Shown here: positions 1-64,000 of the stretch, one piece after another
Layout of the letters: each line of letters begins with the position of its first letter
Numbering within the stretch: position 1 is the stretch's first letter
Source of the DNA: Desulfobacteraceae bacterium
Lineage (GTDB): Bacteria > Desulfobacterota > Desulfobacteria > Desulfobacterales > UBA5852
Direction of reading: 5' to 3'
Assembly: GCA_014237395.1 (NCBI GenBank)
Contig: JABZFP010000029.1
Location: 50,537-114,536, forward strand
DNA length: 64,000 nt
Made by a program: the position numbers and the translations under genes
The notes under the pieces: generated by a model
Database searches by the model: none
The model's input: the letters and a program-made list of their open reading frames with translations, nothing else
What the model was told of the DNA's origin: nothing

Positions 1-261
1 GTAGTCTTCATAAAAAGCCGCCAATTCGGTTTCAAACCCGTCGCCGCTCGAATCGACGAAGATCCGGTCATCCTTCTGCCGGAGGCCGGGCATCCCGGGC
101 GCAAACTGCGGCACCATGCCCTCCTCGGGGTGTACGGGAAGCTGGGCCCAAACCGGTATGCGCGGCGTGGCCTGCCATACCATGGCGGCGGCGGCCTGGT
201 GTTCGTCCACCGGCAGGCTGCCGATCAAAATAGGAAGACAATTGGGGTGAAACACGGTCAT
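1..261 (-). CDS. hypothetical protein, 5' part only (continues past window start)
   Basis: Absent from the ORF track because it has no stop in the window. My reverse-strand translation from ATG (261-259) reads MTVFHPNCLPILIGSLPVDEHQAAAAMVWQATPRIPVWAQLPVHPEEGMVPQFAPGMPGLRQKDDRIFVDSSGDGFETELAAFYEDY and stays open to nt 1. AGGAG RBS at 266-270 on the reverse strand. Confidence 0.5.
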   Translation of the reverse strand, partial: MTVFHPNCLPILIGSLPVDEHQAAAAMVWQATPRIPVWAQLPVHPEEGMVPQFAPGMPGLRQKDDRIFVDSSGDGFETELAAFYEDY

Positions 262-285
262 GGGATCTCCTAAGTGGTCCTGTTC

Positions 286-421
286 ATCAATACGGTAACG
301 CACCGAGATCGCCGAGGCGCCCGGGGGGCAAGGCGGGCGAAGCGAGAATACCAAGCGTATTGGAGCACCGCGCAACACAGCGGGTCGGGATGCATCGGCG
401 ATCGAATGCCAGCGTATTGAT
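286..421. repeat. structured palindromic repeat, copy R1 (diverged)
   Basis: Outer arms ATCAATACG (286-294) / CGTATTGAT (413-421). Inner arms GATCGCCGA (307-315) / TCGGCGATC (395-403). Central hairpin AATAC-caagc-GTATT (347-361). Family motifs caaggcg..gc.aagcg and gcaccgcgcaaca. Confidence 0.6.
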
Positions 422-647
422 AAATAGGGCCGCTAAGTTTCGAGGCGGCATGCAGGCCTGAAGTGCAACATCATCCTCATTTTTACGGAACTTGATCAGT
501 TATCACGGCCGAATGGGATTGACAAGATGGGGACGCCGCCAGAGCGCGAATGGGCCGTGTTGGCCGCCCATTCGCGATTGACATTGTATTCGGCACGGTG
601 ATATATTTTCCCAATTTAAAGCGCTGGCTAATCCCACAAGGTATTCC

Positions 648-1061
648 GTGGCCGATATTATTTCCATATGCGACAAGCTTGATCGCGCCAAATTGGAAAA
701 GGATGTAACGCTGGGGCGACGCAAACAGCGTGCGATCGAGCACCTTTTTCAACGGTCGTGCTGTGCGGTCGACTGTGAAAAATGCGGTCTGCCCGTCACC
801 AGGGCCTGTCCGAAGGACGCCGGCGAGACAAAACGCGATCATCGGGTTCCTTACCAGTTTTGTGACGACTGCACGGAAGAATTCATCGATTATATCGAGC
901 GCTTGAAAGGCCGGGGCGATCCGGATTGTTACTGGCGCAACGAGGCCTGGCTGGAAGTCTGGTCGACCTGGATCAACCACCGGGCCGCGCTGGACCGGCA
1001 TGCGCGTTCGAAGGAATTCGCCCGCCTGCTGAAGGAAGTGAAAGACATCACGTCTGAGTGA
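648..1061 (+). CDS. hypothetical Cys-rich cytoplasmic protein
   Basis: 137-aa ORF with a GTG start, directly upstream of tatA with its stop 11 nt before the tatA ATG. Contains [10 protein letters not shown] and CDDC motifs. I recognise no family. Confidence 0.55.
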
Positions 1062-1072
1062 GAGGAGGTTGT

Positions 1073-1258
1073 ATGTTTGGAATTGGAATGCCTGAGCTGA
1101 TCATTATTCTGGTGATTATTCTGATCATCTTCGGCGCGGGAAAACTGCCGGAAATCGGCGCTGGAATGGGCAAAGCCATCAAAAGCTTCAAATCGGCAAC
1201 CGCCGACGACGATAAAAAAGAAACCGAAAAAATCGAAGACGATAAAAAAGACGCGTAG
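1073..1258 (+). CDS. tatA: twin-arginine translocase subunit TatA/E
   Basis: From ATG 1073 (RBS gaggagg, 1062-1068): [40 protein letters not shown]. This is the canonical TatA TM helix, hinge and amphipathic helix, followed by an acidic/Lys tail. Confidence 0.9.
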
Positions 1259-1299
1259 TTTTTTCGACGACCGCGTCCCCCTTTACCGCAGAAACCCGA

Positions 1300-1330
1300 C
1301 CCCGGCCGGTGGCCGGGGTTTGCTGTTTGT
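1300..1330 (+). terminator. rho-independent terminator after tatA
   Basis: Perfect 8-bp GC stem CCCCGGCC (1300-1307) / GGCCGGGG (1311-1318) with a 3-nt loop, followed by tttgctgtttgtt. Confidence 0.65.
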
Positions 1331-1388
1331 TGGCCGCCCGAGGCCGCCCCATCTTATGGATGCATGGGGTTTAATCCCGGGAACGGTC

Positions 1389-2015
1389 TTATTTCCCCTC
1401 GTCTGATCCCGTTTTCTTCGGACGACGTCTCCCGCCCAGCAGTTTTCGGATTTTTCGCACCACGATAAAACCCCCGATCGCCAGCAGAATGACAAAGACA
1501 ACATTAAAAAGCGGGAAATGATCATAGTCCCTGTCCACGGTGCGGAGACTGATGGCATTGGGAAACATTGAAAAAATGCGAATCCGCCAGCCGTAGTACT
1601 TGACCAGCACCCACGGCTTGTCCGGAACGGAGGCAAAGGCCTGGGCCTGGGCGGTCAGATCGGCGCTGTTGAACTTGAAATACGGCGGCCATCCCCACCC
1701 GGTATCTTCATTGCGAAACACCATGGTCTTCCCGTTGCGGGCCACCGAATTGATAAACCGGACATCATACGTATTGCCGGCGCCGCGCGCGGATGTATCC
1801 TGGGCACTTTTACTCACCACCTCCCCGCTCTCCCGGTCGACCCGCTTGACGTCGGTGCCGCTGATCTGCACCACGGCCGTGCGGGGAAGATTGTGGAACA
1901 AAAACAGGGCGATTGCGGCCACCAGCAAAACACCCGTGGCGATCTTTATCTTTTTGATTGTTGTCACACCGGACCTCCTTATCCCCGTTCCATGCAGGAT
2001 GCTGTGTCTCGCCAC
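1389..2015 (-). CDS. membrane protein (DUF1523-like)
   Basis: 208-aa ORF with an N-terminal TM (IATGVLLVAAIALFLF) and a C-terminal TM (FNVVFVILLAIGGFIVV) plus a basic tail. The family assignment is from memory. The start may be internal. Confidence 0.6.
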   Translation of the reverse strand: MARHSILHGTGIRRSGVTTIKKIKIATGVLLVAAIALFLFHNLPRTAVVQISGTDVKRVDRESGEVVSKSAQDTSARGAGNTYDVRFINSVARNGKTMVFRNEDTGWGWPPYFKFNSADLTAQAQAFASVPDKPWVLVKYYGWRIRIFSMFPNAISLRTVDRDYDHFPLFNVVFVILLAIGGFIVVRKIRKLLGGRRRPKKTGSDEGK

Positions 2016-2166
2016 ACCCTATTCCTGGGCGTCTTTGGCATCGAGCCAATCGCGTGCCGCGATCGGCAACACCGCCTCGAAACAAGACAAGCCTTTAACC
2101 GTGCAATAGATTAAAGGCCTGTTATTTTTAAGTAAACCAAACTTGCGGCACCAGCCCCGGAACGGC

Positions 2167-2643
2167 TCAGAAGGGGATGTCGTCGTCGGCATCGGGATAG
2201 GGCGGAGGGCTGTTGTAATCACCGCCGCCCGACGTGCCGCCGCCGGTATTCGCCTGGGGGCGTCGTCCGCCCGCGGCCGGTCCGCCGGCGCCACCTTCCC
2301 GGGGCCCCAGCATCTGCATGGTGCCGCGCATATCGACAACCACTTCGGTCGTGTAGCGGTCCTGGCCGTCCTTCCCTTGCCATTTTCGGGTTTGCAGCTT
2401 GCCTTCAATGTAAACCTGACGTCCTTTGGACAGGTACTCGCCACAGATTTCCGCCAGTTTCCCGAAAACGACCACCCGATGCCACTCGGTTTTTTCCCGC
2501 CGTTCACCAGAACTTTTATCGTTCCATGTTTCCGAGGTTGCAATGGAGAAATTGGCGATCGGCCGTCCATCGGTGGTATACCGGAGTTCGGGATCCTGAC
2601 CTAAATTACCTACTAAAATGACTTTGTTGATTCCGCCAGCCAT
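2167..2643 (-). CDS. ssb: single-stranded DNA-binding protein
   Basis: [23 protein letters not shown]..., a Gly-rich linker and the acidic tail DADDDIPF. True start is ATG at 2643, not the ORF-track start at 2754. Confidence 0.95.
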
Positions 2644-2908
2644 TGAAACCTCCAGAATTTTAAGAATTATCAGCAGTCTTACGCCACGTAACCCATAGCG
2701 GATGTCCCTGTTGATGTCAATGCTCACCGGGTTGACCGGGTTCTTCAATAGCATGCTGATCGCACATGCCGTTGGGTCATGGGGGCGGCCATACCCATAG
2801 AAGTTGCGGGTTGGATTCTTGTGCGATTTGTATTACACCGGCCTTCGGAAAACAGCAGATCAGCGTATCGTATTCACAACAGGGCCGTTTGGGCTCGCAG
2901 GAGAATGA

Positions 2909-3733
2909 ATGGCGAAAGGAAACACGCGGCGTGCTCGCCGTGAATTTTTCGGTTCCGCATCGATTCAACAACAGCTGCGCGCTGTCGGGCTTGATTCCTT
3001 TGAAGCCCTTTGGACACACGATGCCACCTGGGTGGAAGAACCCAACTTTAGACGTCAGGGCTGGAGCGGTGTCTGCCGCATCGAACTGGACAATGCGACG
3101 TCTTCTCCCATCGTGATGTATCTCAAGCGCCAGGAAAATCACGGCTACCGAAGTCTGGCAAACCCTTTTCGATACCAGCCGACAGCCTACCGTGAATATA
3201 AACGCCTTATGGCCATGCAAGCCGCCGGCATAACCTTACCGGATATCCTCTATTACGGCGAACGCCACAGCGGAAAAAACTTACAAGCCATCCTGATGAC
3301 GCGGGAAATCCCCTCCAGTATCCCACTGGATGATTATCTTGGTCTAACGCCGGAACGTGATCCCGCTGAAGTCGACCGGGTCATCCAGGACACGGCAACC
3401 TTGATCGCCAAGCTGCATCGCCACCACTTCCAGCACTGTGCGTTGTATGGTAAGCATGTATTGATCAGCGGCGTTGAAACGGCCGCAGGGGCCGGCAGCC
3501 GACTGGTGCCTTACCTGATCGATGTCGAAAAATCCCGTTGGCGGCTTTCCCGCATGGCGATCGCCGTGAGAGATCTGAACCAGTTCCAGCGCCGTGCGCC
3601 CTGGACGACGACGCAGTGGGACACGTTCCTGGTGCATTATATCGCTGCCTGTCAGATGGAACAGTTTAAACCTGTTTTGTCATGGCTCATTCAAAAAAAA
3701 GCCGCAAGCAAGCAGGCCCGACACCAGCTATAA
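2909..3733 (+). CDS. lipopolysaccharide kinase (InaA/Kdo/WaaP family) protein, paralog 1
   Basis: 274 aa with RRQGWSGVCRIEL, MYLKRQENH, YREYKRL and LYGKHVLI...YLIDVEKSR, which are typical of the LPS-kinase family. Paralog of 8432-9313. Confidence 0.8.
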   Translation: MAKGNTRRARREFFGSASIQQQLRAVGLDSFEALWTHDATWVEEPNFRRQGWSGVCRIELDNATSSPIVMYLKRQENHGYRSLANPFRYQPTAYREYKRLMAMQAAGITLPDILYYGERHSGKNLQAILMTREIPSSIPLDDYLGLTPERDPAEVDRVIQDTATLIAKLHRHHFQHCALYGKHVLISGVETAAGAGSRLVPYLIDVEKSRWRLSRMAIAVRDLNQFQRRAPWTTTQWDTFLVHYIAACQMEQFKPVLSWLIQKKAASKQARHQL

Positions 3734-3822
3734 GAGAAGACCTGACCGGAAATAGCGGTCCAGGCGGCGTCTCGCATGACGCAACCCCATCGCAAATGTG
3801 GCGGTAAAAAGGAATTTCGAAA

Positions 3823-4497
3823 ATGCGAATCCTCATTGTCGAAGACGACAAAACGATCGCCCACTTTATCGAAAAGGGCTTGAAAGAAGAAGGCTTTGCA
3901 GTCGACCATGTCGCCAATGGCGAGGACGGGCTGCACATGGCCCTGACCGAACCCTACGATGCCGCAATTCTCGACATCATGCTGCCCAAATTGGACGGCC
4001 TCACCGTACTCCAACGCATGCGTGAGAGCGGGGTCGCGACGCCGGTCCTTATCCTCAGCGCCAAACGGTCGGTCGATGACCGGGTCAAAGGCCTGCAAAG
4101 CGGCGGGGACGACTATCTGACCAAGCCTTTCGCATTTACCGAACTTGTCGCCCGCATCCGGGCCCTGCTACGGCGCTCGACGGGAACGGCCAACCCCACA
4201 TCGTTAAGCGCCGCCGACCTCACAATCGATCTTCTGACACGCGAGGTGACCCGTGGGGCCGACACGATCGAACTCCAACCCAAAGAATATGCCCTGCTGG
4301 AGTATCTCATGCACAACAAAGGGCGGGTGGTGACCAAAACCATGATCATCGAGCATGTCTGGAATTACAATTTCGATCCGGAAACCAATGTCGTGGAAGC
4401 CCGCATCTGCCGCTTGCGGGATAAAATCGACAAAGACCACGATCCCAAGCTGATTCATACCATCCGGGGGGCGGGCTATGTTCTTAAAAAAGATTAG
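3823..4497 (+). CDS. OmpR-family response regulator
   Basis: MRILIVEDD...DAAILDIMLPKLDG receiver domain plus a winged-helix C-terminus (LTxREYALLEYLMHNKGRVVTK...IHTIRGAGYVL). Confidence 0.92.
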   Translation: MRILIVEDDKTIAHFIEKGLKEEGFAVDHVANGEDGLHMALTEPYDAAILDIMLPKLDGLTVLQRMRESGVATPVLILSAKRSVDDRVKGLQSGGDDYLTKPFAFTELVARIRALLRRSTGTANPTSLSAADLTIDLLTREVTRGADTIELQPKEYALLEYLMHNKGRVVTKTMIIEHVWNYNFDPETNVVEARICRLRDKIDKDHDPKLIHTIRGAGYVLKKD

Positions 4498-5896
4498 CCG
4501 CCTGCGCCACTACCTGAAAATCAAACTGACGCTGTGGTATACCGGGGTCCTTACCCTGACCCTGCTGGTGGCGCTCTTTTTTCTCTACTCCTCCGTAGGA
4601 AGCTATTTTATAAAAAGTAAAGACACCGCCATCCGCAATGAATACAAAGAATTCCAGATCATTTTTCAGGAAGGGGGAGTCCCCGCCGTGCTACGCGAGG
4701 CAACCCTCGAATCCGGCACCGAAGGCATCGACAATGTCTTTTTCAGACTCCTGACGCCGGAGGGGCAAGCCGTTGCCCAGTCGAACATGGCCAATTGGGA
4801 ATCCTTGACCGCACCGGACCCATTGATAATCGCACAACTCAATGGGATGCCCTATCAGATCGTGACCATCCTGGCTCCCGGACACCATCACCATGTCCGC
4901 ATTCTGACAGGGCGGATAGGAACCGACTATATCATGCAAATCGGCCATTCTCTGAAATACGATGAGCGGTTTCTGCATGACCTGAAGGATATCTTCGTTG
5001 TGTTGGCAGCAGGGGCAGTCCTGGCCGGGATTGTTTGCGGGGGGTTTATCTCCTGGAAGGCCACGGCCGGCATCAATGATATTACGAACGCCAGCCGGAT
5101 CATTGCCCAGGGGCAGTTTGATACACGGGTCCCCACCCGGAACATGAAGGGCGACGTCGAGAATCTGGCGGTCGCCTTTAACACCATGCTGGACCGCATC
5201 CAGGCCCTTGTTGCCGGCATGCAGGAAGTGACGGACAACATCGCCCACGATCTTCGCAGCCCGATTGCCCGCATCCGCACGGCCGCGGAGCTCGCGCTGC
5301 ATGACGTAAAGGATCCGGAGGAATACACCGCGGTAATGGCCCATACCATCAGGGAATGCGACCGTCTGCTATCCCTCGTAGAGACCATGCTCTTCATCTC
5401 CGAGGTCGAATCCGGCACACGGCCATCCCGGAAGGAGGACGTCGACCTCGCCTTTCTCGTCCACGAGGCCTGCGATCTGTTTCAACCTCTGGCGGAAGAC
5501 AAACGCATTGCCTTGTCCGTGCAGCAAAGTACCCCCACCTGTCATATCGCGGGTGAACCGGCCACCTTGCAACGCATGATCGCCAATCTGCTGGACAATG
5601 CCCTTAAATATACTGAGAAGGATGGCCGCGTCACCGTGCGGCTGGAAGCCGTGCACAACGAAGCGATCCTCGTCTTCGAGGACAATGGCATGGGCATTTC
5701 CCCGGAAAACCTGCCCCACATTTTCGGTCGATTTTACCGCTGCGACAAAAGCCGCCACCAGAGCGGCACAGGCCTTGGCCTCAACCTGGCGCGTGCCATT
5801 GTCCTTGAGCATGGCGGCGACATCCATGTTTCGAGTCAATACGGTCAGGGTACGGTCGTTACCGTCAGACTGCCGCAAACGCGCACCACATCATAA
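4478..5896 (+). CDS. sensor histidine kinase (TM-HAMP-HisKA-HATPase)
   Basis: 472 aa. H-box HDLRSPIARI, N box LLDNALKYT, and G boxes DNGMGI / GTGLGLNLA. Overlaps the regulator gene by 20 nt. Confidence 0.92.
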   Translation: MFLKKISRLRHYLKIKLTLWYTGVLTLTLLVALFFLYSSVGSYFIKSKDTAIRNEYKEFQIIFQEGGVPAVLREATLESGTEGIDNVFFRLLTPEGQAVAQSNMANWESLTAPDPLIIAQLNGMPYQIVTILAPGHHHHVRILTGRIGTDYIMQIGHSLKYDERFLHDLKDIFVVLAAGAVLAGIVCGGFISWKATAGINDITNASRIIAQGQFDTRVPTRNMKGDVENLAVAFNTMLDRIQALVAGMQEVTDNIAHDLRSPIARIRTAAELALHDVKDPEEYTAVMAHTIRECDRLLSLVETMLFISEVESGTRPSRKEDVDLAFLVHEACDLFQPLAEDKRIALSVQQSTPTCHIAGEPATLQRMIANLLDNALKYTEKDGRVTVRLEAVHNEAILVFEDNGMGISPENLPHIFGRFYRCDKSRHQSGTGLGLNLARAIVLEHGGDIHVSSQYGQGTVVTVRLPQTRTTS

Positions 5897-6112
5897 TACC
5901 AAGGGCCGAAAAACTCGCTTTGTAAAGGCAGCGAGAGCTACCGCCATCCAGCCTGCCTCCCGCCGATCTTGCCCCCCTGAACCCACCACCATTGAAGATG
6001 ACCAATTAGTAATCTTTTGATCATGAAGCGGTCATTCCCACTGCGCTAAACTCCCTTTTCGTTAAACGATTGTTACCCGTTTCCCGACACAAAGGATAGC
6101 TTCGGATTCCGA

Positions 6113-7747
6113 ATGATTCCGAGGCCAGCGCATATGGATGCCATTCGCAATTTTAACCGCGACCGCAAAATCGATCGCTACGCCCTGCTCGGGCTGGTGC
6201 TGTTGGGGTTCATGTTCTGGGGCGCACGGTCGCTGTGGGACAGCAGTGAAGCCCGCTACGGGCAGGTGGCCTTCGAAATGCTCACCCACGGCAACTGGCT
6301 GGTGCCCACCCTGGCTGGCGAACCCCATCTGACCAAACCGCCCTTCAGCTATTGGATGATCGCTGCAGGCATGAAGCTTTTCGGCATCAATGCCTGGGGG
6401 GCTCGCTTTTTCCTTTCCGCATTTTTTACCGGCACCCTGTTCTGCATCCGGGAGCTGGCCCGAACCATGGGGTCCGGCCGCAAGGAAGCCCTGACGGCAG
6501 CCGTAATCTTCGGCACGTCGCTGGTGCCTTTTGTCGGGGGGCACACCCTTACGACGGACACGTTTCTTGCCTTCTGGGAAACCCTCGGCATTCTGGCTGC
6601 CTGGAAAATCTGGACAAGTCATGGTCACCACTTACGCCTCTGGCAGCTCATCTTCTGGGGGGCCTTCGGTATGGGCTTTTTCACCAAGGGTCCGCCCGCC
6701 TGGCTGCCTTTGATACCCATTGCCGTCTATCTCGGGATGCGCCGCGGCAATCACCAGAGACCTTCTTTGGTGTCGTTGCCCGGCATCATCCTTTTTTTGG
6801 TGCTTTCCTTCTGGTGGTTCGCGGCCCTGATCGCCCGCGACCCCGGCCTCCTGTCGTATTTCATCGGCGATGAACTGGTCGGACGTTTTGCCAGCACCAT
6901 GCATGATCGCAACGACCCGTTCTGGCTCTATGCACCGGTGATTCTTCTCGGGGTCGGCCCCTGGATGGTGCTATGGCCCGGCGTTATTGCCGGAACCTTC
7001 GCCAAGCTTCGAAAAAGGGCACACCCCTTACAAGACCACCATTTGTTTCTACTCCTGTGGGTCATGATCCCCCTGGGGGTATTCACCCTGTCGCAGTCCC
7101 GCATGCCCCTCTACGTGCTGCCGCTTTTTGTACCGCTTTCCATCGTGATGGCCAGAATCGGTTGCTGCGGCGTATTCCCAAGGCTGCAGGCTTCACCCGC
7201 AAAACATCGTGCAGCGACAGTCGGCATAGCCCTCTGGGTGCTGGTGCTGGTCATTTTCACCGCCTATCCGGACGGTTCTCCCGGCGCCCGCAGCCGCCGC
7301 CCGGCCGCAGAGGTTTTCGCCCAGGCCCTCGCTCGCATCAAGGAACCGTGCACCTTGTACTGGGTTTCCGCCGGACGCCAGAAATACTCGATCCCGTTTT
7401 ACATGCAGCGGATTATTTCGAATACTGAACAGTTTGATCGGCACGCGACCGCCACGGCTCCAAGGCCAGAGTTTAAAAATCGCGTGTTTTACATCACCAA
7501 AACACACCTGTTGCCAAGATTGGGGCAGACGACCGACCCGCCGGTCGTCCATGCCAAAGCCCTTGGTTATGCCTTGGTCGAATGGCCTCAACAGCCCCTA
7601 TCGACCGGACGTCTGGCAAATCCGGCCGACACCTCGAATGTCGGCACAATTAAGTTCGACGATACCCGACGACACGCGTTTCATGCCCCGCCCCATAGTG
7701 GGCTGTATGCCGCGTTGTTATGGATACTCGCAAACAGCCGCCATTGA
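6113..7747 (+). CDS. ArnT-like (GT39/GT83, PMT_2) polyprenyl-phosphate-sugar dependent [19 protein letters not shown]
   Basis: 544-aa polytopic protein. N-terminal SSEARYGQVAFEML..GNWLVPTLAGEPHLTKPPFSYWMIA is the ArnT/PMT signature loop. Confidence 0.85.
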   Translation: MIPRPAHMDAIRNFNRDRKIDRYALLGLVLLGFMFWGARSLWDSSEARYGQVAFEMLTHGNWLVPTLAGEPHLTKPPFSYWMIAAGMKLFGINAWGARFFLSAFFTGTLFCIRELARTMGSGRKEALTAAVIFGTSLVPFVGGHTLTTDTFLAFWETLGILAAWKIWTSHGHHLRLWQLIFWGAFGMGFFTKGPPAWLPLIPIAVYLGMRRGNHQRPSLVSLPGIILFLVLSFWWFAALIARDPGLLSYFIGDELVGRFASTMHDRNDPFWLYAPVILLGVGPWMVLWPGVIAGTFAKLRKRAHPLQDHHLFLLLWVMIPLGVFTLSQSRMPLYVLPLFVPLSIVMARIGCCGVFPRLQASPAKHRAATVGIALWVLVLVIFTAYPDGSPGARSRRPAAEVFAQALARIKEPCTLYWVSAGRQKYSIPFYMQRIISNTEQFDRHATATAPRPEFKNRVFYITKTHLLPRLGQTTDPPVVHAKALGYALVEWPQQPLSTGRLANPADTSNVGTIKFDDTRRHAFHAPPHSGLYAALLWILANSRH

Positions 7748-7785
7748 TCAGGCCAATGCCGCCAATGGTTAAAAAAGGACATATT

Positions 7786-8457
7786 ATGCATACCCCTGAA
7801 TTGACATTTTCATCCAAATACACCTTCAAACACGCGCTCAAATACCACGACAAGCACCGCAACACACTTGGCCATCGTCTGTCGAATTGGCGCGAACAGC
7901 GGATGGCCGCCCGGGCCCTGGCCTTAGCAGGTGATCCCGCAATCGTGCTGGATCTGCCCTGCGGGACCGGGCGTTTCTGGCCCTTGCTGGCCCGTCAAGA
8001 GGCGCGCACGATACTGGCTGCCGACAACAGCGAGGCCATGCTGTCGGTCGCCCGCGAGGTAAACCCGCCCGAGCTGTTGGCCCGGGTAAAAACCTTTCCG
8101 TGTTCCGCCTTCGACATCCCGATGGAAGACACCAGCGTGGACCTCATCTTCTGCATGCGCCTTCTGCATCATATCACCCGGCCGGAGGATCGCGTGGCGA
8201 TGTTAAAGGAATTCCATCGCGTAACACGCGATACGGTGGTCGTATCGCTATGGGTGGACGGCAACTATAAAGCCCTCCAGCGACGGAAATTGGAAGCACG
8301 CCGGACCCACAAGACCTATCAAAATCGCATCGTTCTCGAGCGCGCGGTTGTCGAGCGCGAATTTGCCGATGCCGGGTTCGTGATCGCCAGCCATATCGAT
8401 TTCCTGAAATTCTACGCCATGTGGAGGGTCTATGTTCTCAAAAAAAGCGCCCCATGA
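7786..8457 (+). CDS. class I SAM-dependent [17 protein letters not shown]
   Basis: Motif I VLDLPCGTGRFW. The ORF track starts at 7720, but ATG 7786 avoids overlap with the upstream gene. Confidence 0.8.
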   Translation: MHTPELTFSSKYTFKHALKYHDKHRNTLGHRLSNWREQRMAARALALAGDPAIVLDLPCGTGRFWPLLARQEARTILAADNSEAMLSVAREVNPPELLARVKTFPCSAFDIPMEDTSVDLIFCMRLLHHITRPEDRVAMLKEFHRVTRDTVVVSLWVDGNYKALQRRKLEARRTHKTYQNRIVLERAVVEREFADAGFVIASHIDFLKFYAMWRVYVLKKSAP

Positions 8458-9313
8458 CGTCTACGAAGTGTTCGGATCGGCTGCCGATCGGGAACGGCTG
8501 CGGATCAGCGAACTCGATGACTTCGAAGCCCTCTGGTCCGTCACGGCCGCCTGGGTGGAAGCGCCCAACTACCGACGTCGGGGGTGGAGCGGTGTTTGCC
8601 GAATCGAATTACAGAATTCACCGCAGGCGCCGTCCGGTGTCTATCTCAAGCGCCAGGAAGGGCATTGCTACCGGAGCACCCGCCCCCCATTTCATATGAA
8701 ACCAACGGCCTATCGTGAATACCGTAATCTTTTTAAAATGCAAACGCATGGCATCGCGGTGCCGGAAGTCCTCTATTACGGTGAACGAAAGGTTGGAAAA
8801 ATCTGGCAGGCGATACTGGTAACGAAGGAAATACCCCAAAGCATCTCTTTGGAAACTTACATGCGTCTATCTTCCGAACGCCCTCCGTCCGAGGTCAGCG
8901 GCATCCTTCAGGACACGAGTGCTTTGATCGGCCGTCTACATCAACGACATTTGGAGCATGGGGCCCTGTATGGCAAACACATCCTGCTCAGCGGCTTTGT
9001 TAACAATCCGTCGAGCGCCCCGCCGGCAGGCCAAACACTTGTGCCATACCTGATCGATCTCGAAAAAGCCCGCTTCCGGTTGGCGCGATGGCGTATAGCC
9101 GTCCACGACCTGAACCAGCTGTTTCGCCATATGGCCTGGGAAGCATCAACCTGGAAGACATTTCTGGATCACTATATGGCCGTGGTTCGCATGAAAAGGA
9201 TTGGCCCCTGCCTATCGCGCCAGATTACCCGGGAAGCGCATCGTAAACAGGTGAATCACAGGCGCCACCACAGGCTGTCAATCCGACCATTACCTGGAAA
9301 CCGATCTTCTTAA
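8432..9313 (+). CDS. lipopolysaccharide kinase (InaA/Kdo/WaaP family) protein, paralog 2
   Basis: 293 aa with RRRGWSGVCRIEL, VYLKRQEGH, YREYRNL and LYGKHILL...YLIDLEKAR. Collinear with 2909-3733. Confidence 0.8.
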   Translation: MFSKKAPHDVYEVFGSAADRERLRISELDDFEALWSVTAAWVEAPNYRRRGWSGVCRIELQNSPQAPSGVYLKRQEGHCYRSTRPPFHMKPTAYREYRNLFKMQTHGIAVPEVLYYGERKVGKIWQAILVTKEIPQSISLETYMRLSSERPPSEVSGILQDTSALIGRLHQRHLEHGALYGKHILLSGFVNNPSSAPPAGQTLVPYLIDLEKARFRLARWRIAVHDLNQLFRHMAWEASTWKTFLDHYMAVVRMKRIGPCLSRQITREAHRKQVNHRRHHRLSIRPLPGNRSS

Positions 9314-9349
9314 CCGATCCCGGATAACAGCGATCATTCAGGTTAAACG

Positions 9350-10111
9350 ATGACATCAATAAACGTCCGCACAGCACCGCTCCTCAGTCTCGTTATCCCC
9401 TTTTATAACGAGAGCAGTTGCATCGATTGCGTCTGCAGCGAGTTGCATCAGGTCTTGTCGGAAAATGCCGGCAGCATCCCAACCTGGGAATGCATCCTGG
9501 TGGATGACGGATCCCGGGACCGGACCGGCAATATGATCGAGGACTGGGCCACGCGTCACGCCCACTTCCGGGCTGTTCATCTCACCCCCAACAGCGGACA
9601 ATCCGCGGCCCTGCAAGCCGGCTTTCAGGCCGCCCGGGGCCTCTACGTCGCGACAATGGACGGTGACGGTCAGAACGATCCTCGGGACCTGATCCTTCTT
9701 TTGGGCGAGCTGCAGCGCCGCCAGGTCGACATGATGTGCGGCATCCGGGAACGGCGCGCCGACAACTTGATTCGCAAGGCTTCCAGCCGTATCGCCAACC
9801 GCGTGCGACGCGCCATCCTGCGGGACGGCATCACGGACGTCGGCTGCGCCATCCGCGTCTTCCGCCGGGACTGCCTGCCGTATGTGCCTTTTTTTCGCAA
9901 TGCCCACCGGTTTTTTCCGGCGCTTGTCATGGCGGCCGGCTACCGCGTGGCGGAAACATCCGTCCGGCACCGCCCCCGCTTGAAGGGCACCAGCAAATAC
10001 GGCACGGGCATCAACAACCGCTTGTGGGTCGGCCTGGCGGATCTGGCCGGTGTCTATTGGCTGCGCCGGCGTGCGCTGCCTTATCACATTTCCGAAACGA
10101 TGAAGGAATGA
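9350..10111 (+). CDS. family-2 [19 protein letters not shown], ArnC/GtrB/Dpm1-like polyprenyl-phosphate [19 protein letters not shown]
   Basis: LSLVIPFYNE...ILVDDGSRD...MDGDGQNDP...GIRERRAD motifs. Confidence 0.85.
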   Translation: MTSINVRTAPLLSLVIPFYNESSCIDCVCSELHQVLSENAGSIPTWECILVDDGSRDRTGNMIEDWATRHAHFRAVHLTPNSGQSAALQAGFQAARGLYVATMDGDGQNDPRDLILLLGELQRRQVDMMCGIRERRADNLIRKASSRIANRVRRAILRDGITDVGCAIRVFRRDCLPYVPFFRNAHRFFPALVMAAGYRVAETSVRHRPRLKGTSKYGTGINNRLWVGLADLAGVYWLRRRALPYHISETMKE

Positions 10112-10872
10112 CGAGCATGCATCAAACATTCCAAATCCATAGTTACATCCCTTCCGAACGGTTATGGAAAGATCTTTTCAAGATCATTGCGGTGAGCCTT
10201 TTTTTTGCGGGTATCGCCATCCTGATCCGGAACGAATCCGTTCGCGCTCACATCATGCATCTCCCCATCTTGGTAAAATCCCTCGCAAGAAAGGGTCTCC
10301 CCGGAGGAAGCGGGCTGCGTGCCGTCCTTTTTGTGGTCGCGTTCAGCCTGCTGACCGGTGTGGGCATGCCGCGCCTGTGGGTCAGTGCCATTGCCGGAGC
10401 CTTCTTCGGCACCCTATGGGGCATCCCGCTGACCCTGGCGGCAACCGTGCTGGGCGCAACCATTGTCTATTGGATCGGCCAGGCCGTGCTGGCCGGTATG
10501 GTCGGACACCGGATGGGACCGCGGCTGACAATATGGCAGGCCCGCTTCGAAGCCAATGCTTTCTGGTGGGTCCTTTATCTGCGCCTGTTTCCGCTATCCA
10601 ACGCCACCCTGACCGGCCTGTTGTGCGGTGCTTGCCGCATTCCCTTGCGGGCCTATCTGGCCGGGTCACTCATAGGGTTCATCCCGTTGACCGTTGTTTT
10701 CGCTGTTTTCGGCAGCGGCGGTGCCCGGGGCAACCTCTACCTCGTCGGTCTTGGATTTATGCTTATCGCCTTAACGGTCTTCGGACGAAAATCGGTCATG
10801 CGCGCTTTCTCACCACACGAAGCGTCGCTGAAACGCCGAGAAAAAATCGTTTCACATTACCATAGCCAATAG
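10108..10872 (+). CDS. TVP38/TMEM64 (DedA-superfamily) membrane protein
   Basis: Start ATG 10108 overlaps the GT2 stop as ATGA. Contains YLRLFPLSNATLTGLLCGACRIPLRAYLAGSLIGFIP, the family re-entrant motif. Confidence 0.8.
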   Translation: MTSMHQTFQIHSYIPSERLWKDLFKIIAVSLFFAGIAILIRNESVRAHIMHLPILVKSLARKGLPGGSGLRAVLFVVAFSLLTGVGMPRLWVSAIAGAFFGTLWGIPLTLAATVLGATIVYWIGQAVLAGMVGHRMGPRLTIWQARFEANAFWWVLYLRLFPLSNATLTGLLCGACRIPLRAYLAGSLIGFIPLTVVFAVFGSGGARGNLYLVGLGFMLIALTVFGRKSVMRAFSPHEASLKRREKIVSHYHSQ

Positions 10873-11044
10873 CGTCTATAGGGTTCGCCCCTACACCTAA
10901 AAAGGTTGAAAAATAAAATGCTTTGTTTAAAAATCACCCAATCAAGCCATCTGGATCTGCTCCTCGAACGAACTTCCCCCCACCTGACATCCGGCACCGC
11001 GAAGAACCTGATTGAATCACCCCCAACCCATGGGAGGACTTCGC

Positions 11045-11659
11045 ATGTCATCCAATAAAAAGCGGAGGCTTAAAGTCACCGGTCTTATACTCGGTGCCAT
11101 CGCCCTGGTGGCGACGGCCGCCTACCTTTACCATGTGCATGTCAATTATCGCTTCATGACGATTACCGAAGGAAAAGTCTATCAATCCGGCGCCATGCCG
11201 CCGGAGAAGCTCACCAAAGTGGTTCAACGGCATCATATCAAGACGGTCATCGATCTCCGCCAGGAGGAGGAGAAGGAAGCGATCGCCGCCGAGCATGCGG
11301 CCATGACGGCCAACGGCGTACGGCATGTCAACATCCCCTCCCATCAGGCCCCGCTGCCAACGACGGTCGAACAATATCTGGCCGTCATGGATGATCCTGC
11401 CGTGTTCCCGGTGCTCATTCACTGTCACCACGGCGTCAGCCGCGCGGTTCTCTTTTCAGCACTCTACCGTATGGAGTACGAGGGCTGGGACAATGCCAAA
11501 GCGCATGGTGCCACAAGGTTCATGACCTACAAGAGTTCGTTCGATCGAGGCACCCGCAAGGGCGACTTTGTCTTGAATTACAAACCCCGGCATAGGATAA
11601 CGTCAAACGACCCATCCTCCAGCAGCGTTACGACCAGACCCGTATCCGCCACTCCATAA
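11045..11659 (+). CDS. membrane-anchored Cys-based (CX5R) phosphatase, DSP/PTP-like
   Basis: RBS gggagga precedes ATG 11045. N-terminal TM LILGAIALVATAAYLY. Active-site loop HCHHGVSR (C-x5-R). Confidence 0.75.
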   Translation: MSSNKKRRLKVTGLILGAIALVATAAYLYHVHVNYRFMTITEGKVYQSGAMPPEKLTKVVQRHHIKTVIDLRQEEEKEAIAAEHAAMTANGVRHVNIPSHQAPLPTTVEQYLAVMDDPAVFPVLIHCHHGVSRAVLFSALYRMEYEGWDNAKAHGATRFMTYKSSFDRGTRKGDFVLNYKPRHRITSNDPSSSSVTTRPVSATP

Positions 11660-11688
11660 TGGCAACGACGATTCGATAGGTAGCCCGA

Positions 11689-13725
11689 ATGAAATCTCCC
11701 ATCTCTCCCCGTTTGATCCGTTTCCTCGTGGTCAACTTCCTGGTCGGCCTGGTGTGCCTGACGCTGATGCGCATCGGGTTCTACGCTTATTTCCAGGCCC
11801 CGGATGCCACGGTCCCCTTGTCCACTTTGGCCAACGCTTTTTTTATCGGCTTCAAATTCGACTGCCGCCTGAACCTGATCGCGCTGCTGCCGGTGCTGCT
11901 GCTGGGCTGGATCAAACCCGTCAACCTGTTCGATACACCGCGCGGCAGGCGCATCTGGGTCACCTATCTGACGATTGTAGCCTCCGCCATTGGCCTTTTC
12001 TACATCTTCGATTTTGCCTATTTTGCCTATCTTGAAAGTCGCCTCGATGCTACCATTCTGCGATTCCTGTATAACCTGCGGGAGTCCTACCGGATGGTCG
12101 TGGAGAGTTATCCGGTATGGCCGATCCTGGCGGTGATCATCCTGTTCACCGCCGGCGCCGGATATGGCCAGTTTCGCCTCGTCAGCAGATTCGCCAGGCG
12201 CCCTTCGCAAAAATCCCGGTGGCGGCGCATTGCCGTCGTGACCGGGTTTCTCCTGGTATACGGCTTCGGCATCTACGGCAAGCTCTCCTGGTACCCCCTC
12301 CGCTGGAGCGATGCTTTTTTCTCCAACAATGCCTTTGTCTCCGCAATCGCCCTCAACCCGGTACTTTATTTCTATGACACCCTGAAAAACAGGGAAGTGG
12401 CTTACGATCAGGAAAAAGTCGCCGCCCATTACGATCGCATCGCCGATTTTTTAGGTGTGGCACCGAAAGACAAAAATCATCTCTCTTTCGTAAGGCGATG
12501 CAAAGGGCCAAACCCTTTTTCCCAGCCACCCAACGTTATTGTGGTTATTCTGGAGTCCTTCGGCTTCTACAAAACCAGCCTTTCCGGCAATCCCCTGGAT
12601 CCGACCCCTCATTTCGACCGGCTTGCCCGCCAGGGAACACTTTTCACACGCTTCTACACTCCCCACGGCGGAACGGCGCGATCTGTTTTCGCCGCCACGA
12701 CCGGCATTCCCGATATCGAACTCATTAAAACATCCTCCCGCAACCCCCTGGTCGTGCGGCAGCATGTCATAGCCAATGAAATGAAGGATTATCGCAAATT
12801 TTACTTTCTGGGCGGCAGCGCCAGCTGGGGGGAAATCCGCGGACTGCTCTCCACCAATATCCGCGATCTGAGCATCTATGAGGAAGGCAGCTATGCCTCA
12901 CCCCGGGTGGATGTCTGGGGCATTTCCGACCTGGATCTGTTCAAGGAAGCCAACGCCGTGCTGAAAACTGCCGGTCCGGAACCTTTTTTCGCCATCATTC
13001 AGACCTCCGGAAATCATCGGCCCTATACGATCCCGCCGAATAACGACGGGTTTCAGCCCAATCCCATCAGCGATGAAATAGCGCTGCGCTACGGGTTCCG
13101 GTCGGCGGATGCCTATAACTCCTATCGCTTCATGGACCACAGCATCGGCCGCTTCATCGACATTGCCCAAACGGAAGCCTATTTCGATAATACCGTCTTT
13201 TTATTTTTCGGGGATCACGGCCTGGTGCGCAATGCGGAACATCGTCCCGCCTACGAGCATGAACTCATCATGAACCGCTACCACGTGCCGCTGATGATCT
13301 ATGCCCCCAAACTGATGCCTTCGCCCCAGGTCATCGAGACCGTCGCCAGTGAAGTCGACGTGATGCCGACCATTGCCGGCATGACCGGACGCCCCTATCT
13401 CAATACGACCTTCGGGCGTGATCTTTTCGACCCGCGCTATGACAAAGACCGCTATGCCTTCACGATTCTGCACGCCCCCGTGCCTTTGCTCGGGCTGATT
13501 GGCGCTGATTTCTATTACAATGTGAAGGGGGACGGCAGTTCCCCCAAACTGTTCAAACTGGACCCCGAGGCCCCCATCGAAGACGTCGCGGCCCAATACC
13601 CGGCGATTGCCGCCAGAATGCAGCAACTCTGCCTGGGGCTCTATGAAAGCGCCCGCTATGTCCGCTACCACAACACGCCAGAGGATATCGCCCGCCAATC
13701 TAACGATCCGATGGCGTCCCCCTGA
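11689..13725 (+). CDS. LTA synthase / sulfatase (alkaline-phosphatase superfamily) membrane [11 protein letters not shown], paralog A
   Basis: 678 aa. The N-terminal ~250 aa is polytopic, followed by VIVVILESFG...HGGTARS...FFGDHG typical of LtaS/OpgB-type enzymes. Confidence 0.85.
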   Translation: MKSPISPRLIRFLVVNFLVGLVCLTLMRIGFYAYFQAPDATVPLSTLANAFFIGFKFDCRLNLIALLPVLLLGWIKPVNLFDTPRGRRIWVTYLTIVASAIGLFYIFDFAYFAYLESRLDATILRFLYNLRESYRMVVESYPVWPILAVIILFTAGAGYGQFRLVSRFARRPSQKSRWRRIAVVTGFLLVYGFGIYGKLSWYPLRWSDAFFSNNAFVSAIALNPVLYFYDTLKNREVAYDQEKVAAHYDRIADFLGVAPKDKNHLSFVRRCKGPNPFSQPPNVIVVILESFGFYKTSLSGNPLDPTPHFDRLARQGTLFTRFYTPHGGTARSVFAATTGIPDIELIKTSSRNPLVVRQHVIANEMKDYRKFYFLGGSASWGEIRGLLSTNIRDLSIYEEGSYASPRVDVWGISDLDLFKEANAVLKTAGPEPFFAIIQTSGNHRPYTIPPNNDGFQPNPISDEIALRYGFRSADAYNSYRFMDHSIGRFIDIAQTEAYFDNTVFLFFGDHGLVRNAEHRPAYEHELIMNRYHVPLMIYAPKLMPSPQVIETVASEVDVMPTIAGMTGRPYLNTTFGRDLFDPRYDKDRYAFTILHAPVPLLGLIGADFYYNVKGDGSSPKLFKLDPEAPIEDVAAQYPAIAARMQQLCLGLYESARYVRYHNTPEDIARQSNDPMASP

Positions 13726-13815
13726 TCAAATCAAAGGTGCCCTGCCCCATCGTCTATTGCCATTTATAGGTTTCAACCCTATTCTATCTTGTTTGATTCG
13801 CTTGAATAATGTTCT

Positions 13816-15792
13816 GTGCTGGAAAAAAGGTGGAAGGTCGATGTCGTGATACAATTGAAAAAAATGAGAGATGGTCTGGGCCCTATCGCCCCCCTGGCCG
13901 CATTTGCCCTTGTGACCGTTATCACGCTGGCGCTGGTGCGGACCGGGTTGGCGGCCTGGCAATTGGAACGGGTAACCGCCGTCGAACAGCCCTGGCGCCT
14001 GTTCACCATCGGACTGCAGCTGGATCTGCAGCTGGTGGCTTACTTTCTGGTGCTGCCGGCCGTTCTCTTTGTGTTTACGACGCGCACCTCGATCGTGGGA
14101 CGCGGGGCCGCCCTGCTCACGCGCGTCTGGCTGACACTGGCAATGGTTTTCGTCGTCTTTATGGAAACCGCCACCCCCTCTTTTCTGGTGGAGTATGGGA
14201 TCCGGCCCAATCGCCTGTTTCTGGAATACCTTATTTATCCCCGGGAAGTGTTTTCCATGCTCTGGGCGCAATACAAACCCCAGTTGTTTCTGGCCGGTAT
14301 TCTGGTGCCGCTGGCGGCCTGGGGCGCCTGGGTTGTTTTCGGCTGGAGCCTGCGCCGGCGCACCGGCTGGTCGCTGGTGCGGTGCCTGCTGGTCTTTCCA
14401 CTCCTGGCAGCCCTGCTGGTGCTGGGAGCCCGCTCCAGCCTGGGCCACCGTCCGGCCAATATCAGCACGGCGGCCTTTTCCAGCGACCCCCTGGTTAACG
14501 ATCTGGCCCTGAACTCCACCTATTCGGTCATGTACGCCGCCTATCGGATGAAGGACGAAAAAGAAGCCGGGAAATTCTACGGGCGCATGGACGAGGAAGA
14601 GATCGTGCGACGGGTGCGCCAGGCCATGGATGCCCCGGAATCCGCCTTTACAAATCCCGACCTGCCCACCCTGCACCAACAGACCGCCAGCCGGCAAATC
14701 GACCGGCCCTATAACCTGGTCATCGTGCTAGAGGAAAGCATGGGGGCCCAGTACGTGGAAACATTGGGCGGCATCCCTCTGACCCCGCGGCTGGTCAAGT
14801 TGTCCGCCGAGGGGATGTGGTTTGAAAACCTCTACGCTACCGGCACACGCTCGGTGCGCGGTATCGAAGCCGTCACCACCGGTTTTTTGCCCACCCCAGG
14901 TCGCAGCGTGGTCAAGCTGAGTTCTTTCGGGAAGCCGTTTTTTAATTTGGCGGGATACCTCAAAGACTTTAATTACCAGAGTGTTTTCGTCTATGGCGGG
15001 GAAAGTCATTTCGACAATATGCGGGGCTTTTTTCTCAAGAACGGTTTTGACCGCGTCATCGATGAAAAAGACTATGATCAATGGGAATTCAAGGGCACCT
15101 GGGGGGTCTCCGACGAGGATCTTTTCGTGCGGGCCAACCGGGAATTCGAGGCGTACGGCGACCAGCCCTTTATGGGACTGATCTTTACATCATCCTATCA
15201 CTCCCCGTTTGAGTTTCCGGAGGGCCGCCTGACCCCGGCAGAACTATCCGACAATCCTGAGCACAATGCCATCCGCTACGCCGATTTTGCCCTGGGGCGC
15301 TTCTTCGAGCTGGCACGGCGATCCTCCTACTGGAACCGCACGATATTCCTGGTGGTGGCCGATCACGACAGCCGGGTGCGCGGGGCCAACCTGGTCCCCA
15401 TCCGGCATTTCCATATCCCCGGTCTCGTCATCGGACCGGGCATTTCCCCAACCCAATATACCAATGTCGCCAGCCAGATCGACCTCCCGCCCACCCTCCT
15501 CTCGCTGATGGGTATTTCCGGCCAGCATCCCATGGTGGGCCGCGACCTGACCTTGCCGCCGCGTCTGGATGGCGGACGGGCCATCATGCAGTATGCCAAC
15601 AACCAGGCCTACCGCCTCGGCGACCAGGTCATTGTCCTGCAACCCAAGCAATCTCCGGCCCAGTATACCTACCGCAACCAGGAACTGGTGGATAAAAAAG
15701 CCGCACCGGACCCGGAACTGGCCGCGGATGCCCTGGCGCATGCCCTGTGGCCGTCGCTGGCCTACCGCAACCAGTATTATACGCTACCGTAG
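13816..15792 (+). CDS. LTA synthase / sulfatase-family membrane [11 protein letters not shown], paralog B
   Basis: 658 aa with LVIVLEESMG...ATGTRSVRGIEAVTTGFLPTPGRSVVK...VVADHD. The start could be ATG 13864. Confidence 0.85.
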   Translation: MLEKRWKVDVVIQLKKMRDGLGPIAPLAAFALVTVITLALVRTGLAAWQLERVTAVEQPWRLFTIGLQLDLQLVAYFLVLPAVLFVFTTRTSIVGRGAALLTRVWLTLAMVFVVFMETATPSFLVEYGIRPNRLFLEYLIYPREVFSMLWAQYKPQLFLAGILVPLAAWGAWVVFGWSLRRRTGWSLVRCLLVFPLLAALLVLGARSSLGHRPANISTAAFSSDPLVNDLALNSTYSVMYAAYRMKDEKEAGKFYGRMDEEEIVRRVRQAMDAPESAFTNPDLPTLHQQTASRQIDRPYNLVIVLEESMGAQYVETLGGIPLTPRLVKLSAEGMWFENLYATGTRSVRGIEAVTTGFLPTPGRSVVKLSSFGKPFFNLAGYLKDFNYQSVFVYGGESHFDNMRGFFLKNGFDRVIDEKDYDQWEFKGTWGVSDEDLFVRANREFEAYGDQPFMGLIFTSSYHSPFEFPEGRLTPAELSDNPEHNAIRYADFALGRFFELARRSSYWNRTIFLVVADHDSRVRGANLVPIRHFHIPGLVIGPGISPTQYTNVASQIDLPPTLLSLMGISGQHPMVGRDLTLPPRLDGGRAIMQYANNQAYRLGDQVIVLQPKQSPAQYTYRNQELVDKKAAPDPELAADALAHALWPSLAYRNQYYTLP

Positions 15793-15868
15793 CTTGCCTA
15801 ATTCGAAGGTTGAAATCATCTGGACGGACGGTTTTACACCACGACCGCGCTGGATGGGGACTGAATGA

Positions 15869-17779
15869 TCACCACCGATTCAGTCGATGCGCAAGAATAT
15901 AATCAGCCCCCTGATAGTAGGCCATGAGTTCCTGGGCCAACGCCGAAGCGGCATCCAGGGGCGTGAGCCGATCTTCGATCTGAAGCTCTATCTTTTTCCC
16001 GGGTGACAGAATCGCAAGGTGGTTGTCGTCCTTCAACAGCCCCAGTTTCTGATAGTTGGCGATCAGGGCCCGCGGCCGGAAGTCCGTCGTCAGCAAATTC
16101 GTACCGAAAAAATGGCTCTCATAGTCGATGTTCAAAAAGGCCAGCACGGTGGGGGCGATGTCGATCTGGGAACAGCGTCGGTCGTTCTCATCCGGGGCAA
16201 CACGGCCCGGGCTGAAAAAGAACAGCGGAATGTGGTATTTGGTCTGGTCCAGCCCGACCTTCCCGGCGCTGCCGGCACAGTGGTCCGCCACAAGGACGAA
16301 AAGCGTGTCGGCATACCAGGATTTGGCCCGGGCCAGTTCCATGAATACGCCAAGGGCATAGTCCGTATATTTGACGGCCCCTTCGCGTCCGGAACCCGGC
16401 GGAATATCGATCTTGCCCTCCGGGTAGGTGTAGGGACGGTGGTTGCTGGTGGTCATGATGTGGAAAAAAAACGGCTGCCCTGTTCGATGCGTCCGATCCG
16501 CTTCCTGGATGGCTTTCCGGTATAGATCCTCGTCGGCAACCCCCCAGGCGTTCTTGAAACGGACCTCTTCCGCCTCAAAATCATGTTGATCCACCGTCCG
16601 GTATCCGTTGCCGGCGAAGAACGCATTCATATTGTCGAAAAAACCGCGTCCGCCATAGATGAAGGCCGTGTCATAGCCGTTATCCTGGAGCACTTTCCCC
16701 AGGCTGAACATATGCGCGTTGTCCGGCCTTTTGACCACCGAGCGGCCGGGCGTCGGGGGGAGAGAGAGCGTGATGGCTTCCAGGCCCCGGGTCGTGCGCG
16801 TGCCGGTGGCAAAGCAATTGGTGAACAATAAACCCTGCGGAAACCACTCATCCATAAACGGGGTGTCGCCCGACGGACTGCCGAACCGTTTCACATATTT
16901 GGCGCTCAAACTCTCGACCGTGATCAGGATGACATTCAGGCGTTTGGGCGGTCCCGTCGATTCGATCCGCCGCCGGATATCAAACAGCTGCCCATCAATA
17001 CCTTCTTGATCCGCCGGGTCGATGCGACTTCGCAGCAGGCGTGAAAGCGTGACGTCGTCTCCCTGGCGGTAGAAAGCGTTGTAGTCCAGTTCATTTTGGC
17101 GAAAGGCGGCCACGAATTGATAGGGGCCGTTGGATGCCAGTTCATTGACGTAGTTATTGGGAGAAAGGGTCCTCAGGGATTGCCCCACCAGCAGAACGGC
17201 GGCGACGGAGACGATGAAAAACGGCACCGCCCGGCCAACTCGGCGGCGGAAGGGTTCGACGGCCTGCAGGGCACCCGCAAGCGGCTTTCTAATCAAGACA
17301 AACGTCAGGACGGCGGCCAATAGAAGGACCATCAGGATAGGGATCAACGGATAGGATTCATAGATATTTTGCGTGACTTCATGACGATAGACAAGATAGT
17401 CGACCGATATGAAATTAAACCGGGTGCCGAATTCCTCCCAGAAAAGCCATTCCGCCGTGCAGCTGAAATAGAGCCCGTAGAAGACCGCCAGCGACATCAG
17501 GTAGGTGGCATACCGGTTGACCCGACTATGATAGAGCTTATCCGGCAGGAACAGAAGGAACAGCACAACAGGAATACAGGCATAACTGATAAAGGCCAGA
17601 TCGTAGAACAACCCCAGGGTGAAAATATACATCCCGTTCCATACGGTATGGGACACCTCCGGCCAGGCCTTGACCAGAAGCGCAATCCTGAGAACACTGA
17701 AAGCCACCAGGGCTATCAAAATATGGGGCCAGACAATCGCGACGCGACTTTCGGTATGGGGTTCGACAGATGGTGACAA
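15869..17779 (-). CDS. LTA synthase / sulfatase-family membrane [11 protein letters not shown], paralog C
   Basis: 636 aa with ILITVESLS...ATGTRTTRGLEAITLSLPPTPGRSVVK...LVADHC. Closest to paralog B and convergent with it. Confidence 0.85.
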   Translation of the reverse strand: MSPSVEPHTESRVAIVWPHILIALVAFSVLRIALLVKAWPEVSHTVWNGMYIFTLGLFYDLAFISYACIPVVLFLLFLPDKLYHSRVNRYATYLMSLAVFYGLYFSCTAEWLFWEEFGTRFNFISVDYLVYRHEVTQNIYESYPLIPILMVLLLAAVLTFVLIRKPLAGALQAVEPFRRRVGRAVPFFIVSVAAVLLVGQSLRTLSPNNYVNELASNGPYQFVAAFRQNELDYNAFYRQGDDVTLSRLLRSRIDPADQEGIDGQLFDIRRRIESTGPPKRLNVILITVESLSAKYVKRFGSPSGDTPFMDEWFPQGLLFTNCFATGTRTTRGLEAITLSLPPTPGRSVVKRPDNAHMFSLGKVLQDNGYDTAFIYGGRGFFDNMNAFFAGNGYRTVDQHDFEAEEVRFKNAWGVADEDLYRKAIQEADRTHRTGQPFFFHIMTTSNHRPYTYPEGKIDIPPGSGREGAVKYTDYALGVFMELARAKSWYADTLFVLVADHCAGSAGKVGLDQTKYHIPLFFFSPGRVAPDENDRRCSQIDIAPTVLAFLNIDYESHFFGTNLLTTDFRPRALIANYQKLGLLKDDNHLAILSPGKKIELQIEDRLTPLDAASALAQELMAYYQGADYILAHRLNRW

Positions 17780-18031
17780 CAGGGGGTGCCTCCTAAAGAT
17801 GACAGCCTATCGGTCAATGGCCCGTATGGGGGATCACGGGACCCCGGCGGGCATCGGTAATGCTCACCTAAACGCTGAGCACGATGGGTGCTGCCTATCA
17901 TCCCGGGCATGACCATTCGATGACGGCGACATTACGGTTTGGTTATCTAATGGGTTTTCTGAAACGGCGGGAAATAAAGGAGGGGCAGCGCACCACATGC
18001 CTGGTGCCGGCAACGGTCTGAGGAAATACCG

Positions 18032-19138
18032 CTACCGCTTGCCGGGCCACAAGCCACGCATTAGCCGTGCGGGAAGCGGGTCCGCGGATGTCAGGGCCCC
18101 GTGAGGGCAGACTTCGATGCAGCAGTAACAGCGGATACAGCGGTTGTAGTCAAAGCGAAGACGATCGTCACGGCATTGAATGGCGTCGGCCGGGCAGTAT
18201 TGCCAGCACTCCCCGCACAGGCGGCACTTATCGACGTCGGCCACCGGCCGTCGCAGCAGATGACGGCGCAGGAGGGGCTGCAGCCATCCCGGACCGAAGC
18301 GCGCCGTGCCGGCCTCCGGCAACCTGAAGGCGATGCGGTCCGGCCCGTCGCCGGTGATACGGGCAGGATCGTGAGAAATACCGAGGATTTCGGCCGCAGC
18401 CAGGGTCGGCAGCCCCTCCGGGGGCATGCCGATCAGGTCGCACACGGCATGGTCGGCGGCAAAGGCACTCCGGCTGCCGATCAGAAGCCCCAGCGGCACC
18501 GGCCGGCCGGCCTTACCCGGCCCATCGCCGTCCATCCCCAGGATGCCGTCGATCACCGTAAAGGCCGGTGCAATCGCCTGATGGATCTGGACGATCAGCC
18601 TGGCGAACAGGGTCTTGTCGAGCCCGGCCCGCATGTGCCATTCGGGTTTTTTAAGACCCACCACACAGCCGAAGGTATTTTTCACCCCCAGGGTCAGGGT
18701 CATCTGGCTGTGGGTCTTGAATTTCGCCAGGTTGATCACCGCGTCCGCTTCCAGGGCCTGCCGGGCCAACGGCACCTCCCGGAAAGGCGGTCCGATGTCC
18801 ACGATGGTCTCGGTGTCGAATGCCTGGAAGGGGACATCCAGATCCTTCAAGGCCTCGCGGTAGCCGCCGAGTCTGCCGATACGGGACATGCTGCCCACCG
18901 CCGGACTGTCGGCAATGACGGGCCGACCCCCGTGGTCCTGGACAAACTGGACCACCGCCCGCACCACCTGTGGATGGGTGGTCACCGCCTGCTCCGGCTT
19001 GGCTGCCAGCAGCAGGTTGGGCTTGATCAGCACACGCCCCCGGGCGATGGGGCCGACGCCTCCTGCTGTGAGCATGGTGTAAATGGCGGTCTTCAGTGTG
19101 TCGTCATAGGCCGCTCGACGAATGTCAACGTCAGCCAT
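18032..19138 (-). CDS. DUF362 domain protein with C-terminal 4Fe-4S ferredoxin-type domain
   Basis: 368 aa with VLIKPNLL...THPQVVRAVV typical of DUF362. C-terminus carries CRLCGECWQYCP and CIRCYCCIEVCP. Confidence 0.75.
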   Translation of the reverse strand: MADVDIRRAAYDDTLKTAIYTMLTAGGVGPIARGRVLIKPNLLLAAKPEQAVTTHPQVVRAVVQFVQDHGGRPVIADSPAVGSMSRIGRLGGYREALKDLDVPFQAFDTETIVDIGPPFREVPLARQALEADAVINLAKFKTHSQMTLTLGVKNTFGCVVGLKKPEWHMRAGLDKTLFARLIVQIHQAIAPAFTVIDGILGMDGDGPGKAGRPVPLGLLIGSRSAFAADHAVCDLIGMPPEGLPTLAAAEILGISHDPARITGDGPDRIAFRLPEAGTARFGPGWLQPLLRRHLLRRPVADVDKCRLCGECWQYCPADAIQCRDDRLRFDYNRCIRCYCCIEVCPHGALTSADPLPARLMRGLWPGKR

Positions 19139-19306
19139 CGGTCCTCCGGAGCGTATTGAAGAAAAGACGATGATAACGGATGAGACGAATGGGTATTGCC
19201 TGAACCGTCGATCTCTGCGAAATAAAGATTATTCCGGATGGATTGAAAACCCAATAGATTTTCCTCCGGCCATCACCTTTTATCGGGACACCCGGCACCG
19301 ACATCC

Positions 19307-20512
19307 ATGACACCCGCCAGCGATACGACCCGCAAAGCCCTGTCGCGCCGCATCAAACAACACGTGATCGGCCGGCCGCAGGATTTCTACACCATCACCC
19401 TGCCGGGGCTTGAATCCCTCTGCCGCGGGGAACTGGCCGCCTTGGACGATCCACCCGCCGAATTTCACCTAAGCAAGGGCGGCGTAGCCTTCCAGGGACG
19501 CCTGACGTCCTGTTACCAGGCCAACCTGATGTGCCGCACCGCCAGCCGTGTTCTCATGCGCATTCAGCAATGCAAGGCCCGGCATTTCGATGAACTCGAA
19601 GAGCGCGTCCGGGCCGTGCCCTGGGAACTCTATCTGAAGATCAATGCGTCTATCAAGGTGCGCGTCAGCATTCGCCGGTCGAAGCTTTACCACAGCCAGG
19701 CCGTGTCGGAACGCATTCTGAAAGCCGTATCCGCACGATTGGCCCTGCATGGTCGCAAGGATGCCGGCACGGAACGCGAAGGCCCCGTCCAGTGCATCTG
19801 GGCCCGTCTACAGGAAGATCGACTCACCCTTTCGTTGGATAGCTCCGGGGACCCCCTGCATAAACGCGGGATCAAAACCACCGGCGGCCCGGCCCCCTTG
19901 CGGGAAACGCTTGCCGCCGGGGCCCTTATGCAGGCGGGGTTTGACAGCGAAACCGTTCTCTGCGACCCCATGTGCGGCAGCGGCACCTTTGCCCTGGAAG
20001 CGGCCATGATGGTGAAACAGGTTCCGCCGGGGGGGCAACGATCCTTCGCCTTTATGGACTGGCCGGCCTTCCGGACGCCCCACTGGGACTATCTTCGCAA
20101 CCGGGCCGCTGTTCCGGCGTCCCCCCTGCCAGCACCACGCATCCAGGCCTCCGACCGCAGCCGGACCGCCGTCGACCGACTGGCGGCCCTGTTGCCGACA
20201 TCCGGTCTGGCAGACGTCATCGATCTGCAGCAGCAGGATTTCTTCGATCTCAGCGCCCCGCCAACGGGTCATCGCCGGGGGCTGATCGCGCTCAACCCGC
20301 CCTATGGCCGGCGCCTGGGCCAACCCGAGGCAACCCCCCGCCTGATTGGCGAAATCCTGCACAAGCTGCAACGGGATTTTCGCGGCTGGCGCATGCTGAT
20401 GATCCTGCCCGAGCAGCACCTCATCCGGCAGGTTCCCTTCCCGGTCGACGCCCAAACCGTGATGCACGGCGGGCGGCCAGTGTGGCTGACCATAGGAGAC
20501 GTGCCCGCATGA
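19307..20512 (+). CDS. THUMP-domain class I SAM-dependent RNA (RlmL/COG0116-like) [17 protein letters not shown]
   Basis: 401 aa with DPMCGSGTFALEA (motif I) and LNPPYGRRLG (NPPY motif). Confidence 0.8.
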   Translation: MTPASDTTRKALSRRIKQHVIGRPQDFYTITLPGLESLCRGELAALDDPPAEFHLSKGGVAFQGRLTSCYQANLMCRTASRVLMRIQQCKARHFDELEERVRAVPWELYLKINASIKVRVSIRRSKLYHSQAVSERILKAVSARLALHGRKDAGTEREGPVQCIWARLQEDRLTLSLDSSGDPLHKRGIKTTGGPAPLRETLAAGALMQAGFDSETVLCDPMCGSGTFALEAAMMVKQVPPGGQRSFAFMDWPAFRTPHWDYLRNRAAVPASPLPAPRIQASDRSRTAVDRLAALLPTSGLADVIDLQQQDFFDLSAPPTGHRRGLIALNPPYGRRLGQPEATPRLIGEILHKLQRDFRGWRMLMILPEQHLIRQVPFPVDAQTVMHGGRPVWLTIGDVPA

Positions 20513-22515
20513 CGCAGACCCTCAAATTTGCCTGCCCCCTGGATTGTTTCGATGCCTGCGGCCTCTTGGCCGAAGTCGCCGACGGCCGCGTGGTCGGTCT
20601 CAAAGGCGACCCCGCTCACCCCGTGACCCGGGGCCGCATCTGCGTGAAGGGCAAAAAACTGCTGGAACGCTTATATCACCCCCAACGCCTGCTGGCCCCC
20701 CGCTTGAAAGACGGCGAAAAGTGGAAAACGATTCCCTGGGAAACGGCGATCGACATCGTGGCCCGGCAGTTTGAAAACGCTATCCAAACATACGGCCGCC
20801 ATGCCATTCTCTACTATGCCGACAGCGGCTACGGTGGTCTGGTAAAATCCGTGGACCGCCTTTTCTTCAATCGCCTGGGCGGCGTTACCGTGCCCCGGGG
20901 CAGCCTGTGCTGGGCCGCCGGGATGGCCGCCCAACGTTATGATTTCGGCGATGTCCGCGGCCATGCACCCCACGACCTGGTCCAGGCGCGTTGTATCGTC
21001 ATCTGGGGCCGCAACCCGGTCGCCACCAACCCGCACCTGATGCCCTTCCTGCAAAAGGCCCGGCAGCAAGGCGCCCGGCTGATCGTCATCGATCCGATCA
21101 AAACCCTGAGCGCCCGGCAGGCGGACATCCACCTGCAGCCCCGCCCCGGAACCGACGGCGCCCTGGCCTTGGGCATGGCCCATCATCTGGTAGCGTCCAA
21201 TCGCGTCGATGACGCCTTTCTCTCCCGACACACCCATGGCTTCAACCGTTTCGCCGACAGCCTGCAGGCCCTCACACCGGAGGCTGCCGCCGCCGTCACT
21301 GGCCTGGATGCAAACACAATTCGCCGCACCGCCGAACAATATGCAGACCGGATACCGTCCAGCATCATTATCGGCATGGGCCTCCAGCGCTATACCAACG
21401 GCGGCCAAACCGTGCGCTGCATCGACGCCCTGGCGGCCCTGACCGGCAACATTGGGCGCTCCGGGGGCGGCGTCAACTACGCCAACCGATCCATCACCCG
21501 CTGGATCGACCGGGACGGCGGCGCCCAGAGCGACGCGCCGCCGCCGGACCCGCGCACTTTTCCGCTGCCCCGCATGGCCCATTTTCTCCGGTCGGCAAAA
21601 ACCCCTCCCATTAAAGTCATAATGGTCGCCAAAGCCAACCCGCTCGTTCAGGTCCCAGACAGCCGGGCCATGCAAGCGGCCTTTGCCCGGGTGCCCTTCA
21701 AAATCGTCATCGACATGTTCATGACCGATACGGCCCGCGCCGCCGATCTGGTCCTGCCCTGCACCAGCATCCTGGAGGAGGAAGACCTGGTTTACAGTTC
21801 CATGTTTTCGCCTTACCTGAATTACGCCCGCCAGGTCGTTGCCCCACCGGGAGACCTGCTCAGCGAATACGACTTGTTCCGGCATCTCGCGCGGCGCCTG
21901 AACCTCAGCGGCTATCCCGACATCCCGGCGCGGCACTTTCTGGAAAATGCCATCCGGCCCCTGACCCGTGAATTCGGCCTGACCATCGACCGCCTGCAGA
22001 CCGCGCCCTTCAAGCTGCCGCATGACGATGTCCCCTGGCCGGACGGAAAATTCGCCACCCCATCCGGACGCTACGAATTTTATTCCAACAAGGCCAGGCA
22101 GGACGGTGGTCCACCGCTGCCCACCTACATCCCGCCCCTGGACGCATCGCCGGCCTTTACGCTCCGCCTCTTGACGCCTCACCATGCCCATTCCCTGCAC
22201 TCGCAGCATTTCGCCTTTCGCGATGACGTGCCGGTGGCGTCGATTCACCCGGATGCCCCCGAACGGCAGGGATTGGCATCCGGCCAGGCCATTCAAGTGG
22301 TGAGCCCGCAGGGGCAGATCCCGGCAAGGCTTGAACCGGACCCGGGCGTCCCCCCGGGAATCCTTAAAATCGACCAGGGCTGGTGGCACCAGAGTGGCGC
22401 CGTCAATCGCCTCACGCGCGACACCCTCTCCGATATGGGCGAGAATGCGGCTTTCTTCGAAACTTTCTGCCGGATCGAACCCGCCCCGGACAAACAAGGA
22501 GGCCATACCCCATGA
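20509..22515 (+). CDS. molybdopterin-dependent oxidoreductase (MopB family, cytoplasmic, substrate unknown)
   Basis: Start ATG 20509 overlaps the upstream stop as ATGA. N-terminal FeS motif CPLDCFDAC...CVKG, no Tat signal, and C-terminal molydop_binding-like region. The ORF-track extension from 19972 is out-of-context read-through. Confidence 0.85.
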   Translation: MTQTLKFACPLDCFDACGLLAEVADGRVVGLKGDPAHPVTRGRICVKGKKLLERLYHPQRLLAPRLKDGEKWKTIPWETAIDIVARQFENAIQTYGRHAILYYADSGYGGLVKSVDRLFFNRLGGVTVPRGSLCWAAGMAAQRYDFGDVRGHAPHDLVQARCIVIWGRNPVATNPHLMPFLQKARQQGARLIVIDPIKTLSARQADIHLQPRPGTDGALALGMAHHLVASNRVDDAFLSRHTHGFNRFADSLQALTPEAAAAVTGLDANTIRRTAEQYADRIPSSIIIGMGLQRYTNGGQTVRCIDALAALTGNIGRSGGGVNYANRSITRWIDRDGGAQSDAPPPDPRTFPLPRMAHFLRSAKTPPIKVIMVAKANPLVQVPDSRAMQAAFARVPFKIVIDMFMTDTARAADLVLPCTSILEEEDLVYSSMFSPYLNYARQVVAPPGDLLSEYDLFRHLARRLNLSGYPDIPARHFLENAIRPLTREFGLTIDRLQTAPFKLPHDDVPWPDGKFATPSGRYEFYSNKARQDGGPPLPTYIPPLDASPAFTLRLLTPHHAHSLHSQHFAFRDDVPVASIHPDAPERQGLASGQAIQVVSPQGQIPARLEPDPGVPPGILKIDQGWWHQSGAVNRLTRDTLSDMGENAAFFETFCRIEPAPDKQGGHTP

Positions 22516-23018
22516 ATGCCAAACCCGCATCGGCCAGCCGGGCCATTCTAACCCATTTTCTGCTACCGGAAGACGCCAACCCGGCCGGCAATATTCACGG
22601 TGGCGTCATCATGAAACACATCGACAGCGCAGCCGGCGTAGCCGCCTTCCGGCACGCCCGCCGCAATGTGGTGACCGCCTCCATCGACCGTCTGGATTTC
22701 ATCCACCCGGCATTTGTCGGCAACCTTCTGATTCTCAAGGCCAGCGTCAACCTGGCCGGGCGGACCTCCATGGAGGTTGGCGTACGGGCCGAAACCGAAA
22801 ATCTCCTGAGCGGTGAAATCCGGCATGTGGCGTCGGCCTTTTTGACCTTTGTGGCCCTGGACGAAGCCGGCCATCCCACCCCGATCCCGTCCCTGACCTG
22901 TGAAACCGAAAAGCAGAGACACCGCCACCGCATGGCCCAGGCCCGCCGCAAAACCCGCCTGGCCGAAAAACAACGGGAAGACGCCTGCGACGACGACCCC
23001 GACCAGTGTCTGTCGTAA
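22512..23018 (+). CDS. acyl-CoA thioesterase (hotdog fold, YciA-like)
   Basis: Start ATG 22512 overlaps the upstream stop as ATGA. Contains LPEDANPAGNIHGGVIMKHIDSAAG...SIDRLDFIHP. Confidence 0.85.
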   Translation: MNAKPASASRAILTHFLLPEDANPAGNIHGGVIMKHIDSAAGVAAFRHARRNVVTASIDRLDFIHPAFVGNLLILKASVNLAGRTSMEVGVRAETENLLSGEIRHVASAFLTFVALDEAGHPTPIPSLTCETEKQRHRHRMAQARRKTRLAEKQREDACDDDPDQCLS

Positions 23019-23120
23019 TGTCCGATGGTGACCCGGAGCTTTATTTCCCGTTAAACTGTCTTATGATGTTTGAAAGTATGCGGTTACGCTAATCAAGAAG
23101 CACCTTTATTAATTCTATTT

Positions 23121-23226
23121 GACGGCTTCGAAAATTGTTCAAGATCAAGGCGTGCAAGTTGTGAGGAGCGAGGCGTGCTCAATGCACGCCGCAGTGACGA
23201 AGAGCGCCGCGCAACGCAGATATTGG
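23121..23226. repeat. structured palindromic repeat, copy R2 (left arm + core; interrupted by IS)
   Basis: Left arm GACGGCTTCGAAAATTG (23121-23137). Core about 80% identical to R4. Central hairpin GGCGTGC-tcaat-GCACGCC (23172-23190). Core ends at gatattgg (23226). Confidence 0.75.
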
Positions 23227-23239
23227 ACTTTTTCCTATG

Positions 23240-23437
23240 TGGTCCCATGTCAAGGAGAAAGCGTTAAGCAAACAAATGCCCTTTTCCTATCCGCATCTAA
23301 AAATGCATAGTACCGATTCGGTACACAAAAAAGCGAGCCGCCATTTACGAAGCGCCCTCAAGGGGCCAAAAGTCCGCCGCGGCCATCGCCCTGAGACTGT
23401 TTGCTTGTTTCTCCTTAACGACTATTTCCAATCAGAG
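23240..23437 (-). ncRNA. candidate bridge/seek guide RNA of the IS110-family element
   Basis: Long-range pairing of 23252-23260 with 23408-23416 and of 23268-23274 with 23398-23404. Internal hairpin GTACCG-att-CGGTAC (23310-23324). Encloses cttttcctat (23281-23290), which copies the IS end tttttcctat (23229-23238), and atttacgaagc (23343-23353), which is identical to the flank at 24589-24599. Strand is not established. Confidence 0.4.
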
Positions 23438-24517
23438 TTATGCTGCCATGCCACGCACTTGATAACTTCGTTGCTGCGTGCTCAATCGCCACAAAATGAT
23501 GGCCAAATCCCTCGCCAACGCCACGATTACTTTTTGCGGCACAGCGGTTTTAGCGACGATCCGTTGATACTTCCCCCCCGCCAATTCATCTTTGCGACGC
23601 CAACACCAGGCGGCCTCAACCAGCAAACTGCGCAAACGTTTCTGTCCCACGGGCCTCAATTTTGCCCGCCCCTTGCTCTCTCCGCTTTGCCGCACCATGG
23701 GGGCAAGACCCAGATAGCTGGCCACCTGATTGGCCGACTTAAAGCGCAAGGGGTCAAACAACTCCAGCAGGAAGGTCGCCGCGGTAATCGGACCAACCCC
23801 AGGCGCTGTTTGAAGACACTCAAAAGCTTTTTCATGGTCGCCCTGACGACATACCGCTCTGAGCTGTTTTTCGATATGTTGTCTTTCTTTGAGCAAAAAA
23901 GCCAACTCACGCACCAGGCTTCTAAGCGTATCTTTGGCCGAGGTTTGCAACGGCAGCTTCCAAAGCGCTTTGACCCCCTTGTCGCTCCAGTGCGCCAGAC
24001 CGGCCGGTTCCTTTACGCCAAGATACAGCAAGTGCGAACGGATCCTCTGTTTGACCGTACGAATCGAATCAACCAGGTCGTGACGACGACGCACCAGGCT
24101 GCGTTGCGCCTCTTGGGCCCTGCTGGGAACAGCGATCCCCTTGAGGATCCCGTTGGCAGAATAACGGGCCAGTCGTATGCAATCGAGTCGATCGGTCTTG
24201 GCACCTTGCGTCACCGGTCGGGGTACACGGTTGGGGGCTACCACCAACACCTTAATATCCCCCTCTTCAAGCAGACGGGCCAACTCAAATCCGGTCGGTC
24301 CGGCTTCGTAGGCTACCTGCACGATCTGAGGGCTAAATTTTTGCAACTGCTTAACCACCAACGCGGGGTCGGCCGGACTGACAAAAGTCTGCAAAAACCC
24401 GCTAATTCCATGGAAGGCAACATGATAGCTGTTTTTATGAACATCGATACCAACGTGAAAAAGATCACTTTGGGTTTCCAAAACTTCGCTCAACCGTGCT
24501 AAATTAACTTTTGCCAT
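23438..24517 (-). CDS. IS110-family transposase (DEDD/RuvC-like N-domain + Transposase_20 C-domain)
   Basis: 359 aa with HVGIDVHKNSY near the N-terminus and LQTAPGVGPITAATFLLEL...FKSANQVASYLGLAPMVRQSGES in the C-terminal half. Confidence 0.92.
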   Translation of the reverse strand: MAKVNLARLSEVLETQSDLFHVGIDVHKNSYHVAFHGISGFLQTFVSPADPALVVKQLQKFSPQIVQVAYEAGPTGFELARLLEEGDIKVLVVAPNRVPRPVTQGAKTDRLDCIRLARYSANGILKGIAVPSRAQEAQRSLVRRRHDLVDSIRTVKQRIRSHLLYLGVKEPAGLAHWSDKGVKALWKLPLQTSAKDTLRSLVRELAFLLKERQHIEKQLRAVCRQGDHEKAFECLQTAPGVGPITAATFLLELFDPLRFKSANQVASYLGLAPMVRQSGESKGRAKLRPVGQKRLRSLLVEAAWCWRRKDELAGGKYQRIVAKTAVPQKVIVALARDLAIILWRLSTQQRSYQVRGMAA

Positions 24518-24589
24518 GTTGGTTCCTCCTTTGCTGAATAAGTTCGTGGCAACGTCCTTATTCTAACATCGTTTGGGACCAACATGGTA

Positions 24590-24603
24590 TTTACGAAGCC
24601 GTC
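24590..24603. repeat. displaced right arm of repeat R2
   Basis: The 15-nt right arm aTTTACGAAGCCGTC (24589-24603; its first nt is counted with the IS/flank junction) pairs 14/15 with the reverse complement of the first 15 nt of the left arm (23121-23135). It closely resembles the R5 right arm TTTTACGAAACCGTC. Confidence 0.7.
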
Positions 24604-24618
24604 TATAAGGAGGAACAC

Positions 24619-25122
24619 ATGGCCCAAGTAACTTTAAAAGGCAATCCCGTGCAGACCATCGGTAACCTGCCCGCCGTCAGCGAGGCGGCACCCGGCTTTA
24701 CCCTGGTCGATAAGGATCTCAAGGAAATCTCGCTGCAGGACTATGCCGGTCAAAAAGTAGTGTTGAATATCTTTCCGAGTATCGATACCCCCACCTGCGC
24801 CATGTCGGTGCGCCGGTTCAATGCCGAGATCGGCAAACACGGCAATGCCGTGGCGGTTTGTGCGTCAATGGATCTGCCGTTTGCCCATGGCCGATTCTGC
24901 GGCGCCGAAGGCCTTGAAAAGGTGGTGTCGGCCTCCGCCTTTCGCCATCCTGAATTCGGGAATCACTATGGCGTCAGCATCACGGACGGACCCCTGAAAG
25001 GCCTTTTTGCACGCGCCGTGGTGGTCGTGGACGAAAACGGCAAGGTCGCCTATCACCAGCTCGTTCCTGAAATTGCCGACGAACCCGATTACGATGCCGC
25101 CCTGCAGGCCCTGGCGGGCTGA
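24619..25122 (+). CDS. tpx: thiol peroxidase (atypical 2-Cys peroxiredoxin)
   Basis: 167 aa with VTLKGNPV...APGFTLVDKDL...VLNIFPSIDTPTCA. RBS aaggagg at 24607. Confidence 0.93.
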   Translation: MAQVTLKGNPVQTIGNLPAVSEAAPGFTLVDKDLKEISLQDYAGQKVVLNIFPSIDTPTCAMSVRRFNAEIGKHGNAVAVCASMDLPFAHGRFCGAEGLEKVVSASAFRHPEFGNHYGVSITDGPLKGLFARAVVVVDENGKVAYHQLVPEIADEPDYDAALQALAG

Positions 25123-25226
25123 TTGGATCGGGGATCGAACCATCGCACCGGCCGGCCCCACGTTGAAAACAGGCCGGACCATACGAGGGTAACGCGCCGC
25201 CCATCCGTGTGAGACGGGACACGACC

Positions 25227-26219
25227 ATGTATCTGGCTGCCATCCCTGAAAAACAATGGCATCGCTTTGTGATCCGGGAATCCTACTGGGATCGCGGCTG
25301 CTTCCGCAGCCGCGACCTGGTGGAGCTGGGGCCGGATCCCTCGCAATACATCGTCTATCCCGGCGGAAGGGCCTATTACATCGATCCGAACCTGGAAGAC
25401 CAGATCCGGGACCAGGGGGGCGATCCCGACCCGGATGCCCTGGACGATATGCTCTGGCCCTTTGTGGACAAGGAGATCCGTCATGCCGTGGGCGCCTTTC
25501 GTGAGCGTCAGGCGCCGCGCGAAAGCCTGATTCCCTCCGAGACGCCTCAGCCGGTCCATCTCTTCGATAAACGCCGGGTTCATTTTCTGCGCTTCGGCCG
25601 CATGGACCAGGGGCCCATCGGCCGGGTGCCGGGTAAAATTTTCCGCCCCGTCCGAAACCGGTCCCGCGATGAAATCGAGCAGTATTTCCTGCAGGCCGAG
25701 CGTATCCTTAAAGCCCATGAACGCAAAGCGTACGTGTATGTCATCTTCGACCTGCAGCGGTTCTTCAGCGAACTGTGCGCCAAGGCCATGCCCGAGGCAC
25801 TGGACCAGGAAATCGTCGACGACTATTTCGTCAAGGAGCTCTGCCGCCTCAATGCCGACAAAGCCTTCTGGGCCGGCATGCCCATGCACGACCATCTGGC
25901 AGCCTACCTCGTGCGCTACCTCAGCATGTATTTTGACATGGACTACGGCCACCAGAATCTGATGGAGACGCTTTTTAACCAGTTTCGCAATGCCCACCGG
26001 CGCCATCAATGGCCGGCGAAAAAAAACCAGGTATCCTTCGCTGACGCCAGTTCGGTCTTCGGCGTTAGTGCCGATACCCTCAAAAAGATGACCCGCCGGG
26101 AACTCTCCCGGTTGTTCCGGCAAAAAGCCATGGCACAACACCCTGATCAGGGCGGTCGGCCGCGTGATTTCATCCGTCTCTCCGAGGCTTATAAATCCAT
26201 CATGCAGTCCAAGCGCTGA
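25227..26219 (+). CDS. J-domain protein with uncharacterised N-terminal region
   Basis: C-terminal LSRLFRQKAMAQHPDQGG...FIRLSEAYKSI contains the HPD motif. The first ~270 aa have no family I recognise. Confidence 0.7.
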   Translation: MYLAAIPEKQWHRFVIRESYWDRGCFRSRDLVELGPDPSQYIVYPGGRAYYIDPNLEDQIRDQGGDPDPDALDDMLWPFVDKEIRHAVGAFRERQAPRESLIPSETPQPVHLFDKRRVHFLRFGRMDQGPIGRVPGKIFRPVRNRSRDEIEQYFLQAERILKAHERKAYVYVIFDLQRFFSELCAKAMPEALDQEIVDDYFVKELCRLNADKAFWAGMPMHDHLAAYLVRYLSMYFDMDYGHQNLMETLFNQFRNAHRRHQWPAKKNQVSFADASSVFGVSADTLKKMTRRELSRLFRQKAMAQHPDQGGRPRDFIRLSEAYKSIMQSKR

Positions 26220-26336
26220 AGATTCCCGGACGCGACGGCCATCTGCCTTGACAAGCCGAGCATTCACGCCTAATCTGCGCCTGCTTTATCAATCGCCCGA
26301 AAGGAGAATCGCCGGGACACCGGCGTTGACAAGTTA

Positions 26337-26897
26337 ATGACCCTATCGCAGCACACACCGAACTTGCCACCCATCATCACCGTCGTCGGGTTTTCCGATG
26401 CCGGTAAAACCACCATTATCGAAAAACTGGTGCCGGAATTGAAACAGCGCGGCTACCGGGTGGGCACCGTCAAGCACGCCGCCCACGGATTCGCCGTCGA
26501 CCGTGAAGGCAAAGACAGTTGGCGCCACCAGCAAGCGGGGGCCGATATCGTGGCGGTGGCCGGACCCGATAAAATTGCCATGGTGATCAACACCCCCGAC
26601 GACATCCTGGCGACCCTGCGCCGGATGATGACCGGTGTCGATCTGATGCTGGCGGAAGGATTCAAATCCGCGCGGCTGCCCAAGCTGGAAGTGCTGCGGA
26701 AAGCCGTTCACGCCAATCCGCTGTTTCTCGAAGACCCCAACCTTTTTGCCCTCGTGACGGATATCGCCATGCCGTCCCCGGCCGCCAACGGCCTGTCGGT
26801 TTTCGGTTTGGAGGACACCCCGGCCCTGGCGGACCTGATCGTCGAGCGATTTCTCACGCCAACCACGGCAGCCGATACCTTCGATCGCTGCGGATGA
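26337..26897 (+). CDS. mobB: molybdopterin-guanine dinucleotide biosynthesis adapter MobB
   Basis: IITVVGFSDAGKTTIIEKLVPELKQRGYRVGTVKHAAHGF...GKDSWRH. Confidence 0.9.
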   Translation: MTLSQHTPNLPPIITVVGFSDAGKTTIIEKLVPELKQRGYRVGTVKHAAHGFAVDREGKDSWRHQQAGADIVAVAGPDKIAMVINTPDDILATLRRMMTGVDLMLAEGFKSARLPKLEVLRKAVHANPLFLEDPNLFALVTDIAMPSPAANGLSVFGLEDTPALADLIVERFLTPTTAADTFDRCG

Positions 26898-27619
26898 ATC
26901 ATGAACCCGCATCGCCGGCCGGCCTGACGTGGCCACCCCTCGTCCGGGGAACGCTGATCAAACGCTACAAGCGGTTTCTGGCCGACGTGATACTGGAAAA
27001 CGGCACGACGGTCACCGCGCATTGCCCGAACACCGGCAGCATGACCGACTGCTGCGAACCGGGCCGCCCCGTCTACCTGTCGGTTCACGACAACCCCAAA
27101 CGAAAATACCCCTATACCTGGGAGCTCATCCAGATGCCGGACTCACTGGTGGGGGTCAACACACTGGTGCCCAACCGGCTCGTCAAACATGCGATTCGGA
27201 CCGATCAGGTTGCGCCGCTGCGGGGTTATACCGAAGTGCGGTCCGAAGTTCAGATGGGCGCCCGCTCCCGGGTGGATCTGATGCTACAGGACGATGACCG
27301 CGGCACCTGTCATGTGGAAATCAAGAATTGCACCATGGTTAGAGACGGCCTGGCGCGCTTCCCGGACGCGGTCACGACCCGGGGCTTGAAGCACTTGCAT
27401 GAACTTACGGCTCAGCTTTCCGAGCGTAACCGCAGCGTCATGTTCTACCTTATCCAGCGCATGGATGCGGAAGAATTTCGTCCAGCCGATGATATCGATC
27501 CCGCCTATGGTAAAGCCCTGCGGCAGGCGGTGGCGCGAGGTGTTGAAATTCTCGCCTATGATGTCCATATTGACCTGAATGAAATCCGCCTCAATCAGCA
27601 CCGGCCCTGCCGCCTGTGA
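26894..27619 (+). CDS. sfsA: DNA/RNA nuclease SfsA (sugar fermentation stimulation protein)
   Basis: GTLIKRYKRFLADVILENGTTVTAHCPNTGSM...VEIKNCT. The start overlaps the mobB stop. Confidence 0.9.
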   Translation: MNHEPASPAGLTWPPLVRGTLIKRYKRFLADVILENGTTVTAHCPNTGSMTDCCEPGRPVYLSVHDNPKRKYPYTWELIQMPDSLVGVNTLVPNRLVKHAIRTDQVAPLRGYTEVRSEVQMGARSRVDLMLQDDDRGTCHVEIKNCTMVRDGLARFPDAVTTRGLKHLHELTAQLSERNRSVMFYLIQRMDAEEFRPADDIDPAYGKALRQAVARGVEILAYDVHIDLNEIRLNQHRPCRL

Positions 27620-27743
27620 CCTGTCGCAGTGTGGATAAAGCCTTGTAACCTCTTGATCTGATTTCTTATATCGATTGACTTTGCGCGCTGCATACAGTAT
27701 GGATAATCCGACAATGACACCTCGCGTCGGATAATGGAAGCCC

Positions 27744-29114
27744 ATGTCGGAAACCAACCTGAACCGAATTCTGGCCCCCCGGGAAAACCTTGCCCGTATT
27801 CTCGATAACCTCAAAGAAGGGGTTATTGCGCATGACCTGAACCGCCGGATCTTCTTCTTCAATCACCAGGCCGAACAGATTACCGGCTTCAGCCGGGAAG
27901 AAATTCTGGGCCGCGACTGCCACGACGCCTTCGGCATCCCTTTTTGCGGCGAGCGCTGCTCCTTCTGCGACCCCGGCGAGTTGGCCCCCGGGAACCTCGA
28001 CAAAAAAGAATACACCCTCAATATCACCACCAAAACCTGTGAAACCCGCCGTATCGATATGAGCGTCACCATGATGCGGGATGCGTCCGGCAACGATGTC
28101 GGCGTCCTGGCCCTGTTTCGTGACATAACGGACGAACTGCGGCTGCAACTGCAATCCGGCAACCTGGATCGCTTTTCCAATATCATCGGGCGGGATGCCA
28201 AGATGCTGCAGGTGTTTCAGCAGATCAGCGACGTCGCCGCCTATGACTACCCGGTTCATATTTTTGGGGAAACCGGCACCGGCAAAGAGTTGGTGGCCAA
28301 TGCCATTCACAATGAAAGCCACCGGGCCGGCACCCCCTTCGTCCCGATCAATTGCGGGGCCCTGCCGGAGGGGTTGATCGAAAGCGAGCTGTTCGGCCAT
28401 GTCAAAGGGGCCTTTACCGGCGCCATCCGCGATAAGAAAGGCCGCTTCGAACTGGCCGACCGCGGCACCATCTTTCTGGACGAAGTGGCGGAGCTGTCCA
28501 AACCCATGCAGGTCAAACTGCTACGTTTTCTACAGGAGGGAACCTTAGAGCGGGTGGGGGGCGAGAAGACGATCTCCGTCAACGTCAAGGTGATCAGCGC
28601 CACCAACAAGGATTTGAAGGAAGAAGTGCGGCACGGCGCGTTTCGGGAGGATCTGTTCTATCGCCTGAGCGTCATCCCGATCTACATCCCGACCCTGAGG
28701 GAACGCCGCACCGATATCCCCCTGCTGGTCAACCATTTCATGCACGAAGCGGCGCTCAAGCACAACCAGGCGTCACTTCGTATGTCAAAAGAGGCCATGT
28801 CCCTGCTGATGGACTACGCCTGGCCCGGCAATGTCCGGGAACTCCAGAATGCCATCCAGTTTGCCCTGGTAAAATCAAGCGGCCGTATGATCACCATCGA
28901 CGATCTGCCCATGGAGATTCGGGCGATGCGCCGCGAAACCCTGCGCCGCGGCCCCACACGCAAGCTGAACCAAGCCACAGTGCGGCGCGCGCTGGCGCAG
29001 ACGGCCGGCAACAAATCCAAAGCGGCCCGCCTGTTGGGTGTAGGCCGCGCCACCCTGTATCGTTTTTTGAATGACCATCCCGACCTGGCCGACCAGGAAC
29101 AAGCCACGCCCTAA
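27744..29114 (+). CDS. sigma-54-dependent transcriptional activator (PAS with Cys4 motif, AAA+, Fis HTH)
   Basis: PAS domain with C59-x8-C-x3-C-x2-C. GETGTGKE Walker A, GAFTGA loop, ELQNAI, and C-terminal AARLLGVGRATLYRFL. Confidence 0.92.
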   Translation: MSETNLNRILAPRENLARILDNLKEGVIAHDLNRRIFFFNHQAEQITGFSREEILGRDCHDAFGIPFCGERCSFCDPGELAPGNLDKKEYTLNITTKTCETRRIDMSVTMMRDASGNDVGVLALFRDITDELRLQLQSGNLDRFSNIIGRDAKMLQVFQQISDVAAYDYPVHIFGETGTGKELVANAIHNESHRAGTPFVPINCGALPEGLIESELFGHVKGAFTGAIRDKKGRFELADRGTIFLDEVAELSKPMQVKLLRFLQEGTLERVGGEKTISVNVKVISATNKDLKEEVRHGAFREDLFYRLSVIPIYIPTLRERRTDIPLLVNHFMHEAALKHNQASLRMSKEAMSLLMDYAWPGNVRELQNAIQFALVKSSGRMITIDDLPMEIRAMRRETLRRGPTRKLNQATVRRALAQTAGNKSKAARLLGVGRATLYRFLNDHPDLADQEQATP

Positions 29115-29154
29115 AGCGACCGCCTTTCTGGAAACCCTGCGATGACGAAACCGT

Positions 29155-29508
29155 CTATCGTTTCACGCCCAGTTGCTCCTTGAGCCAGGCTTTCACGTCG
29201 TCATCCAGAGCGTAGACCCCTTTCAATTCGCATACATCTTTTTCAAAACGGGCCGGCAATTCGAACTGGGCCAATTCTTTGGCTTCATCGGAATTGCGCT
29301 TGATCAGGTAAATCGTATACGGCCGGTTCCAGCAGTTGACCACAAAATAGGTCGTGTAGTCGTCTTTGGAAGCGATCACATACCCATCGCCGCGCGCCCA
29401 GTTGTTTCCCCACTCCAGGTAAAGCCGCACCGCCTCTTCGGGTGTCATGTTCCAGTCAATCTCGTCGATAATCGCCTGGTTGCCGCGCAATTCTTCCAAT
29501 GTCATCAT
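29155..29508 (-). CDS. hypothetical protein (117 aa)
   Basis: Protein-like composition (MMTLEELRGNQAIIDEIDWNMTPEEAVRLYLEWGNNW...). Lies downstream of cooS on the same strand. The antisense ORF 29173-29670 is rejected. Confidence 0.6.
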   Translation of the reverse strand: MMTLEELRGNQAIIDEIDWNMTPEEAVRLYLEWGNNWARGDGYVIASKDDYTTYFVVNCWNRPYTIYLIKRNSDEAKELAQFELPARFEKDVCELKGVYALDDDVKAWLKEQLGVKR

Positions 29509-29834
29509 AAGCGTACCTTTCGGGCTAAATTATGGTGGCCCCCTAAAAAGCAAGAAAGTTACCTGCTTTTGTCAATCCGGCAAAAGAGGCTGTTTCGTGA
29601 TTACAAAATGGACTCTTTTTTGTCCCGTCATGCCGGACCCGATCCGGCAACCCGTATCGTGGCACATTGAAAAAACAACTGGATTTCGGGTCAAGCCCTG
29701 AATGACGGATTTAAGACTTTTAGGAATCCATGAATTAACTTTCCTCAAAACATATCCGTGCATCGGTATTGATATGAAAAAATCATAACCATCGTCGATG
29801 GTTGCGACAAGTCCACGCGACCACCGGAGACGCC

Positions 29835-29870
29835 AAAAAAACAGGCGGAGCTGATACCACGCTCCGCCTG
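29835..29870 (-). terminator. rho-independent terminator after cooS
   Basis: 10-bp perfect stem CAGGCGGAGC (29842-29851) / GCTCCGCCTG (29861-29870). On the minus strand it is followed by a T7 run (A-run 29835-29841). Confidence 0.75.
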
Positions 29871-29900
29871 CCGATTGACTAAATACTACCGATTTACGAA

Positions 29901-31868
29901 TTAGGCCGACAGTTGCTGACGGTCGGTCATGTCCATCAGGACCCGCTCGCGGGCCTTGTCGATACCGAGCGCCTTGCGCTTGGCATCGATGTGGGCAATC
30001 ATCATGCGGGCCATCTCATAAGGATCCGGGGTGAAGCCCCATTTCCCCAATCCTTGTTCTTCAAGCCCCTTGAAGAGGTGCCTGTGGAACTTGGTTTCTT
30101 CAACAATGGGGAAGGTCACCCCAAACACGGTGTAAACACCGGACGCCACGAAATACTGCCCGATGCAGATGGCTTTCTCGCTCATCCATTCGGGGGCGGC
30201 GCCGGCCACCGGCAGATCGGCAATGCTCTCACCGAGACCACCAGTCTTGACCATCTCGGAAGCCGCGATCAGAATCCGGCTGTTGTCGACGCAGGACCCG
30301 ATGCCCAGAACAGGCGGCATACCGACCGTCTCGCACACTTCCTTGAGGCCGCTGCCGGCCAGATGTGCGGCCTCCGGCGTGCACAGACCGGCCTTGGCCA
30401 GCGCAATCTGAGAACAGCCGGTCTGCAGCACCAGGACGTCGTTCTTGATCAGTTCCTTGACCAGCTCGACATGCACCCAGTCCTGTTTGACCCGGGGGTT
30501 GGTGCAGCCCACGACCCCGGCCACGCCGCGGATGCGGCCGTTGATGATGTTGTCGTTCAGTGGGGTGTAGGAACCACGAAAGGTGCCGCCCAGCATGTAG
30601 TTGATGTATTCGTGGGAAAAACCATGCACGCCAGCGTGGGTGTTCTTGGGGATTTCAATTTCACACGTACGGTTCTTGAAACGATGAATGGCTTTGATCA
30701 CCATGGCATCGGTGCAATCCCGCGGGGTATGCTCATGGAACTCGATATGCTCGGCCCCTTCGATGTGGCAACGCGGGTTGGTGGTGAAAAGCGGGGTCTT
30801 GTAGCAGTCGGCCACGGCCACCAGCCCCTGCTTGATGCACTGCACGTCCACACACATGGCATCCACGGCCCCGGTCACCAGGACCGTCTCGGTGGACATG
30901 AAGTTGCCGGCATGAGGAATGCCGTGCCGCACCATCATTTCTGCCCCGGAGCAGCACATGCCCACCAGGTTGATGCCCTTGGCGCCGGCGTCTTTGGCTT
31001 TTTGCACGATCATGGGATCCGTGACCGAAACCAGCATGGACTCGAACAGGTTAGGCTCATGGCCGTGGACGATCACATTGACCTGATCCTCCTTGAGCAC
31101 GCCCATGTCGACATCCACGGCCACCGGGGTGGGGGTACCGAACAGGATGTCGGCGATCTCGGTGGCCACCATGGAGCCGCCCCAGCCGTCCGCCAATGCC
31201 GTGCGGCTGCACTGTTTGGTGATGTTCTCGTAGTGCTGGTCCACCCCCATGTGGGTGCGGTGCATGAGTTCCATGATCTCCCGCATGGCGCCGCGGGGCA
31301 CGATGCCGAGTTTGCGCCAGGTCTCAAGGGTTTTGGCCGGAACCCGTTTGGCAAAGGGGATCTCGCCTTCGACCTGGATGTAGGTGCGTTCCAGCTCGTG
31401 ATAAAGATCGGTAGCAATCTCTTTGACGCTGCGGCCTTCGGTTTCAATCCCGATTTCCTGGGCCACGCTTTCCAGTTTCTGGACATCCTTGATCTCGTAA
31501 TCCAGGATCTTGCCGTTCACCACTTCACGGAAGAGGTCCAGCATGCTCATACCGTGGTCGGTATGGGCTGACCCACCGGCCGCCACCATACGGGCAAAAT
31601 TGCGGGCCATGATCGTGTCGATGGTGGCGCCACAGACACCGACTTTGTCGTAGGGCGCGTTGGCATTCAGCCGGCAGGGCCCCATGGAACAGTGTTTACA
31701 GCAGGCGGAATTGGCACCGATCGGGCAGGCTTTCATGTTGGCGGCACGATCGAAAGCGGTTTCGACCCCATCCCGTTTGGCCTTTTCAAGCATCTGGGCG
31801 GTGGAATCGCAAATGGTCACGTCCTTGGTGACAATCTCCTTCTTGGAGACGATTTTCTTCTTTTCCAT
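29901..31868 (-). CDS. cooS: anaerobic Ni-Fe carbon-monoxide dehydrogenase catalytic subunit
   Basis: 655 aa. N-terminal D/B-cluster cysteines CPIGANSACCKHCSMGPCRL, with HGHEP, GMCCSG and other typical CooS blocks. Confidence 0.93.
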   Translation of the reverse strand: MEKKKIVSKKEIVTKDVTICDSTAQMLEKAKRDGVETAFDRAANMKACPIGANSACCKHCSMGPCRLNANAPYDKVGVCGATIDTIMARNFARMVAAGGSAHTDHGMSMLDLFREVVNGKILDYEIKDVQKLESVAQEIGIETEGRSVKEIATDLYHELERTYIQVEGEIPFAKRVPAKTLETWRKLGIVPRGAMREIMELMHRTHMGVDQHYENITKQCSRTALADGWGGSMVATEIADILFGTPTPVAVDVDMGVLKEDQVNVIVHGHEPNLFESMLVSVTDPMIVQKAKDAGAKGINLVGMCCSGAEMMVRHGIPHAGNFMSTETVLVTGAVDAMCVDVQCIKQGLVAVADCYKTPLFTTNPRCHIEGAEHIEFHEHTPRDCTDAMVIKAIHRFKNRTCEIEIPKNTHAGVHGFSHEYINYMLGGTFRGSYTPLNDNIINGRIRGVAGVVGCTNPRVKQDWVHVELVKELIKNDVLVLQTGCSQIALAKAGLCTPEAAHLAGSGLKEVCETVGMPPVLGIGSCVDNSRILIAASEMVKTGGLGESIADLPVAGAAPEWMSEKAICIGQYFVASGVYTVFGVTFPIVEETKFHRHLFKGLEEQGLGKWGFTPDPYEMARMMIAHIDAKRKALGIDKARERVLMDMTDRQQLSA

Positions 31869-32088
31869 TTTGGCTCCTTTCCAAAAAAGCGGGTGGCTAT
31901 TGCCGGTTTATCGTTCTTGTCGATTAAAAATGATTGGATGCCCTCATGCCTTGCCATGGAAACCCATCAAAACGCCGGGCGTAAAAAACAGCCCTTGGAT
32001 GCATGGCGCCGACATCAGGGAGCACGGTTTAGAATAAATAGTTCAACATCAACGGGAAAACAGAATCAGGGAACGAGTCAATAGCTAA

Positions 32089-32104
32089 AGCAAGTTTCAG
32101 ACCA
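32089..32104 (-). promoter_or_regulatory. candidate sigma-54 (-24/-12) promoter for cooS
   Basis: Minus strand reads TGGTCT-GAAAC-TTGCT with GG-N10-GC spacing exact. Lies about 220 nt upstream of the cooS ATG, with a sigma-54 activator gene 2.8 kb away. Confidence 0.45.
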
Positions 32105-32967
32105 ATCTTGTTTTATAGCAAATCCAGATGTGCCGGAGAGCGAATTTCCGATGCAGAATACAATCTAATTGGTGGAAAGCCTCTGTTTTATATAGATAAT
32201 CCATATCATTTCAAACAATTCGAGGATCCCCCATGGTCTGCCGATCCATAGCGCTTCACAGGCACGGGGAACCGTCTTTTTTCATATCTTGAGACATTTT
32301 CCCGATACACTTACGATGCGAAGCGAAGCAATTCTATTAATTTTAAATAACCAATAATAACAATTCGTTATAAAATAATAAAAAATATTTTGCGCCCCAT
32401 TGTCATTTAAGAAACGTATCTTGAGGCCGCATATGGCGTTGCACCAAAACCGTCATTTTTCTGTGGTTTCATGAAAATCACGTATCAAACAGGTTACCGT
32501 AACTTACCCATTAGCTTAAAATGATAACTATTCCTATTATCATTAGCGGTTATGACACCGCGATGTCAAGTACCAAGGTGGATCTATTTGTCTTCGCAAG
32601 ACACTTGTGTATCACTGAAAACTCGATACACTTTACTGCGGTGATCCAACGACATCGAATTCGGGTTCCAACCCCCAGTGTACCCTTTTAAGGAAATGAC
32701 CATGTCCGCATCCCAGTCCAACCGATGGACCAACAGCCGCCGCCTGGTCCACGCTGTTGGGAAATCCCCGGGGCGGAGAACCCCCGGCTATCGGTCCGGC
32801 GCACCCGCGCCTGACGGTCAACCGGCTCCTTTTCAGTCTGTCATGGGATGGATTTTGGCATTGAAAGAACGCCGTAATTATAATATTCACGAAACCAATA
32901 CGGGGCGGATACGCGCCTCGGGTATGCACTGCGATTGTGTTCCCTCCCAGCGAAAGGATGTACGCAC

Positions 32968-33222
32968 ATGAGCGACAAACCAGTCAAAGTCTATTCCCTG
33001 AGCACCTGCAGCCATTGCAAAGCCACCAAAAAACTGCTGGATGAATGCACCATCCAGTTTGATTTCGTCGATGTCGATCTGCTCGAGGGCGAAGAACGCA
33101 AGGCCATGGTGGAAGAGGTCAAAGCCGTCAACGAACGCTGTTCCTTCCCCACCATCATCATCGGCGACAAAACCATCGTCGGCTACAAGGAAAAAGAGAT
33201 CAAGGAGGCGCTGGGCATGTAA
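32968..33222 (+). CDS. glutaredoxin-like / NrdH-like small thioredoxin-fold protein
   Basis: From ATG 32968 (RBS gaaagga): MSDKPVKVYSLSTCSHCKATKKLL...FPTIIIGDKTIVGY, with a CxxC active site. Confidence 0.85.
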   Translation: MSDKPVKVYSLSTCSHCKATKKLLDECTIQFDFVDVDLLEGEERKAMVEEVKAVNERCSFPTIIIGDKTIVGYKEKEIKEALGM

Positions 33223-33554
33223 TGGACGTCGAAAAGCTTTATGCCATGCTTGAAAAAACCCAGACCGCCCAGGGGTATTTCTTCAATGCCGACCGGGAGC
33301 GGACCATGGAACTGCTGGAAGCGCTCCTGAAAAACAAGGACCGTTACGGCTACATGGTCTGCCCCTGCCGTCTGTCCTCCGGTGACCGGGAAAACGACAA
33401 GGACATCATTTGTCCCTGTGTTTACCGCGCACCGGATGTCGAAAAATACGGCAGTTGCTACTGCAACCTCTACGTTTCCAAGGCCTGGAACGACGGCACC
33501 ATCGACCGTGACTTCGTCCCTGAACGGCGCCCGCCGGAGAAAATCATGTTCTGA
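33222..33554 (+). CDS. ferredoxin:thioredoxin reductase catalytic-subunit-like protein
   Basis: 110 aa with CPCR...CPC...CYC spacing characteristic of FTR beta. The third motif is CYC instead of CHC. The start overlaps the glutaredoxin stop. Confidence 0.8.
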   Translation: MDVEKLYAMLEKTQTAQGYFFNADRERTMELLEALLKNKDRYGYMVCPCRLSSGDRENDKDIICPCVYRAPDVEKYGSCYCNLYVSKAWNDGTIDRDFVPERRPPEKIMF

Positions 33555-33632
33555 TCTCCCTTTTCCGGCAACAATGTCACCGTGAAAAGTTGATGCCGGG
33601 CCTCAGGCTCTGGTTCAGGCCAAATCCTGAAC

Positions 33633-33773
33633 GAAGTTGATTGCACGCGTTTCATCGTGGTTCAGCGCAAGGCGCGCGGTTGGCTGCAAGCGGAGCATAC
33701 GCGGGTATGTGAGCATTGCGGCCGGCCGTGCAACACCGTGCTGTGCCGCGAGGTGACGCGTGCAATCAACTTC
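33633..33773. repeat. structured palindromic repeat, copy R3
   Basis: Perfect 18-bp arms GAAGTTGATTGCACGCGT (33633-33650) / ACGCGTGCAATCAACTTC (33756-33773). Core has gcaaggcgcgc, hairpin GCATAC-gcgg-GTATGT (33695-33710) and gtgcaacacc. The right arm ends on the first nt of the nqrF stop codon. Confidence 0.75.
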
Positions 33774-34993
33774 TATCCGAAGTCGTCGAACGCAATCATC
33801 TCCCGCTCAACCCCCAATGCATCCAGCATGTTCATGACAGCGCTGATCATCATCGGTGGTCCGCAGAGATAATACTCGATCTCGGTGGGGTCTTCGTGGT
33901 CTTTCAGATAGAGATCGTGGGCCGCCTGGTGAATGAACCCCGTGGGGCCGTCCCAGTTGTCTTCCGGCTGGGGTTCCGAAAGTGCCACGTGGTAGCTGAA
34001 ATTGGAAAAACGCGCCTGCAGGTCCTTGAACTCCTCGTCGTAGAACATCTCCTGGCGCGAGCGGGCGCCGTACCAGAAGGTCACCTTGCGGGACGTTCCC
34101 AGATCCAGCAACTGGTTGAAAATATGGCAGCGCATGGGGGCCATGCCGGCGCCGCCCCCGATGAAACACATCTCCCGGTCGGTGTCCTTCACAAAAAAAT
34201 CGCCATAGGGGCCGCTCAGGACCACCCGGTCACCAGGCTTCAGGTTGAACACATAGGAGGATCCCACGCCGGGCGGCAAATCCATCTGACCCGGGGGCGG
34301 TGTGGCAATCCGGATCGTAAACCGCAGGAGGCCCTTTTCCGAAGGCGGGTTGGCCAGCGAGTAAGCCCGGTTGACCGGAACATCCGTACCCGCTTTGAGG
34401 GACAGGAAGTTAAACTGTTTCCAGGCGGTCCGGTAGGCGTCGGCAACGGAGAACTCGGCAAAATCCGCCTGGTATTCCGGCACATCGATCTGCATGTAAG
34501 CCCCCGCCGTGAAGTCCACCGCTTCACCCTCGTCCAGCTTCAGCACCAGTTCTTTGATGAAGGTGGCCACGTTGTCGTTGGAGACCACGGTGGCATTGAA
34601 TTTCTGAATATTGAAGATCTCTTCCGGAACACGGATCTTTAGATCCTGCTTGACTTTCAGCTGGCAGGCCAGGCGTACGTGATCGAGGCGTTCCTTGCGG
34701 CTGACCAGCGACAATTCCGTCGGGAGAATATCGCCGCCGCCTTCATCCACCTGGCACTTGCAGGTGCCGCAGGTGCCCTTGCCGCCACATGCACAGGGAA
34801 TCAGGATGTCGTTGTCGAGCAGCGAGGCCAGGAGAGTTTTGTTGGTGGGCGTGGATATGGATTTATCGTCATCGTCATTGATGACGATGCGGCGGTCCCC
34901 TTTGATCACCACTCGGGCTTCCACGAGCAGGAGCGTCCCCACCAGGAGCAGGATCACCGATAAAAATACCGCCGTACTGATAAAATAAATCAC
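33773..34993 (-). CDS. nqrF: Na+-translocating NADH:quinone oxidoreductase subunit F
   Basis: 406 aa with an N-terminal TM, the 2Fe-2S ferredoxin motif CACGGKGTCGTCKC and an FAD/NADH-binding FNR-like domain (RAYSLAN, GGGAGMAP). Confidence 0.93.
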   Translation of the reverse strand: MIYFISTAVFLSVILLLVGTLLLVEARVVIKGDRRIVINDDDDKSISTPTNKTLLASLLDNDILIPCACGGKGTCGTCKCQVDEGGGDILPTELSLVSRKERLDHVRLACQLKVKQDLKIRVPEEIFNIQKFNATVVSNDNVATFIKELVLKLDEGEAVDFTAGAYMQIDVPEYQADFAEFSVADAYRTAWKQFNFLSLKAGTDVPVNRAYSLANPPSEKGLLRFTIRIATPPPGQMDLPPGVGSSYVFNLKPGDRVVLSGPYGDFFVKDTDREMCFIGGGAGMAPMRCHIFNQLLDLGTSRKVTFWYGARSRQEMFYDEEFKDLQARFSNFSYHVALSEPQPEDNWDGPTGFIHQAAHDLYLKDHEDPTEIEYYLCGPPMMISAVMNMLDALGVEREMIAFDDFG

Positions 34994-35043
34994 GATTCCA
35001 ATTCCCAGGGCCGGGATACCGGCATTCGATCACAAGGGCGCGG

Positions 35044-35652
35044 CTAAAGCGTAATCCCGGAAAAGAGCATAAAGGCCATGGCCATCAGGCCGGTGGTAAT
35101 CATGTTGATGCCAAAGCCCTGCAGCCCTTCGGGCACATCGGCGTAACGCAGCTTTATCTTGATCGTGGCCATGGACACGATGGCCAGCAGCCAGCCGATG
35201 CCGGACCCCACACCGTAGACAACCGTCTCGGCAAACGTATAGGAACGCTCCACCATAAAAAGGGATACCCCCAGCACAGCGCAATTGACCGTAATCAGCG
35301 GCAGAAAAACCCCCAGGGCATTATAGAGGGCCTGGGAATAGCGGTCGATCACCATCTCCACCATCTGGACAATGCCGGCGATGATGGCGATGAACAGGAT
35401 CAGCTTGAGAAAACTCAAATCCACATCCGGCAGCCCCGCCCAGGCCAGGGCTCCCGGCGCCAGCAGGTAACGATAGATCAGCCAGTTGACCGGCGTGGTG
35501 ATAGTCAGCACGAAGACCACGGCGATGCCGAGCCCCAATGAAGTTTGGAGATTCTTGGACACCGCCAGAAAGGAGCACATGCCCAGGAAGTAGGCCAGCA
35601 GAATATTGCCGACAAAGACGGAATCGACAAAAATGCTGATGAGGTTTTCCAT
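35044..35652 (-). CDS. nqrE: Na+-translocating NADH:quinone oxidoreductase subunit E
   Basis: 202-aa polytopic protein with [10 protein letters not shown] and the NqrE/RnfA family pattern, in operon order. Confidence 0.9.
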
Positions 35653-35663
35653 ACGGATGGTCC

Positions 35664-36296
35664 TTAGCGGTTCAAAATGGCGTGCTCGAGCCAGACAAAC
35701 AGGCCGATCACGATAAAGGCGCCCGGTGCCAGCAGCATCAGGCCCATGTCCATATACCCCATGTCATACAACGCCTGGGGCACCACCGGAAACCCCAGGA
35801 TCTTGCCCGACCCCAGCAGCTCCCGGAAAAACGAGACGCCCACCAGGATCGAGCCATACCCGATGCCGTTGGCCATGCCGTCCACAAACGATTTCAAAGG
35901 GGGGTTCGACATGGCAAAGGTTTCAGCGCGCCCCATGACGATGCAGTTGGTGATGATCAGCCCCACGAAAACCGACAACTGCTTGCTGATATTGTACATG
36001 AAAGCTTTCAGCACCTCGTCCGCGATGATGACCAGGGTGGCGATCACGGCCACTTCCACGATAATGCGGATATTGCGGGGAATCATCTTGCGCATCAGCG
36101 AAATGATCAGATTCGAGCAGGCCACCACGGCCGTGAGCGCCAGCGCCATGACGATGGCCGTGTTCATCTGTACGGTTACCGCCAGGGAGGAGCAAATGCC
36201 CAGCACCTGTTTGGAGATGGGGTTGTTCTGCCAGAGCGCATCGGAAACCGTGCGGTAGGTTTCCGTACGCGTGATCTTTACGAGGGCGGTTGACAT
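35664..36296 (-). CDS. nqrD: Na+-translocating NADH:quinone oxidoreductase subunit D
   Basis: 210 aa with [17 protein letters not shown] and the NqrD/RnfE family pattern. Confidence 0.9.
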
Positions 36297-37015
36297 ACGA
36301 GTGCGTTCTCCGGAAGCTTGAGCATGCCCTGGTTGCGAAAATGGACGGAAACCGGCTCATAGGTCTGCAGAATGTCTTCCAAGCCCTGGCTCAGGAACTT
36401 GCCGGTCATGGTGGCACCGCTGATGCCGTCGACGTAGTTCGGCTTGAGATCCTGCCGAACGGCATCCTCCACGGCGCCCTTGGCAATTTTGATGGACACG
36501 AAATTCCCTTCGGCATCGATGATCTGCTTCCCCACGAAATTGCGCTGAAACCATTGATTTTCGATTTCGCCGCCCAGACCGGGGGTTTCGGAGTGCTGGT
36601 AAACGGAAAAGCCGGTTATCGTGCTGCCATCCGTATCCAGGGCCAGATAGCCGTAAATGCGACCCCACAGGCCGCGGCTGTCCACCGGGATGATATAGGC
36701 TTTTACTTGCCCGTCGGCCCGGTAGAGGTAGAGCGGCAGGACCTTCTTGGGTGCCGCCTTGGCGGACAGGACCTGCCCTTCGTCGTCGATAGAAATGCAT
36801 TGAATCGAGGATTGATACAGCGCTTTGATCGCGTCGGCCGGATAAGAGCGACCCGATTCCACGGCCCCCACGGCCTGCAGGATATTCTTCTGCCGATCGA
36901 CCAGGGCATTTTCCCGCTGAAACGCCTTGAGGCCGGTGGCCGCCATCGTCAGCAGCAAGCTGCAGACCAGGCAAAGGCCCGTGGCAAACAGGATGGTTTT
37001 AACGCCGTCAGACAT
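36278..37015 (-). CDS. nqrC: Na+-translocating NADH:quinone oxidoreductase subunit C
   Basis: 245 aa with an N-terminal TM anchor and the FMN attachment motif DGISGATMT. Confidence 0.9.
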
Positions 37016-37042
37016 GGTGTCCCCTGTTGATGGAAACGTGCC

Positions 37043-37166
37043 GACGACGTTGTGAACCGTTCAAGGTCAAGGCGTGCAAGCGCCAAGGAGTGAGGCGTAC
37101 ACCAGGTACGCCGCAGCGACGCGAAGCGCCGCACAACGCCGAGATTGGGCGGTTCACAACGTCGTC
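37043..37166. repeat. structured palindromic repeat, copy R4 (inside nqr operon)
   Basis: Perfect 17-bp arms GACGACGTTGTGAACCG (37043-37059) / CGGTTCACAACGTCGTC (37150-37166). Central hairpin GGCGTAC-accag-GTACGCC (37094-37112). Fills the nqrB-nqrC gap. Confidence 0.8.
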
Positions 37167-38349
37167 AGACATTGGACATCCTTCGCCGCATGCGCAGCTG
37201 CATCTCGATGTGATCCAGCAACGGGTTGAAAAGGTTCATGAAAAGAATCGCCAGACCCACCCCCTCGGGAAAAGCGGGGTTGAAGACCCGGATCAGAACG
37301 GTCAGCATGCCGCACATGAACCCGTATATCCATTTGACGTGCTTCATGTGAGTGGCCGAAACCGGATCGGTGGTCATATAAACAATGCCGAACGCCGATC
37401 CCCCCATGATCAGATGATAAAACGGATTGAGGGAAAGAAAAGGGGCGGAATCCGGCCCGGCGATGAGATTCAGGAGCGCACCGGTGCAGAGCACCCCTAA
37501 GACGCCCCCCAGGATAATGCGATAACTGGCAATGCCCAGCAGGATGAGGAACAGGCCGCCCAGGACACACAGGAGGGTCGACGTGCCGCCCACGCTGCCC
37601 GGATAAAGACCGCCAAAAAGCTTGAGGGCGCCGTAGCCCACCGAATGCAGGGTTTCTTCCACGGCCTGGCCGGCCGGGGTGGACGCGGAAACGGACAAGG
37701 GCGTTGCGGCCGTGAAGGTATCCACCACGGTGGTGCGCGCGCCGCTCAGGACGGTCCAGACCTGGTCACCGGAAAGACTGACCGGGTAGGCGAAATAAAG
37801 AAAGGCCCGGCCGGTCAGGGCCGGGTTCAAGAAGTTGCGCCCGGTGCCGCCAAAGACTTCCTTACCGATCACGATGCCGAAGGAAATCCCCAAGGCCACC
37901 TGCCACAGCGGGGTTCCGGGAGGCAGTGTCAATGGGAACAGCATGCAGGAAACGAAAAGCCCCTCGCTGATTTCGTGCTTGCGGACAACGGCAAACAGAA
38001 TTTCCCAGGCGAACCCCACCACGTAAGTTACGATCACCATGGGCAGCACGAGCCAGATACCGCTCCAGATCACCGGCAGCAAGTCGGTGGAGAGCCCCGA
38101 GGCAAGCCGCGACTGGAGGCCCGAATTATAGATGCCGAAACACAGGTGCGGAATCAGCGCCACGATCACCAGTGCCATGAAGCGCTTCACGTCCAGGCTG
38201 TCCCGTACGTGGGGAAGCCCCTCGGACCGCTCGACGGGCCCGAAAAAAACGGTTTCGATGGACTCGTAGAACGCATACAGCTTGTGATAGGGTCCCCCCT
38301 CCTCAAACCGGGGCCTCAGATGATGGAATAGGGTGCGGATCGCTTTCAT
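37165..38349 (-). CDS. nqrB: Na+-translocating NADH:quinone oxidoreductase subunit B
   Basis: 394-aa polytopic protein of the NqrB/RnfD family, with DTFTAATPLS at the flavinylation position. Its stop TGA (37167-37165) overlaps the right arm of repeat R4. Confidence 0.9.
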   Translation of the reverse strand: MKAIRTLFHHLRPRFEEGGPYHKLYAFYESIETVFFGPVERSEGLPHVRDSLDVKRFMALVIVALIPHLCFGIYNSGLQSRLASGLSTDLLPVIWSGIWLVLPMVIVTYVVGFAWEILFAVVRKHEISEGLFVSCMLFPLTLPPGTPLWQVALGISFGIVIGKEVFGGTGRNFLNPALTGRAFLYFAYPVSLSGDQVWTVLSGARTTVVDTFTAATPLSVSASTPAGQAVEETLHSVGYGALKLFGGLYPGSVGGTSTLLCVLGGLFLILLGIASYRIILGGVLGVLCTGALLNLIAGPDSAPFLSLNPFYHLIMGGSAFGIVYMTTDPVSATHMKHVKWIYGFMCGMLTVLIRVFNPAFPEGVGLAILFMNLFNPLLDHIEMQLRMRRRMSNV

Positions 38350-38352
38350 GGA

Positions 38353-39696
38353 TCAGGCCTGCTCTTTGCGGTGGGCATGTTTGGCCGCCTGCAGGGTGGC
38401 CGCAAGTTCGATCTTGGACGGGCAGACATAGGTGCACAGGCCGCACTCGACACAGTCCAGAAGACCTTGTGCCAGATATTCCTCCACCTCTTCCGCCAGA
38501 ATGCTCTTGAGGGTCATCTGGGGCCAGATATCCACCGGGCACACATCGGCGCAGTAGCCGCAGGCGATGCAAGCCCGGCGGCCGCCGTTCACATTGGTGG
38601 TCATCGGCAGGGGCGCCCGCCGCAAGGCGGACAGGAAGGTCCGCGAATAGGTGGGCTTGTTGGGGCCGGGGCGGAACAGCGTCAGGAAATCGACGTCACC
38701 CGGTTCCGGCAAGACGGCCAGCGCTGTTTCGTACAGCCCCATGTGGCCCTCCGGATCGCCGGTATAGCCGCGCAAAACGCCGCCCACCAGGTAGCGCGGA
38801 TCCCGGCAGCCAATCTCCCCTGCCAGGTCTTTGATCGGCGCCCCCATCCGCGATGCGACATAGCGCGGCGCGGCCGCCCCGGTGCCGGCAACCGCAAACA
38901 ACCGCGCGGTGGGGTACGCACCGCTTTGCAGCAGTTGCGCCATCAAAAGCAGATCCTGACCGTCGATGAACCAGGCCGTGTTCTCCTCCGGCGACCGGCG
39001 AACCTGGAAAAGCACCACCCCCGGATCGTCGGCCGGGTAACGCCCCTGCACCCTGTGGGTGATGAGTTCCTGGTGCGCTTCGCAAAAGGCCCGATCAGCG
39101 GCATCCGCATGCACATGGACGGTGGGAGACAAGCGTTTAAGGGCCCTGAGTCCCAGCTCGAAAAGCGCACGATTGTTTTCCAAATACCGCGCCGGCGGCA
39201 CCTGAAACGGTTCGCGATGGTCGAGGCTGACGAAAATGGCCGGGGGCACCTGCTCCGGATCCGCAATGTCGCGATACGGCAGGGCCCGCAGCAACGGCCA
39301 CACGCCGCCCGCCAGAAGGTGCGCCACCAGCTCCGCCCGGGGATACCGATCGATTGCGTCCCCGTCCAGAGGCCGGCCCAGGGATGTCACGGGTTCATTT
39401 TCGGCGTCGCGTCGGATGACGATTTCGCGCAAAACGCGCCGTGGTCCGTAATGAATGGCGTCGACCCGTCCACCCCCCGGTGAGAGAAATCGAAATCGCG
39501 GGTTGGTTTTATCGGTGAAAAGCAGATCACCGACAGCGACACGGTCGCCTTCCGCGACTGCCAGACGGGGCCGGACAAAAGGGATATGCTCGGGAAGCAC
39601 GGCCACCGTCGCCGGTAATGCGATCGTCTGCGACGTTTCCAGCGGTGCCCCCTGAATGGGGAGGTCATAGCCTTTGGCGGTTCGAACGGATATCAT
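38353..39696 (-). CDS. nqrA: Na+-translocating NADH:quinone oxidoreductase subunit A, with C-terminal 2x[4Fe-4S]-type Cys motifs
   Basis: 447 aa with an NqrA-type N-terminus (KGYDLPIQGAP...VRPRLAVAEGDRVAVGDLLFTDK). No RnfC GLGGAGFP flavin/NADH motif. The C-terminus has CIACGYCADVCP and CVECGLCTYVCP. Confidence 0.85.
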   Translation of the reverse strand: MISVRTAKGYDLPIQGAPLETSQTIALPATVAVLPEHIPFVRPRLAVAEGDRVAVGDLLFTDKTNPRFRFLSPGGGRVDAIHYGPRRVLREIVIRRDAENEPVTSLGRPLDGDAIDRYPRAELVAHLLAGGVWPLLRALPYRDIADPEQVPPAIFVSLDHREPFQVPPARYLENNRALFELGLRALKRLSPTVHVHADAADRAFCEAHQELITHRVQGRYPADDPGVVLFQVRRSPEENTAWFIDGQDLLLMAQLLQSGAYPTARLFAVAGTGAAAPRYVASRMGAPIKDLAGEIGCRDPRYLVGGVLRGYTGDPEGHMGLYETALAVLPEPGDVDFLTLFRPGPNKPTYSRTFLSALRRAPLPMTTNVNGGRRACIACGYCADVCPVDIWPQMTLKSILAEEVEEYLAQGLLDCVECGLCTYVCPSKIELAATLQAAKHAHRKEQA

Positions 39697-39992
39697 TAGG
39701 CTCAGGATTCAGTAAGGAAGGTTGGTCGTATGGATCACATTCCGACAACAATGTCGATTTCCCTACCATCTTTACGGGGGCTTTTCAACTATCGCCTGTG
39801 ACATCCCAAAATCAATCCGCCGCGCTATACCGGCGGGTCCCGGGACCCCTTTACCGGCAGCGTCCGGCCTTGCGCCGGAAGGAAATTCATGCTTGACTTT
39901 TCCCGTCACAAATCCCATTGTTATAGGCAATATATCAAAGATATTCGGTAAGATGCCGATAGCATCGCATCTGCCAGATACAGGAGGGGAAG

Positions 39993-40208
39993 ATGAGCGA
40001 AATCGAAAAACGCCAGGTCTGCAAATGTGAAAACTGCGGCAACGAAGCTGAAATGGTGGTGACTTGCACCCTCCCGGATGCGCCGGGAAGCACTCCGCCG
40101 GCAGCCCCTGTTGAAAAAGATGCGGCCGAAACGCACCCGCATAAGATCAAGGGACATGCCACATGCACCCATTGCGGCAATGAAGCCGATATGTGGGTTG
40201 ACTATTAA
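39993..40208 (+). CDS. small Cys-rich protein with internally duplicated CxxCGNEAxM motif
   Basis: 71 aa with RBS caggagggg 6 nt upstream. CENCGNEAEMVV and CTHCGNEADMWV flank a Pro/Ala linker. Confidence 0.55.
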   Translation: MSEIEKRQVCKCENCGNEAEMVVTCTLPDAPGSTPPAAPVEKDAAETHPHKIKGHATCTHCGNEADMWVDY

Positions 40209-40267
40209 CAGGCGCGCTGCCGCCCATCCTTTCGAGAACCCTGCAGCCCTCAAGGGAGAAAACGATC

Positions 40268-41446
40268 ATGGAAGAATGCACCCCAACGGTCAACACCGGA
40301 TTGCGCGGCGTTACGGTGGCGAGCACAAAAATCAGCCATGTGGATGGCGCTGCCGGCAAACTCATTTACCGGGGCTACCTGGTCAAAGATCTGGCCGAAA
40401 GCACCTCCTATGAGGAAGTCGCGCACCTGCTGCTTTATGAGCATCTGCCAAACGCTGAAGAACTGAAGGCGTTCAAGGACTTCCTGGCGCAAAACCGCGC
40501 CTTGCCGGAATCGATCATCACTATTCTCAAAAGCTGCGCCCGCAATGCCAACCCCATGGACATCCTGCAGGGTATCGTATCCTTGATGGCCAGCGACGAC
40601 CCCGACCTGGACGACCGCAACCGTGAGGCCAGCATTCGCAAGGCCAGCCGCCTGATCGCCAAGTTCCCGACCATCATGGCCGCCTGGGATCGCATCCGCA
40701 ACGACAAAGCCCCGGTGGCGCCCAACCCGGAACTCAGCCATGCCGCCAATTTTCTGTACATGCTGAACGGGGAAAAACCGGACGAGGAATTGGCCCGTTT
40801 TTTCGATACTGGACTGGTGCTGCATGCCGAGCACTCGTTTAACGCCTCGACTTTTTCCGCCCGTCAGGTCGCCTCAACGCGGGCCCATATGTACAGTGCC
40901 GTTGCCGCGGCGGTCGGATCCCTGTCCGGCGAACTGCATGGCGGCGCCAATGTGCGCGTCATGGAAATGCTGCTCAAAATCGGCGCTGTGGAAAATGTCG
41001 AGGCCTATGTCCATAGCGAGCTTGAGGCCGGGCGGCTCATTTTCGGACTGGGACATGCCGTCTACCAGACGGACGACCCCCGGGCCCATATTCTGGCGCC
41101 CATGTCCAAAAAAATGGGCGAACGCATCGGCCAACCGCAATGGTATGAAATCTCCCGCGTGCTGGAAAAGCAGGGCAAAGCCATTTTCAAGAAAAGAAAA
41201 GGCATCGACATTTACGTCAATGTGGATTTTTACAGTGCTTCGCTGTACTACGCGATGGGGATTCCGATCGATCTCTTCTCACCCCTTTTCGCCCTGTCGC
41301 GCGTGGCCGGCTGGGCCGCCCACGTCATCGAGGAACAATATGCCGACGCGGCCCCTAAACCGGCCCTGTACCGCCCCAAATCCAGCTACATTGGCGACTA
41401 CTGCGGCCCCGATGAATGCAGCTTCGTTCCCATGGACGAGCGTTGA
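40268..41446 (+). CDS. gltA: citrate synthase (citrate/2-methylcitrate synthase family)
   Basis: 392 aa with GLRGV...S.I..VDG..G.L.YRGY, HAEH and GHAVY catalytic blocks. Confidence 0.9.
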   Translation: MEECTPTVNTGLRGVTVASTKISHVDGAAGKLIYRGYLVKDLAESTSYEEVAHLLLYEHLPNAEELKAFKDFLAQNRALPESIITILKSCARNANPMDILQGIVSLMASDDPDLDDRNREASIRKASRLIAKFPTIMAAWDRIRNDKAPVAPNPELSHAANFLYMLNGEKPDEELARFFDTGLVLHAEHSFNASTFSARQVASTRAHMYSAVAAAVGSLSGELHGGANVRVMEMLLKIGAVENVEAYVHSELEAGRLIFGLGHAVYQTDDPRAHILAPMSKKMGERIGQPQWYEISRVLEKQGKAIFKKRKGIDIYVNVDFYSASLYYAMGIPIDLFSPLFALSRVAGWAAHVIEEQYADAAPKPALYRPKSSYIGDYCGPDECSFVPMDER

Positions 41447-41508
41447 ACGCCCGCGCCTTCGGCAGCGGACCGGCAGGACGACGCATCAACAGGAGGGAAG
41501 AAGAGCTT

Positions 41509-41919
41509 TTGCTGAAAGAACGCAACCTACGCATGACCCGCCAGCGCCAGGTGATTCTTGAAGAATTACGCGCCACGGACCAGCACCCCAGCGCCGATGC
41601 CCTTCACGAACGGGTCAAAAAAAAGCTGCCCCGGATCAGTCTGGGAACCGTCTATCGCAATCTGGAGATTTTGACCGAACTGGGCGAGATCCGGACCATC
41701 GCGCTGGCGGGGAGTTTGAAACGGTTTGACGGCATTCCGCAAAACCACTACCACATGCGCTGCATGCGCTGTGACCGTCTGGTCGACGCGCCCATGGACG
41801 TCGTCGATTCGCTTGAACGCGTATTGCAGGAAAAAACCGAATTCCGCATTTTGAGCCACCAACTGGAGTTCACCGGAATCTGTCCGGACTGCCAGGCCCT
41901 CCTGGACGACAACGCCTAA
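41509..41919 (+). CDS. Fur-family transcriptional regulator
   Basis: LKERNLRMTRQRQVILEEL...HPSADALH, GTVYRNLE, HYHMRCMRCDR and CPDC. I prefer TTG 41509 (RBS aggagg 41491) over the ORF-track start 41416, which overlaps gltA. Confidence 0.8.
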   Translation: MLKERNLRMTRQRQVILEELRATDQHPSADALHERVKKKLPRISLGTVYRNLEILTELGEIRTIALAGSLKRFDGIPQNHYHMRCMRCDRLVDAPMDVVDSLERVLQEKTEFRILSHQLEFTGICPDCQALLDDNA

Positions 41920-42168
41920 GTCCGCCGGCCGCATCCTGGCCGGCGCAATTGCCGGTTCACACGCATACGGATCTCCCAACAGGCCGGCGTGCCGCCCCGT
42001 GGGAGTGCTGCCAGGGATTGCGCACCCGATTTCCATGTTTACGATTAAGACGGGACAGCGGCGGGAGGTGTGACCATACCTGCCGGATGACATGACAAGG
42101 ACGGCGTGCGGGAGCCTGTGAGCCGCTGCCGGACATCACCGACACCCTATCGATGGACTGAACACGCC

Positions 42169-43074
42169 ATGCATATTCTGATCACCGGCGGCACCGGATT
42201 CGTTGGACGACCACTCACCCGCTATTTGCTGGACCGGGGGCACACGGTCACGACGGTGGGGCGATCCGCGACACACCCCTGCGACGGGCAGGCCGGCTTT
42301 CACCATCTTTCCGCCGACACCACCCGGGAGGGCGATTGGCAGAAAGCCGCAGCGCACTGTCAGGCGGTGATCAATCTGGCCGGGACGACGATTTTCCGGC
42401 GCTGGAGCACCGCCGCCAAACAAGATATCCGCGACAGCCGGATTCTGACCACCCGCCATCTTGTCCAGGCCATTGCCGCCGACCAGGGCGCCTTTTTGTT
42501 CAGTGCGTCGGGAGTCGGCTTTTATGGCGATGGGGGTGACCAGGCCCTCACGGAAGACACCGCCGCGGGGGAAGATTTTCTGGCGCGTCTTTCCATCGAC
42601 TGGGAAAAGGAAGCCCTGCAGGCTGAAGCGCGCGGGGTCCGGGTGGCCATCGGACGGTTCGGCGTCATTCTCCACCAGACAGGGGGCGCTCTATCGAAGA
42701 TGTTGCCGGCCTTCCGGATGGGTGTCGGCGGACCGTTGGGGAATGGCCGCCAGTGGTTTCCCTGGATTCACCTTGACGATCTGATGGCGGCCATCGAATT
42801 TCTGATCGGCGACACCAAGGCCCGGGGCCCGTTTAATTTCAGCGCACCGGAGCCCGTCACCAACCGCCAACTGGCCCGCACGCTTGGACGCCGCCTGGGG
42901 CGGCCGTCGTTTTTCCCGGCGCCCGCCCCCCTTATGCGCCTCATGCTGGGCGAGTTCAGCGAGGTCCTGTTGGGCAGCCAACGAACCCTGCCGCAGCGCT
43001 TGCAAAACCACGGCTTTGTCTTTCGCTACCCCACGATCGACACCGCCTTGAAGGCCATCATCGATGCCCGTTAA
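42169..43074 (+). CDS. TIGR01777/YfcH-type NAD-dependent epimerase-family protein (DUF1731 C-term)
   Basis: MHILITGGTGFVGRPL..., then GNGRQWFPWIHLDD...LGSQRTLPQRLQNHGFVFRYP. Confidence 0.85.
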   Translation: MHILITGGTGFVGRPLTRYLLDRGHTVTTVGRSATHPCDGQAGFHHLSADTTREGDWQKAAAHCQAVINLAGTTIFRRWSTAAKQDIRDSRILTTRHLVQAIAADQGAFLFSASGVGFYGDGGDQALTEDTAAGEDFLARLSIDWEKEALQAEARGVRVAIGRFGVILHQTGGALSKMLPAFRMGVGGPLGNGRQWFPWIHLDDLMAAIEFLIGDTKARGPFNFSAPEPVTNRQLARTLGRRLGRPSFFPAPAPLMRLMLGEFSEVLLGSQRTLPQRLQNHGFVFRYPTIDTALKAIIDAR

Positions 43075-43125
43075 GCCGCCTGGTATGATGGCCCCACAAA
43101 CCCCATACGCCTATGGAGGAACCGA

Positions 43126-43665
43126 TTGACGACCCTATCTGATCTTGAAACCACGGCCCGGGACTTCCTTTTGGAACTGCATCGATCCACCGAGGGCAAA
43201 CCCGACGCCCAGGTATCCATGTATACGATCGGTGAAGCCTTCGGGCTGGACCGTGACGCCAGCACCGCCGTCGCGGAGGACTTGATGGCGCAAGGCCTGG
43301 TGGAAATCAGGACGCTGGCCGGCGCTATTGGGTTGAGCGACCAGGGGGCCGACCTGATGGCGGACGGCCAAGATAGTGGCGGCGGCGACGGCCTGCGGTT
43401 GGGAACCACATCACCGTTAACTGCATCACAGTGCGAAGGGGTGGACGCCATCCTGACGCAGCTTAAATCGGAACTGGGCCAGAGCGGCCTGGCGTTCGAG
43501 GCCCTGTCCGAAATGATCGCCGATATTCGCACCATCGAAACCCAGATGACCAGCCCGAACCCCAAGACCATTATCGTCCGGGAATGTTTTACGTCGATGC
43601 TGCAGACGGCCACCGCCAACCGGCAAACGGAATGGCAGCGTCTCGTGGAAGGATTGTTAGGTTAG
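43126..43665 (+). CDS. hypothetical protein
   Basis: 179-aa ORF with ordinary composition. No recognisable motif. Confidence 0.5.
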   Translation: MTTLSDLETTARDFLLELHRSTEGKPDAQVSMYTIGEAFGLDRDASTAVAEDLMAQGLVEIRTLAGAIGLSDQGADLMADGQDSGGGDGLRLGTTSPLTASQCEGVDAILTQLKSELGQSGLAFEALSEMIADIRTIETQMTSPNPKTIIVRECFTSMLQTATANRQTEWQRLVEGLLG

Positions 43666-43693
43666 AATGGCCTGCGGCGGTCAAGGCACCTGG

Positions 43694-44095
43694 TCAGGCG
43701 CAATGTGCGGTGATCAGGCTCAATTCGCTGGGGATGGCGGCCCGCCAGGCCACCTGGTAGAAGACATCGCGTCCCAGACGGGCCACTGGTCGAAACACCG
43801 CCACGCGGAACCGCTCCTTGATTTCCGGGCGATCCTCGACCCACACCACCCGGTTCAAGTCAAGCGCGAAGTCTTCGCAGATCTGTTTGGCCAGGTCCGG
43901 CAGACAGTTGGTCACCGAAGCACCTTCGCCCGTATCGGCAAACAGCACGACATGCGGCTTGAGGAAAACAATTCCCGGGGTATTGCGGGAGACATCCACG
44001 ATGCGCAGCCGGTAGGAGCTTCGCCACCAGCTGATGGGGCGTTTTTTGGCGGTGCTTTTCCCTTTCCAGCTGTACTCACCGTCATAAATGATCAA
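43694..44095 (-). CDS. hypothetical protein
   Basis: 133-aa ORF with protein-like composition. No recognisable motif. Confidence 0.5.
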   Translation of the reverse strand: MIIYDGEYSWKGKSTAKKRPISWWRSSYRLRIVDVSRNTPGIVFLKPHVVLFADTGEGASVTNCLPDLAKQICEDFALDLNRVVWVEDRPEIKERFRVAVFRPVARLGRDVFYQVAWRAAIPSELSLITAHCA

Positions 44096-44241
44096 AACGA
44101 TACGCTCCTTGCCAATCAGGGCCTGAACGGCGTCGGTGAAGAAACAACGACATGGTCTAATGAGGCAAGATTGTCACCCGGCCGGCCGTTGTCAAACCGT
44201 CGCCCCCATGGTAAGGAGGCCTCCGGCTTGCCCTGCCCCGC

Positions 44242-45060
44242 ATGCCCGGAATCTCCGAAAAAAGGAACACACGCCCATTGAAACTGATATCATGGAATGT
44301 CAACGGCCTGCGCGCCGTCATGCAAAAAGACTTTGAGACCTCGCTGCGCACCCTCGACGCGGACATTGTGGCAATCCAGGAAACCAAACTCCAGGCGCAT
44401 CAGCTGACCCCCGCCATGACGGATCTGGCGGACTACACGTCCTACTGGTCCCATGCCACGACCAAAAAAGGATACAGCGGGGTGGGGGTTTATACCCGTG
44501 TTAAGCCAAAGCATGTAAGCTACGGCATCGGTCAGCCCCGGTTCGATGACGAAGGCCGCATCCTGGAACTGGATTTCGGCACCTTCGTCTTTTTCAACGT
44601 TTATTTCCCCAATGGCCAGATGAGCCCCGAGCGCCTGCAGTACAAGCTGGATTTTTACGAGGCCTTCTTCGCGTACACCGATCGGTACAAGAACGAAGGG
44701 CGGCGGGTGGTGATCACCGGTGACTACAACACCGCCCACAACGAAATCGATCTTAAAAACCCCCAGGCCAATGCCAAGACTTCCGGTTTTCTCCGAATTG
44801 AGCGGGACTGGCTGGACCGTATTACGGCCTCAGGCTATGTGGACACCTTTCGCCACTGTCATCCCGACACCGTGAAATATTCGTGGTGGACGTATCGTTA
44901 CAAAGCCCGGGACCGCAATGCCGGGTGGCGGATCGATTATTTTTTTACCACCCGCAACCTCATCGAAAAGGGGGAGGTGGTCGAGGCCTTTATCGACAAC
45001 GACATCTTCGGTTCCGACCACTGCCCGGTAGGGCTGCAACTGGCCATCGCTGAAGCATAG
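44242..45060 (+). CDS. xth: exodeoxyribonuclease III
   Basis: KLISWNVNGLRA...QETK...SDHCPV. A TTG at 44278 would give the canonical MKLISWNVNG N-terminus. Confidence 0.92.
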   Translation: MPGISEKRNTRPLKLISWNVNGLRAVMQKDFETSLRTLDADIVAIQETKLQAHQLTPAMTDLADYTSYWSHATTKKGYSGVGVYTRVKPKHVSYGIGQPRFDDEGRILELDFGTFVFFNVYFPNGQMSPERLQYKLDFYEAFFAYTDRYKNEGRRVVITGDYNTAHNEIDLKNPQANAKTSGFLRIERDWLDRITASGYVDTFRHCHPDTVKYSWWTYRYKARDRNAGWRIDYFFTTRNLIEKGEVVEAFIDNDIFGSDHCPVGLQLAIAEA

Positions 45061-45075
45061 CCGGAAGAAAGGGTT

Positions 45076-45669
45076 ATGGCACAGATCACCGCTATCTATG
45101 GCAGTCCGCGGCGACAAGGCAACACGAGCCGCCTTCTCGGACAGGCCGTCGCCGGCGCCCGAGATCAGGGGGCCACCGTCACCGAAATTATTCTGCGGGA
45201 TCTCAGGATATCCCCCTGCTTGGAAATCTACGGCTGCACGGCAGACGGCAACTGCGTCATCAAAGACGATTTCAAACAAGTCCGTGAAAGCCTCTTGGCG
45301 TCCAACGGCATCATGCTGGCCTCACCCATTTTTTTCTACACGGTCAGTGCCCACACCAAAATTTTTATGGATCGATGCCAGTCCCTGTGGGTCAAAAAAT
45401 ACTGGATTGAAAACCTGGCCTTCGGTCAGTGGATATCGACGCGCAAGGGACTGTTCATTTCAGCCGGCGCCACCAAGGGGAAAAAACTTTTCGAAGGCGC
45501 CCTGCTGACGGTCCGCTATTTTTTTGATGTTATCGATACCCATCTTTGGAAATCACTCCTATACCGCGGTCTGGACTTTGAAGACGATGTTCTCGAGCAC
45601 CCGGACTACCTCCAGGAGGCATACAATGCCGGACAATCGTTAGTGATGGCACTTGACAGGGAGCGCTGA
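45076..45669 (+). CDS. flavodoxin-family / iron-sulfur flavoprotein-like NAD(P)H-dependent FMN reductase
   Basis: ITAIYGSPRRQGNTSRLL...PCLEIYGCTADGNCVIKDD...ASPIFFYTVSA. Confidence 0.8.
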   Translation: MAQITAIYGSPRRQGNTSRLLGQAVAGARDQGATVTEIILRDLRISPCLEIYGCTADGNCVIKDDFKQVRESLLASNGIMLASPIFFYTVSAHTKIFMDRCQSLWVKKYWIENLAFGQWISTRKGLFISAGATKGKKLFEGALLTVRYFFDVIDTHLWKSLLYRGLDFEDDVLEHPDYLQEAYNAGQSLVMALDRER

Positions 45670-45738
45670 AACCCCAACCTTGCATGCGGTGTCGATCCGT
45701 ACCGCGAAAACCATGCGCTTGAAGAAAGGACAATTCTA

Positions 45739-46614
45739 TTGGATTTCAAACCCATTCAGCTCGAACGGGCTGAATTCTACCATCAGCATTTAAAACAAAC
45801 GCCTCAGGTGGCCTCCGATTACAGTTTTGCCAATATATGGGGGTGGGCCCGGGAATACGGGTTGGAATGGGCCTTCAGCCATGATCTGGTGTGGCTTCGA
45901 CAAAGTTCACCAAAACCCGTCTACTGGGCGCCGGTCGGGCCCTGGGATCGAATCGACTGGCCCGGCGTGTTCCATCAGCATGATTTCAAGCCCGGTTTTA
46001 CACGCGTCCCCGAGACGCTGGCCGATCTCTGGGGCCGGCAAACAGGCGACATCCTGCGTATCGAGGAAGACCGGGCCAATTGGGATTATATCTATGACGT
46101 GGAAGAACTCACCACCCTGAGCGGCAACCGCTTCCACAAGAAAAAAAACCTGCTCAACCAGTTCAAAAAGCAGAATGACTACCACTACGAACCGTTTTCC
46201 GCGGCCATGATCGATCAGGCGCTGGCGCTGCAGGATGACTGGTGTACCTGGCGGGATTGTGAGGATTCGGACGTGCTGTCAGCCGAAAACCGAGCCATCC
46301 AGCGCGTTTTCATCGCCTGGGACCGTTTTCCGGAGCTGCTGGGCGGCGCTATTATGGTGGAAGACCTCATTGTGGCCTATACCATCGCCGAGCCCCTGGA
46401 CCCGAATACGGTGGTGATCCATTTCGAGAAGGGCTGCCCCGCCCACAAAGGCATTTATCAAGCCATCAACCAGATGTTCCTGGCAAGCCTGGAAGGGCGC
46501 TTTCAATACGTCAACCGCGAACAGGACCTGGGCAACGAGGGTCTGCGCAAGGCCAAACTGTCCTACCACCCGGTCGCCTTCAACCAGAAATACCGGGCAT
46601 CACTGATATCATAG
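45739..46614 (+). CDS. DUF2156 (lysyl-PG synthase C-terminal-like, GNAT fold) protein
   Basis: 291 aa with a TTG start. SDYSFANIWGWAREYGLEWAF and GNRFHKKKNLLNQFKK are typical of DUF2156. Confidence 0.7.
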   Translation: MDFKPIQLERAEFYHQHLKQTPQVASDYSFANIWGWAREYGLEWAFSHDLVWLRQSSPKPVYWAPVGPWDRIDWPGVFHQHDFKPGFTRVPETLADLWGRQTGDILRIEEDRANWDYIYDVEELTTLSGNRFHKKKNLLNQFKKQNDYHYEPFSAAMIDQALALQDDWCTWRDCEDSDVLSAENRAIQRVFIAWDRFPELLGGAIMVEDLIVAYTIAEPLDPNTVVIHFEKGCPAHKGIYQAINQMFLASLEGRFQYVNREQDLGNEGLRKAKLSYHPVAFNQKYRASLIS

Positions 46615-46707
46615 GCGCTTTCCATCCACGCCATCCACAACCAAACCCGATCCGCGAAATGGCTCAGAGCCCTCCACCAGTGGTGGCGGGTTCGGGGCTC
46701 CCGAGTC

Positions 46708-47886
46708 CTAATGCATCGCTGCTTCGGTCGCCTGTTTCCAGAACGGCGACATGCTCCGCAGGCGTTCGATGATCGGCGGCATCTTATCCACGATATAATC
46801 GACCTCTTCCCTGGTGGTGTAATGGCTCAGGCTGTAGCGGATGGAACCGTGGGCCGCGGTAAAGGGCACCCCCATGGCGCGCAGCACATGGGAGGGCTCC
46901 AGGGATCCTGAGGTGCAAGCCGACCCGGAAGAAGCGCAAATCCCGTATTCGTTCATCAGCAGCAGTATCGCTTCGCCCTCCACGTATTCAAACGCAATGC
47001 TGGTGGTGTTCGGCAGACGCTCCGCCTGGCCGCCGTTCGCCATGGAACGGGGCACGGCCTGAAGCAGGGCCTGCTCCAATGTGTCACGCAGCTGCCGCAC
47101 ACGGGTTCCGACATCTTCCAGATTTTCGCCGGCCAGCGCGCAGGCGCGGCCCATCCCGACGATGCCGGGCACATTTTCGGTGCCGGCCCGGCGTCCGCCT
47201 TCCTGGTGACCCCCCACCACCATGGGCTTGAACTTGGTGCCCTTGCGGATGTAGAGCGCACCGATACCTTTCGGCCCGTGGAATTTATGGGCGGACATGG
47301 ACAGCAGGTCGACCCCGTTTTGGGAGACATCAATCGGGATCTTGCCCACCGTCTGCACCGCATCCGTGTGGAAAAGGATGCCGCGCGCGCGGACCTCCCG
47401 GGACAGGTCGTCGATGGGATTGATCACGCCGGTTTCGTTGTTGGCCCACATGAGGCTGACAATGGCCGTATCATCGCTTAGGCTCTCCAAGAGGGCTGTC
47501 TGTTCCAAACGGCCCTCACCGTCAACCGGGACAAACGTCACCCGGTATCCGTTTTTTTGGTACCGTTCGAACAAGGTTTTGATGGCCGGATGCTCCACCC
47601 GGGAGGTGACGATATGACGTTTGTCCGGGTTGGACTGCAAGGCCGCATGGATGGCCGTCGCATCGCTTTCCGTGCCACCGCTGGTAAAAAGAATCTCTTC
47701 GGGCCGGGCCCCGATCAGATCGGCCACCTGGGTGCGGGCCCGGCGGATATCGACGACCAGTCCCCCACCAAAACTGTGCATGCTGGAGGCATTGCCATAG
47801 CGCTCGGTAAAATAGGGCAGCATGGCCTCCACCACTTCGGGGGCAACTTTGGTCGTGGCATTGTTGTCGACGTAGATCGTCTTCAT
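46708..47886 (-). CDS. nifS: cysteine desulfurase NifS
   Basis: IYVDNNATT...FTSGGTESD...SAHKFHGPKG...SSGSACTS. Confidence 0.93.
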   Translation of the reverse strand: MKTIYVDNNATTKVAPEVVEAMLPYFTERYGNASSMHSFGGGLVVDIRRARTQVADLIGARPEEILFTSGGTESDATAIHAALQSNPDKRHIVTSRVEHPAIKTLFERYQKNGYRVTFVPVDGEGRLEQTALLESLSDDTAIVSLMWANNETGVINPIDDLSREVRARGILFHTDAVQTVGKIPIDVSQNGVDLLSMSAHKFHGPKGIGALYIRKGTKFKPMVVGGHQEGGRRAGTENVPGIVGMGRACALAGENLEDVGTRVRQLRDTLEQALLQAVPRSMANGGQAERLPNTTSIAFEYVEGEAILLLMNEYGICASSGSACTSGSLEPSHVLRAMGVPFTAAHGSIRYSLSHYTTREEVDYIVDKMPPIIERLRSMSPFWKQATEAAMH

Positions 47887-48713
47887 GAGCGCACCTCCTC
47901 CACCACCAAATCTTTGGATACCAGTTCACGGAGTTTGGCTTCCACGGTTTTTTTCAGGGTCACCTGGGAAGCCTTGCATCCGGCGCAGGTCCCGCGCAGC
48001 TTGACCATGACCCGATTGCCGTCCACATCCACCAGCTCGATCCCGCCGCCGTCCTGATGCAGAGCCGGTTTGATTTCCCGCTCAAGCGTTTCCTCGATCA
48101 GGCGGATCTTCTGGAGATTGGTCAACGGGGCGGCTTCCGACCGGATCGGCATGGGTTTGCCCTGCACCTGATCGATGATCGCCTGGATGTCTTCATGACA
48201 CTTGCCGCAACCCCCGCCGGCCTTGAGATGGCCGGTGACATCGTCGATGGTCACCAGGTGGTGGTCCCGAACCGTCGCTTCAATCTGCCGGTCCGTAATC
48301 CCGAAACATTCGCAGATGATATTGCCTTCCGGCTTCGGGACGGTTTCGCCCCGGTAACAGGCAATCGCTTTTTCCAGCGCTTCTTGCCCCATGACCGAGC
48401 AGTGCATTTTCTCCTTGGGGAGTTCCCCTAAAAAGCTGGCGATATCGTCATTCGTTATTTTCTCTGCTTCTTCCAGGGTCTTGCCGATCATCATCTCGGT
48501 CAGGGCCGAAGACGATGCAATCGCACTGGCGCACCCAAACGTCTGGAATTTGGCATCCGTAATGCGCCCGTCCGCATCCAGTTTGAAATAGAGGGTCAGG
48601 GCGTCCCCGCAGGACAGCGAACCCACCTCGCCCACCCCGTCGGCGTCTTCGATAACCCCGACGTTGCGGGGGTTTAGAAAATGCTCTTTCACTTTATCCG
48701 TGTATTCCCACAT
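47883..48713 (-). CDS. nifU: Fe-S cluster assembly scaffold NifU (three-domain)
   Basis: YTDKVKEHFLNPRNVG...GSLSCGDAL...FGCASAIASSS, a central CxxC pair and a C-terminal NifU domain (LRGTCAGC). Confidence 0.93.
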   Translation of the reverse strand: MWEYTDKVKEHFLNPRNVGVIEDADGVGEVGSLSCGDALTLYFKLDADGRITDAKFQTFGCASAIASSSALTEMMIGKTLEEAEKITNDDIASFLGELPKEKMHCSVMGQEALEKAIACYRGETVPKPEGNIICECFGITDRQIEATVRDHHLVTIDDVTGHLKAGGGCGKCHEDIQAIIDQVQGKPMPIRSEAAPLTNLQKIRLIEETLEREIKPALHQDGGGIELVDVDGNRVMVKLRGTCAGCKASQVTLKKTVEAKLRELVSKDLVVEEVRS

Positions 48714-48896
48714 ACAATCACCTCCCGAAACATCCGCCCGCTGCCGGGCGCATGGTTACGTTTGTCGTAAGTGACATGCTAAGCATCAATGAAACGGAAG
48801 CCAAGGGGGGCCATCGGATTTCAAAGGGAACGGCGCCCGTCATACCCTGGAACATCATCCGGTGGACCCGTATCGGGAGAGCGCCTGATGGGGCCA

Positions 48897-48932
48897 TAAA
48901 AAAAGGCAGCGCCGGCCAAAGCCGACACTGCC
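48897..48932 (-). terminator. probable rho-independent terminator after the cytochrome operon
   Basis: Imperfect 12-bp GC-rich stem GGCAGCGCCGGC / GCCGACACTGCC (48905-48932). On the minus strand it is followed by a T7 run (A-run 48898-48904). Confidence 0.55.
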
Positions 48933-48957
48933 TGTGGCAATTAAAAACGTGAGGGGG

Positions 48958-49644
48958 TCAGGCCGAGGGAGCCTCGCTGTCTGCCGCCTGACGGCCTTTG
49001 CGCCGGCGTTTTTCCCAGTCTTCCAGCTCGACGCCTTCCGGGATTTCCTCCCAGCCCGTAATCATGGCCCGGATATGCGCGAAAATGGTGTGGCCCGTGG
49101 TGGTCATGTAAATATGGCCCACCAGAAAACTCAACACGCCGAATGCCCCCAGGATATGAATGGCGGCAACCACCGGAAGACTCAACCAATCCAGCCCCCA
49201 AGCCGCCCATGAATTATAGCTCCAGTAGAGAAACCCCGAGATCATCTGCACCGGCAGCAGGAACATGGCCACGGACAGGTAGGCGATGCGCTGCAGGGGG
49301 TTGTGTTTGGCCTCCTTGCGTTTGGGCACCGGGTGGGGATCGCCGCGGAAAATGCCGAGCATATAGTAGTGGATCACGGTAAACATTTTTTTGGTGGTGG
49401 GCACATACTGTTTCCACTCGCCGGTGGTCAGCAGCCAGAACACAAAAAAAGCAAAGGCGATGAGCCACCCCAGCCCCACAAAGTTGTGGACTTCGACGGC
49501 CATTTTGTATCCCAGCAACGTATAGAGGCCGTCCACCTCGAAGCCGGTCACCAGCAAAATGGTGATCAGCGCGGTCTGGAGCCAGTGCCAGAAACGTTCA
49601 TAGCGGGTATAGAGATAGGTGTTGACCATTTTTTTGCCTGTCAT
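48958..49644 (-). CDS. membrane cytochrome b (Ni/Fe-hydrogenase/FdnI/PhsC-type b subunit)
   Basis: 228 aa with RYERFWHWLQ..., four or five TMs and conserved His residues. Sits 4 nt downstream of the octaheme gene. Confidence 0.8.
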   Translation of the reverse strand: MTGKKMVNTYLYTRYERFWHWLQTALITILLVTGFEVDGLYTLLGYKMAVEVHNFVGLGWLIAFAFFVFWLLTTGEWKQYVPTTKKMFTVIHYYMLGIFRGDPHPVPKRKEAKHNPLQRIAYLSVAMFLLPVQMISGFLYWSYNSWAAWGLDWLSLPVVAAIHILGAFGVLSFLVGHIYMTTTGHTIFAHIRAMITGWEEIPEGVELEDWEKRRRKGRQAADSEAPSA

Positions 49645-49647
49645 GGT

Positions 49648-51303
49648 TCAGCCCTCCTTGCGGCTGCTTGAAATAACGCGCCCCAGGCCGTGAAAGGTAA
49701 CGGCCACCAATGTGCCCAGAACCAGAATCCACCCGAAGACGTTGATGGTTTTGAAATCGTCCCGGCCCGGCATGTAAAACCCAGCCAACGATGCCAGGCG
49801 TCCTTCCGTACTGTGGCACTCGATGCAGGCCACCACATTCTCCTTGGGGGCCACCATGTGCGTGATGGGGAAAACATAGCTTGTTTCGACAAAATCGTAT
49901 TCGCCGCTGAAAGACAGTCCGGCCGCCTGCATGCCCTTGTCGAGGGCCTTTTTCCAGTCGTATTCCGCCCAGTAGGCCCCGGACCCTTTCGGGCCGAAAA
50001 GCTTCGGGATCAGCAGCGTCTTGTTGATCTTGTCGTAGGGCTGTTTGCCCTCGTGCACCTTGAAGGGGAAAATCCGGGCGTTTTCATCGTCCCGGCTGCC
50101 CGCCGGCCAGTTGATCGCCACGGGCTGGGAAGGATCGATGGTATCCCGGGCGGTAATGGCGTTGATGGCGCCGTTGAACCAGAAATAAGCCGGTTTGACA
50201 TCCTTTTCCCATCGGAACTCACCCTTCTTGGAGTCATAGGACGGCTTGCCGTGAGGTCCCTTGGCAGCGTAAGGCTTGCCGTCTTTCTTCTGCCCGGCCT
50301 TGGACCAGTCCCAGGCCATTTTGGTGGCGTTGACCCGGGCGAACTCAGGAATGTGGCAACTCTGGCAAGCCACTTTGTCCGTGTGGTCGTTGGCTTTGAT
50401 CCCCGGTTTGTGGGGCGTGCTGCTATGACAGGATTCGCACATGATCTTGGAGGCCAGATCGTCTTCGATCAAACTCTTGCGGCTGGTAGCGGCCGGCGTG
50501 GCATAGGTGCGGCCGGCGATGTTGTGCAGGGTCGTGGTGTGGCAGCGCACGCAGTCGAAATCCTGCCCGTCCAGCCCCATGTGAACGTCCAGGGCCTTGT
50601 TGGGCTTGGCCAGAGACGAATCGATGTCACCGTGTTTCACCCCGTCGCCCCCCCCGCCGTAGAAATGGCAGGTGCCGCAATTGGTGCGCGTTGGACGTCC
50701 GACACTCTGGGCCACCTTGTTCCAGTCCGGCGGGTTGTAAGTTTTGTTGTTGCCCTTGAAAACGGTCGGCGTTTGCACCGGATGCCCCGCGCCGGTAGGA
50801 AATTTTTTGTAGGTCCCGGTCTGTTCGTGGCAGACCAGGCAATCCACGGCTGCTTCGTCGTTGAAATTGAAGCTGCTGTCGCGCCAGCCGTAGCCGGCGT
50901 GGCAGGACGTGCAGCGCGGCTCATTCCCATTGAGATTGATGCAGAAATTGTTGATGGAATGACCTGCCTTGCCGATGCGTTCACCCGCCGGTACGTTGGG
51001 ATCCAGCCAGGTCCAGTGAATGGTTTTGTGAAACTGCCCCGCCGCCAGCTCGTGGCAGGACAGGCAGGCTTTGGTCACCTCGGGACCCGATTTGAATTCA
51101 TTCTGCAGGATCGCATGCCGGGAATGATCCGCCGTGATCCAGATCTGTCGTTCCTTGGTGGCCTGCTGGGCCATGGTACGCCCGGGGGCCTGGTTTTCAT
51201 CGAGCACTTCGAGCTGCGCCCGGGCTGTGGGGATGCCGGCCAACCCCAGCAACATGGTGGCGGCACATGCCCAGGCCGAGATGAAAAATGCCAAGCGTTT
51301 CAT
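49648..51303 (-). CDS. octaheme c-type cytochrome, tetrathionate-reductase (OTR) family
   Basis: 551 aa with a signal peptide. Eight CxxCH motifs: CLSCH, CTSCH, CLVCH, CGTCH, CVRCH, CESCH, CQSCH, CIECH. Has an additional C-terminal TM helix. Confidence 0.85.
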   Translation of the reverse strand: MKRLAFFISAWACAATMLLGLAGIPTARAQLEVLDENQAPGRTMAQQATKERQIWITADHSRHAILQNEFKSGPEVTKACLSCHELAAGQFHKTIHWTWLDPNVPAGERIGKAGHSINNFCINLNGNEPRCTSCHAGYGWRDSSFNFNDEAAVDCLVCHEQTGTYKKFPTGAGHPVQTPTVFKGNNKTYNPPDWNKVAQSVGRPTRTNCGTCHFYGGGGDGVKHGDIDSSLAKPNKALDVHMGLDGQDFDCVRCHTTTLHNIAGRTYATPAATSRKSLIEDDLASKIMCESCHSSTPHKPGIKANDHTDKVACQSCHIPEFARVNATKMAWDWSKAGQKKDGKPYAAKGPHGKPSYDSKKGEFRWEKDVKPAYFWFNGAINAITARDTIDPSQPVAINWPAGSRDDENARIFPFKVHEGKQPYDKINKTLLIPKLFGPKGSGAYWAEYDWKKALDKGMQAAGLSFSGEYDFVETSYVFPITHMVAPKENVVACIECHSTEGRLASLAGFYMPGRDDFKTINVFGWILVLGTLVAVTFHGLGRVISSSRKEG

Positions 51304-51401
51304 GGTTTGCTCCCCTCGAATGGGTTAACGATCCGTCCCGCGATAGGGCACAGGGACATTCTGATGTCCAAACACCGCAGGTCAAAGATCAAAATAGGAT
51401 A

Positions 51402-51418
51402 TTGCAACGATGATGCCA
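51402..51418 (-). promoter_or_regulatory. sigma-54 (-24/-12) promoter for the octaheme cytochrome operon
   Basis: Minus strand reads TGGCAT-CATCG-TTGCAA, a near-consensus match, about 100 nt upstream of the ATG at 51303 and facing a divergent sigma-54 activator gene. Confidence 0.65.
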
Positions 51419-51646
51419 GTGAAAGCGTAGAGGGCGAAGCGAGAGACAAGAGGAAATAAGCACAACAATAATGATTCATTTATTATCACAACACACTAAA
51501 ATCAATATTTTTTTATCCATTATCCGGGCGTTGGCCGCGCTGGCGAAAAAAATGTCCTCGCGTACTCGAAGGCTCCTTGCCAAACCCGTTTGTTAAGCTT
51601 ATGTTAACACCTGTTAAGTTTACATGTTGACATCCTCAAAGGAGCG

Positions 51647-53008
51647 ATGCGGATGGACATTAGCAGTTTCTGGGAAACTATCGTCAATACATTGCATGAC
51701 GGACTTCTAGTCGTCGATGCCCGGGGAACCATTCTGAATATGAACCCGGCCGCTGAAAAACTGACCGGTTATTCCGCCGAAGAACTGGTGGGTCGCAACT
51801 GCCGCGTGCTGAACTGCTCGGGGTGCCAGATTTATGGCCGGGGCGCCGGCAAGGAGTGGTGCAGCCTCTATGTCCGCAACCGCATCCGGGCCAAAAAATG
51901 CACCATCACCGACAAAAACGGCCGGGCCCTGTTCGTCATGAAAAATGCCTCGGTGTTGAAAGACGATCACGGTAACGTGGTCGGCGCCATCGAAACCCTG
52001 ACGGACATCTCCGAAATTGTTCGCCAGCAGCAGGAAATCATGTCGCTGCGCCAGACCTGTCGCCTGGATGACGGGTTTCACGGCATTATCGGCCACGCGC
52101 CGTCCATGCAGCGCCTGTTCGAATTGATCGACAATGTCGCCCAGAGCGACGCGCCGGTGCTGATCCACGGCCCCAGCGGCACCGGCAAAGAACTGTCGGC
52201 GCTTGCCGTGCACGAGGCCGGACCGCGTAAAACCAAACCGTTTATCAAAGTCAACTGCGCCGCCCTCAACGAAAATCTGCTGGAAAGTGAACTCTTCGGC
52301 CATGTCAAGGGCGCCTATACCGGTGCCGACCGGGCGCGCATCGGGCGATTCGAAGCGGCCCACGGGGGTACCATTTTTCTGGACGAAATCGGTGATATTC
52401 CTTTGGCCACCCAGGTCAAACTCCTGCGGGTGCTGGAAGAAAAGGAGATCGAACGGGTGGGCGATCACCACCCCATCGCCGTCGATGTTCGCATCATATC
52501 CGCCACCAACAAAAACCTGGAAAAAAGCATCGCCGAAGGCCTGTTTCGCGAAGATCTCTATTTCCGGATCAATGTCTTCCCCCTGACCATGCCCGCCCTG
52601 CAGGACCGCATGGAAGATATCCCGTTGCTGGTGCAGGGATTCATCACCCAGAACAACCAGCGCAGCGGAAAAACGATCGAAGGTCTGTCCCCCGAAGCCA
52701 TGGACGCCCTGCTAAGCTATACCTGGCCTGGCAATGTCCGCGAACTGCGCAACACAATCGAGTATGCCTTCGTCCTGTGCCCCGGCGGTTGGATCGGTCC
52801 GGTGCATTTGCCGCAACGTATTGTTCGAGGAACCCCGGCAACCGCCTCCCGCGATATCCCCGCCGGACCGGAGCGGGAGGCCCTGCTGAATGCCCTGCGA
52901 CTGGCCAATGGCAACCAGTCCGAAGCCGCCCGGCATTTAGGCGTCAGCCGGGTCACGGTCTGGAAGCGGATCAAAAAGCACGGTATTGATCTGCACCGTG
53001 ATCTTTAA
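51647..53008 (+). CDS. sigma-54-dependent transcriptional activator (PAS with Cys4 motif, AAA+, Fis HTH)
   Basis: PAS domain with C52-x4-C-x2-C-x11-[21 protein letters not shown], and [16 protein letters not shown]. Confidence 0.92.
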
Positions 53009-53068
53009 CCGGATCGCTGTCCCGCAATGGTGCCTCCGGCCCTCTCGGCTTTCGCCGCTGAGGCGTCG

Positions 53069-53096
53069 TTGACAACCGGCCGCAAACCCCTATACT
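53069..53096 (+). promoter_or_regulatory. sigma-70-type promoter upstream of cysE
   Basis: TTGACA (53069-53074), a 16-nt spacer, then TATACT (53091-53096). Lies 70 nt upstream of the cysE ATG. Confidence 0.5.
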
Positions 53097-53166
53097 GCCG
53101 TGTATGCCGTGCAACCGGCGCGGCGGTTTCTCCACGGAACAATGCTACGGCAAGGATTGACACTTT

Positions 53167-54117
53167 ATGGAAAACGACCCCCTCGACCGAAAATCCGTTT
53201 GCACCCGGGAAGCCGGCCTGCTCTCCGCCTACCGGGAAAAAATTCCGGCTATCGCCGAAGATATCATTCATATCTGCGATGACGTGAAATGCTACACGCA
53301 TGTGGAGTACGATCCGATCCCCTCCCGGGAATCGGTCGTGGCGATCATCAACCAGTTTCGGGGAATCATCTTCCCCGGCTATTTTTCCAATGAAAAACTA
53401 GACCCCGTCAACCTGCGCTACAGCCTGGGGCAGGCCGTATCCCACTTTTTCGACAGCCTGTCTCACCAGGTCTCCCTGAGTGTGCGGCATGAATGCTTCC
53501 GCCACAACCGGCCCTGCGCCCGCCATACTGAAAAGGGGTACCAAGTAGCCCTTGAAATCCTGCAGGCCATCCCGGAGCTCCGTAAGACCCTGGCGGCTGA
53601 CGTACAGGCCGCCTTTGACGGCGACCCGGCCGCCAAAAGCCATGACGAGATCATTTTCAGCTATCCCGGCATGTACGCCCTCACGGTCTATCGCCTGGCC
53701 CACCGCCTCTATCGACTGGACGTTCCGCTGCTGCCGCGCATCATGACCGAGTACGCCCACAGCCATACCGGCATCGACATCCACCCCGGCGCCCGCATCG
53801 GCAAGCGTTTCGTGATCGATCACGGCACGGGGGTCGTCATCGGTGAAACGACCCAAATTGGCGACAATGTCCGCATTTACCAGGGGGTGACCTTAGGCGC
53901 CCTGTCGCTGCCGCGCGACAAGGTATCCGAATTGCGGCAGCAGAAACGCCACCCCACCATCGAAGACAACGTGATTATCTATTCGGGGGCCACCATCCTC
54001 GGCGGAGAAACGGTCATCGGGGCCAACACCACCATTGGCGGCAATGTCTGGTTGACGGAATCCGTACCGGCCAACACCCGCGTCATGCTGGAGACCCCCA
54101 AGCTTGTCTACAAATAA
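53167..54117 (+). CDS. cysE: serine O[17 protein letters not shown] (long form)
   Basis: [16 protein letters not shown]...[43 protein letters not shown] hexapeptide region. Confidence 0.92.
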
Positions 54118-54149
54118 GCGTTCGGAGCCTGTCCGACGCCACAGGAGAA

Positions 54150-55076
<927 letters not shown>

Positions 55077-55117
55077 CGGGGGCGATCCGACCATAATAGG
55101 GAGCCCGGGGGCTGTCG

Positions 55118-55633
55118 ATGAAAAAATCCATCCTTATCGACACATCGTCTGCTATCCTGCTCTTTAAATCCGGCTGGATGGCGCCCCTGATGGAACACTA
55201 CCGGGTGGGGACCGGGCCGGCGGCTTTCCGGGAAATGACCGTGGCCGACTATCCCGGTGCGTCCGCGTTTCGCCAATGGCAGAAGGAAGAGCGCCTGGTG
55301 CTGCACCCCCGATGCCCGCCGGAAATGTCTATCGGGACGAATCGGCAGGGCCTGGATCCGGGTGAACGCGAATGCCTCACCCTCTTTTTGAGCGGTACCG
55401 GCACGTTTGTCGTCATCGACGACGGCCCGGGGGCGGCCTTCTGCCGCCGGGAAGCCATCCCTTATGTTAATGCCCTCCTCATTCCCCGGCTGCTTAGCCC
55501 TGCGTCGGCAACGGCCCGCGCGGACGCGGAAACCGCCATGCAACAGATTTTTGCCATTGGGCGCTACGCCCCCTGGGTGCTGGAATACGCCCTGACCTGC
55601 CCGCCGGAAGACTTGGTGTTTTTTCTGCCCTGA
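55118..55633 (+). CDS. hypothetical protein, PIN-like (DUF3368-type) features
   Basis: 171 aa with SILIDTSS, DPGERECLTL and FVVIDD, which place acidic residues as in PIN/DUF3368 proteins. The assignment is tentative. Confidence 0.5.
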   Translation: MKKSILIDTSSAILLFKSGWMAPLMEHYRVGTGPAAFREMTVADYPGASAFRQWQKEERLVLHPRCPPEMSIGTNRQGLDPGERECLTLFLSGTGTFVVIDDGPGAAFCRREAIPYVNALLIPRLLSPASATARADAETAMQQIFAIGRYAPWVLEYALTCPPEDLVFFLP

Positions 55634-55792
55634 CATCCCGCCGATTGACGATGCCCGGTTCCCATGCTAAGGGGAAGCGGCATTTGAAAAACGACTTCAC
55701 CCGAAAAAATTTCCCGCAGCAGGCGATCCCGCGTCGCCATGAGTGCTGCGGGTTAAATGCTATAACCGACATCAACGCCACAGGACGAAACG

Positions 55793-56740
55793 TTGGCCAC
55801 CCCATCCCAGTTTCCCCGCACCCGGTACCGTGAAAAGCTGAAACACTTCTGGGCGCTCTCGCGCACCCCCCATGGCCTCATCGATATGACAACGCCCTGT
55901 ATGGCTGCGCTGTTATGGCTGGGAGAATTCCCCGCCCTGGGCACCATCATCGTGGGGCTGGTCACCGTTTTTGCGGGCTATACCGCGGTCTATGCCTTGA
56001 ATGACGTCATCGGCTACCGTTCCGACCGCGCCAAACTGGAGGCCGGCGGATTTGAAGGCGCGGCCCACGCCAGCGATATCGACGCCTTGCTGGTGCGCCA
56101 CCCCATGGCCCAGGGACTGATCAGCCTCCCGGCCGGCCTGGCCTGGGCGATCGGATGGGGCCTCGTAGCCGCCCTGGGGGCCTATTGGCTCAATCCTGTC
56201 TGTCTGCTGATCTTTGGCGCGGGGTGTCTACTGGAAGCGGTTTACTGCCTGCTGTGGCGGGTGAGCCCCTACCGGGCGCTGGTCAGCGGGGCCGTCAAAT
56301 CGGCAGGGGCCATTGCCGCCGTCTTTGCCGTCGATCCGGCACCGTCGGCCGTCTTTCTGTTTTTTCTGTTCCTGGTGATTTTCTTCTGGGAAATCGGCGG
56401 GCAGAACGCCCCCAATGACTGGACGGACATCGAGGAAGACCAGCGCTTCGGCGCCCGTACAATACCGGTCACCCTGGGGCTCAAGCGAACGCGGGACATC
56501 ATCCTGGGCGCCCTGCTGCTGGCCGTGCTGTCCTGTCTGGTGCTGTTTCTTGTCTCCCAGACAGCCTTCGGACCGGCGTATTATCTCCTCACCCTGGCCA
56601 CCGGAAGCTACCTCCTCATCTGGCCGGCCTGGCTGCTCTACGATTCCGAGCGTAAAACCGATGCCATGCGGCTCTTCAACCGCGCCAGTTATTTCCCCCT
56701 GGCGCTTTTCGCGATCGTCGCCGTCCGTCTTTTATTCTAG
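55793..56740 (+). CDS. UbiA-family aromatic [17 protein letters not shown]
   Basis: 315-aa polytopic protein with ALNDVIGYRSDR (the NDxxDxxxD-type first Asp-rich motif). TTG start is uncertain. Confidence 0.8.
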   Translation: MATPSQFPRTRYREKLKHFWALSRTPHGLIDMTTPCMAALLWLGEFPALGTIIVGLVTVFAGYTAVYALNDVIGYRSDRAKLEAGGFEGAAHASDIDALLVRHPMAQGLISLPAGLAWAIGWGLVAALGAYWLNPVCLLIFGAGCLLEAVYCLLWRVSPYRALVSGAVKSAGAIAAVFAVDPAPSAVFLFFLFLVIFFWEIGGQNAPNDWTDIEEDQRFGARTIPVTLGLKRTRDIILGALLLAVLSCLVLFLVSQTAFGPAYYLLTLATGSYLLIWPAWLLYDSERKTDAMRLFNRASYFPLALFAIVAVRLLF

Positions 56741-56802
56741 TGTGCATCCAGAAATGTCCAATTTTCCCGATATCGGCGCTACGCGTAAAAAGCCCTGTAG
56801 CA

Positions 56803-56962
56803 GACGGTTTCGTAAAAGGTTCGAGATACGGCTTGCGAATCCCGTGGAAAGAGGCGTACTTTTCGTACGCCGCAGTGACGAGGGATTCGTGTAACGCGGA
56901 TATTTATCCCTTTTAAGGGACGGTGTCCGCCTTTGGCGGATCGGGCGTTTTACGAAACCGTC
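56803..56962. repeat. structured palindromic repeat, copy R5 (extended)
   Basis: Perfect 15-bp arms GACGGTTTCGTAAAA (56803-56817) / TTTTACGAAACCGTC (56948-56962). Central hairpin GGCGTAC-ttttc-GTACGCC (56853-56871). Carries an extra ~45-nt module with two small hairpins before the right arm. Confidence 0.8.
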
Positions 56963-57779
56963 ATCCCTTGCGCCCGACATGGACGACGGCAATCCCGTTG
57001 GTCAGCCGCCAGTAGTGGACGTCTCTGAAACCGATGCGGGTCAGGATCGCGGACATCTCATCCGGCAGGTGGAAAAGACGGATGGTTTCCGGCAGGCAGG
57101 AATAGGACTCGGCCGATCCCGCGAGCAACTGGCCCAGGAAAGGCATCGCATAGAAAGAGTACATATCATACAGCCAGCGAAAGACCGGGTTGACGGGTCT
57201 TGAAAATTCCAGACACATGAACGTCCCGCCGGGTTTCAGCACCCGGTGCATTTCCCGAAAGCCCTGCTCCATGTGGGTGACGTTGCGAATGCCGAAGCCC
57301 ACCATGGCGGCATCGAAGCTATGTTCGGGATAGGGAATGCGTTCGGCATCGCCCTGGACGAATTGAATCCGCTCGCCGTAAGGCGTCTCCCTGACCTTGG
57401 GCTGGCCCGCCTGCAGCATGGCCCGATTGATGTCGTAGACCACACACCGTCCGTCGGCGCCGGTGCGCCGGGACGCCATGATGGACAGATCGGCCGTGCC
57501 GCCGCAGACGTCCAGCACCCGGTCGCCGGGTGACAGCCCCATCATGCGGATGGCCGCACGCTTCCAGGCGTACTGGATCCCGAAACTGAGAAGGGTGTTC
57601 ATGAGGTCGTATTTTGGCGCCACGCGGTTGAAGTGCCGGCGCACCCAGTCCACTTTTTCAGCGGTCGGCATCCGGCGATACCCGAAGTGGGCCACATCCG
57701 TACGATCGATATGCTGATCCAGTTGCGCGCTGCGGTCGGCCGCGTCAAACCACCGGGGGGTCTTCCATTCCATAACCAC
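56961..57779 (-). CDS. ubiE: demethylmenaquinone / ubiquinone C[17 protein letters not shown] (UbiE/MenG)
   Basis: FNRVAPKYDLMNTLLSFGIQYAWKR...VLDVCGGTADLS. The stop TGA (56963-56961) overlaps the R5 right arm. Confidence 0.9.
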   Translation of the reverse strand: MVMEWKTPRWFDAADRSAQLDQHIDRTDVAHFGYRRMPTAEKVDWVRRHFNRVAPKYDLMNTLLSFGIQYAWKRAAIRMMGLSPGDRVLDVCGGTADLSIMASRRTGADGRCVVYDINRAMLQAGQPKVRETPYGERIQFVQGDAERIPYPEHSFDAAMVGFGIRNVTHMEQGFREMHRVLKPGGTFMCLEFSRPVNPVFRWLYDMYSFYAMPFLGQLLAGSAESYSCLPETIRLFHLPDEMSAILTRIGFRDVHYWRLTNGIAVVHVGRKG

Positions 57780-57969
57780 GTTCTCCTCAGGTGTTATCGA
57801 TCAATGTCGCTTTTTGCGAAAACGCCTCAGGCCTATAGCAAAGCCCGCCGCTTTGTGCCAGCCTTACATCCCCCAACGAAGATGGCTGCCCGATACAAAG
57901 GATGAAATCCTGCCGGGCAAGATCACTTTTTTCAGCCGCCGGCCACGCGATCGGTGGCAATGACGAAGG

Positions 57970-58722
57970 CTAGGGCCACAAGGCCAGCACCCCGTCCACC
58001 AGCAAACGGCCGGCGATGGCGATCATCACCACACCGGCCAGCAGGTCCGAGTGCCGCCGGTAGCGGCGGGCCACCACCGCGAGCCCGGTGCCCAGCAACA
58101 GCAGCCCCGGGAGCGTTCCCAGCCCGAAGGCCAACGCCAGCCCCGCGCCGGCCAGCGGTTCCGTCGTGGCCAGGGCGCGGGCAAAAGCCGCAAAGGAAAG
58201 ACCACAGGGCAGCAGCCCCATGATCAATCCGGTGGCAAACAGACGCCATTCCGGGCTGGTTTGGTCCGACCGACGCAGGAAATGCCGTGCCCCCGGAATA
58301 CGGGTGGGCGTGGCGGCGGCCATCCAGTCCGGCTCCGGAATCAACCCGATCCGCGTCAATCCGAACCCCAGCATGAACATCCCCGCGACCAGGGCCAGTC
58401 CGCTCTGGATTCCCGCCATCCACCCCAGAGGATTGGTCTGGGTCCGGCCAGCCAGAAGAACGACCGCTCCGCCGATGCCCCCCATACATAGGCCCACCAG
58501 GGTATAGGTCAGGATGCGGCCGGCGTGGTAGGCCCCGTGCGCCTTCATGCCACCCACCTGGCCGGGAAACGCAAAAACCAGGGGACCGCACATGCCCAGG
58601 CAATGGCCCGTGCCCAGGAACCCCATGAGAAACATGGCGTATCCGTCCCAAAAATTCACAATGCCTCTTCCGGTTGGATGCCCTATTGACAGGGCGATGC
58701 AGATCGTCCAGACTGATATCAT
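57970..58722 (-). CDS. DsbD_2 / TauE-SafE-like membrane protein
   Basis: GTGHCLGMCGP and LLPCG motifs with six or so TMs. The start is uncertain: candidates are ATG 58722 and ATG 58635, and the ORF-track start 58860 is unlikely. Confidence 0.75.
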   Translation of the reverse strand: MISVWTICIALSIGHPTGRGIVNFWDGYAMFLMGFLGTGHCLGMCGPLVFAFPGQVGGMKAHGAYHAGRILTYTLVGLCMGGIGGAVVLLAGRTQTNPLGWMAGIQSGLALVAGMFMLGFGLTRIGLIPEPDWMAAATPTRIPGARHFLRRSDQTSPEWRLFATGLIMGLLPCGLSFAAFARALATTEPLAGAGLALAFGLGTLPGLLLLGTGLAVVARRYRRHSDLLAGVVMIAIAGRLLVDGVLALWP

Positions 58723-58831
58723 CTTCTGATGTTTGGGGAAACCCTGGAACCCGGAAGCGGCCATCATGGCCGGAGATTCTGCCCGGCCGCACCCCGGGTT
58801 CCGACAAGACGGTTTACTTCGACGCCCGAAT

Positions 58832-59428
58832 ATGATGACCATGCCCCCTGCTTGCGACAAAAACGACCGGCGGACGCAAGGCCCGATTTATCTTGTCTGG
58901 TCAGCACTGTTTTTCGGAATCCTGTGTTTAGCTGTCGTCATTGGCGCAGCCGGCGTCTGCCTGGCGGGCGGCCCGACGCCCGGACAACAGCCCCTGGGAC
59001 CGGACGGCGGGATGCGCATCAGCCCCGAAGACCGCTGTCCCGTGTGCGCCATGCTGCCGATCCGTTACCCCCGGTTTGCGGCGGCCATCGAACTCCAGGA
59101 GGGGCCTACCTATTACTTCTGCTCGCCGGGCTGCATGCTGAATGCCTGGCTGCACCCCGATATTTTCCTCGGAGCGACAGCCGCGCAGCTCAAACGCCCC
59201 GTGGTCCTGACCTATCTGAGCGGGGAAGCGCGGGATGCCCGCCACGTTTTCTGGGTTTCGGGGTCGGACGTCATCGGGCCCATGGGACCCGCCCTGGTGC
59301 CGTTAAAGGATACGACCCATCTGGAAGCCTTTCGCCGGCGTCACGGCGCCAAACATGTTTTTCGCCTGGATGAACTGAACCATGCCAACTGGGAAACACT
59401 CACCGGCAAACAACCGCCCAGGCCTTGA
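58832..59428 (+). CDS. NosL-family (copper-chaperone-like) membrane-anchored protein
   Basis: TM anchor VWSALFFGILCLAVVIGAAGV, then DRCPVCAMLPIRYPRFAAAIEL...YYFCSPGCM. The start is chosen at the Met cluster 58832. Confidence 0.75.
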   Translation: MMTMPPACDKNDRRTQGPIYLVWSALFFGILCLAVVIGAAGVCLAGGPTPGQQPLGPDGGMRISPEDRCPVCAMLPIRYPRFAAAIELQEGPTYYFCSPGCMLNAWLHPDIFLGATAAQLKRPVVLTYLSGEARDARHVFWVSGSDVIGPMGPALVPLKDTTHLEAFRRRHGAKHVFRLDELNHANWETLTGKQPPRP

Positions 59429-59786
59429 GCCCACGCCGGATTCACCGCGCCCTTCCGAACCCGACCGCTTGCCCCTGGACCGCCTGGTGCCGGCCGGATG
59501 GCTGCTCGGCATCGCCCTGACCGTGGTGAGTCTATGCGTCTTGACCCTGACTTATGATACCGTTAGAGGTGTTTTCCCGCCACCGGATCAGGCCGCGCCC
59601 GTTTTGCACGCCATTGGCTTGAACGAACTGGCCCTTGTGCCTTCCGGACGGCCGGCGCGACGCCCGGTCCTCACGCCGTCCCCGATCGACTGGCGTTATG
59701 GGCCGGTTCTTCCGCGGCAGGCCCCGGAAGTAATTCCCCTGCTGAAAACCGCGCCATTCGACACCCCGCGGGCAGCCACTCCATGA
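59382..59786 (+). CDS. hypothetical small membrane protein
   Basis: 134-aa ORF with one TM (WLLGIALTVVSLCVLTL). Its stop overlaps the start of the permease gene. The N-terminus is uncertain because it overlaps the nosL-like gene by 47 nt. Confidence 0.4.
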   Translation: MPTGKHSPANNRPGLEPTPDSPRPSEPDRLPLDRLVPAGWLLGIALTVVSLCVLTLTYDTVRGVFPPPDQAAPVLHAIGLNELALVPSGRPARRPVLTPSPIDWRYGPVLPRQAPEVIPLLKTAPFDTPRAATP

Positions 59787-60931
59787 GACATCGACGCTAC
59801 GCACAGTTTCTCTGGGCCGGGCGCGAACTCCTGACCCACCCCGGCGCCACCCTGCTGATGGCCCTGTCCATGGGGCTGCTGACCACCATGATGGCCACCG
59901 GTCTGCTGTTGTCCCAGGCCCTGACGGCCACCACCAGCCGTCTGCTGGACCAGGGGCCGGACCTTGTGGTGCGCCGCGTCACGCCGAACGGCGGGCAGCC
60001 CATCAGCAGCCAGGCGGCAGACCTCGCCCTGAAGATCCCCGGTATCACCGAGGCCCGCCCCCGCATCTGGGGCACCGTGTCGACACCTCAAGCGGCCGTC
60101 ACCGTGGTCGCCGCTGATCGGGACGCCATCGCCCGGTTAACTATTACAGCGGCTATTCAGGCCCCGGTTCGTGGCGAAGCCGTGGCCGGCAGCGGCGTCC
60201 ACCTCCCGGAAACGGATGCCCATCTGGTATTGCACGGCACCGACACCATCACCGTCCGCATCACACAACGCTTCCCCCAAGAAACCGATCTCGCAACCCA
60301 CGATCTCGTCATGCTCCACCCCGATGATGCCCGCCGGCTTCTGGGCCTGGCCCTGGACGAGGCCTGTGATCTGGCCCTGGCAGTATTTCACCCCGATGAA
60401 GCCGAAGCGCTGCTGCCGGAGCTGGCCCGGGTCTTTCCCTGGCCGGTCCATATCGCCACCCGGCAGGAAACCCGCAAACATTACGCCACCGCTTTCGGAC
60501 GGCGCGGCGGGCTGGCCGCGCTACTGTATATCCCGGCGGTGATCGCCCTGGCGCTGCTGACCGCCGCCGTCATTCGACAGCACATCGGCAGCCGGTCGCG
60601 GGTCGGTCTACTCAAGGCCCTGGGCTGGACCAGTCGCGACATCGTGGGCCTTCAGATCACGAAAGCCGCCATCGTGGGCCTGCCCGCCATTGCCGGGGGC
60701 TTGATGCTCGCCTATGCCCTGGTGTACGCCCCGTCCCAAACATGGGCCGGCATGCTGCTGCTTGGCTGGCAGGAAACAGCGCCCATCATGCATCTGGACG
60801 CCGGTTTTGCCGCACCCGTCTTTCTGGAAGTGGCCGGGATTTTGCTGATCCCCTACCTGGCGGCCGTTCTTTGGTCGTCGCTGGTGCAGGCGGCCTCGAA
60901 TCCGCACGACCTGCTCAACCGGGGGAACTGA
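59783..60931 (+). CDS. ABC transporter permease, FtsX/MacB-like
   Basis: 382 aa with an N-terminal TM, a periplasmic domain and a C-terminal FtsX block (GLLKALGWTSRDIVGLQITKAAIVGL). Confidence 0.85.
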   Translation: MRHRRYAQFLWAGRELLTHPGATLLMALSMGLLTTMMATGLLLSQALTATTSRLLDQGPDLVVRRVTPNGGQPISSQAADLALKIPGITEARPRIWGTVSTPQAAVTVVAADRDAIARLTITAAIQAPVRGEAVAGSGVHLPETDAHLVLHGTDTITVRITQRFPQETDLATHDLVMLHPDDARRLLGLALDEACDLALAVFHPDEAEALLPELARVFPWPVHIATRQETRKHYATAFGRRGGLAALLYIPAVIALALLTAAVIRQHIGSRSRVGLLKALGWTSRDIVGLQITKAAIVGLPAIAGGLMLAYALVYAPSQTWAGMLLLGWQETAPIMHLDAGFAAPVFLEVAGILLIPYLAAVLWSSLVQAASNPHDLLNRGN

Positions 60932-60933
60932 TC

Positions 60934-61620
60934 GTGCCGACCGCGCTTGCATGCCGCAACCTTACCTATGCCTATCCCAATGGTGCATCGTCGGCGACGA
61001 CAGCGCTCTTGCGAAACATCGATGCGGTTTTCCCCGGGGGGCGGGTTGTCCTGATCAGCGGCAAGAGCGGCGCCGGTAAAAGCACCCTGCTCCATCTGCT
61101 GGCCGGTCTGCTGCGGCCCACCAGCGGGGAAATTCTGGCCGATGGACAGCCCGTGTCCCGCTGGCTCACCGCTCACCGGGACCGCTGGCGCCGGCGCGTC
61201 GGCATTGTTTTCCAACAAGATTATCTGGTCAGCGAGCTGACCGTCCTGGAAAATGTCATGCTGCCCTTGATCCCCCGTTCCGGCAGCCCGCGTTACTGGC
61301 GCGAAAGCAGCCACAACATCCTGGCACGCCTCAATGCCGTAGAACTGGTGGGGCAATCGGTCAGCACCCTTTCCGGTGGCCAGCGCCAGCGCGTAGCCAC
61401 GGCCCGGGCACTCGTCGATGCGCCCGACTATATCCTGGCGGACGAACCCACCGCCCATCAGGATCTTGAAAATGCGCAGCGCCTGGGGCATCTGCTGCGG
61501 CAGGCAGCCGAACGGGGCGCGATTGTGGTCGTGGCCGCCCACGACCGCCATGTCGACAAGTGGCTCAAGGTGGATCAGCACCTGTCGCTTGCCGACGGAA
61601 ATCTCGAGCCGGCCCCATGA
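60934..61620 (+). CDS. ABC transporter ATP-binding protein
   Basis: GTG 60934 lies 3 nt after the permease stop. Walker A GKSGAGKST, signature LSGGQRQR, Walker B ILADEPT. Confidence 0.88.
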   Translation: MPTALACRNLTYAYPNGASSATTALLRNIDAVFPGGRVVLISGKSGAGKSTLLHLLAGLLRPTSGEILADGQPVSRWLTAHRDRWRRRVGIVFQQDYLVSELTVLENVMLPLIPRSGSPRYWRESSHNILARLNAVELVGQSVSTLSGGQRQRVATARALVDAPDYILADEPTAHQDLENAQRLGHLLRQAAERGAIVVVAAHDRHVDKWLKVDQHLSLADGNLEPAP

Positions 61621-62651
61621 CCCGTCATCCGCTATTGCTGGCCGTCTTCACGACCGACATCCTGACCGTCCTGCTTATCCTATGGGCCTCGGCCACGGCC
61701 GTGCGCATCGCCCTCCACTGGAATCCCCAAGACACCGGCGCACAGCAGCTCCGGTTGCAAACCCAATCGGAAACCGCCGCGTTGGCCGTGGCCTGGGCTT
61801 TCGGCCTGCACCTTTTGGCAACAGCGACCCTGATCTACGGCATGACCAACATCCTGCCCGGCATGGTGCCGGGCGCCATGTGCGGCACCGGGGTCCTGCA
61901 GGCCATGCAATCCGGCGGACCGCGCATGCTGATCTATCGCCTGATGGGCCTGGCCATCCTCTGGATCTGGTGGCGAATCGAAAACGTCAATCAGTCCCAG
62001 CCGGAGGCCCCTCTCGTTCCGGCCAATGCCCGGATCGTGCTCCTGGCCCTTCCGGTTTTCGCCCTGGCCCTGTATGCCGCCTGGCAGGCCGCCCTGGCCA
62101 TGGATTTCCAGCAGCCGGTGGACTGCTGCGCCGTCATTTACGACCAGTTCCATTCGCTTGAGGAGGCTCGCCGGACCCTGGGCGCCGGCCACACGGGCTG
62201 GCTGACGGCCTTCGGGGTCCTGACCGTCGCCCTGGTGGCAAGCGCCGTGGCGGCCTGGAAAACCGCCGGGCGCCGCTGGCCCCACCTGCTCCTGGCAGCC
62301 CTGGCCATGGCGTGGCTGCCTATCGCCGCCATTGCCCTGGTGCGCGTATTGGCCGCCTACCATTATGGCGTGTTGCATCATCATTGTCCGTGGTGCCTGT
62401 TCCTGCCGGAGCATCACCTGGCAGGCTTTCCCATTTGGGCCGCCTGGATCGTCGTGGCCATGGAAGCACCGGTCGCCGTGGCGCTGTCGCTGCTCGCTGC
62501 CCGGCAAGCACCACCGGCACAAACCAGCGCCTGCCATCAGGCCGGCCTGGCCGCCCGCAACACCCTGCTGGCCGTCCTGATCTTTCTTTGCCTGACGGTT
62601 GGACCAGCCCTGTGGTGGCGCCTGCGCTTCGGCATGTGGCTGACCGGCTGA
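61617..62651 (+). CDS. polytopic membrane protein with HHHCPWC motif
   Basis: ATG 61617 overlaps the ABC stop as ATGA. About eight TMs. Cys/His motifs MCGTGV, VDCCAV and YHYGVLHHHCPWCLFLPEHH. Confidence 0.65.
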   Translation: MTRHPLLLAVFTTDILTVLLILWASATAVRIALHWNPQDTGAQQLRLQTQSETAALAVAWAFGLHLLATATLIYGMTNILPGMVPGAMCGTGVLQAMQSGGPRMLIYRLMGLAILWIWWRIENVNQSQPEAPLVPANARIVLLALPVFALALYAAWQAALAMDFQQPVDCCAVIYDQFHSLEEARRTLGAGHTGWLTAFGVLTVALVASAVAAWKTAGRRWPHLLLAALAMAWLPIAAIALVRVLAAYHYGVLHHHCPWCLFLPEHHLAGFPIWAAWIVVAMEAPVAVALSLLAARQAPPAQTSACHQAGLAARNTLLAVLIFLCLTVGPALWWRLRFGMWLTG

Positions 62652-62969
62652 AAGAACGTTTCCTGAAACTTTTTCCAGAAAAAACACGCATAACAATCCA
62701 TCCATGGCCGTTTTTCTCCCCGACTTGCCCGGCATTGGCCGAAAACCGTAGCTTCCAACGGCTTCGGCTGCTTTTCCCCTTGCCATTTCAGACGCTTTTG
62801 ATGTATGAAATACTTCTGCAAATGAGCTTCTATTTGGTGAAGGCCGTTCATTGGCCAGTCTATTTTCGGCCTATATTTATTTAAAGCGGGGAGGAAGGAT
62901 GCCCTTCCGCCGTAGCATTTGCGTATCCTGGTTTAACCTGAAACGAAGGATGATAGGAGGAGGAGATTT

Positions 62970-64000
62970 ATGAAAAGCATCAGAATTGTTTTTGCTGTTT
63001 TCGTCGTTCTTTCCCTGGTTGTTTTTTTTGGTTGCGGCGACCAGCAAAAGGTATCCGAATTAGAAAAACAGGTCCAAGAGCTGGAAAAAAAACTTGCCGA
63101 GGTGAAAGAAGCCCCTGCGCCAGCTGAAGAAGCCCCTGCGCCAGTGGGAAAAACATTAGAATCCGTTAGAGCAAAGGGCGAGATTTCGGTTGGCGTCAAC
63201 GAGGGCCTTTTCGGCTTCTCCAAGCCGGATGAAAAAGGCGTCTGGCGCGGCCTGGATGTGGACACGGCCCGTGCGGTTTCGGTGGCTGTTTTCGGTGCGC
63301 CGGACAAAATCAAGTTCGTTCCCCTGACGGCCAAAACCCGCTTTACCGCCTTGCAGTCCGGTGAAATCGATCTCCTCACCCGCAACGCCACCCGCACCCT
63401 CAGCCGCGAAACCGCGCTGGGCCTGAACTTCGCCCACGCCAACTACTACGACGGCCAGGGCTTCCTGATCAACAAGAGCCTGGGTGTCAAAAGCGCCAAG
63501 GAATTGGACGGCGCCACGGTTTGCGTCCTGCCCGGCACCACCACCGAGTTGAATGCCGCGGATTACTTCCGGGCCAACGGCATGACCATGAAACCCGTCG
63601 TCATCGAAAGCACCCCGGAACTGGCCAAAGCCTTTTTCGCCGGCCGCTGCGACTGCCTGACATCGGATGCCTCCCAGTTGGCCAGTACCCGCTCCGTGGC
63701 CCCCAAACCCGATGACTACGTCATCCTGCCGGAAATCATTTCCCGCGAACCCTTGGGCCCGGCCGTACGCCACGGCGATGACCAGTGGTTCGATATCGTC
63801 AACTTCGCCACCATGGCGATGATCGAAGCGGAATTTCTGGGCATTACCTCCCAGAACGTGGACGAAATGCTCAAGAGCGAGGATCCCGTTATCCAGCGTT
63901 TCCTGGGTGTCAGCCCGGGCAACGGCCAAGCCCTGGGTCTTGACGAAAAATGGGCCTACAACATCGTCAAGATGGTGGGCAACTACGGCGAAGTGTTCGA
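62970..64000 (+). CDS. amino-acid ABC transporter substrate-binding lipoprotein (AapJ/BztA-like), 3' end outside window
   Basis: Absent from the ORF track because it has no stop in the window. RBS ggaggagg, then ATG 62970. My translation reads MKSIRIVFAVFVVLSLVVFFGCG (lipobox)...GEISVGVNEGLFGFS...WRGLDVD...LTAKTRFTALQSGEIDLLTRNAT.... Confidence 0.85.
   Translation, partial: MKSIRIVFAVFVVLSLVVFFGCGDQQKVSELEKQVQELEKKLAEVKEAPAPAEEAPAPVGKTLESVRAKGEISVGVNEGLFGFSKPDEKGVWRGLDVDTARAVSVAVFGAPDKIKFVPLTAKTRFTALQSGEIDLLTRNATRTLSRETALGLNFAHANYYDGQGFLINKSLGVKSAKELDGATVCVLPGTTTELNAADYFRANGMTMKPVVIESTPELAKAFFAGRCDCLTSDASQLASTRSVAPKPDDYVILPEIISREPLGPAVRHGDDQWFDIVNFATMAMIEAEFLGITSQNVDEMLKSEDPVIQRFLGVSPGNGQALGLDEKWAYNIVKMVGNYGEVF

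Follow-up and report, generated by a model that had tools for sequence, protein, structure and literature searches.

Gene content and regulators of the locus

The window analysed here is a 64 kb stretch of DNA from an uncultured Desulfobacteraceae bacterium, in which a cluster of 12 genes occupies ~15 kb (positions 2909-17779; plus strand unless stated otherwise). A first-pass annotation had described the cluster as an envelope-modification locus unlike the classical arn operon. Its 12 open reading frames were all recovered with the same coordinates and domains, and the general description was borne out. None of arnA, arnB, arnD or ugd was found within the 64-kb window. The window also contained no aminotransferase or deacetylase, so that amino-sugar synthesis has no gene here, and no lipid A or core biosynthesis genes. 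No mobility genes, tRNA or GC shift were found at the locus, which is therefore better described as a variable chromosomal locus than as a horizontally acquired island.

The response regulator (3823-4497) is an OmpR-type protein of the heavy-metal (CusR/CopR/CzcR) subfamily with Response_reg and Trans_reg_C domains. It passes the TIGR01387 cutoff (281.1 bits; cutoff 279.2) and shares 46% identity with E. coli CusR, against 40% with BasR. Its gene overlaps by 20 nt that of a sensor histidine kinase (4478-5896), which consists of TM1 (residues 23-41), a periplasmic domain (42-171) containing GHHHH, TM2 (172-190), and HAMP, HisKA and HATPase domains. The kinase aligns over its full length with TIGR01386 (cztS_silS_copS) but scores 250 bits, under the cutoff of 292. 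It is 29% identical to CusS, sensor domain included, and its sensor domain can be aligned with those of the kinases at related loci. Because the kinase falls under the family cutoff and distant orthologs do not keep its His-rich stretch, a metal signal is a guess. By sequence, the pair belongs to the CusRS/CopRS/CzcRS heavy-metal subfamily, with E. coli CusRS a nearer relative than BasRS. The PmrAB-like label given previously was consequently replaced by a CusRS/HprRS-like one, in keeping with the CusR-type boxes described below.

The GT-C glycosyltransferase and its operon

The predicted GT-C glycosyltransferase (6113-7747), which would use a polyprenyl-phosphate-sugar donor, matches the Pfam families PMT_2/PMT and has ArnT as its top NCBIfam match (NF009784, 180 bits; cutoff 567). 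It also matched ArnT structure 5ezm in the PDB (E=4e-20). An AF2 model of the protein (pLDDT 84) was compared with known structures using Foldseek. The top matches were ArnT structures 5f15/5ezm (TM 0.67-0.70, E=3e-16, versus 4e-6 for Pmt4), and only ArnT superposed over the full length. The invariant residues K75, D149, R258 and Y334 correspond to ArnT K85, D158, R270 and Y345. The protein is thus ArnT-like rather than PMT-like in sequence and in its modelled fold, and ArnT-like in its predicted undecaprenyl-phosphate-binding residues; the earlier description as ArnT-like agrees with this. Proteins and other glycans are also substrates of GT-C enzymes with the ArnT fold, which counts against an LPS acceptor.

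Downstream lies a soluble class-I SAM methyltransferase gene (7720-8457; Methyltransf_25/11), which probably starts at 7786 and whose product has a glucose O-methyltransferase as its top PDB match (6uv6, E=1.7e-8). It overlaps kin2 by 26 nt, as it does in L006. Kin2 (8432-9313; PF06293, 124 bits) is the second InaA-family protein of the cluster. The first, kin1 (2909-3733; PF06293, 111 bits), precedes the regulator gene and encodes a cytoplasmic protein of the Kdo/WaaP fold that has no TM segment and is 31% identical to E. coli InaA (NF007383, 78 bits; cutoff 235). Where WaaP has HRD, kin1 has H-C-A and kin2 has H-G-A, the latter seen on alignment to WaaP 6dfl, and the catalytic aspartate is likewise absent from E. 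coli InaA. The two proteins had been called paralogous LPS kinases; they are paralogs (54% identical), while the kinase label derives solely from membership of the uncharacterised InaA family, HRD being missing. The InaA/Kdo-family label, given to an uncharacterised family without the canonical catalytic aspartate, is also the one LPS-specific link of the locus.

The operon continues with a predicted GT2 polyprenyl-phosphate glycosyltransferase (9350-10111; 253 aa, no TM; PF00535, 100 bits), whose top matches are ArnC (NF007986, 101 bits, under the 529 cutoff; PDB 9bhc, E=1.8e-25) and GtrB (5ekp, E=4e-15). The ArnC-like assignment therefore holds as ArnC/GtrB-like. ArnT and ArnC are the top NCBIfam matches of the two glycosyltransferases, although every arn equivalog cutoff is missed. 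The following gene (10108-10872) encodes a VTT-domain membrane protein of the DedA superfamily, TVP38/YdjX-type (PF09335, 63.5 bits); of the E. coli family members, YdjX/YdjZ resemble it more closely than YghB does. The previously noted ATGA overlap (10108-10111) is genuine, and from the sequence the VTT gene is judged to be translationally coupled to the GT2 gene. Shine-Dalgarno spacing is better for an in-frame ATG at 10117 than for the ATGA start. In all nine loci with GT2 orthologs of at least 60% identity, a VTT gene follows. Glycosylation operons can include DedA-superfamily genes, and UptA acts as an undecaprenyl phosphate flippase (10.1101/2022.02.03.479048). The evidence for such flipping comes from UptA/YghB-type proteins and the VTT protein of the window is YdjX/TVP38-type, which counts against a carrier role for it.

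A phosphatase and three LtaS-type proteins

The next gene (11012-11659) encodes a membrane-anchored, TpbA-like CX5R phosphatase of the DSP/PTP fold (PTP), with PTP-NADK, DSPc and related Pfam matches, the motif HCHHGVSR and similarity to TpbA in the PDB (4r0s, E=7e-8). Its N-terminus consists of KKRRLK and a single TM segment (22-40), and its catalytic domain should therefore face the periplasm. The annotation of a Desulfobacteraceae MAG includes an identical protein. One PTP homolog was located in an iron-uptake cluster rather than an envelope cluster. In Caulobacter, the PTP homolog CtpA is required to strip lipid A phosphates ahead of sugar addition (PMC9393093).

Lta1 (11689-13725), Lta2 (13816-15792) and Lta3 (15869-17779, minus strand) each have about five N-terminal TM segments and a Sulfatase domain, and are predicted LtaS-type transferases. 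The lta1 gene starts 29 nt past the phosphatase gene. Its product, a predicted phospho-headgroup transferase of LtaS/VP1736 type (PF00884, 147 bits), matches 3lxq (E=1.7e-29) and LtaS 4uoo (E=9e-17) and retains the ES...T...DH catalytic motifs. Lta2 is close to Vibrio parahaemolyticus VP1736, matching PDB 3lxq at E=8.7e-144 over the entire extracytoplasmic domain. Lta3 is ~55% identical across Desulfobacterales. Matches of the LtaS-like proteins to OpgB/MdoB are weak (68-71 bits). No EptA-type enzyme is present and the LtaS-like proteins have no detectable EptA similarity, consistent with the first-pass view that LtaS-type enzymes take the place of EptA. Its term "triplicated" is misleading, since the three share just 23-32% identity and are old paralogs rather than products of recent triplication.

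CusR-type boxes precede the GT-C operon and lta3

A putative operator/promoter of the GT-C operon lies at 5998-6052. It comprises a CusR/HprR-type palindrome, ATGACCAATTAGTAAT, at 5998-6013 (115 nt upstream of the GT-C gene), direct half-sites ATCAT-N6-GTCAT at 6020-6035, and a -10-like hexamer, TAAACT, at 6047-6052. The E. coli CusR/HprR box is CATTACAAAATTGTAATG, equal to ATkAC-N6-GTmAT (PMC9302797). This box was found upstream of GT-C in the window, L001, L010, L006 and L029. The operator block is near-invariant in the window, L001 and L010, though the surrounding spacer has diverged. The box also occurs directly 3' of the kinase gene in L076 and L091 (in L091 between the kinase gene and a methyltransferase/Lta3 operon), upstream of a regulator-kinase-GT-C operon in L014 and in a divergent regulator/effector spacer in L021. 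A -10-like hexamer follows the box at a fixed distance, 32-33 nt downstream. Of the 15 regex matches in 1 Mb, five were at most 300 nt upstream of a GT-C start (P=3e-5), and the same regex finds the genuine E. coli cusR-cusC box. By these matches, the box is found beside the homologous regulator pair, ArnT-like gene or effector operon in independent metagenomic loci.

A second CusR-type box, ATAACCAAACCGTAAT, lies on the minus strand at 17931-17946, 152 nt upstream of lta3, with one mismatch to the pattern. In register with the GT-C operator, 27 of 43 positions are identical, including GTCAT-N6-GGTCAT-N-CCC, and the box is kept in L090, 165 nt upstream of lta3. A relaxed, one-mismatch pattern was not enriched, either across the window or genome-wide. 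No boxes were found upstream of kin1/regulator, PTP/Lta1 or Lta2, so these genes may not belong to the regulon. The two-component switch appears to be wired to envelope enzymes through these conserved putative operator sites, and the link to a two-component system suggested earlier is backed by both the boxes and conserved synteny.

The cluster is modular

The regulator pair, GT-C, short GT2 and VTT genes recur together even where GT-C is just 33-39% identical (L015, L021, L025 and L029). In these loci GT2 and VTT adjoin GT-C, and the regulator pair, adjacent in L029, is 2.4-8 kb distant in L015, L021 and L025. Near the GT-C homologs of these four loci, L014 and L067 there are regulator orthologs (63-69% identical), and GT-C, GT2 and VTT are also grouped in L004, L005, L006 and L008. 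The methyltransferase/InaA-like pair, in contrast, was found only at a GT-C identity of ~60% or more, and no kin, PTP or Lta homolog was found near any of 80 distant GT-C loci. The PTP/Lta1 pair was also found in a single further Desulfobacterales genome (L094), where a PTP homolog (50% identical) adjoins an Lta1 ortholog (54% identical).

In the close relative L090, five genes (GT-C, kin2, GT2, VTT and PTP) have been lost along with most of Lta1, and remnants of GT-C and Lta1 remain. This loss of half of the genes indicates that the 12-gene set is not an obligate unit. The methyltransferase, Lta2 and Lta3 genes are still with the regulator pair there after deletion of the GT-C module; the methyltransferase and Lta3 genes are kept with the same pair in L091 as well. 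The flanks are conserved, with SSB/DUF1523 on one side and DUF362/RlmL/molybdopterin oxidoreductase on the other, and the gene content between them varies in L006, L090 and L091. Other loci carry non-homologous phosphatases and methyltransferases in equivalent positions. Desulfospira (L092), where Lta3 accompanies another regulator/kinase pair, has PAP2 and a PEMT/ICMT-like gene, and L021 has a metallophosphatase together with a PEMT-like gene. In L025, VTT is fused to PAP2, and L094 combines PTP and Lta1 with a methyltransferase of CheR type. The 12 genes are thus not one co-conserved unit, several modules having been gained or lost independently among relatives.

A model for regulated envelope remodelling

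We favour, at a probability of roughly 55%, a modular envelope-remodelling regulon run by a dedicated CusRS/CopRS-family two-component system and making sugar and phosphate changes on the envelope. On our best reading, the regulon is stimulus-controlled, perhaps by metal, glycosylates the envelope via undecaprenyl phosphate and remodels envelope phosphate groups; most likely, its enzymes add sugars and phospho-groups to outer-membrane lipopolysaccharide. The observed gene families, topologies, conserved boxes and modular synteny enter a model whose sugar, acceptor (lipid A or LPS core), signal and individual enzymatic steps we infer. An extracytoplasmic signal, possibly a metal or oxidant, would lead to phosphorylation of the regulator, which would bind the CusR-type palindromes centred ~50 nt upstream of two promoters and switch on the GT-C/methyltransferase/kin2/GT2/VTT operon and the divergent lta3. 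In the cytoplasm, the short GT2 would put a common sugar on undecaprenyl phosphate. After a flip, GT-C would move the sugar to a lipid-anchored acceptor at the periplasmic face, most likely a lipid A or inner-core LPS phosphate, and VTT would complete the carrier cycle by undecaprenyl phosphate return or by flipping the loaded carrier. PTP and Lta1 may form a periplasmic pair that removes phosphate and adds a phospho-headgroup, with Lta2 and Lta3 attaching more phospho-alcohol groups, for which phospholipids would be the donors. Earlier steps, at the cytoplasmic face, would fall to the InaA-like proteins and the soluble methyltransferase, with LPS precursors or donor lipids as their substrates. 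If the model is true, outer-membrane charge and cation binding would be altered.

The GT-C/GT2/VTT set could instead act on a non-LPS target, such as proteins (PMT-like O-glycosylation), osmoregulated glucans, peptidoglycan or another glycolipid, with the LtaS-like proteins decorating glucans or polymers as OpgB does. The PMT_2/PMT Pfam assignment, the database name "glycosyltransferase family 39" of GT-C homologs, the wide miss of the ArnT cutoff (180 against 567 bits), the weak OpgB/MdoB matches and the lack of a lipid A or core biosynthesis gene in the window would fit such a role. We consider it rather unlikely, as ArnT is by far the best match in HMM, sequence and fold, opgGH are absent, the InaA/Kdo-family and phosphatase neighbours resemble LPS phosphate remodelling, and CtpA, the PTP precedent, concerns lipid A. 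Alternatively, independent envelope genes might simply be neighbours at a variable chromosomal site, sharing neither pathway nor regulon, with the lta3 box there by chance. This seems improbable: the lta3 box is kept in L090 and shares its 43-nt architecture with the GT-C operator, the L091 box follows the kinase gene ahead of a methyltransferase/Lta3 operon, PTP and Lta1 stay together in L094, and L090 keeps methyltransferase, Lta2 and Lta3 together with the regulator pair. It does draw on the different content between the flanks of L006, L090 and L091, the 80 distant loci, the separate promoter-like sites with no box at PTP or Lta2, and the lack of enrichment of the relaxed pattern across the window.

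A third alternative, built on the first-pass annotation, is PmrAB/arn-like resistance to cationic antimicrobial peptides, in which a cationic group would be added to lipid A. ArnT-like, ArnC-like and DedA-superfamily components are indeed present, and in Burkholderia, Klebsiella and Pseudomonas, colistin resistance that depends on Ara4N is reported to need DedA proteins (PMC7835334, PMC8692421, PMC12893004). This version is nonetheless very unlikely, given that the window has no arnA, arnB, arnD, ugd, aminotransferase or deacetylase, the regulator pair and boxes are CusR-type rather than PmrA-type, all arn equivalog cutoffs are missed and an EptA-type enzyme is absent.

Comparison with known systems

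The PmrAB (BasRS) regulon of Salmonella and E. coli comprises arnBCADTEF, eptA, cptA and pmrG. PmrAB couples metal sensing to undecaprenyl-phosphate-sugar-dependent glycosylation of lipid A (ArnC/ArnT), to the transfer of phospho-headgroups and to LPS dephosphorylation by a phosphatase in the periplasm, lowering anionic charge. The logic proposed for our regulon, from sensor to glycosylation, headgroup transfer and dephosphorylation, would be identical. The regulator subfamily and operator differ, however, there is no amino-sugar nucleotide pathway or ArnE/F, the transferases are LtaS-type rather than EptA-type and the phosphatase is PTP-fold rather than PmrG. In the Helicobacter pylori LpxE-EptA operon, an adjacent phosphatase and headgroup transferase act one after the other at a single position of lipid A. 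PTP-Lta1 of the window and PAP2-Lta3-like of Desulfospira L092 are likewise adjacent pairs, although the window enzymes belong to other families (PTP-fold versus PAP2, LtaS-type versus EptA-type).

In Rhizobium (LpxE/LpxF, RgtD/RgtF and RgtE), a periplasmic lipid A phosphatase acts before an ArnT-like GT-C that uses a GT2-made polyprenyl-phosphate sugar, an order that our locus may share, and the Caulobacter phosphatase of this kind, CtpA, is a PTP homolog (PMC9393093). Unlike those systems, the window has no UDP-GlcA epimerase or Ugd (L004 has both beside the module), and its PTP is paired with an LtaS-type enzyme rather than GT-C. With E. coli CusRS/HprRS the locus shares the regulator subfamily (46% to CusR) and the palindrome ATkAC-N6-GTmAT, but the putative target genes here encode envelope-modifying enzymes in place of efflux pumps or MsrPQ, and its kinase has a sensor domain distant from that of CusS (29% overall identity, under the family cutoff). 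In the Bacillus subtilis lipoteichoic-acid glycosylation operons with UptA (DedA), co-transcription joins a DedA-superfamily gene to those of a GT2 synthase and a GT-C transferase, completing the carrier cycle (10.1101/2022.02.03.479048), and our locus likewise has a DedA-superfamily gene alongside both glycosyltransferases. It differs in its Gram-negative host, in the YdjX/TVP38 type of its VTT protein and in having no GtcA/GtrA-type flippase.

The gtrABM loci cluster with czcRS/czc on Cupriavidus metallidurans pMOL30 and in Pseudomonas putida W619 (PMC3056050). As at our locus, a heavy-metal-type OmpR/HisKA pair there lies beside a bactoprenol glycosyltransferase (GT2) and an ArnT/PMT-like GT-C (PMC3056050). 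Genes gtrM1, gtrA1 and gtrB1 are within the "gtr1" region genes listed as up-regulated after a metal mix (PMC11647585). The P. putida metal-resistance region also has an ICMT-type methyltransferase (czcN homolog), paralleling the PEMT/ICMT-like genes of L021 and L092. The window differs in having a VTT/TVP38-type protein in the GtrA flippase slot, in lacking czc/cus efflux genes and in adding the InaA-like proteins, soluble methyltransferase, PTP phosphatase and three LtaS-type transferases. To our knowledge, the function of gtrABM has not been established experimentally. Our best reading of these comparisons is that the closest layout is that of czcRS-gtrABM and that the function would be analogous to that of PmrAB-arn/ept.

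Gene content and surroundings of the cluster

ORF listing together with Pfam and NCBIfam scans confirmed twelve genes at 2909-17779, with the domains first ascribed to them. The flanks and the remainder of the window are of housekeeping character (SSB, DUF1523, DUF362-ferredoxin, RlmL, molybdopterin oxidoreductase, Rnf/Nqr, citrate synthase, NifS/U and others). Horizontal acquisition of the cluster as an island was considered and ruled out, as a GC shift, a tRNA, an Rfam match and a mobility gene are all absent. Consensus scans for sigma-70 promoters and terminators returned counts equal to the shuffled expectation and were therefore left out of the operon definition; the one exception kept was an AT-rich, promoter-like stretch in front of the PTP-fold phosphatase gene.

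Several other features of the 64-kb window were recorded. About 28 kb from the cluster, 45739-46614 (+) is possibly another envelope-charge gene; its 291-aa product is limited to the synthase domain found at the C terminus of MprF-type lysyl-phosphatidylglycerol synthases (PF09924, 161 bits) and has no TM flippase domain. Two paralogous PAS-domain sigma-54 activators of identical domain layout are encoded at 27744-29114 (+) and 51647-53008 (+), and three long ORFs of 392-589 aa at 23237-24502 (+), 25089-26267 (-) and 49690-51459 (+) gave zero Pfam matches. Between hybrid-cluster/CODH-type and ferredoxin-reductase genes, GC falls to 0.505 in a region (31868-33773) that has hardly any long ORF and gave no Rfam or tRNA match.

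The regulator pair is CusRS-like and occurs with a conserved putative operator box

The regulator pair consists of an OmpR-type response regulator, RR (3823-4497), and a HAMP-HisKA kinase, HK (4478-5896), with two TM segments and a 130-aa periplasmic domain. The pair had been described as PmrAB-like, a label that the family assignments do not bear out. RR narrowly passed TIGR01387 (281.1 bits, cutoff 279.2) and is nearer to E. coli CusR (46% identity) than to BasR (40%), in keeping with a CusR-type regulator. HK aligned over its full length to TIGR01386 (cztS/silS/copS) at 250.6 bits, missing the cutoff of 292.55, and it matches CusS through the sensor domain, whereas its match to BasS is limited to the catalytic core. 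A histidine-rich stretch (GHHHH) in the sensor was considered as a conserved metal site and rejected, since it is kept in close relatives only and not in distant orthologs.

The spacer between HK and GT-C has diverged among the window and the related loci L001 and L010, apart from one block that is almost invariant in all three. The core of this block, ATGACCAATTAGTAAT, follows the pattern ATkAC-N6-GTmAT and makes up a putative operator box at 5998-6013 that is conserved in related loci. The E. coli CusR/HprR box, CATTACAAAATTGTAATG, has the same architecture (PMC9302797), and the regular expression also recovers the genuine E. coli cusR-cusC box, ATGACAATTTTGTCAT. Run over ~1 Mb of sequence (the window plus the compared loci), it gave 15 matches in all. 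Five of these fall in the 300 nt preceding a GT-C start, zones whose share of the total length is 2.6% (binomial P=3e-5), and most of the others lie directly after an HK gene or before an RR-HK-effector operon (L014, L021, L076, L090, L091). A -10-like hexamer is found at a constant 32-33 nt downstream of the box. The box would then be centred at about -50, a position that suits an activator of the OmpR family.

Lta3, one of three LtaS-like genes in the cluster, has a second box 152 nt upstream of it, at 17931-17946 (minus strand). In register, this box and the GT-C operator (5998-6052) are identical at 27 of 43 positions, including a downstream GTCAT-N6-GGTCAT element, and the Lta3 box is conserved upstream of Lta3 in the related locus L090. 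No box was found before kin1/RR, where it would be autoregulatory, or before PTP/Lta1 or Lta2. We infer that regulation extends to two units or more, among them the operon running from GT-C to VTT, and Lta3.

GT-C, GT2 and VTT resemble a carrier-lipid-dependent glycosylation system

GT-C (6113-7747) is a PMT_2/ArnT-like protein best matched by Cupriavidus ArnT (PDB 5ezm, E=4e-20). In an alignment of 32 homologs, K75, D149, R258 and Y334 are kept without exception; their counterparts in ArnT_Cm are K85, D158, R270 and Y345, which hold the undecaprenyl-phosphate head group. ArnT D55 is not kept and aligns to S45 of GT-C, beside an invariant E46; nor are the ArnT Zn ligands E84, H265 and H267. 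The AlphaFold model of GT-C (pLDDT 84, pTM 0.83) superposes on ArnT over its full length (TM 0.67-0.70, E=3e-16), and in the fold comparison ArnT came well ahead of ALG12, oligosaccharyltransferases and Pmt4. Against the ArnT equivalog NF009784, GT-C scored 180 bits, below the cutoff of 567, with the match confined to the N-terminal 330 residues.

The catalytic domain of GT2 (9350-10111) is of the ArnC/GtrB type (PF00535 at 100 bits; PDB ArnC E=1.8e-25 and GtrB E=4e-15 over residues 11-218), in agreement with its earlier ArnC-like label. The protein has 253 aa and no TM segment, and is without the two C-terminal TM helices of ArnC/GtrB; GT2 homologs that adjoin members of the GT-C family are all equally short. 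It scored 101 bits against the ArnC equivalog NF007986 (cutoff 529). The partners of an ArnT-style setting, arnA, arnB and arnD, are absent from the 64-kb window, as the first-pass annotation had claimed, and ugd is likewise missing. Since all arn equivalog thresholds were missed and the window encodes no amino-sugar-making gene, the cluster is not an arn operon.

VTT (10108-10872) belongs to the VTT/DedA superfamily (PF09335 at 63.5 bits, cutoff 33.9). The ATGA overlap with GT2 at 10108 is real in the sequence. The ATG at 10108 overlaps the GT2 stop codon, and a further in-frame ATG at 10117 is preceded by GAAGGA at 9 nt and may be the true VTT start instead of 10108. BLASTP against E. coli proteins matched YdjZ (1e-7) and YdjX (2e-5) and gave no significant match to YghB. 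By this comparison VTT is nearer to the TVP38 type (YdjX/YdjZ) than to YghB, and would fall outside the COG0586-type branch (UptA/YghB/YqjA). That branch is the one with demonstrated Und-P flipping, UptA being an Und-P flippase, and DedA-superfamily genes are documented in glycosylation operons (10.1101/2022.02.03.479048).

GT-C, GT2 and VTT fit a three-component system for carrier-lipid-dependent periplasmic glycosylation. GT2 would load undecaprenyl phosphate on the cytoplasmic side, the ArnT-like GT-C would move the sugar to its acceptor at the periplasmic face, and VTT would complete the carrier cycle. What VTT does in this cycle admits a stronger reading. The glycosylation core comes without a gene for a GtrA- or ArnE/F-type flippase, and this absence, together with the constant coupling of VTT directly after a TM-less GT2, raises the idea that VTT is perhaps a dedicated flippase of the loaded carrier (Und-P-sugar), in place of GtrA and beyond the recycling of free Und-P. 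We regard this role as improbable. Another proposal, that VTT anchors the TM-less GT2 to the membrane, found no specific support, because GT2 homologs near the GT-C family are TM-less with or without a VTT gene. As for the acceptor, glycosylation of a target other than LPS is a rival reading; going by family resemblance only, lipid A or core would be the most economical choice.

InaA-like proteins with a replaced catalytic loop and a methyltransferase

The Kdo/WaaP-family genes kin1 (2909-3733) and kin2 (8432-9313) encode members of PF06293 (111 and 124 bits, cutoff 21.3). They are 54% identical to each other, consistent with their description as paralogs, and belong to the InaA subfamily, with 31% identity to E. 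coli InaA and motifs common to both. Their name as LPS kinases holds less well. The catalytic-loop HRD of WaaP is replaced by H-C-A in kin1, H-G-A in kin2 and H-G-C in E. coli InaA, so that the term is a family-name annotation and not an established activity. The Asp of DxEK and the Lys of YLKR (the YxKR lysine of the subfamily) are retained in kin1 and kin2. Every equivalog cutoff was missed: the WaaP and KdkA models gave 24-36 bits and the InaA model 78-84 bits. Replacement of the WaaP HRD aspartate, as H-G/C-A/C, extends to the whole subfamily, including E. coli inaA (8823-9473 in its locus, L093). On these motifs, InaA-subfamily proteins would be either atypical kinases or non-kinases. A literature search on InaA function gave nothing useful.

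Between GT-C and kin2 lies MT (7720-8457), a class-I SAM methyltransferase gene. A WbdD-like capping by methyl phosphate, carried out by MT and kin2, was considered; PDB searches returned no WbdD chain, only a glucose O-methyltransferase and WaaP, and it serves as no more than an analogy.

LtaS-like proteins and a membrane-anchored phosphatase

The three LtaS-like proteins, Lta1 (11689-13725), Lta2 (13816-15792) and Lta3 (15869-17779, minus strand), each have about five predicted N-terminal TM helices and a sulfatase fold (PF00884 at 143-147 bits) in which the ES...GT...DH motifs are visible. Their pairwise identity of only 23-32% indicates old paralogs and not the recent triplication that had been suggested. 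The nearest PDB entry of all three is VP1736 (3lxq), followed by LtaS and LtaP for Lta1 and Lta3; the Lta2 match to this Vibrio protein is strong (E=9e-144), VP1736 itself being uncharacterised, and a literature search on VP1736/3LXQ found nothing useful. Scores against LtaS/OpgB equivalogs were 41-71 bits, missing cutoffs of 572-970. The proteins are of LtaS type and not EptA, as first proposed: BLASTP with E. coli EptA gave no match at E<1e-3, and no EptA/MCR chain was among the PDB matches. Lta3 is conserved at ~55% identity across Desulfobacterales.

Lta1 starts 29 nt after PTP (11012-11659), which encodes a phosphatase with the CX5R motif HCHHGVSR, Pfam matches to PTP-NADK and DSPc, and similarity to TpbA (E=7e-8). 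The motif, the DSP/PTP-fold families and an N-in signal anchor with a predicted exported catalytic domain uphold its description as a membrane-anchored CX5R phosphatase. A protein identical to it is annotated on a 506-kb contig of a Desulfobacteraceae MAG, which identifies the lineage of origin. In Sulfurivermis fontis (L095, 7001-7603), a 49%-identical PTP homolog is encoded immediately behind feoB-feoA, in a group of genes for iron uptake (FTR1, TonB receptor, haem uptake), a context unrelated to LPS.

The locus is modular

An exact-protein look-up with the window GT-C gave zero matches, and a scan of genome contigs with a single protein gave one close relative only. The whole gene order is kept in L001, where GT-C is 80% identical; in this locus kin1 and GT-C are both frameshift-split (6738-7583 and 9968-11636), through long-read assembly errors or real decay. 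L006 and a contig from JGI, in which GT-C is ~62% identical, have SSB followed by MT - InaA-like - GT-C - GT2 - VTT, with downstream genes that differ from those of the window and include a DegT aminotransferase and a second GT2. At 43-52% identity, GT-C, GT2 and VTT alone remain together. One such core (L004, GT-C 46%) adjoins a UDP-glucose dehydrogenase and an epimerase. These genes, the epimerase being NAD-dependent, follow GT-C-GT2-VTT at 13320-15720, and the window has none; they suggest that the sugar donor of that lineage is a uronic acid.

A metagenome scan added 80 further loci. One of them is a fragment with a GT-C of 80% identity (L010); in the others GT-C identity is 32-47%. In nearly half of the 80 a short GT2 adjoins GT-C, and for the GT2 subtype of at least 60% identity the VTT gene comes next in 9/9 loci, all fetched loci counted. 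Seven loci (L014, L015, L021, L025, L029, L057 and L067) have near GT-C an RR that shares 63-69% identity with that of the window, together with its HK, and in L076 the RR near GT-C has 56% identity. InaA-like, PTP and LtaS-like genes are found in none of the 80 distant metagenome loci. Two of the distant contigs, L021 (1-16000) and L025 (7468-8862), have the RR/HK pair and GT-C-GT2-VTT within a larger cluster, and around this core they carry a PEMT-like methyltransferase, a metallophosphatase and a VTT-PAP2 fusion. The fusion protein is in L025; L021 has a box, three further PMT_2 paralogs, DegT, LPG_synthase_TM, the PEMT-like methyltransferase and the metallophosphatase, which is of purple-acid type.

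Searches seeded with Lta3 and PTP yielded additional arrangements (L090, L091, L092 and L094). At the same chromosomal site, L090 has kin1-RR-HK, a GT-C remnant (residues 4-77), MT, an Lta1 remnant (residues 549-678), Lta2 and Lta3. It has thus lost GT-C, kin2, GT2, VTT, PTP and most of Lta1, and has retained the regulator pair, both boxes, MT, Lta2 and Lta3. The remnants, a 74-residue N-terminal piece of GT-C and a 130-residue C-terminal piece of Lta1, lie at 14043-15541. RR-HK of L091 is preceded by a small EamA/SMR-like protein and two PMT_2 genes of a different kind, and followed by an MT-Lta3 operon. The order in L092 (Desulfospira) is PAP2 - Lta3-like - RR - HK - PEMT/ICMT-like, and L094, from another Desulfobacterales MAG, combines an Lta1 ortholog (54%), a CheR-type methyltransferase and a PTP homolog (50%). 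Non-homologous phosphatases and methyltransferases recur in such company.

Collectively, these arrangements show that the locus is modular. There are five modules: the regulator pair with GT-C, GT2 and VTT; MT with the InaA-like genes; the phosphatase with Lta1; Lta3; and Lta2. The original reading of the locus is upheld in part: its genes are for envelope remodelling, they are tied to a two-component system, and they differ from arn; the regulator is of CusR type, and a modular set takes the place of one co-conserved pathway.

Implications and comparison with known systems

If envelope remodelling under a CusRS/CopRS-family pair is the right reading, the locus would be a second, independently built counterpart of what PmrAB-arn/ept does for enterobacteria, with a CusR-type regulator wired to carrier-lipid-dependent glycosylation and outer-membrane phosphate remodelling in an environmentally abundant anaerobe lineage. 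It would give physiological contexts to InaA, Gram-negative LtaS/VP1736-type transferases and YdjX/TVP38-type VTT proteins, all poorly understood families. Metal stress might be linked to the structure of LPS, which would bear on how sulfate reducers sorb metals. The locus would also supply a defined operator motif and a recurring four-component core (regulator pair, GT-C, GT2 and VTT), both open to genome searches and to tests in tractable Desulfobacterota. Should VTT be a flippase after all, the locus would encode an LPS charge-remodelling programme triggered by metal or oxidant, analogous to that of PmrAB but with non-canonical enzymes as its parts, namely a lipid A phosphatase of PTP fold, LtaS-type transferases and InaA-like proteins without the catalytic aspartate. 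VTT proteins would then be candidates for the Dol-P-Man and Dol-P-Glc scramblases of eukaryotes, which to our knowledge are still to be identified. The locus overturns no current concept.

Parts of the cluster have recognisable counterparts. The order of PTP and Lta1 resembles LpxE-EptA of H. pylori, a case in which a phosphatase acts and a transferase follows. It also resembles the Caulobacter case, in which a phosphatase step precedes transfer: the PTP homolog CtpA is required for lipid A phosphate removal ahead of sugar addition (PMC9393093). The overall logic proposed for the cluster is that of the PmrAB regulon. The closest precedent for its layout is the uncharacterised gtrABM cluster, which C. 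metallidurans and P. putida carry beside czcRS (PMC3056050); genes of a 'gtr1' region, including gtrM1, gtrA1 and gtrB1, are listed as up-regulated after exposure to a metal mix (PMC11647585).

What the first reader, a model, noticed from the sequence alone, without database searches (positions are those of the whole stretch)
23121..24603. IS110/IS1111-type element inserted precisely inside a copy of the structured repeat
The R2 left arm and core (23121-23226) match R4 at about 80% identity up to ...gcgcaacgcagatattgg. The sequence needed to close the hairpin, aTTTACGAAGCCGTC, pairs 14/15 with the left arm but is found 1.36 kb away at 24589-24603, on the far side of an IS110-family transposase gene. 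The intervening DNA has subterminal inverted repeats TGGTCCCA (23240-23247) and TGGGACCA (24574-24581). The IS therefore interrupted the repeat at the junction between the core and the right arm. IS110/IS1111 elements are known to target REP-like palindromes (IS621 and several Pseudomonas elements), so the repeat family is probably this element's natural landing site. A 10-bp perfect stem pairs the extreme IS end (24578-24587) with the transposase start-codon region (24514-23).
Basis: partly seen in the sequence, partly recalled or inferred. Interest (0 to 1): 0.7.

Follow-up and report, generated by a model that had tools for sequence, protein, structure and literature searches.

The report
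RNA-guided insertion sequence splitting a hairpin repeat
A 1.36-kb IS1111-type mobile element sits inside one copy of a hairpin-forming repeat common in sulfate-reducing Desulfobacterales, and its own non-coding RNA region carries short guide sequences matching that repeat, so this is an ordinary new example of a known kind of RNA-guided transposon.

Summary
Window 23231-24589 holds an intact 1,359-bp element of the IS110 family with IS1111-type anatomy. It has a short left end, a DEDD transposase on the minus strand, a ~205-nt 3' non-coding region and subterminal inverted repeats. A related genome (~93% identical) has the same thioesterase-tpx locus with an uninterrupted repeat, which gives the empty site. 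Near-identical copies (99%) in at least six other flanks, and two relatives (68-71% aa), also sit in this repeat. They always lie in the A-run of one strand of its closing helix (...TTCGTAAA^AAGTCCGATATC). The 3' non-coding region holds a seekRNA/bridge-RNA-like internal loop. Its 5' strand complements the right side of the target, and its 3' strand equals the left side. These guides change together with the flanks across eight relatives, three of which use unrelated targets. The insertion point is inside the right arm, not at the core/arm junction, and the left boundary moves 4-7 nt. The 10-bp stem over the start codon is real and conserved. This is a new member of a known kind; the closest precedent is IS1111 in the QMITE2 repeat of Coxiella. 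The target repeat, about 125 nt and absent from Rfam, is the less ordinary part.

The parts
23121..23230 (+). Repeat copy R2, 5' portion. It holds the left arm (GACGGCTTCGAAAATTGTTCAAGATC), the conserved core and the inner part of the right arm (GATATTGGACTT).
   Evidence: The covariance model of the family scores it at 103 bits. It aligns with the uninterrupted orthologue L107. Identity to the copy at 37043 is 75.5%.
23231..24589 (-). IS110-family element of IS1111 type, 1,359 bp including one copy of the 3-nt AAA/TTT overlap. TTT occurs at 23231-23233 and again at 24590-24592. The IS-specific DNA is 23234-24589.
   Evidence: Homology with 99%-identical copies in other contexts ends here once the shared arm bases are discounted. 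The empty site is seen in L107. The A-run bookkeeping uses the variants in L005 and L155. GC is 52.7%, against 61-67% in the flanking genes.
23438..24517 (-). Transposase gene, 359 aa. The DEDD residues are D25, E71, D109 and D112. The GL-P----SG motif lies at residues 270-279.
   Evidence: Pfam PF01548 and PF02371. NCBIfam NF033542 at 242 bits. Motifs located. A 99%-identical cluster, P0001, is found in metagenomes.
23249..23419 (-). Candidate seekRNA/bridge RNA in the 3' non-coding region. A long outer stem (23397-23419 with 23249-23275) encloses a target-binding arm, two hairpins (23310-23324 and 23293-23306) and a single-stranded donor-matching segment.
   Evidence: Folding. The structure was counted on 8 relatives: 85.7% of cells are paired against 33-46% when partners are slid, and 14 pairs carry compensatory changes. 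There is no Rfam match.
23366..23378 (-). 5' guide (right-target guide), GGCGGACUUUUGG. It is the reverse complement of AAAAGTCCGCC and pairs with the top strand of the target on the right of the crossover.
   Evidence: It matches the right flanks AAAAGTCCGATATC of the 99% copies. It changes to UGGAC, GAAC and GGC in relatives whose flanks read GTCCA, GTTCA and GTCC(G.U).
23341..23353 (-). 3' guide (left-target guide), GCUUCGUAAAUGG. It has the same sense as the left flank GGCTTCGTAAAT and pairs with the bottom strand.
   Evidence: It gives an 11-nt run against its own flank. Relatives L136, L137/138 and P0041 use unrelated targets and have runs of 9, 10 and 8 nt against their own flanks, but 4-5 nt against other flanks.
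23280..23292 (-). Donor-matching segment GGAUAGGAAAAGG, the same sense as the right end of the IS, CATAGGAAA.
   Evidence: AAUAGGAAA is conserved in all 8 relatives and tracks the right-end variant AUAAGAAA in L137/138.
23237..23247 (.). Right-end subterminal inverted repeat, TGGGACCACAT in IS orientation. The perfect TTGACA at 23248-23253 (minus strand) lies just inside it.
   Evidence: TTGACA is conserved in the relatives and lies 17-18 nt from TACCAT of the left end in the inferred circle junction.
24574..24589 (.). Left end of the IS, TACCATGTTGGTCCCA in IS orientation, including the left subterminal inverted repeat (24574-24585).
   Evidence: It is identical in all 99% copies and in the 68-72% relatives.
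24514..24587 (-). 5'-UTR hairpin. The left-end bases 24578-24587 pair with 24514-24523 (the AUG and bases next to the Shine-Dalgarno sequence), enclosing a small inner hairpin.
   Evidence: MFE is -31.9 kcal/mol with a z-score of -6.0. It falls to -13 kcal/mol if the first 17 nt are left out. The same stem forms with compensatory changes in L013, L137 (GGCCUCC/GGAGGCC) and L155.
24590..24603 (+). Displaced outer part of the right arm of R2, TTTACGAAGCCGTC. It ends 15 nt before the tpx start codon at 24619.
   Evidence: It is complementary to 23121-23135. It is contiguous with the core in L107. The reconstructed 124-nt R2 folds as one hairpin at -56.7 kcal/mol.
37043..37166 (+).
   Evidence: Covariance model score of 117 bits; sequence.
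56803..56962 (+). Intact repeat copy with an extra small hairpin inserted between the core and the right arm.
   Evidence: Covariance model score of 80 bits; sequence and fold.

Best explanation
An intact, recently acquired insertion sequence of the IS110 family, with IS1111-type anatomy, has integrated into the 3' strand of the closing helix of one copy of a ~125-nt hairpin repeat. The repeat lies between a thioesterase gene and tpx.

The IS most likely moves as a circle whose abutted ends read CATAGG-AAA-TACCATG. It recombines conservatively, without target duplication, with the target ...GGNTTCGT-AAA-(A)AGTCCGATATC at a shared AA(A) core.

The site is chosen by an RNA made from the 3' non-coding region (a seekRNA or bridge RNA). 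An internal loop presents GGCGGACUUUUGG, which pairs with the top strand to the right of the core. It also presents GCUUCGUAAAUGG, which pairs with the bottom strand to the left of the core. A further single-stranded segment, AUAGGAAA, matches the right end of the IS.

The repeat arms are a palindrome. The same guides therefore also fit the mirror site in the left arm, where the IS sits in the opposite orientation.

Two regulatory features are inferred. A TTGACA in the right end would form a promoter with TACCAT of the left end only in the circle. A conserved stem between the extreme left end and the start codon would block translation of read-through transcripts.

Shown here: the insertion, its boundaries to within about 3 nt, the empty site, the target specificity across independent insertions, and guide-flank complementarity with covariation. 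Inferred: that the RNA is made and used, the circle junction, the promoter and the translational control.
For: - **Family:** Pfam and NCBIfam assign the ORF to the IS110 family of RNA-guided transposases.
- **Empty site:** it is present in a ~93%-identical relative.
- **Independent insertions of the same IS:** nine metagenome loci (L003-L007 and L009-L012) hold the same IS at 97.9-99.7% nucleotide identity. They give at least 6 distinct left flanks, all ending ...TCGTAAAT|ACCATG. They give at least 7 distinct right flanks, all starting CATAGGAAAA(A/T)GT(C/T)CGA.
- **Relatives in the same repeat:** relatives P0029 (68% aa identity, at least 3 loci) and L135 (71%) lie in copies of the repeat, and P0024 (72%) lies at the same arm sequence with too little right flank to score.
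- **Flanks are repeat copies:** the covariance model of the repeat scores the flanks at 75-103 bits.
- **Guide segments:** they lie in a conserved internal loop. The order, with the top-strand match 5' of the bottom-strand match and the two matches overlapping in the target, is that reported for IS1111-type seekRNAs (PMC11187229).
- **Guide-flank covariation:** the guides covary with the flanks across 8 relatives. Three of these use unrelated, non-repeat targets.
- **RNA structure:** it is supported by compensatory changes.
- **Anatomy:** a downstream non-coding region, a short left end and subterminal inverted repeats of 7-17 bp define the IS1111 group (PMC11208160; PMC11187229).
- **5'-UTR stem:** z-score of -6.0, and conserved with covariation.
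- **Precedents:** promoter formation at circle junctions is documented for ISEc11, ISEc21 and ISPpu10.
- **Recent arrival:** the IS has lower GC than its surroundings.
Against: - No expression data, circle junction or transposition assay is available.
- The window's own right flank reads GTCCA, where the guide would pair best with GTCCG.
- The orthologous empty site reads GGAC-AA-TTTACG, whereas the filled site implies GGAC-TT-TTTACG. Either the ancestral site differed at two bases, or this copy did not arrive by a simple guided insertion.
- A guide for the left end of the IS (the right donor side) could not be identified with confidence.
- Right-guide matches are weaker (7-9 nt) than left-guide matches, and are poor for L136.
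- Metagenome contigs across a repeated IS can be chimeric, so the count of independent insertions is approximate.
- Placement in the IS1111 clade by transposase sequence is not decisive. Identity is 28% to IS5075, 31% to ISSso6 and 30% to ISEc45, and there is no hit to ISEc21.
Confidence: 0.88

Rival explanations
1. The IS family does target the repeat, but this particular copy reached the thioesterase-tpx locus by homologous recombination or gene conversion between repeat copies. An IS-bearing repeat would have replaced an empty one, rather than the IS transposing directly.
For: The bases next to the IS (GGAC-TT) differ from the orthologous empty site (GGAC-AA), while the left arm that should pair with them is identical in both genomes. 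The flank GTCCA mismatches the IS's own guide at one base. The repeat copies offer ~100 nt of homology on one side.
Against: Only 14 nt of repeat lie on the tpx side of the IS, which is too short for efficient homologous exchange. The window's core is its own variant and is shared with L107, not with the contexts of the other IS copies. One or two substitutions in a region that has diverged by 7% are not surprising.
Confidence: 0.07
2. The transposase protein recognises the hairpin shape or sequence of the repeat directly, as RAYT or IS200/IS605-type enzymes recognise REP hairpins. On this view the complementarity in the non-coding region is incidental.
For: The target lies in a long palindrome. 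No RNA has been observed. The right-guide matches are imperfect.
Against: Relatives with homologous non-coding regions insert into non-palindromic, unrelated sequences that match their own left guide over 8-10 nt (L136, L137/138, L155). Guide bases change with the flank bases: CGGAC/GTCCG, UGGAC/GTCCA and GAAC/GTTC. RNA guidance has been shown experimentally for IS1111-type and IS110-type elements (PMC11187229, PMC11208160).
Confidence: 0.03
3. The repeat is a non-autonomous element derived from, or mobilised by, this IS family, in the way ssr9 modules are moved by ISPpu9. On this view the association reflects shared mobility and not target choice.
For: ISPpu9 gives a precedent for modular circles (PMC12288879). 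L005 shows two IS copies bracketing one repeat core. Copies within one genome are very uniform, for example in Desulfosarcina cetonica.
Against: The repeat has no IS-end or subterminal inverted-repeat sequence, and shares nothing with the IS beyond the guide/target complementarity. None of the 112 genome stretches of 8 kb that hold a repeat encodes a relative of the transposase. Copies in the window have unrelated arm sequences that the IS could not recognise.
Confidence: 0.02

Closest known systems
IS1111 in the QMITE2 / GTAG-REP palindrome of Coxiella burnetii (PMC5896051)
   Same: An IS of this group inserts into a 150-190-bp repeat that has long inverted ends. It leaves 10-20 nt of the repeat on one side and the rest on the other. 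Empty and filled sites differ between related genomes.
   Different: The host phylum, the repeat sequence and the IS sequence all differ. Here the guide RNA segments that explain the specificity can be read directly, and both arms of the repeat are used.
ISPa11, ISPpu9 and ISPpu10 in Pseudomonas REP sequences (PMC11187229, PMC12288879; Tobes & Pareja 2006, cited in PMC11208160)
   Same: These are IS110-family elements targeted to extragenic palindromes (ISPa11 is stated to be IS1111-type). The ISPa11 seekRNA lies downstream of tnp, with the top-strand match 5' of the bottom-strand match.
   Different: Pseudomonas REPs are ~35-nt units, whereas the target here is the closing helix of a ~125-nt element with a conserved core. 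The transposases are distant.
IS621 and its bridge RNA (PMC11208160, PMC11208158; PDB 8wt6)
   Same: It has a DEDD recombinase plus an RNA with loops that read both strands of the target and the donor around a short shared core. It inserts in E. coli REP sequences. A promoter forms across the circle junction.
   Different: IS621 belongs to the IS110 group. Its RNA is encoded upstream of the gene and its subterminal repeats are very short. Protein similarity is limited to the C-terminal domain (E = 9e-8).
ISKpn4, ISPst6 and ISPa25, and the pair ISEc21/ISMch6: natural retargeting of seekRNAs (PMC11187229)
   Same: Related IS elements keep the RNA fold while the guide bases follow the target.
   Different: Those cases involve attC sites or IS3 genes. 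Here the guide variants follow sequence variants of one repeat family. One variant (GAAC) fits only the left arm, because the arms differ at a G.T position.

Membership tests
IS110 family (DEDD, RNA-guided transposases) | The transposase has an N-terminal DEDD RuvC-like domain (PF01548) and a C-terminal PF02371 domain. | tested here: met
   PF01548 at E = 4e-16 and PF02371 at E = 7e-25. NCBIfam NF033542 at 242 bits against a cut-off of 140.
IS110 family (DEDD, RNA-guided transposases) | Catalytic D-E-D-D residues and the G--P----S/T-G motif. | tested here: met
   D25 (GIDVH), E71 (YEAGPTG), D109 and D112 (KTDRLD), and GLAPMVRQSG at 270-279. These were read from the sequence and compared with IS5075, ISSso6, ISEc45 and ISEc21.
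IS110 family (DEDD, RNA-guided transposases) | Site-specific insertion without a target-site duplication of the usual kind. | tested here: met
   The filled and empty sites differ only by the IS plus a shared 3-nt A-run.
IS1111 group | The long non-coding region lies downstream of tnp, and the left end is short. | tested here: met
   The left end is 72 nt (24518-24589). The right end is ~205 nt (23231-23437).
IS1111 group | Subterminal inverted repeats of 7-17 bp. | tested here: met
   There are 8 perfect bp, or 11-12 bp with one indel, starting 4 nt (left end) and 6 nt (right end) inside the IS-specific ends at 24589 and 23234. They covary in relatives.
IS1111 group | The seekRNA has its top-strand match 5' of its bottom-strand match, and the two matches overlap in the target. 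| tested here: met
   GGCGGACUUUUGG lies 5' of GCUUCGUAAAUGG, and they overlap on the A-run. The criterion comes from PMC11187229. This rests on sequence only; the RNA itself has not been observed.
IS1111 group | The transposase falls in the IS1111 clade. | tested here: inconclusive
   BLASTP gives IS5075 at 28% over the full length (86-91 bits), ISSso6 at 31% (137 bits), ISEc45 at 30% (117 bits), and no hit to ISEc21. At 359 aa the protein is slightly above the 330-350 aa typical of the group. No tree with ISfinder references could be made.
IS1111 group | A circular intermediate with abutted ends, and an RNA that co-purifies with the transposase. | not testable with these tools
   The junction CATAGG-AAA-TACCATG and the promoter TTGACA-17 nt-TACCAT are inferred only.
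Rfam RNA families (for the IS non-coding region and for the repeat) | A match to a curated covariance model. | tested here: not met
   There are no matches at gathering scores in the whole window. Only chance-level matches appear at E up to 5.
REP/ERIC-like extragenic palindromic repeats (the target) | A multicopy, intergenic, imperfect palindrome whose pairing is conserved. | tested here: met
Of 38 consensus pairs, 26 have compensatory changes. Only 2 of 70 copies lie inside an ORF.
MITE (the target) | Terminal inverted repeats of constant sequence plus flanking target-site duplications. | tested here: inconclusive
   The arms vary between copies with compensation, and in the window some are unrelated in sequence. 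No flanking direct repeats were noticed in the printed flanks. This was not tested systematically.

The most novel reading that the evidence does not exclude
The target may be the more novel item. It may be an undescribed ~125-nt structured element family found across Desulfobacterales. The supporting observations are these:

- The core is conserved.
- The closing-helix sequence drifts freely but stays paired.
- Mismatches are overwhelmingly G.T on one strand (102 against 20 A.C). This points to function as an RNA or as single-stranded DNA of that strand.
- The outer end often supplies the TGA stop codon of a convergent gene.

A clade of IS1111-type elements appears to co-evolve with this family. 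Guide variants (GUCCG-, GUCCA-, GCC- and GUUC-reading) track arm variants specific to a host or to one arm of the repeat. The G.T asymmetry of the helix lets a guide distinguish the left arm from the right arm.
Probability: 0.4. Interest if true: 0.55.

Novelty: new member of a known kind. Interest (0 to 1): 0.42.

Why it matters
The case gives a clean natural example of RNA-guided target choice by an IS1111-type element, read entirely from sequence. It has an empty site, many independent insertions, and guide bases that change with the target. It comes from a phylum, sulfate-reducing Desulfobacterales, where these elements have not, to my knowledge, been studied. The set of related guides and targets could serve as natural design rules for reprogramming seekRNA/bridge-RNA recombinases. 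For genome annotation, it shows that the IS cuts the hairpin 15 nt upstream of tpx and separates that gene from whatever lies upstream. It also flags an abundant repeat family, absent from Rfam, that deserves its own study.

Tried and rejected
- **Other copies in the same genome.** The exact transposase and the exact Tpx protein each occur on only four contigs, all at this locus and all carrying the IS. No within-genome comparison and no empty site at strain level could be obtained.
- **Rfam.** It has no model for the non-coding region of the IS or for the repeat.
- **Metagenome scan with the transposase.** It gave only 16 loci, one of them close. Look-ups by cluster representatives were more productive.
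- **Geobacter repeats.** Supplementary files of the Geobacter metallireducens genome paper describe multicopy hairpin RNAs and IS elements at fixed distances from repeats. They held no searchable sequence, so a link to those repeats is untested.
- **A 'GT' core.** This would make AAAT part of the IS and the target TTCGT|CCGA. I rejected it because native repeats and the empty site contain the A-run between the two GTs.
- **A-run models.** I considered models with 4 or 5 A in the donor. I settled on 3 A from the AAAAT variant flank in L005 and the 3-A target of L155.
- **A guide for the left end.** I looked for one complementary to TACCATGTTGG. Only ambiguous palindromic matches (GGUACNAUGCAU) were found, so none is claimed.
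- **Outward promoter toward tpx.** The sigma-70-type scan found none in the left end.
- **The arms as true IS ends.** I rejected this because of the empty site and about 80 IS-free copies.
Full report
**What is in the window**

A minus-strand ORF (24517..23438, 359 aa) carries the two Pfam domains of IS110-family transposases. It also passes the NCBIfam model 'IS110 family RNA-guided transposase' at 242 bits against a cut-off of 140. Its DEDD residues (D25, E71, D109, D112) and the GL-P----SG motif (270-279) are in place.

To its left lie a left arm and a core (23121-23228) that belong to a repeat family with intact copies at 37043-37166 and 56803-56962. To its right, 1.36 kb away, lies the sequence that closes the hairpin (24590-24603). 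It is complementary to the left arm in 14 of 15 positions. Joining the two pieces gives a 124-nt hairpin of -56.7 kcal/mol. Identity between R2 and the copy at 37043 is 75.5%, not 80%.

**The empty site**

A scan of one genome per species with a pattern from the repeat core returned, among others, an 8-kb stretch of a Desulfobacterales MAG (L107, CAXXEA010000003.1). It is 92.7% and 93.5% identical to the window on the two sides of the IS. In it, 48 nt stand where the window has 1,386 nt. The repeat there is uninterrupted and reads ...GATATTGGAC-A-ATTTACGAAGCCGTC, followed by the tpx ribosome-binding site. This rules out the idea that the arms are ends of the IS.

**Other copies of the IS**

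The identical transposase, and the identical Tpx, occur only at this locus in the assemblies on record. A within-genome test was therefore not possible.

A cluster 99% identical in protein (P0001) is present on many metagenome contigs. Ten were read, and nine of them (L003-L007 and L009-L012) align with the window's IS at 97.9-99.7% nucleotide identity. They give at least six different left flanks and seven different right flanks.

- Every left flank ends ...(T/A)TCGTAAAT before ACCATGTTGGTCCCA.
- Every right flank begins, after CATAGGAAAA(A/T), with GTCCGAT... (the reverse complement of the inner right arm) or GTTCGA(G)AT... (the inner left arm).
- A covariance model built from 82 IS-free copies of the repeat scores these flanks at 75-103 bits. 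It shows the repeat antiparallel to the IS when the right arm is hit and parallel when the left arm is hit.
- One contig (L005) has two copies of the IS in inverted orientation, one in each arm of a single repeat.

Relatives also sit in this repeat family. P0029 (68% aa identity, at least three loci) and L135 (71%) lie in copies of the repeat at the same position. P0024 (72%) lies at the same arm sequence, but its contig ends too soon after the IS for the flank to be scored with the model. P0015 (71%) lies in an arm-like CGTAAAAAGTCG motif.

**Boundaries**

Native arms read, in IS orientation...TTCGT-AAAAA-G(T/C)CCGATATC. Filled sites read ...TTCGT-AAA-TACCATG... on the left and ...CATAGG-AAAAA-GTCC... 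on the right.

Two variants fix the bookkeeping. A right flank with AAAAT-GTTCG (L005) keeps four A before the T, as native AAAATGT arms do. A relative whose target has three A (L155: GGGGG-AAA-CTTTCG) has three A at both junctions. Both fit a donor junction CATAGG-AAA-TACCATG and an exchange within a shared AA(A).

In window coordinates the IS-specific DNA is 23234-24589, and TTT is present at both junctions (23231-23233 and 24590-24592). That gives 1,359 bp. The break is therefore inside the 3' strand of the ~26-bp closing helix, and not at the boundary between core and arm.

**Why this site: guides in the 3' non-coding region**

The element has a 72-nt left end and a ~205-nt right end. This is the IS1111-type arrangement (PMC11187229; PMC11208160).

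In the right end, a 5-bp stem (GCCGC/GCGGC) closes an internal loop capped by a small hairpin.

- The 5' strand of the loop, GGCGGACUUUUGG (23366-23378), is the reverse complement of AAAAGTCCGCC. That is the core plus the right side of the target.
- The 3' strand, GCUUCGUAAAUGG (23341-23353), equals the left side of the target plus the core.
- The two matches overlap on the A-run, with the top-strand match 5' of the bottom-strand match. This is what was reported for IS1111-type seekRNAs.
- A further single-stranded stretch, GGAUAGGAAAAGG (23280-23292), equals the right end of the IS. It lies in a multiloop, the place where Durrant et al. describe donor-binding bases in many IS1111 orthologues.

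Across eight relatives the fold is kept. Of all cells, 85.7% are paired, against 33-46% when partners are slid by 1-3 columns. Fourteen pairs have changes on both sides.

The guide bases follow the flanks.

| IS | Right guide / right flank | Left guide / left flank |
|---|---|---|
| Window IS and its 99% copies | CGGAC / GTCCG | UUCGUAAAU / TTCGTAAAT |
| P0029 | UGGAC / GTCCA | CUGUAAAU / CCGTAAAT (a U.G pair) |
| L135 | GAAC / GTTCA | not compared |
| P0024 | GGC / GTCC (G.T) or the common GCC arms | not compared |

Three more distant relatives are inserted in sequences that are not this repeat, yet their left guides match their own flanks:

- L136: CUUCAAAU against CCTCAAAT.
- L137/138: GUAAUAAAAU against GTAATAAAAT.
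- L155: GGGGAAAU against GGGGGAAAT.

Their runs are 8-10 nt against their own flanks and 4-5 nt against other flanks. This covariation is the main argument that an RNA sets the specificity, and not protein recognition of a hairpin.

The two arms differ at a G.T position (left GTTCGA, right TCGGAC). A GAAC guide can therefore read only the left arm, while a GGAC guide reads the right arm and, through G.T pairing, the left arm as well.

**Ends and regulation (inferred)**

Just inside the right repeat is a perfect TTGACA (23248-23253). It is conserved in all relatives apart from one substitution (TTGACT in L155). In the inferred circle it lies 17-18 nt from TACCAT of the left end. Promoters formed across circle junctions are documented for ISEc11, ISEc21, ISPpu10 and IS621, but not for ISPpu9.

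It recurs with compensatory changes in L013, L137 and L155. It is lost if the first 17 nt are absent, as they would be in a transcript started from the junction promoter. A plausible reading is that read-through transcripts from the host are not translated, while circle-derived transcripts are. This has not been tested.

**What does not fit neatly**

- The window's right flank is GTCCA, whereas the IS's own guide pairs best with GTCCG.
- The orthologous empty site has GGAC-AA-TTTACG, which pairs with a left arm that is identical in both genomes. The filled site implies GGAC-TT-TTTACG. Two substitutions since the split would explain this, given 7% divergence. Arrival by recombination between repeat copies is a minor alternative.
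- No guide for the left end of the IS was identified.
- Clade membership by protein is not settled. Identity is 28% to IS5075 (IS1111 type) over the full length, 31% to ISSso6 and 30% to ISEc45, with no BLASTP hit to ISEc21 (IS110 type).

**The repeat itself**

About 80 are true family members, from Desulfosarcina (many in D. cetonica JCM 12296; also D. alkanivorans), Desulfococcus, Desulfatitalea and unnamed Desulfobacterales MAGs.

The consensus is GACGGATTCGTAAAAAGCCCGAGATCAAGGCTTGCGAATCC.GAGGAATGAGGCGTAC-loop-GTACGCCGCAGTGACGA.GGATGAAGCGTAACGC.GATATCGGGCTTTTTACGAATCCGTC.

- RNAalifold predicts 38 pairs, of which 26 have compensatory changes.
- In the closing helix, G.T pairs outnumber A.C pairs 102 to 20. 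Copies are not independent, so the test value overstates significance.
- The window holds five copies, all on the + strand. Two have arms of unrelated sequence that still pair.
- In 20 of 56 copies, an ORF of at least 100 codons on the opposite strand ends with the TGA made by the last bases of the right arm. This includes the window copies at 37166 and 56962.
- In 47 of 80 copies, an extra arm-like CGTAAAAAG motif lies upstream.
- Only about 9% of the sampled right arms match the window IS's exact target. The commonest variant (GCCC) fits the guide of P0024 instead.
- Rfam has nothing like this element.

What the element does is open. Candidates are an RNA, a single-stranded DNA hairpin, or an ERIC/REP-like 3'-end element.

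**Comparison with what is known**

Insertion of IS110/IS1111 elements into extragenic palindromes is well established. Examples are IS621 in E. coli REPs and ISPa11, ISPpu9 and ISPpu10 in Pseudomonas REPs. The founder, IS1111, has 20 of its 21 copies in Coxiella burnetii RSA 493 lying in the QMITE2 repeat, with 10-20 nt of the repeat left on the far side. Natural retargeting of seekRNAs between relatives is also described. The present case is therefore a new member of a known kind. It is well documented by comparative evidence, and it has an apparently undescribed target family.

**Verdict**

The mechanism is assigned with high confidence to RNA-guided, IS1111-type site-specific recombination. 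Interest is moderate (0.42). A specialist would not be surprised by the IS, but the set of guide/target variants and the repeat family are useful leads.

Noticed in passing
window 37043-37166, 56803-56962, 33633-33773 and about 290-425; loci L023-L134: The target repeat is a ~125-nt element found across Desulfobacterales. It has a conserved core and a closing helix whose sequence varies but stays paired: 26 of 38 pairs have compensatory changes. G.T outnumbers A.C by 102 to 20 on one strand. It has no Rfam match. All five window copies are on the + strand.
   Followed up: partly
window 37165-37167 and 56961-56963; 20 of 56 copies in L023-L134: The TGA stop codon of a gene on the opposite strand is formed by the last bases of the repeat's right arm (...CCGTCA). 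The strand that favours G.T pairs is therefore antisense to the gene that ends at the element.
   Followed up: partly
window 56782-56795; 47 of 80 copies in L023-L134: An extra arm-like motif (C)TCGTAAAAAG(T/C)C lies about 8 nt upstream of the left arm. It could pair with the right arm as an alternative partner. One IS relative (P0015, L151) is inserted in a motif of this kind.
   Followed up: partly
window 56905-56945; L107 4440-4475; L007 right flank: Some repeat copies carry small nested GC-rich hairpins, such as GTCCGCCTTTGGCGGATCGGGCG or GGGGGCCGAAGGCC. They lie inside the core or between the core and the right arm, near the point where the IS inserts.
   Followed up: no
L005 (ena:ERZ27256776 k141_1592574): Two copies of the IS in inverted orientation bracket a single repeat core, one in each arm. 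This may be a real double insertion or an assembly artefact.
   Followed up: partly
L013-L022, L135 and L151, downstream of the seekRNA region: The relatives P0029, L135 and P0015 carry an extra segment of about 300 nt between the seekRNA and the right-end terminus. The window IS lacks it. Its content was not examined.
   Followed up: no
window 24514-24531 compared with 23234-23247: The region around the transposase start codon (GGAACCAACATGG) resembles the right-end inverted repeat (GGGACCACATAGG). The left end and the start region thus form a second, internal inverted-repeat pair, which may be a transposase binding site.
   Followed up: no
L154 (jgi 3300010353 Ga0116236_10034099): In the relative P0033, the region just downstream of tnp is occupied by an IS1595-family transposase gene on the opposite strand. 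The seekRNA region appears to be displaced or destroyed.
   Followed up: no
window 24590-24621: The IS leaves only 26 nt between its left end and the tpx start codon, and the scan found no outward sigma-70-like promoter in the left end. Expression of tpx may be affected in this strain compared with the empty-site relative.
   Followed up: partly

Follow-up and report, generated by a model that had tools for sequence, protein, structure and literature searches.

Evidence that the 3′ non-coding region of an IS1111-group insertion sequence encodes a probable seekRNA/bridge RNA matched to a host palindrome

An insertion sequence of the IS110 family lies at 23229-24588 of the window (the whole 64-kb stretch of DNA that was analysed); it is 1,360 bp long and carries its transposase gene on the minus strand. 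The locus raises the question of what the long non-coding end of this element does. The original prediction, made from this DNA alone, took it for a seekRNA or bridge RNA, in which one segment repeats the host DNA flanking the element and another repeats the terminus of the element itself. Here, we compare the element with its relatives and with empty insertion sites. Guide–flank covariation, a covarying secondary structure, the empty sites and an internal donor copy that tracks the element end all support that prediction, and we put the probability that the 3′ non-coding region encodes a seekRNA/bridge RNA guiding this IS1111-group element at about 0.82.

The element and the palindrome that it divides

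The open reading frame runs from 24517 to 23438 on the minus strand, and the 210-nt non-coding DNA (23437..23228) therefore sits 3′ of the gene, with about 70 nt of non-coding DNA on the 5′ side. These positions agree with the IS1111 layout, a non-coding end 3′ of the transposase, that had been assigned to the element. The features of the element and its site are as follows.

23229..24588, minus strand: insertion sequence, 1,360 bp; stands in for one A of the empty site
23438..24517, minus strand: transposase, 359 aa; DEDD/RuvC-like domain, PF02371, GLAPMVRQSG motif
24574..24588, minus strand: left end with subterminal inverted repeat ACCATGTTGGTCCCA, inverted repeat with 23234-23247
23234..23247, minus strand: right end with subterminal inverted repeat TGGGACCACATAGG
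24589..24603, no strand assigned: left target flank, the right arm of the host palindrome; ATTTACGAAGCCGTC on the plus strand
23121..23228, no strand assigned: rest of the host REP-like repeat; right target flank GTCC (23228..23225)

The transposase contains the domains PF01548 (E = 4e-16) and PF02371 (E = 7e-25), and the model NF033542, ‘IS110 family RNA-guided transposase’, scores 242 bits against a cut-off of 140. D25, E71, D109, D112, S278 and G279 are invariant in an alignment of 36 homologues (the window protein and 35 others), as is the GLAP....SG motif; D25, E71, D109 and D112 are the catalytic residues. Residues 22-353 align with the IS5075 and IS4321 transposases (28% identity, E = 1e-16), and IS621 and ISCro4 align with the C-terminal domain alone (residues 195-343, E about 1e-8); judged by these alignments, the protein is related over its full length to IS1111-type transposases. 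A look-up of its exact sequence returned its own locus alone, and further insertions of the element were found via a 99% variant (P0001).

The element termini, ACCATGTTGG... and ...CACATAGGAAA, recur in conserved form in over 30 relatives. The left end is kept as (T)ACCATG(T/C)(T/C)GG.. in all relatives, and the right end is followed by an A-run (23233..23229) that consists of the core and the first target bases. The subterminal repeats share a perfect core, GGTCCCA/TGGGACC, within the range of approximately 7-17 bp expected of the IS1111 group. Insertion is sequence-specific and lacks a conventional target duplication, the A-run core alone being shared, again as in IS1111 elements. This is an intact IS1111-group (IS110-family) insertion sequence, with bounds of 23231-24589 if the AAA core is counted as shared.

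The element splits a host repeat between its inner part and its right arm. This repeat is a composite palindrome of about 130 nt, with copies at 23121-23228 plus 24589-24603, 37040-37170 and 56803-56960; the inner part (23137-23226) is found again at 37059-37148 and 56803-56904. The repeat is conserved at its inner ends (GTTCAAGATCAAGGC ... ACGC.GATATTGGAC), and its outer arms vary between copies yet stay complementary. The repeat family is also present in unrelated metagenomic genomes, where it is hit by 68-72% relatives of the element; the repeat has no Rfam match. The proposed programmed target is the junction of the inner part with an outer arm of this REP-like palindrome. Two near-matches to the target (56784-56795, CGTAAAAAGCCC; 56811-56822, CGTAAAAGGTTC) stand beside the third repeat copy and are potential secondary insertion sites. 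A role of the host repeat as a cis-regulatory RNA was considered and dropped, as its orientation to neighbouring genes is not fixed.

Syntenic loci of related genomes (L119-L128), in which a 4HBT thioesterase gene is followed by the repeat and then by tpx, are empty. They read GATATTGGAC-A-ATTTACGAAGCCGTC, also given as ...GATATTGGAC A ATTTACGAAGCC..., and in them the left target flank at 24589..24603, which forms an inverted repeat with 23121-23135, is uninterrupted. The 11-mer ATTTACGAAGC, the host-flank match of the original prediction, has just two exact occurrences across the 64-kb window (23343-23353 and 24589-24599); sites with at most one mismatch number three against 0.57 expected by chance, the third being the opposite palindrome arm. 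Short matches are common and the prediction had rested on one copy of the element, so chance, both for the 11-mer and for the 10-mer that repeats the terminus, or a target-site duplication at a mis-called end had to be weighed. The empty sites carry the 11-mer once and outside the element; it is therefore host DNA and not a target duplication. In addition, the homologous positions in more than 30 relatives match the flanks of their own elements. With two sites in 64 kb and a single copy in the empty sites, we dropped this explanation, the probability of which is practically nil.

A 56%-identical element with sharp ends, present in eight copies in one MAG (L003-L009, L017), defines the core. 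The intact half-palindrome GGGGAAACTTTC of this family shows that AAA belongs to the target as well as to either junction and is hence the core, and that the element contributes the T of TACCATG. From the junctions, the empty target is predicted as CGTAAAAAGTCC, but the orthologous empty sites are CGTAAATTGTCC, a 2-nt discrepancy in which AATTT stands in place of TTTTT and which amounts to two mismatches to the right-target guide described below. Either the recipient allele differed, with a better match to the guide, or the junction model is two bases off; over the neighbouring 30 nt, the window and the empty-site genomes differ at four positions. The empty orthologous sites show GGACAATTTACG against the GGACTTTTTACG implied by the occupied allele (window 23229-23233), and the two guide mismatches may be the reason that the L119-L128 alleles stay unoccupied.

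A covarying RNA structure 3′ of the transposase gene

From 34 distinct relatives, covering 40-100% transposase identity, we took the homologous stretch of 3′ non-coding DNA and aligned it. Four helices fit the alignment: the closing stem P2 and the hairpins P3, P4 and P5.

23277..23387, minus strand: conserved RNA core, helices P2-P5 and putative guides; covariance model R1, 94.4 bits, E = 2.4e-21
23252..23416, minus strand: long RNA form, approximately 165 nt, enclosed by the outer stem P1
23336..23384, minus strand: P2 stem, closes the proposed target-binding loop; 23384..23379 pairs with 23341..23336
23354..23366, minus strand: P3 hairpin between the two proposed target guides; 4/5 pairs compensatory, 94.7% of cells paired
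23310..23324, minus strand: P4 hairpin GUACCGAAUCGGUAC; GUAC of its 3′ arm invariant
23293..23306, minus strand: P5 hairpin (GCAU/AUGC), proposed donor part of the RNA; 3/4 pairs compensatory, 98.5% of cells paired
23248..23253, minus strand: TTGACA, −35 box; conserved upstream of the right end across the clade

Across the 34 relatives 92.4% of cells are paired, compared with 24-44% in slid controls, and both sides have changed in 93 cells against 29 ± 4 in shuffles (none of 500 reached 93). P2, P3 and P5 covary through compensatory changes, whereas P4 is conserved in sequence instead; in P2, three pairs have changes on both sides and the stem is extended by RNAalifold. The 3′ non-coding tail holds a conserved structured RNA, as a seekRNA or bridge RNA should. 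Model R1, built from the 34-relative alignment, has a single significant match in the window, at 23277-23387 on the minus strand. In 48 related loci scanned with it, many of them outside the seed, the match is always on the transposase strand and just 3′ of the gene, and a Tritonibacter plasmid yields a further match, in an element of 43% identity. R1 did not detect the non-coding region of IS5075; homology to the experimentally studied RNAs is therefore one of architecture and not of sequence. In Rfam 15, neither the region nor the whole window, the host repeat or the related loci had a match at gathering score or E ≤ 10, a result that is uninformative because Rfam appears to hold no such family.

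Outside the conserved core, P1 pairs 23416..23408 with 23260..23252 and 23404..23398 with 23274..23268. These long-range pairings, which the original prediction had already drawn, are present in the MFE and centroid folds as well as in an RNAalifold consensus built from six relatives, among which compensatory changes occur (e.g. AGC/GCU to UAC/GUA); the internal hairpin that it had placed at 23310-23324 is reproduced by folding and by the same consensus. In close relatives, P1 and the P2 extension, which are predicted with compensatory changes, put the donor-side nucleotides in a multiloop, and donor nucleotides in a multiloop have been reported for many IS1111 bridge RNAs (PMC11208160). The long seekRNA of ISEc11 has 154 nt (PMC11187229). 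P2 and P3 are missing from the single-sequence MFE fold; because this fold differs in the inner structure and both strands fold about equally, we rely upon the comparative structure.

The RNA strand is most plausibly the minus (transposase) strand. Wobble cells, 19 G-U against 11 A-C, mildly favour this strand in what is a weak test, and a promoter scan inside the element found no internal promoter. These points also bear on another explanation, in which the internal copies work as DNA, either as subterminal transposase-binding sites or as target-mimic DNA in synapsis, and no guide RNA exists. Both strands of the region fold well, palindromic features are strand-symmetric, the wobble asymmetry is weak and the promoter is missing, all of which would suit such a role. 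Nevertheless, pairing in P2, P3 and P5 is kept by compensatory changes as the sequence drifts, which argues for a folded single strand rather than duplex binding sites. The target segments, moreover, stand in the order and polarity of verified IS1111 seekRNAs that co-purify with the transposase (PMC11187229), and the NCBI family model NF033542 labels the protein as RNA-guided. A purely DNA-level function is highly improbable, and we proceed with a guide RNA.

A promoter would form at the junction of the excised circle. Only there does TTGACA come to lie at a spacing of 17 nt from TACCAT (24589..24584), an arrangement of sigma-70 type, and such a circle-junction promoter has been noted for IS1111 elements (PMC11187229).

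The left end has a second relationship within the element: ACCATGNNGG is complementary to CCNNCATGG over the transposase start codon, and the positions NN covary. The complementary segments are 24575-24587 and 24514-24526 (ribosome-binding site and start codon), with the covarying pairs TT/AA, TC/GA and CT/AG. Read-through transcripts would therefore mask translation initiation, and the complementarity looks like a device that blocks the translation of such transcripts. At 23300-23324 (minus strand), P4 and the UAUGCAUUUUU behind it together score like a terminator, with a U-run that is unconserved outside the subclade; termination here could yield a short RNA with the target loop alone.

Some close relatives have 230-330 nt of additional DNA inside the element. 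It lies 3′ of the RNA in L112 (1870-2170), L083, L010 and L109, and 5′ of the RNA in L099 (1684-1910). Some of the inserts, otherwise different, have a common motif, CTCCGACGAGCT..GAGCCCATTCTCGG; the extra DNA of the close relatives has no Rfam match. The true right ends of the close relatives are approximately 300 nt further out than their internal donor copy, past this passenger DNA.

Matches to target flanks and element ends

Three segments of the RNA match DNA at the ends of the element.

23343..23353, minus strand: putative left-target guide (B guide), GCUUCGUAAAU; reads the same as the left flank's top strand
23368..23375, minus strand: putative right-target guide (T guide), GGACUUUU; complements the top strand, AAAAGTCC, at the right junction
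23281..23290, minus strand: likely left-donor guide, AUAGGAAAAG; copy of the right end, CATAGGAAAAA

The T guide (23375..23368) was absent from the original prediction. In transposase orientation, the T guide, between P2 and P3, is the reverse complement of the core and right flank, and the B guide, between P3 and P2, is identical to the left flank and core; the B guide would thus be able to pair with the left flank's bottom strand. Together, the two match GCTTCGTAAA / AAGTCC at the site. In IS1111 seekRNAs, a top-strand match likewise precedes, on the 5′ side, a bottom-strand match, and both overlap in the target (PMC11187229). Guides and flanks of the window element and of selected relatives are listed below.

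Window element: T guide GGACUUUU; B guide GCUUCGUAAAU; flanks GCTTCGTAAA / AAAAGTCC
L003: T guide AAAGUUU; B guide GGGGAAAU; flanks GGGG-AAA-CTTTC
L012: T guide GGGUUCGUU; B guide CAAAGAAAU; flanks CAAAGAAA / ACGAACC
L025: T guide GUGCCCUU; flank GGGCAC
L072: T guide CACCACUU; flank GTGGTG
L083 (71% identical): T guide GAACUUUU; right flank AAAGTTC, at the other end of the same palindrome

The original prediction had named covariation between guide and flank across relatives as a check, and all of its refuting conditions that can be examined by computation turned out in its favour. Both guides track their own flanks in 31 elements, with the same outcome in 22 non-redundant elements: the mean own-flank match is 6.6 against 4.1 for the T guide and 4.9 of 7 variable positions against 2.1 for the B guide, and in neither case did any of 20,000 permutations reach the observed value, a statistic that relatedness among the elements inflates. 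L083 provides a natural retargeting event. Its guide has changed from GGAC to GAAC, a single G-to-A substitution, and its flank reads GTTC in place of GTCC, whereas its siblings retain GGAC and have GTCC flanks.

At least five other sites are occupied by an element of 99% identity whose 111-nt RNA core is the same, with flanks of NNTTCGTAAA / AA(A/T)GT(C/T)C; short metagenomic contigs are possibly chimeric across IS copies. Judged from five other insertions of the same element, the constrained part of the 11-mer is some 8-9 nt (UUCGUAAAU). In a Pseudodesulfovibrio MAG, dozens of copies of a 48%-identical relative (L030-L065) lie at sites of the type ACAAAAAA / GGCC, which resemble the T-tract side of intrinsic terminators; their guides (GAACAAAAAAU, AGCGGCCUUU) match.

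On the donor side, the internal cttttcctat (23281-23290) equals the terminus tttttcctat (23229-23238) at nine of ten positions, as the original prediction had noted. Among the 34 relatives, internal AUA(G/A)GA(A/G)A and CATA(G/A)GA(A/G)A, the true right end, correspond in 32 (13 with AGGAAA, 17 with AAGAAA and two with AAGAGA), and an identity of 9-10 nt between copy and terminus holds from 40% to 100% transposase identity. From this match, AUAGGAAAAG is likely the left-donor guide; the AGG/AAG covariation may reflect few independent events, and the segment may be partly structural, as part of it can also pair with the upstream U-rich linker.

A right-donor guide is expected to complement AAATACC. 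The invariant GGUAC just 5′ of P5 offers GGUA·TACC and, about a fixed C·A mismatch, one or two A-U pairs in addition, i.e. a conserved, discontiguous match of 4-6 bp, and IS621 shows a discontiguous pairing of its right-donor guide with the right donor (PMC11208160). We infer that the 3′ arm of P4 is a candidate for a discontiguous right-donor guide, with GGUA set against TACC of the left end. No covariation of the left-end variants (TT, CT and TC) with RNA positions was found among the relatives, since the left end is nearly invariant.

These donor matches are where a target-only seekRNA has to be considered, one in which the target loop is a true guide, AUAGGAAAAG and P4 are structural or protein-binding elements and the protein reads the ends through their inverted repeats. 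An 82-nt seekRNA, described with target matches alone, sufficed for ISEc11 (PMC11187229); here, the donor copy can pair with the U-rich linker or the P1 region, the right-donor pairing has just 4-6 bp with a mismatch and the AGG/AAG agreement was possibly inherited from few events. Against this, the internal copy follows three right-end variants, the rare AAGAGA included, its 9-10-nt identity with the terminus is conserved over the whole range of 40%-100% transposase identity, and IS1111 bridge RNAs are reported to place donor-binding nucleotides in a multiloop (PMC11208160). We therefore consider a target-only RNA rather unlikely and retain an RNA with both target and donor guides as the preferred reading.

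Proposed mechanism and comparison with known systems

In the mechanism that we propose, the 3′ non-coding region would be co-transcribed with the transposase gene (minus strand) into an RNA of approximately 110-165 nt. Its target loop, closed by P2 and divided by P3, would present two guides whose footprints overlap on the A-rich core, the presumed place of strand exchange. The donor part would lie in the multiloop, with the invariant GGUAC of P4 probably pairing discontiguously with the left end (TACC). The DEDD transposase and the RNA would then synapse the circular IS junction with the target, leading to insertion with no duplication beyond the core. The circle junction, ...CATAGGAAA-TACCATG..., would assemble the TTGACA-17-TACCAT promoter; its expected sequence is CATAGGAAATACCATG. 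In this scheme, we infer transcription and its strand, the binding of the RNA by the transposase and the exact crossover.

That the element adds a new example, and with it a new subfamily by sequence, to the IS1111 seekRNA/bridge-RNA systems already known is well supported; the mechanism itself has been known since 2024 and is no longer surprising biologically. A stronger claim, that of an undescribed bridge-RNA subfamily without an Rfam entry, found mainly in Desulfobacterota-type genomes and combining three distinctive features, is tentative and, taken jointly, doubtful. Were it true, the right-donor guide would be the invariant 3′ arm of a hairpin (GGUAC), so that opening of the hairpin would gate donor recognition and the fixed C·A mismatch would be put to use. 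The invariant AAAU end would allow the left-target guide to read the naive target and, after insertion, the left junction too, a single guide serving insertion and excision. Lastly, single-base guide changes would shift the element between the two arms of a REP-like palindrome.

The clade provides a natural data set, with at least 30 distinct target specificities at 40-100% transposase identity, empty sites that fix the boundaries and a single-base natural retargeting event. From it, guide rules for the IS1111 subfamily can be read, namely guide lengths, the A-rich core and tolerated mismatches. The orthologues are candidate programmable recombinases that differ from IS621 in their core and in the greater length of the left-target guide, and the covariance model annotates a conserved non-coding RNA that has no Rfam entry.

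The closest known systems are the IS1111 seekRNAs of ISEc11, ISKpn4, ISPst6 and ISPa11 (Siddiquee et al., 2024; PMC11187229). The window element shares with them a transposase of the DEDD type that bears the GL-P----SG motif, subterminal inverted repeats, an extended non-coding region 3′ of the gene, the T-then-B order of guides with overlap on the core, a long-form RNA of comparable size (about 150-165 nt) and a promoter in the circle junction alone. ISPa11 also has a palindromic REP-like target, and natural retargeting through guide changes, as in this clade, is known for ISEc11 and ISXne4. The differences are that the window transposase is just ~28% identical to those of IS5075 and IS4321, that its left-target match spans 11 nt whereas those of published IS1111 elements are short by their descriptions, and that the published elements were tested experimentally, whereas the window clade is known here from sequence alone.

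The IS621/IS110 bridge RNA (Durrant et al., 2024, PMC11208160; Hiraizumi et al., 2024, PMC11208158) has two guides per substrate, as would the RNA of the window element. In both, one guide pairs, or is predicted to pair, with each strand, the two overlap at a short core, a hairpin divides the guides of a loop, and the left-donor guide copies an element end; in IS621 terms, B is the left-target guide and T the right-target guide (PMC11208160). Unlike in IS621, the RNA of the window element lies 3′ and not 5′ of the gene, the guides of each loop come in the opposite order, an A-rich core (AAA) takes the place of CT, and the donor nucleotides are placed in a multiloop instead of a simple internal loop. 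Alignment with the IS621 and ISCro4 transposases is confined to the C-terminal domain. Finally, the REP-targeting elements ISPa11, ISPpu9/10 and IS621 resemble the window element in inserting site- and orientation-specifically at one position of an intergenic palindromic repeat. The window repeat differs from theirs in being larger, a composite palindrome of ~130 nt outside any Rfam family, and this repeat type is found in the Desulfobacteraceae MAG and in other metagenomic genomes.
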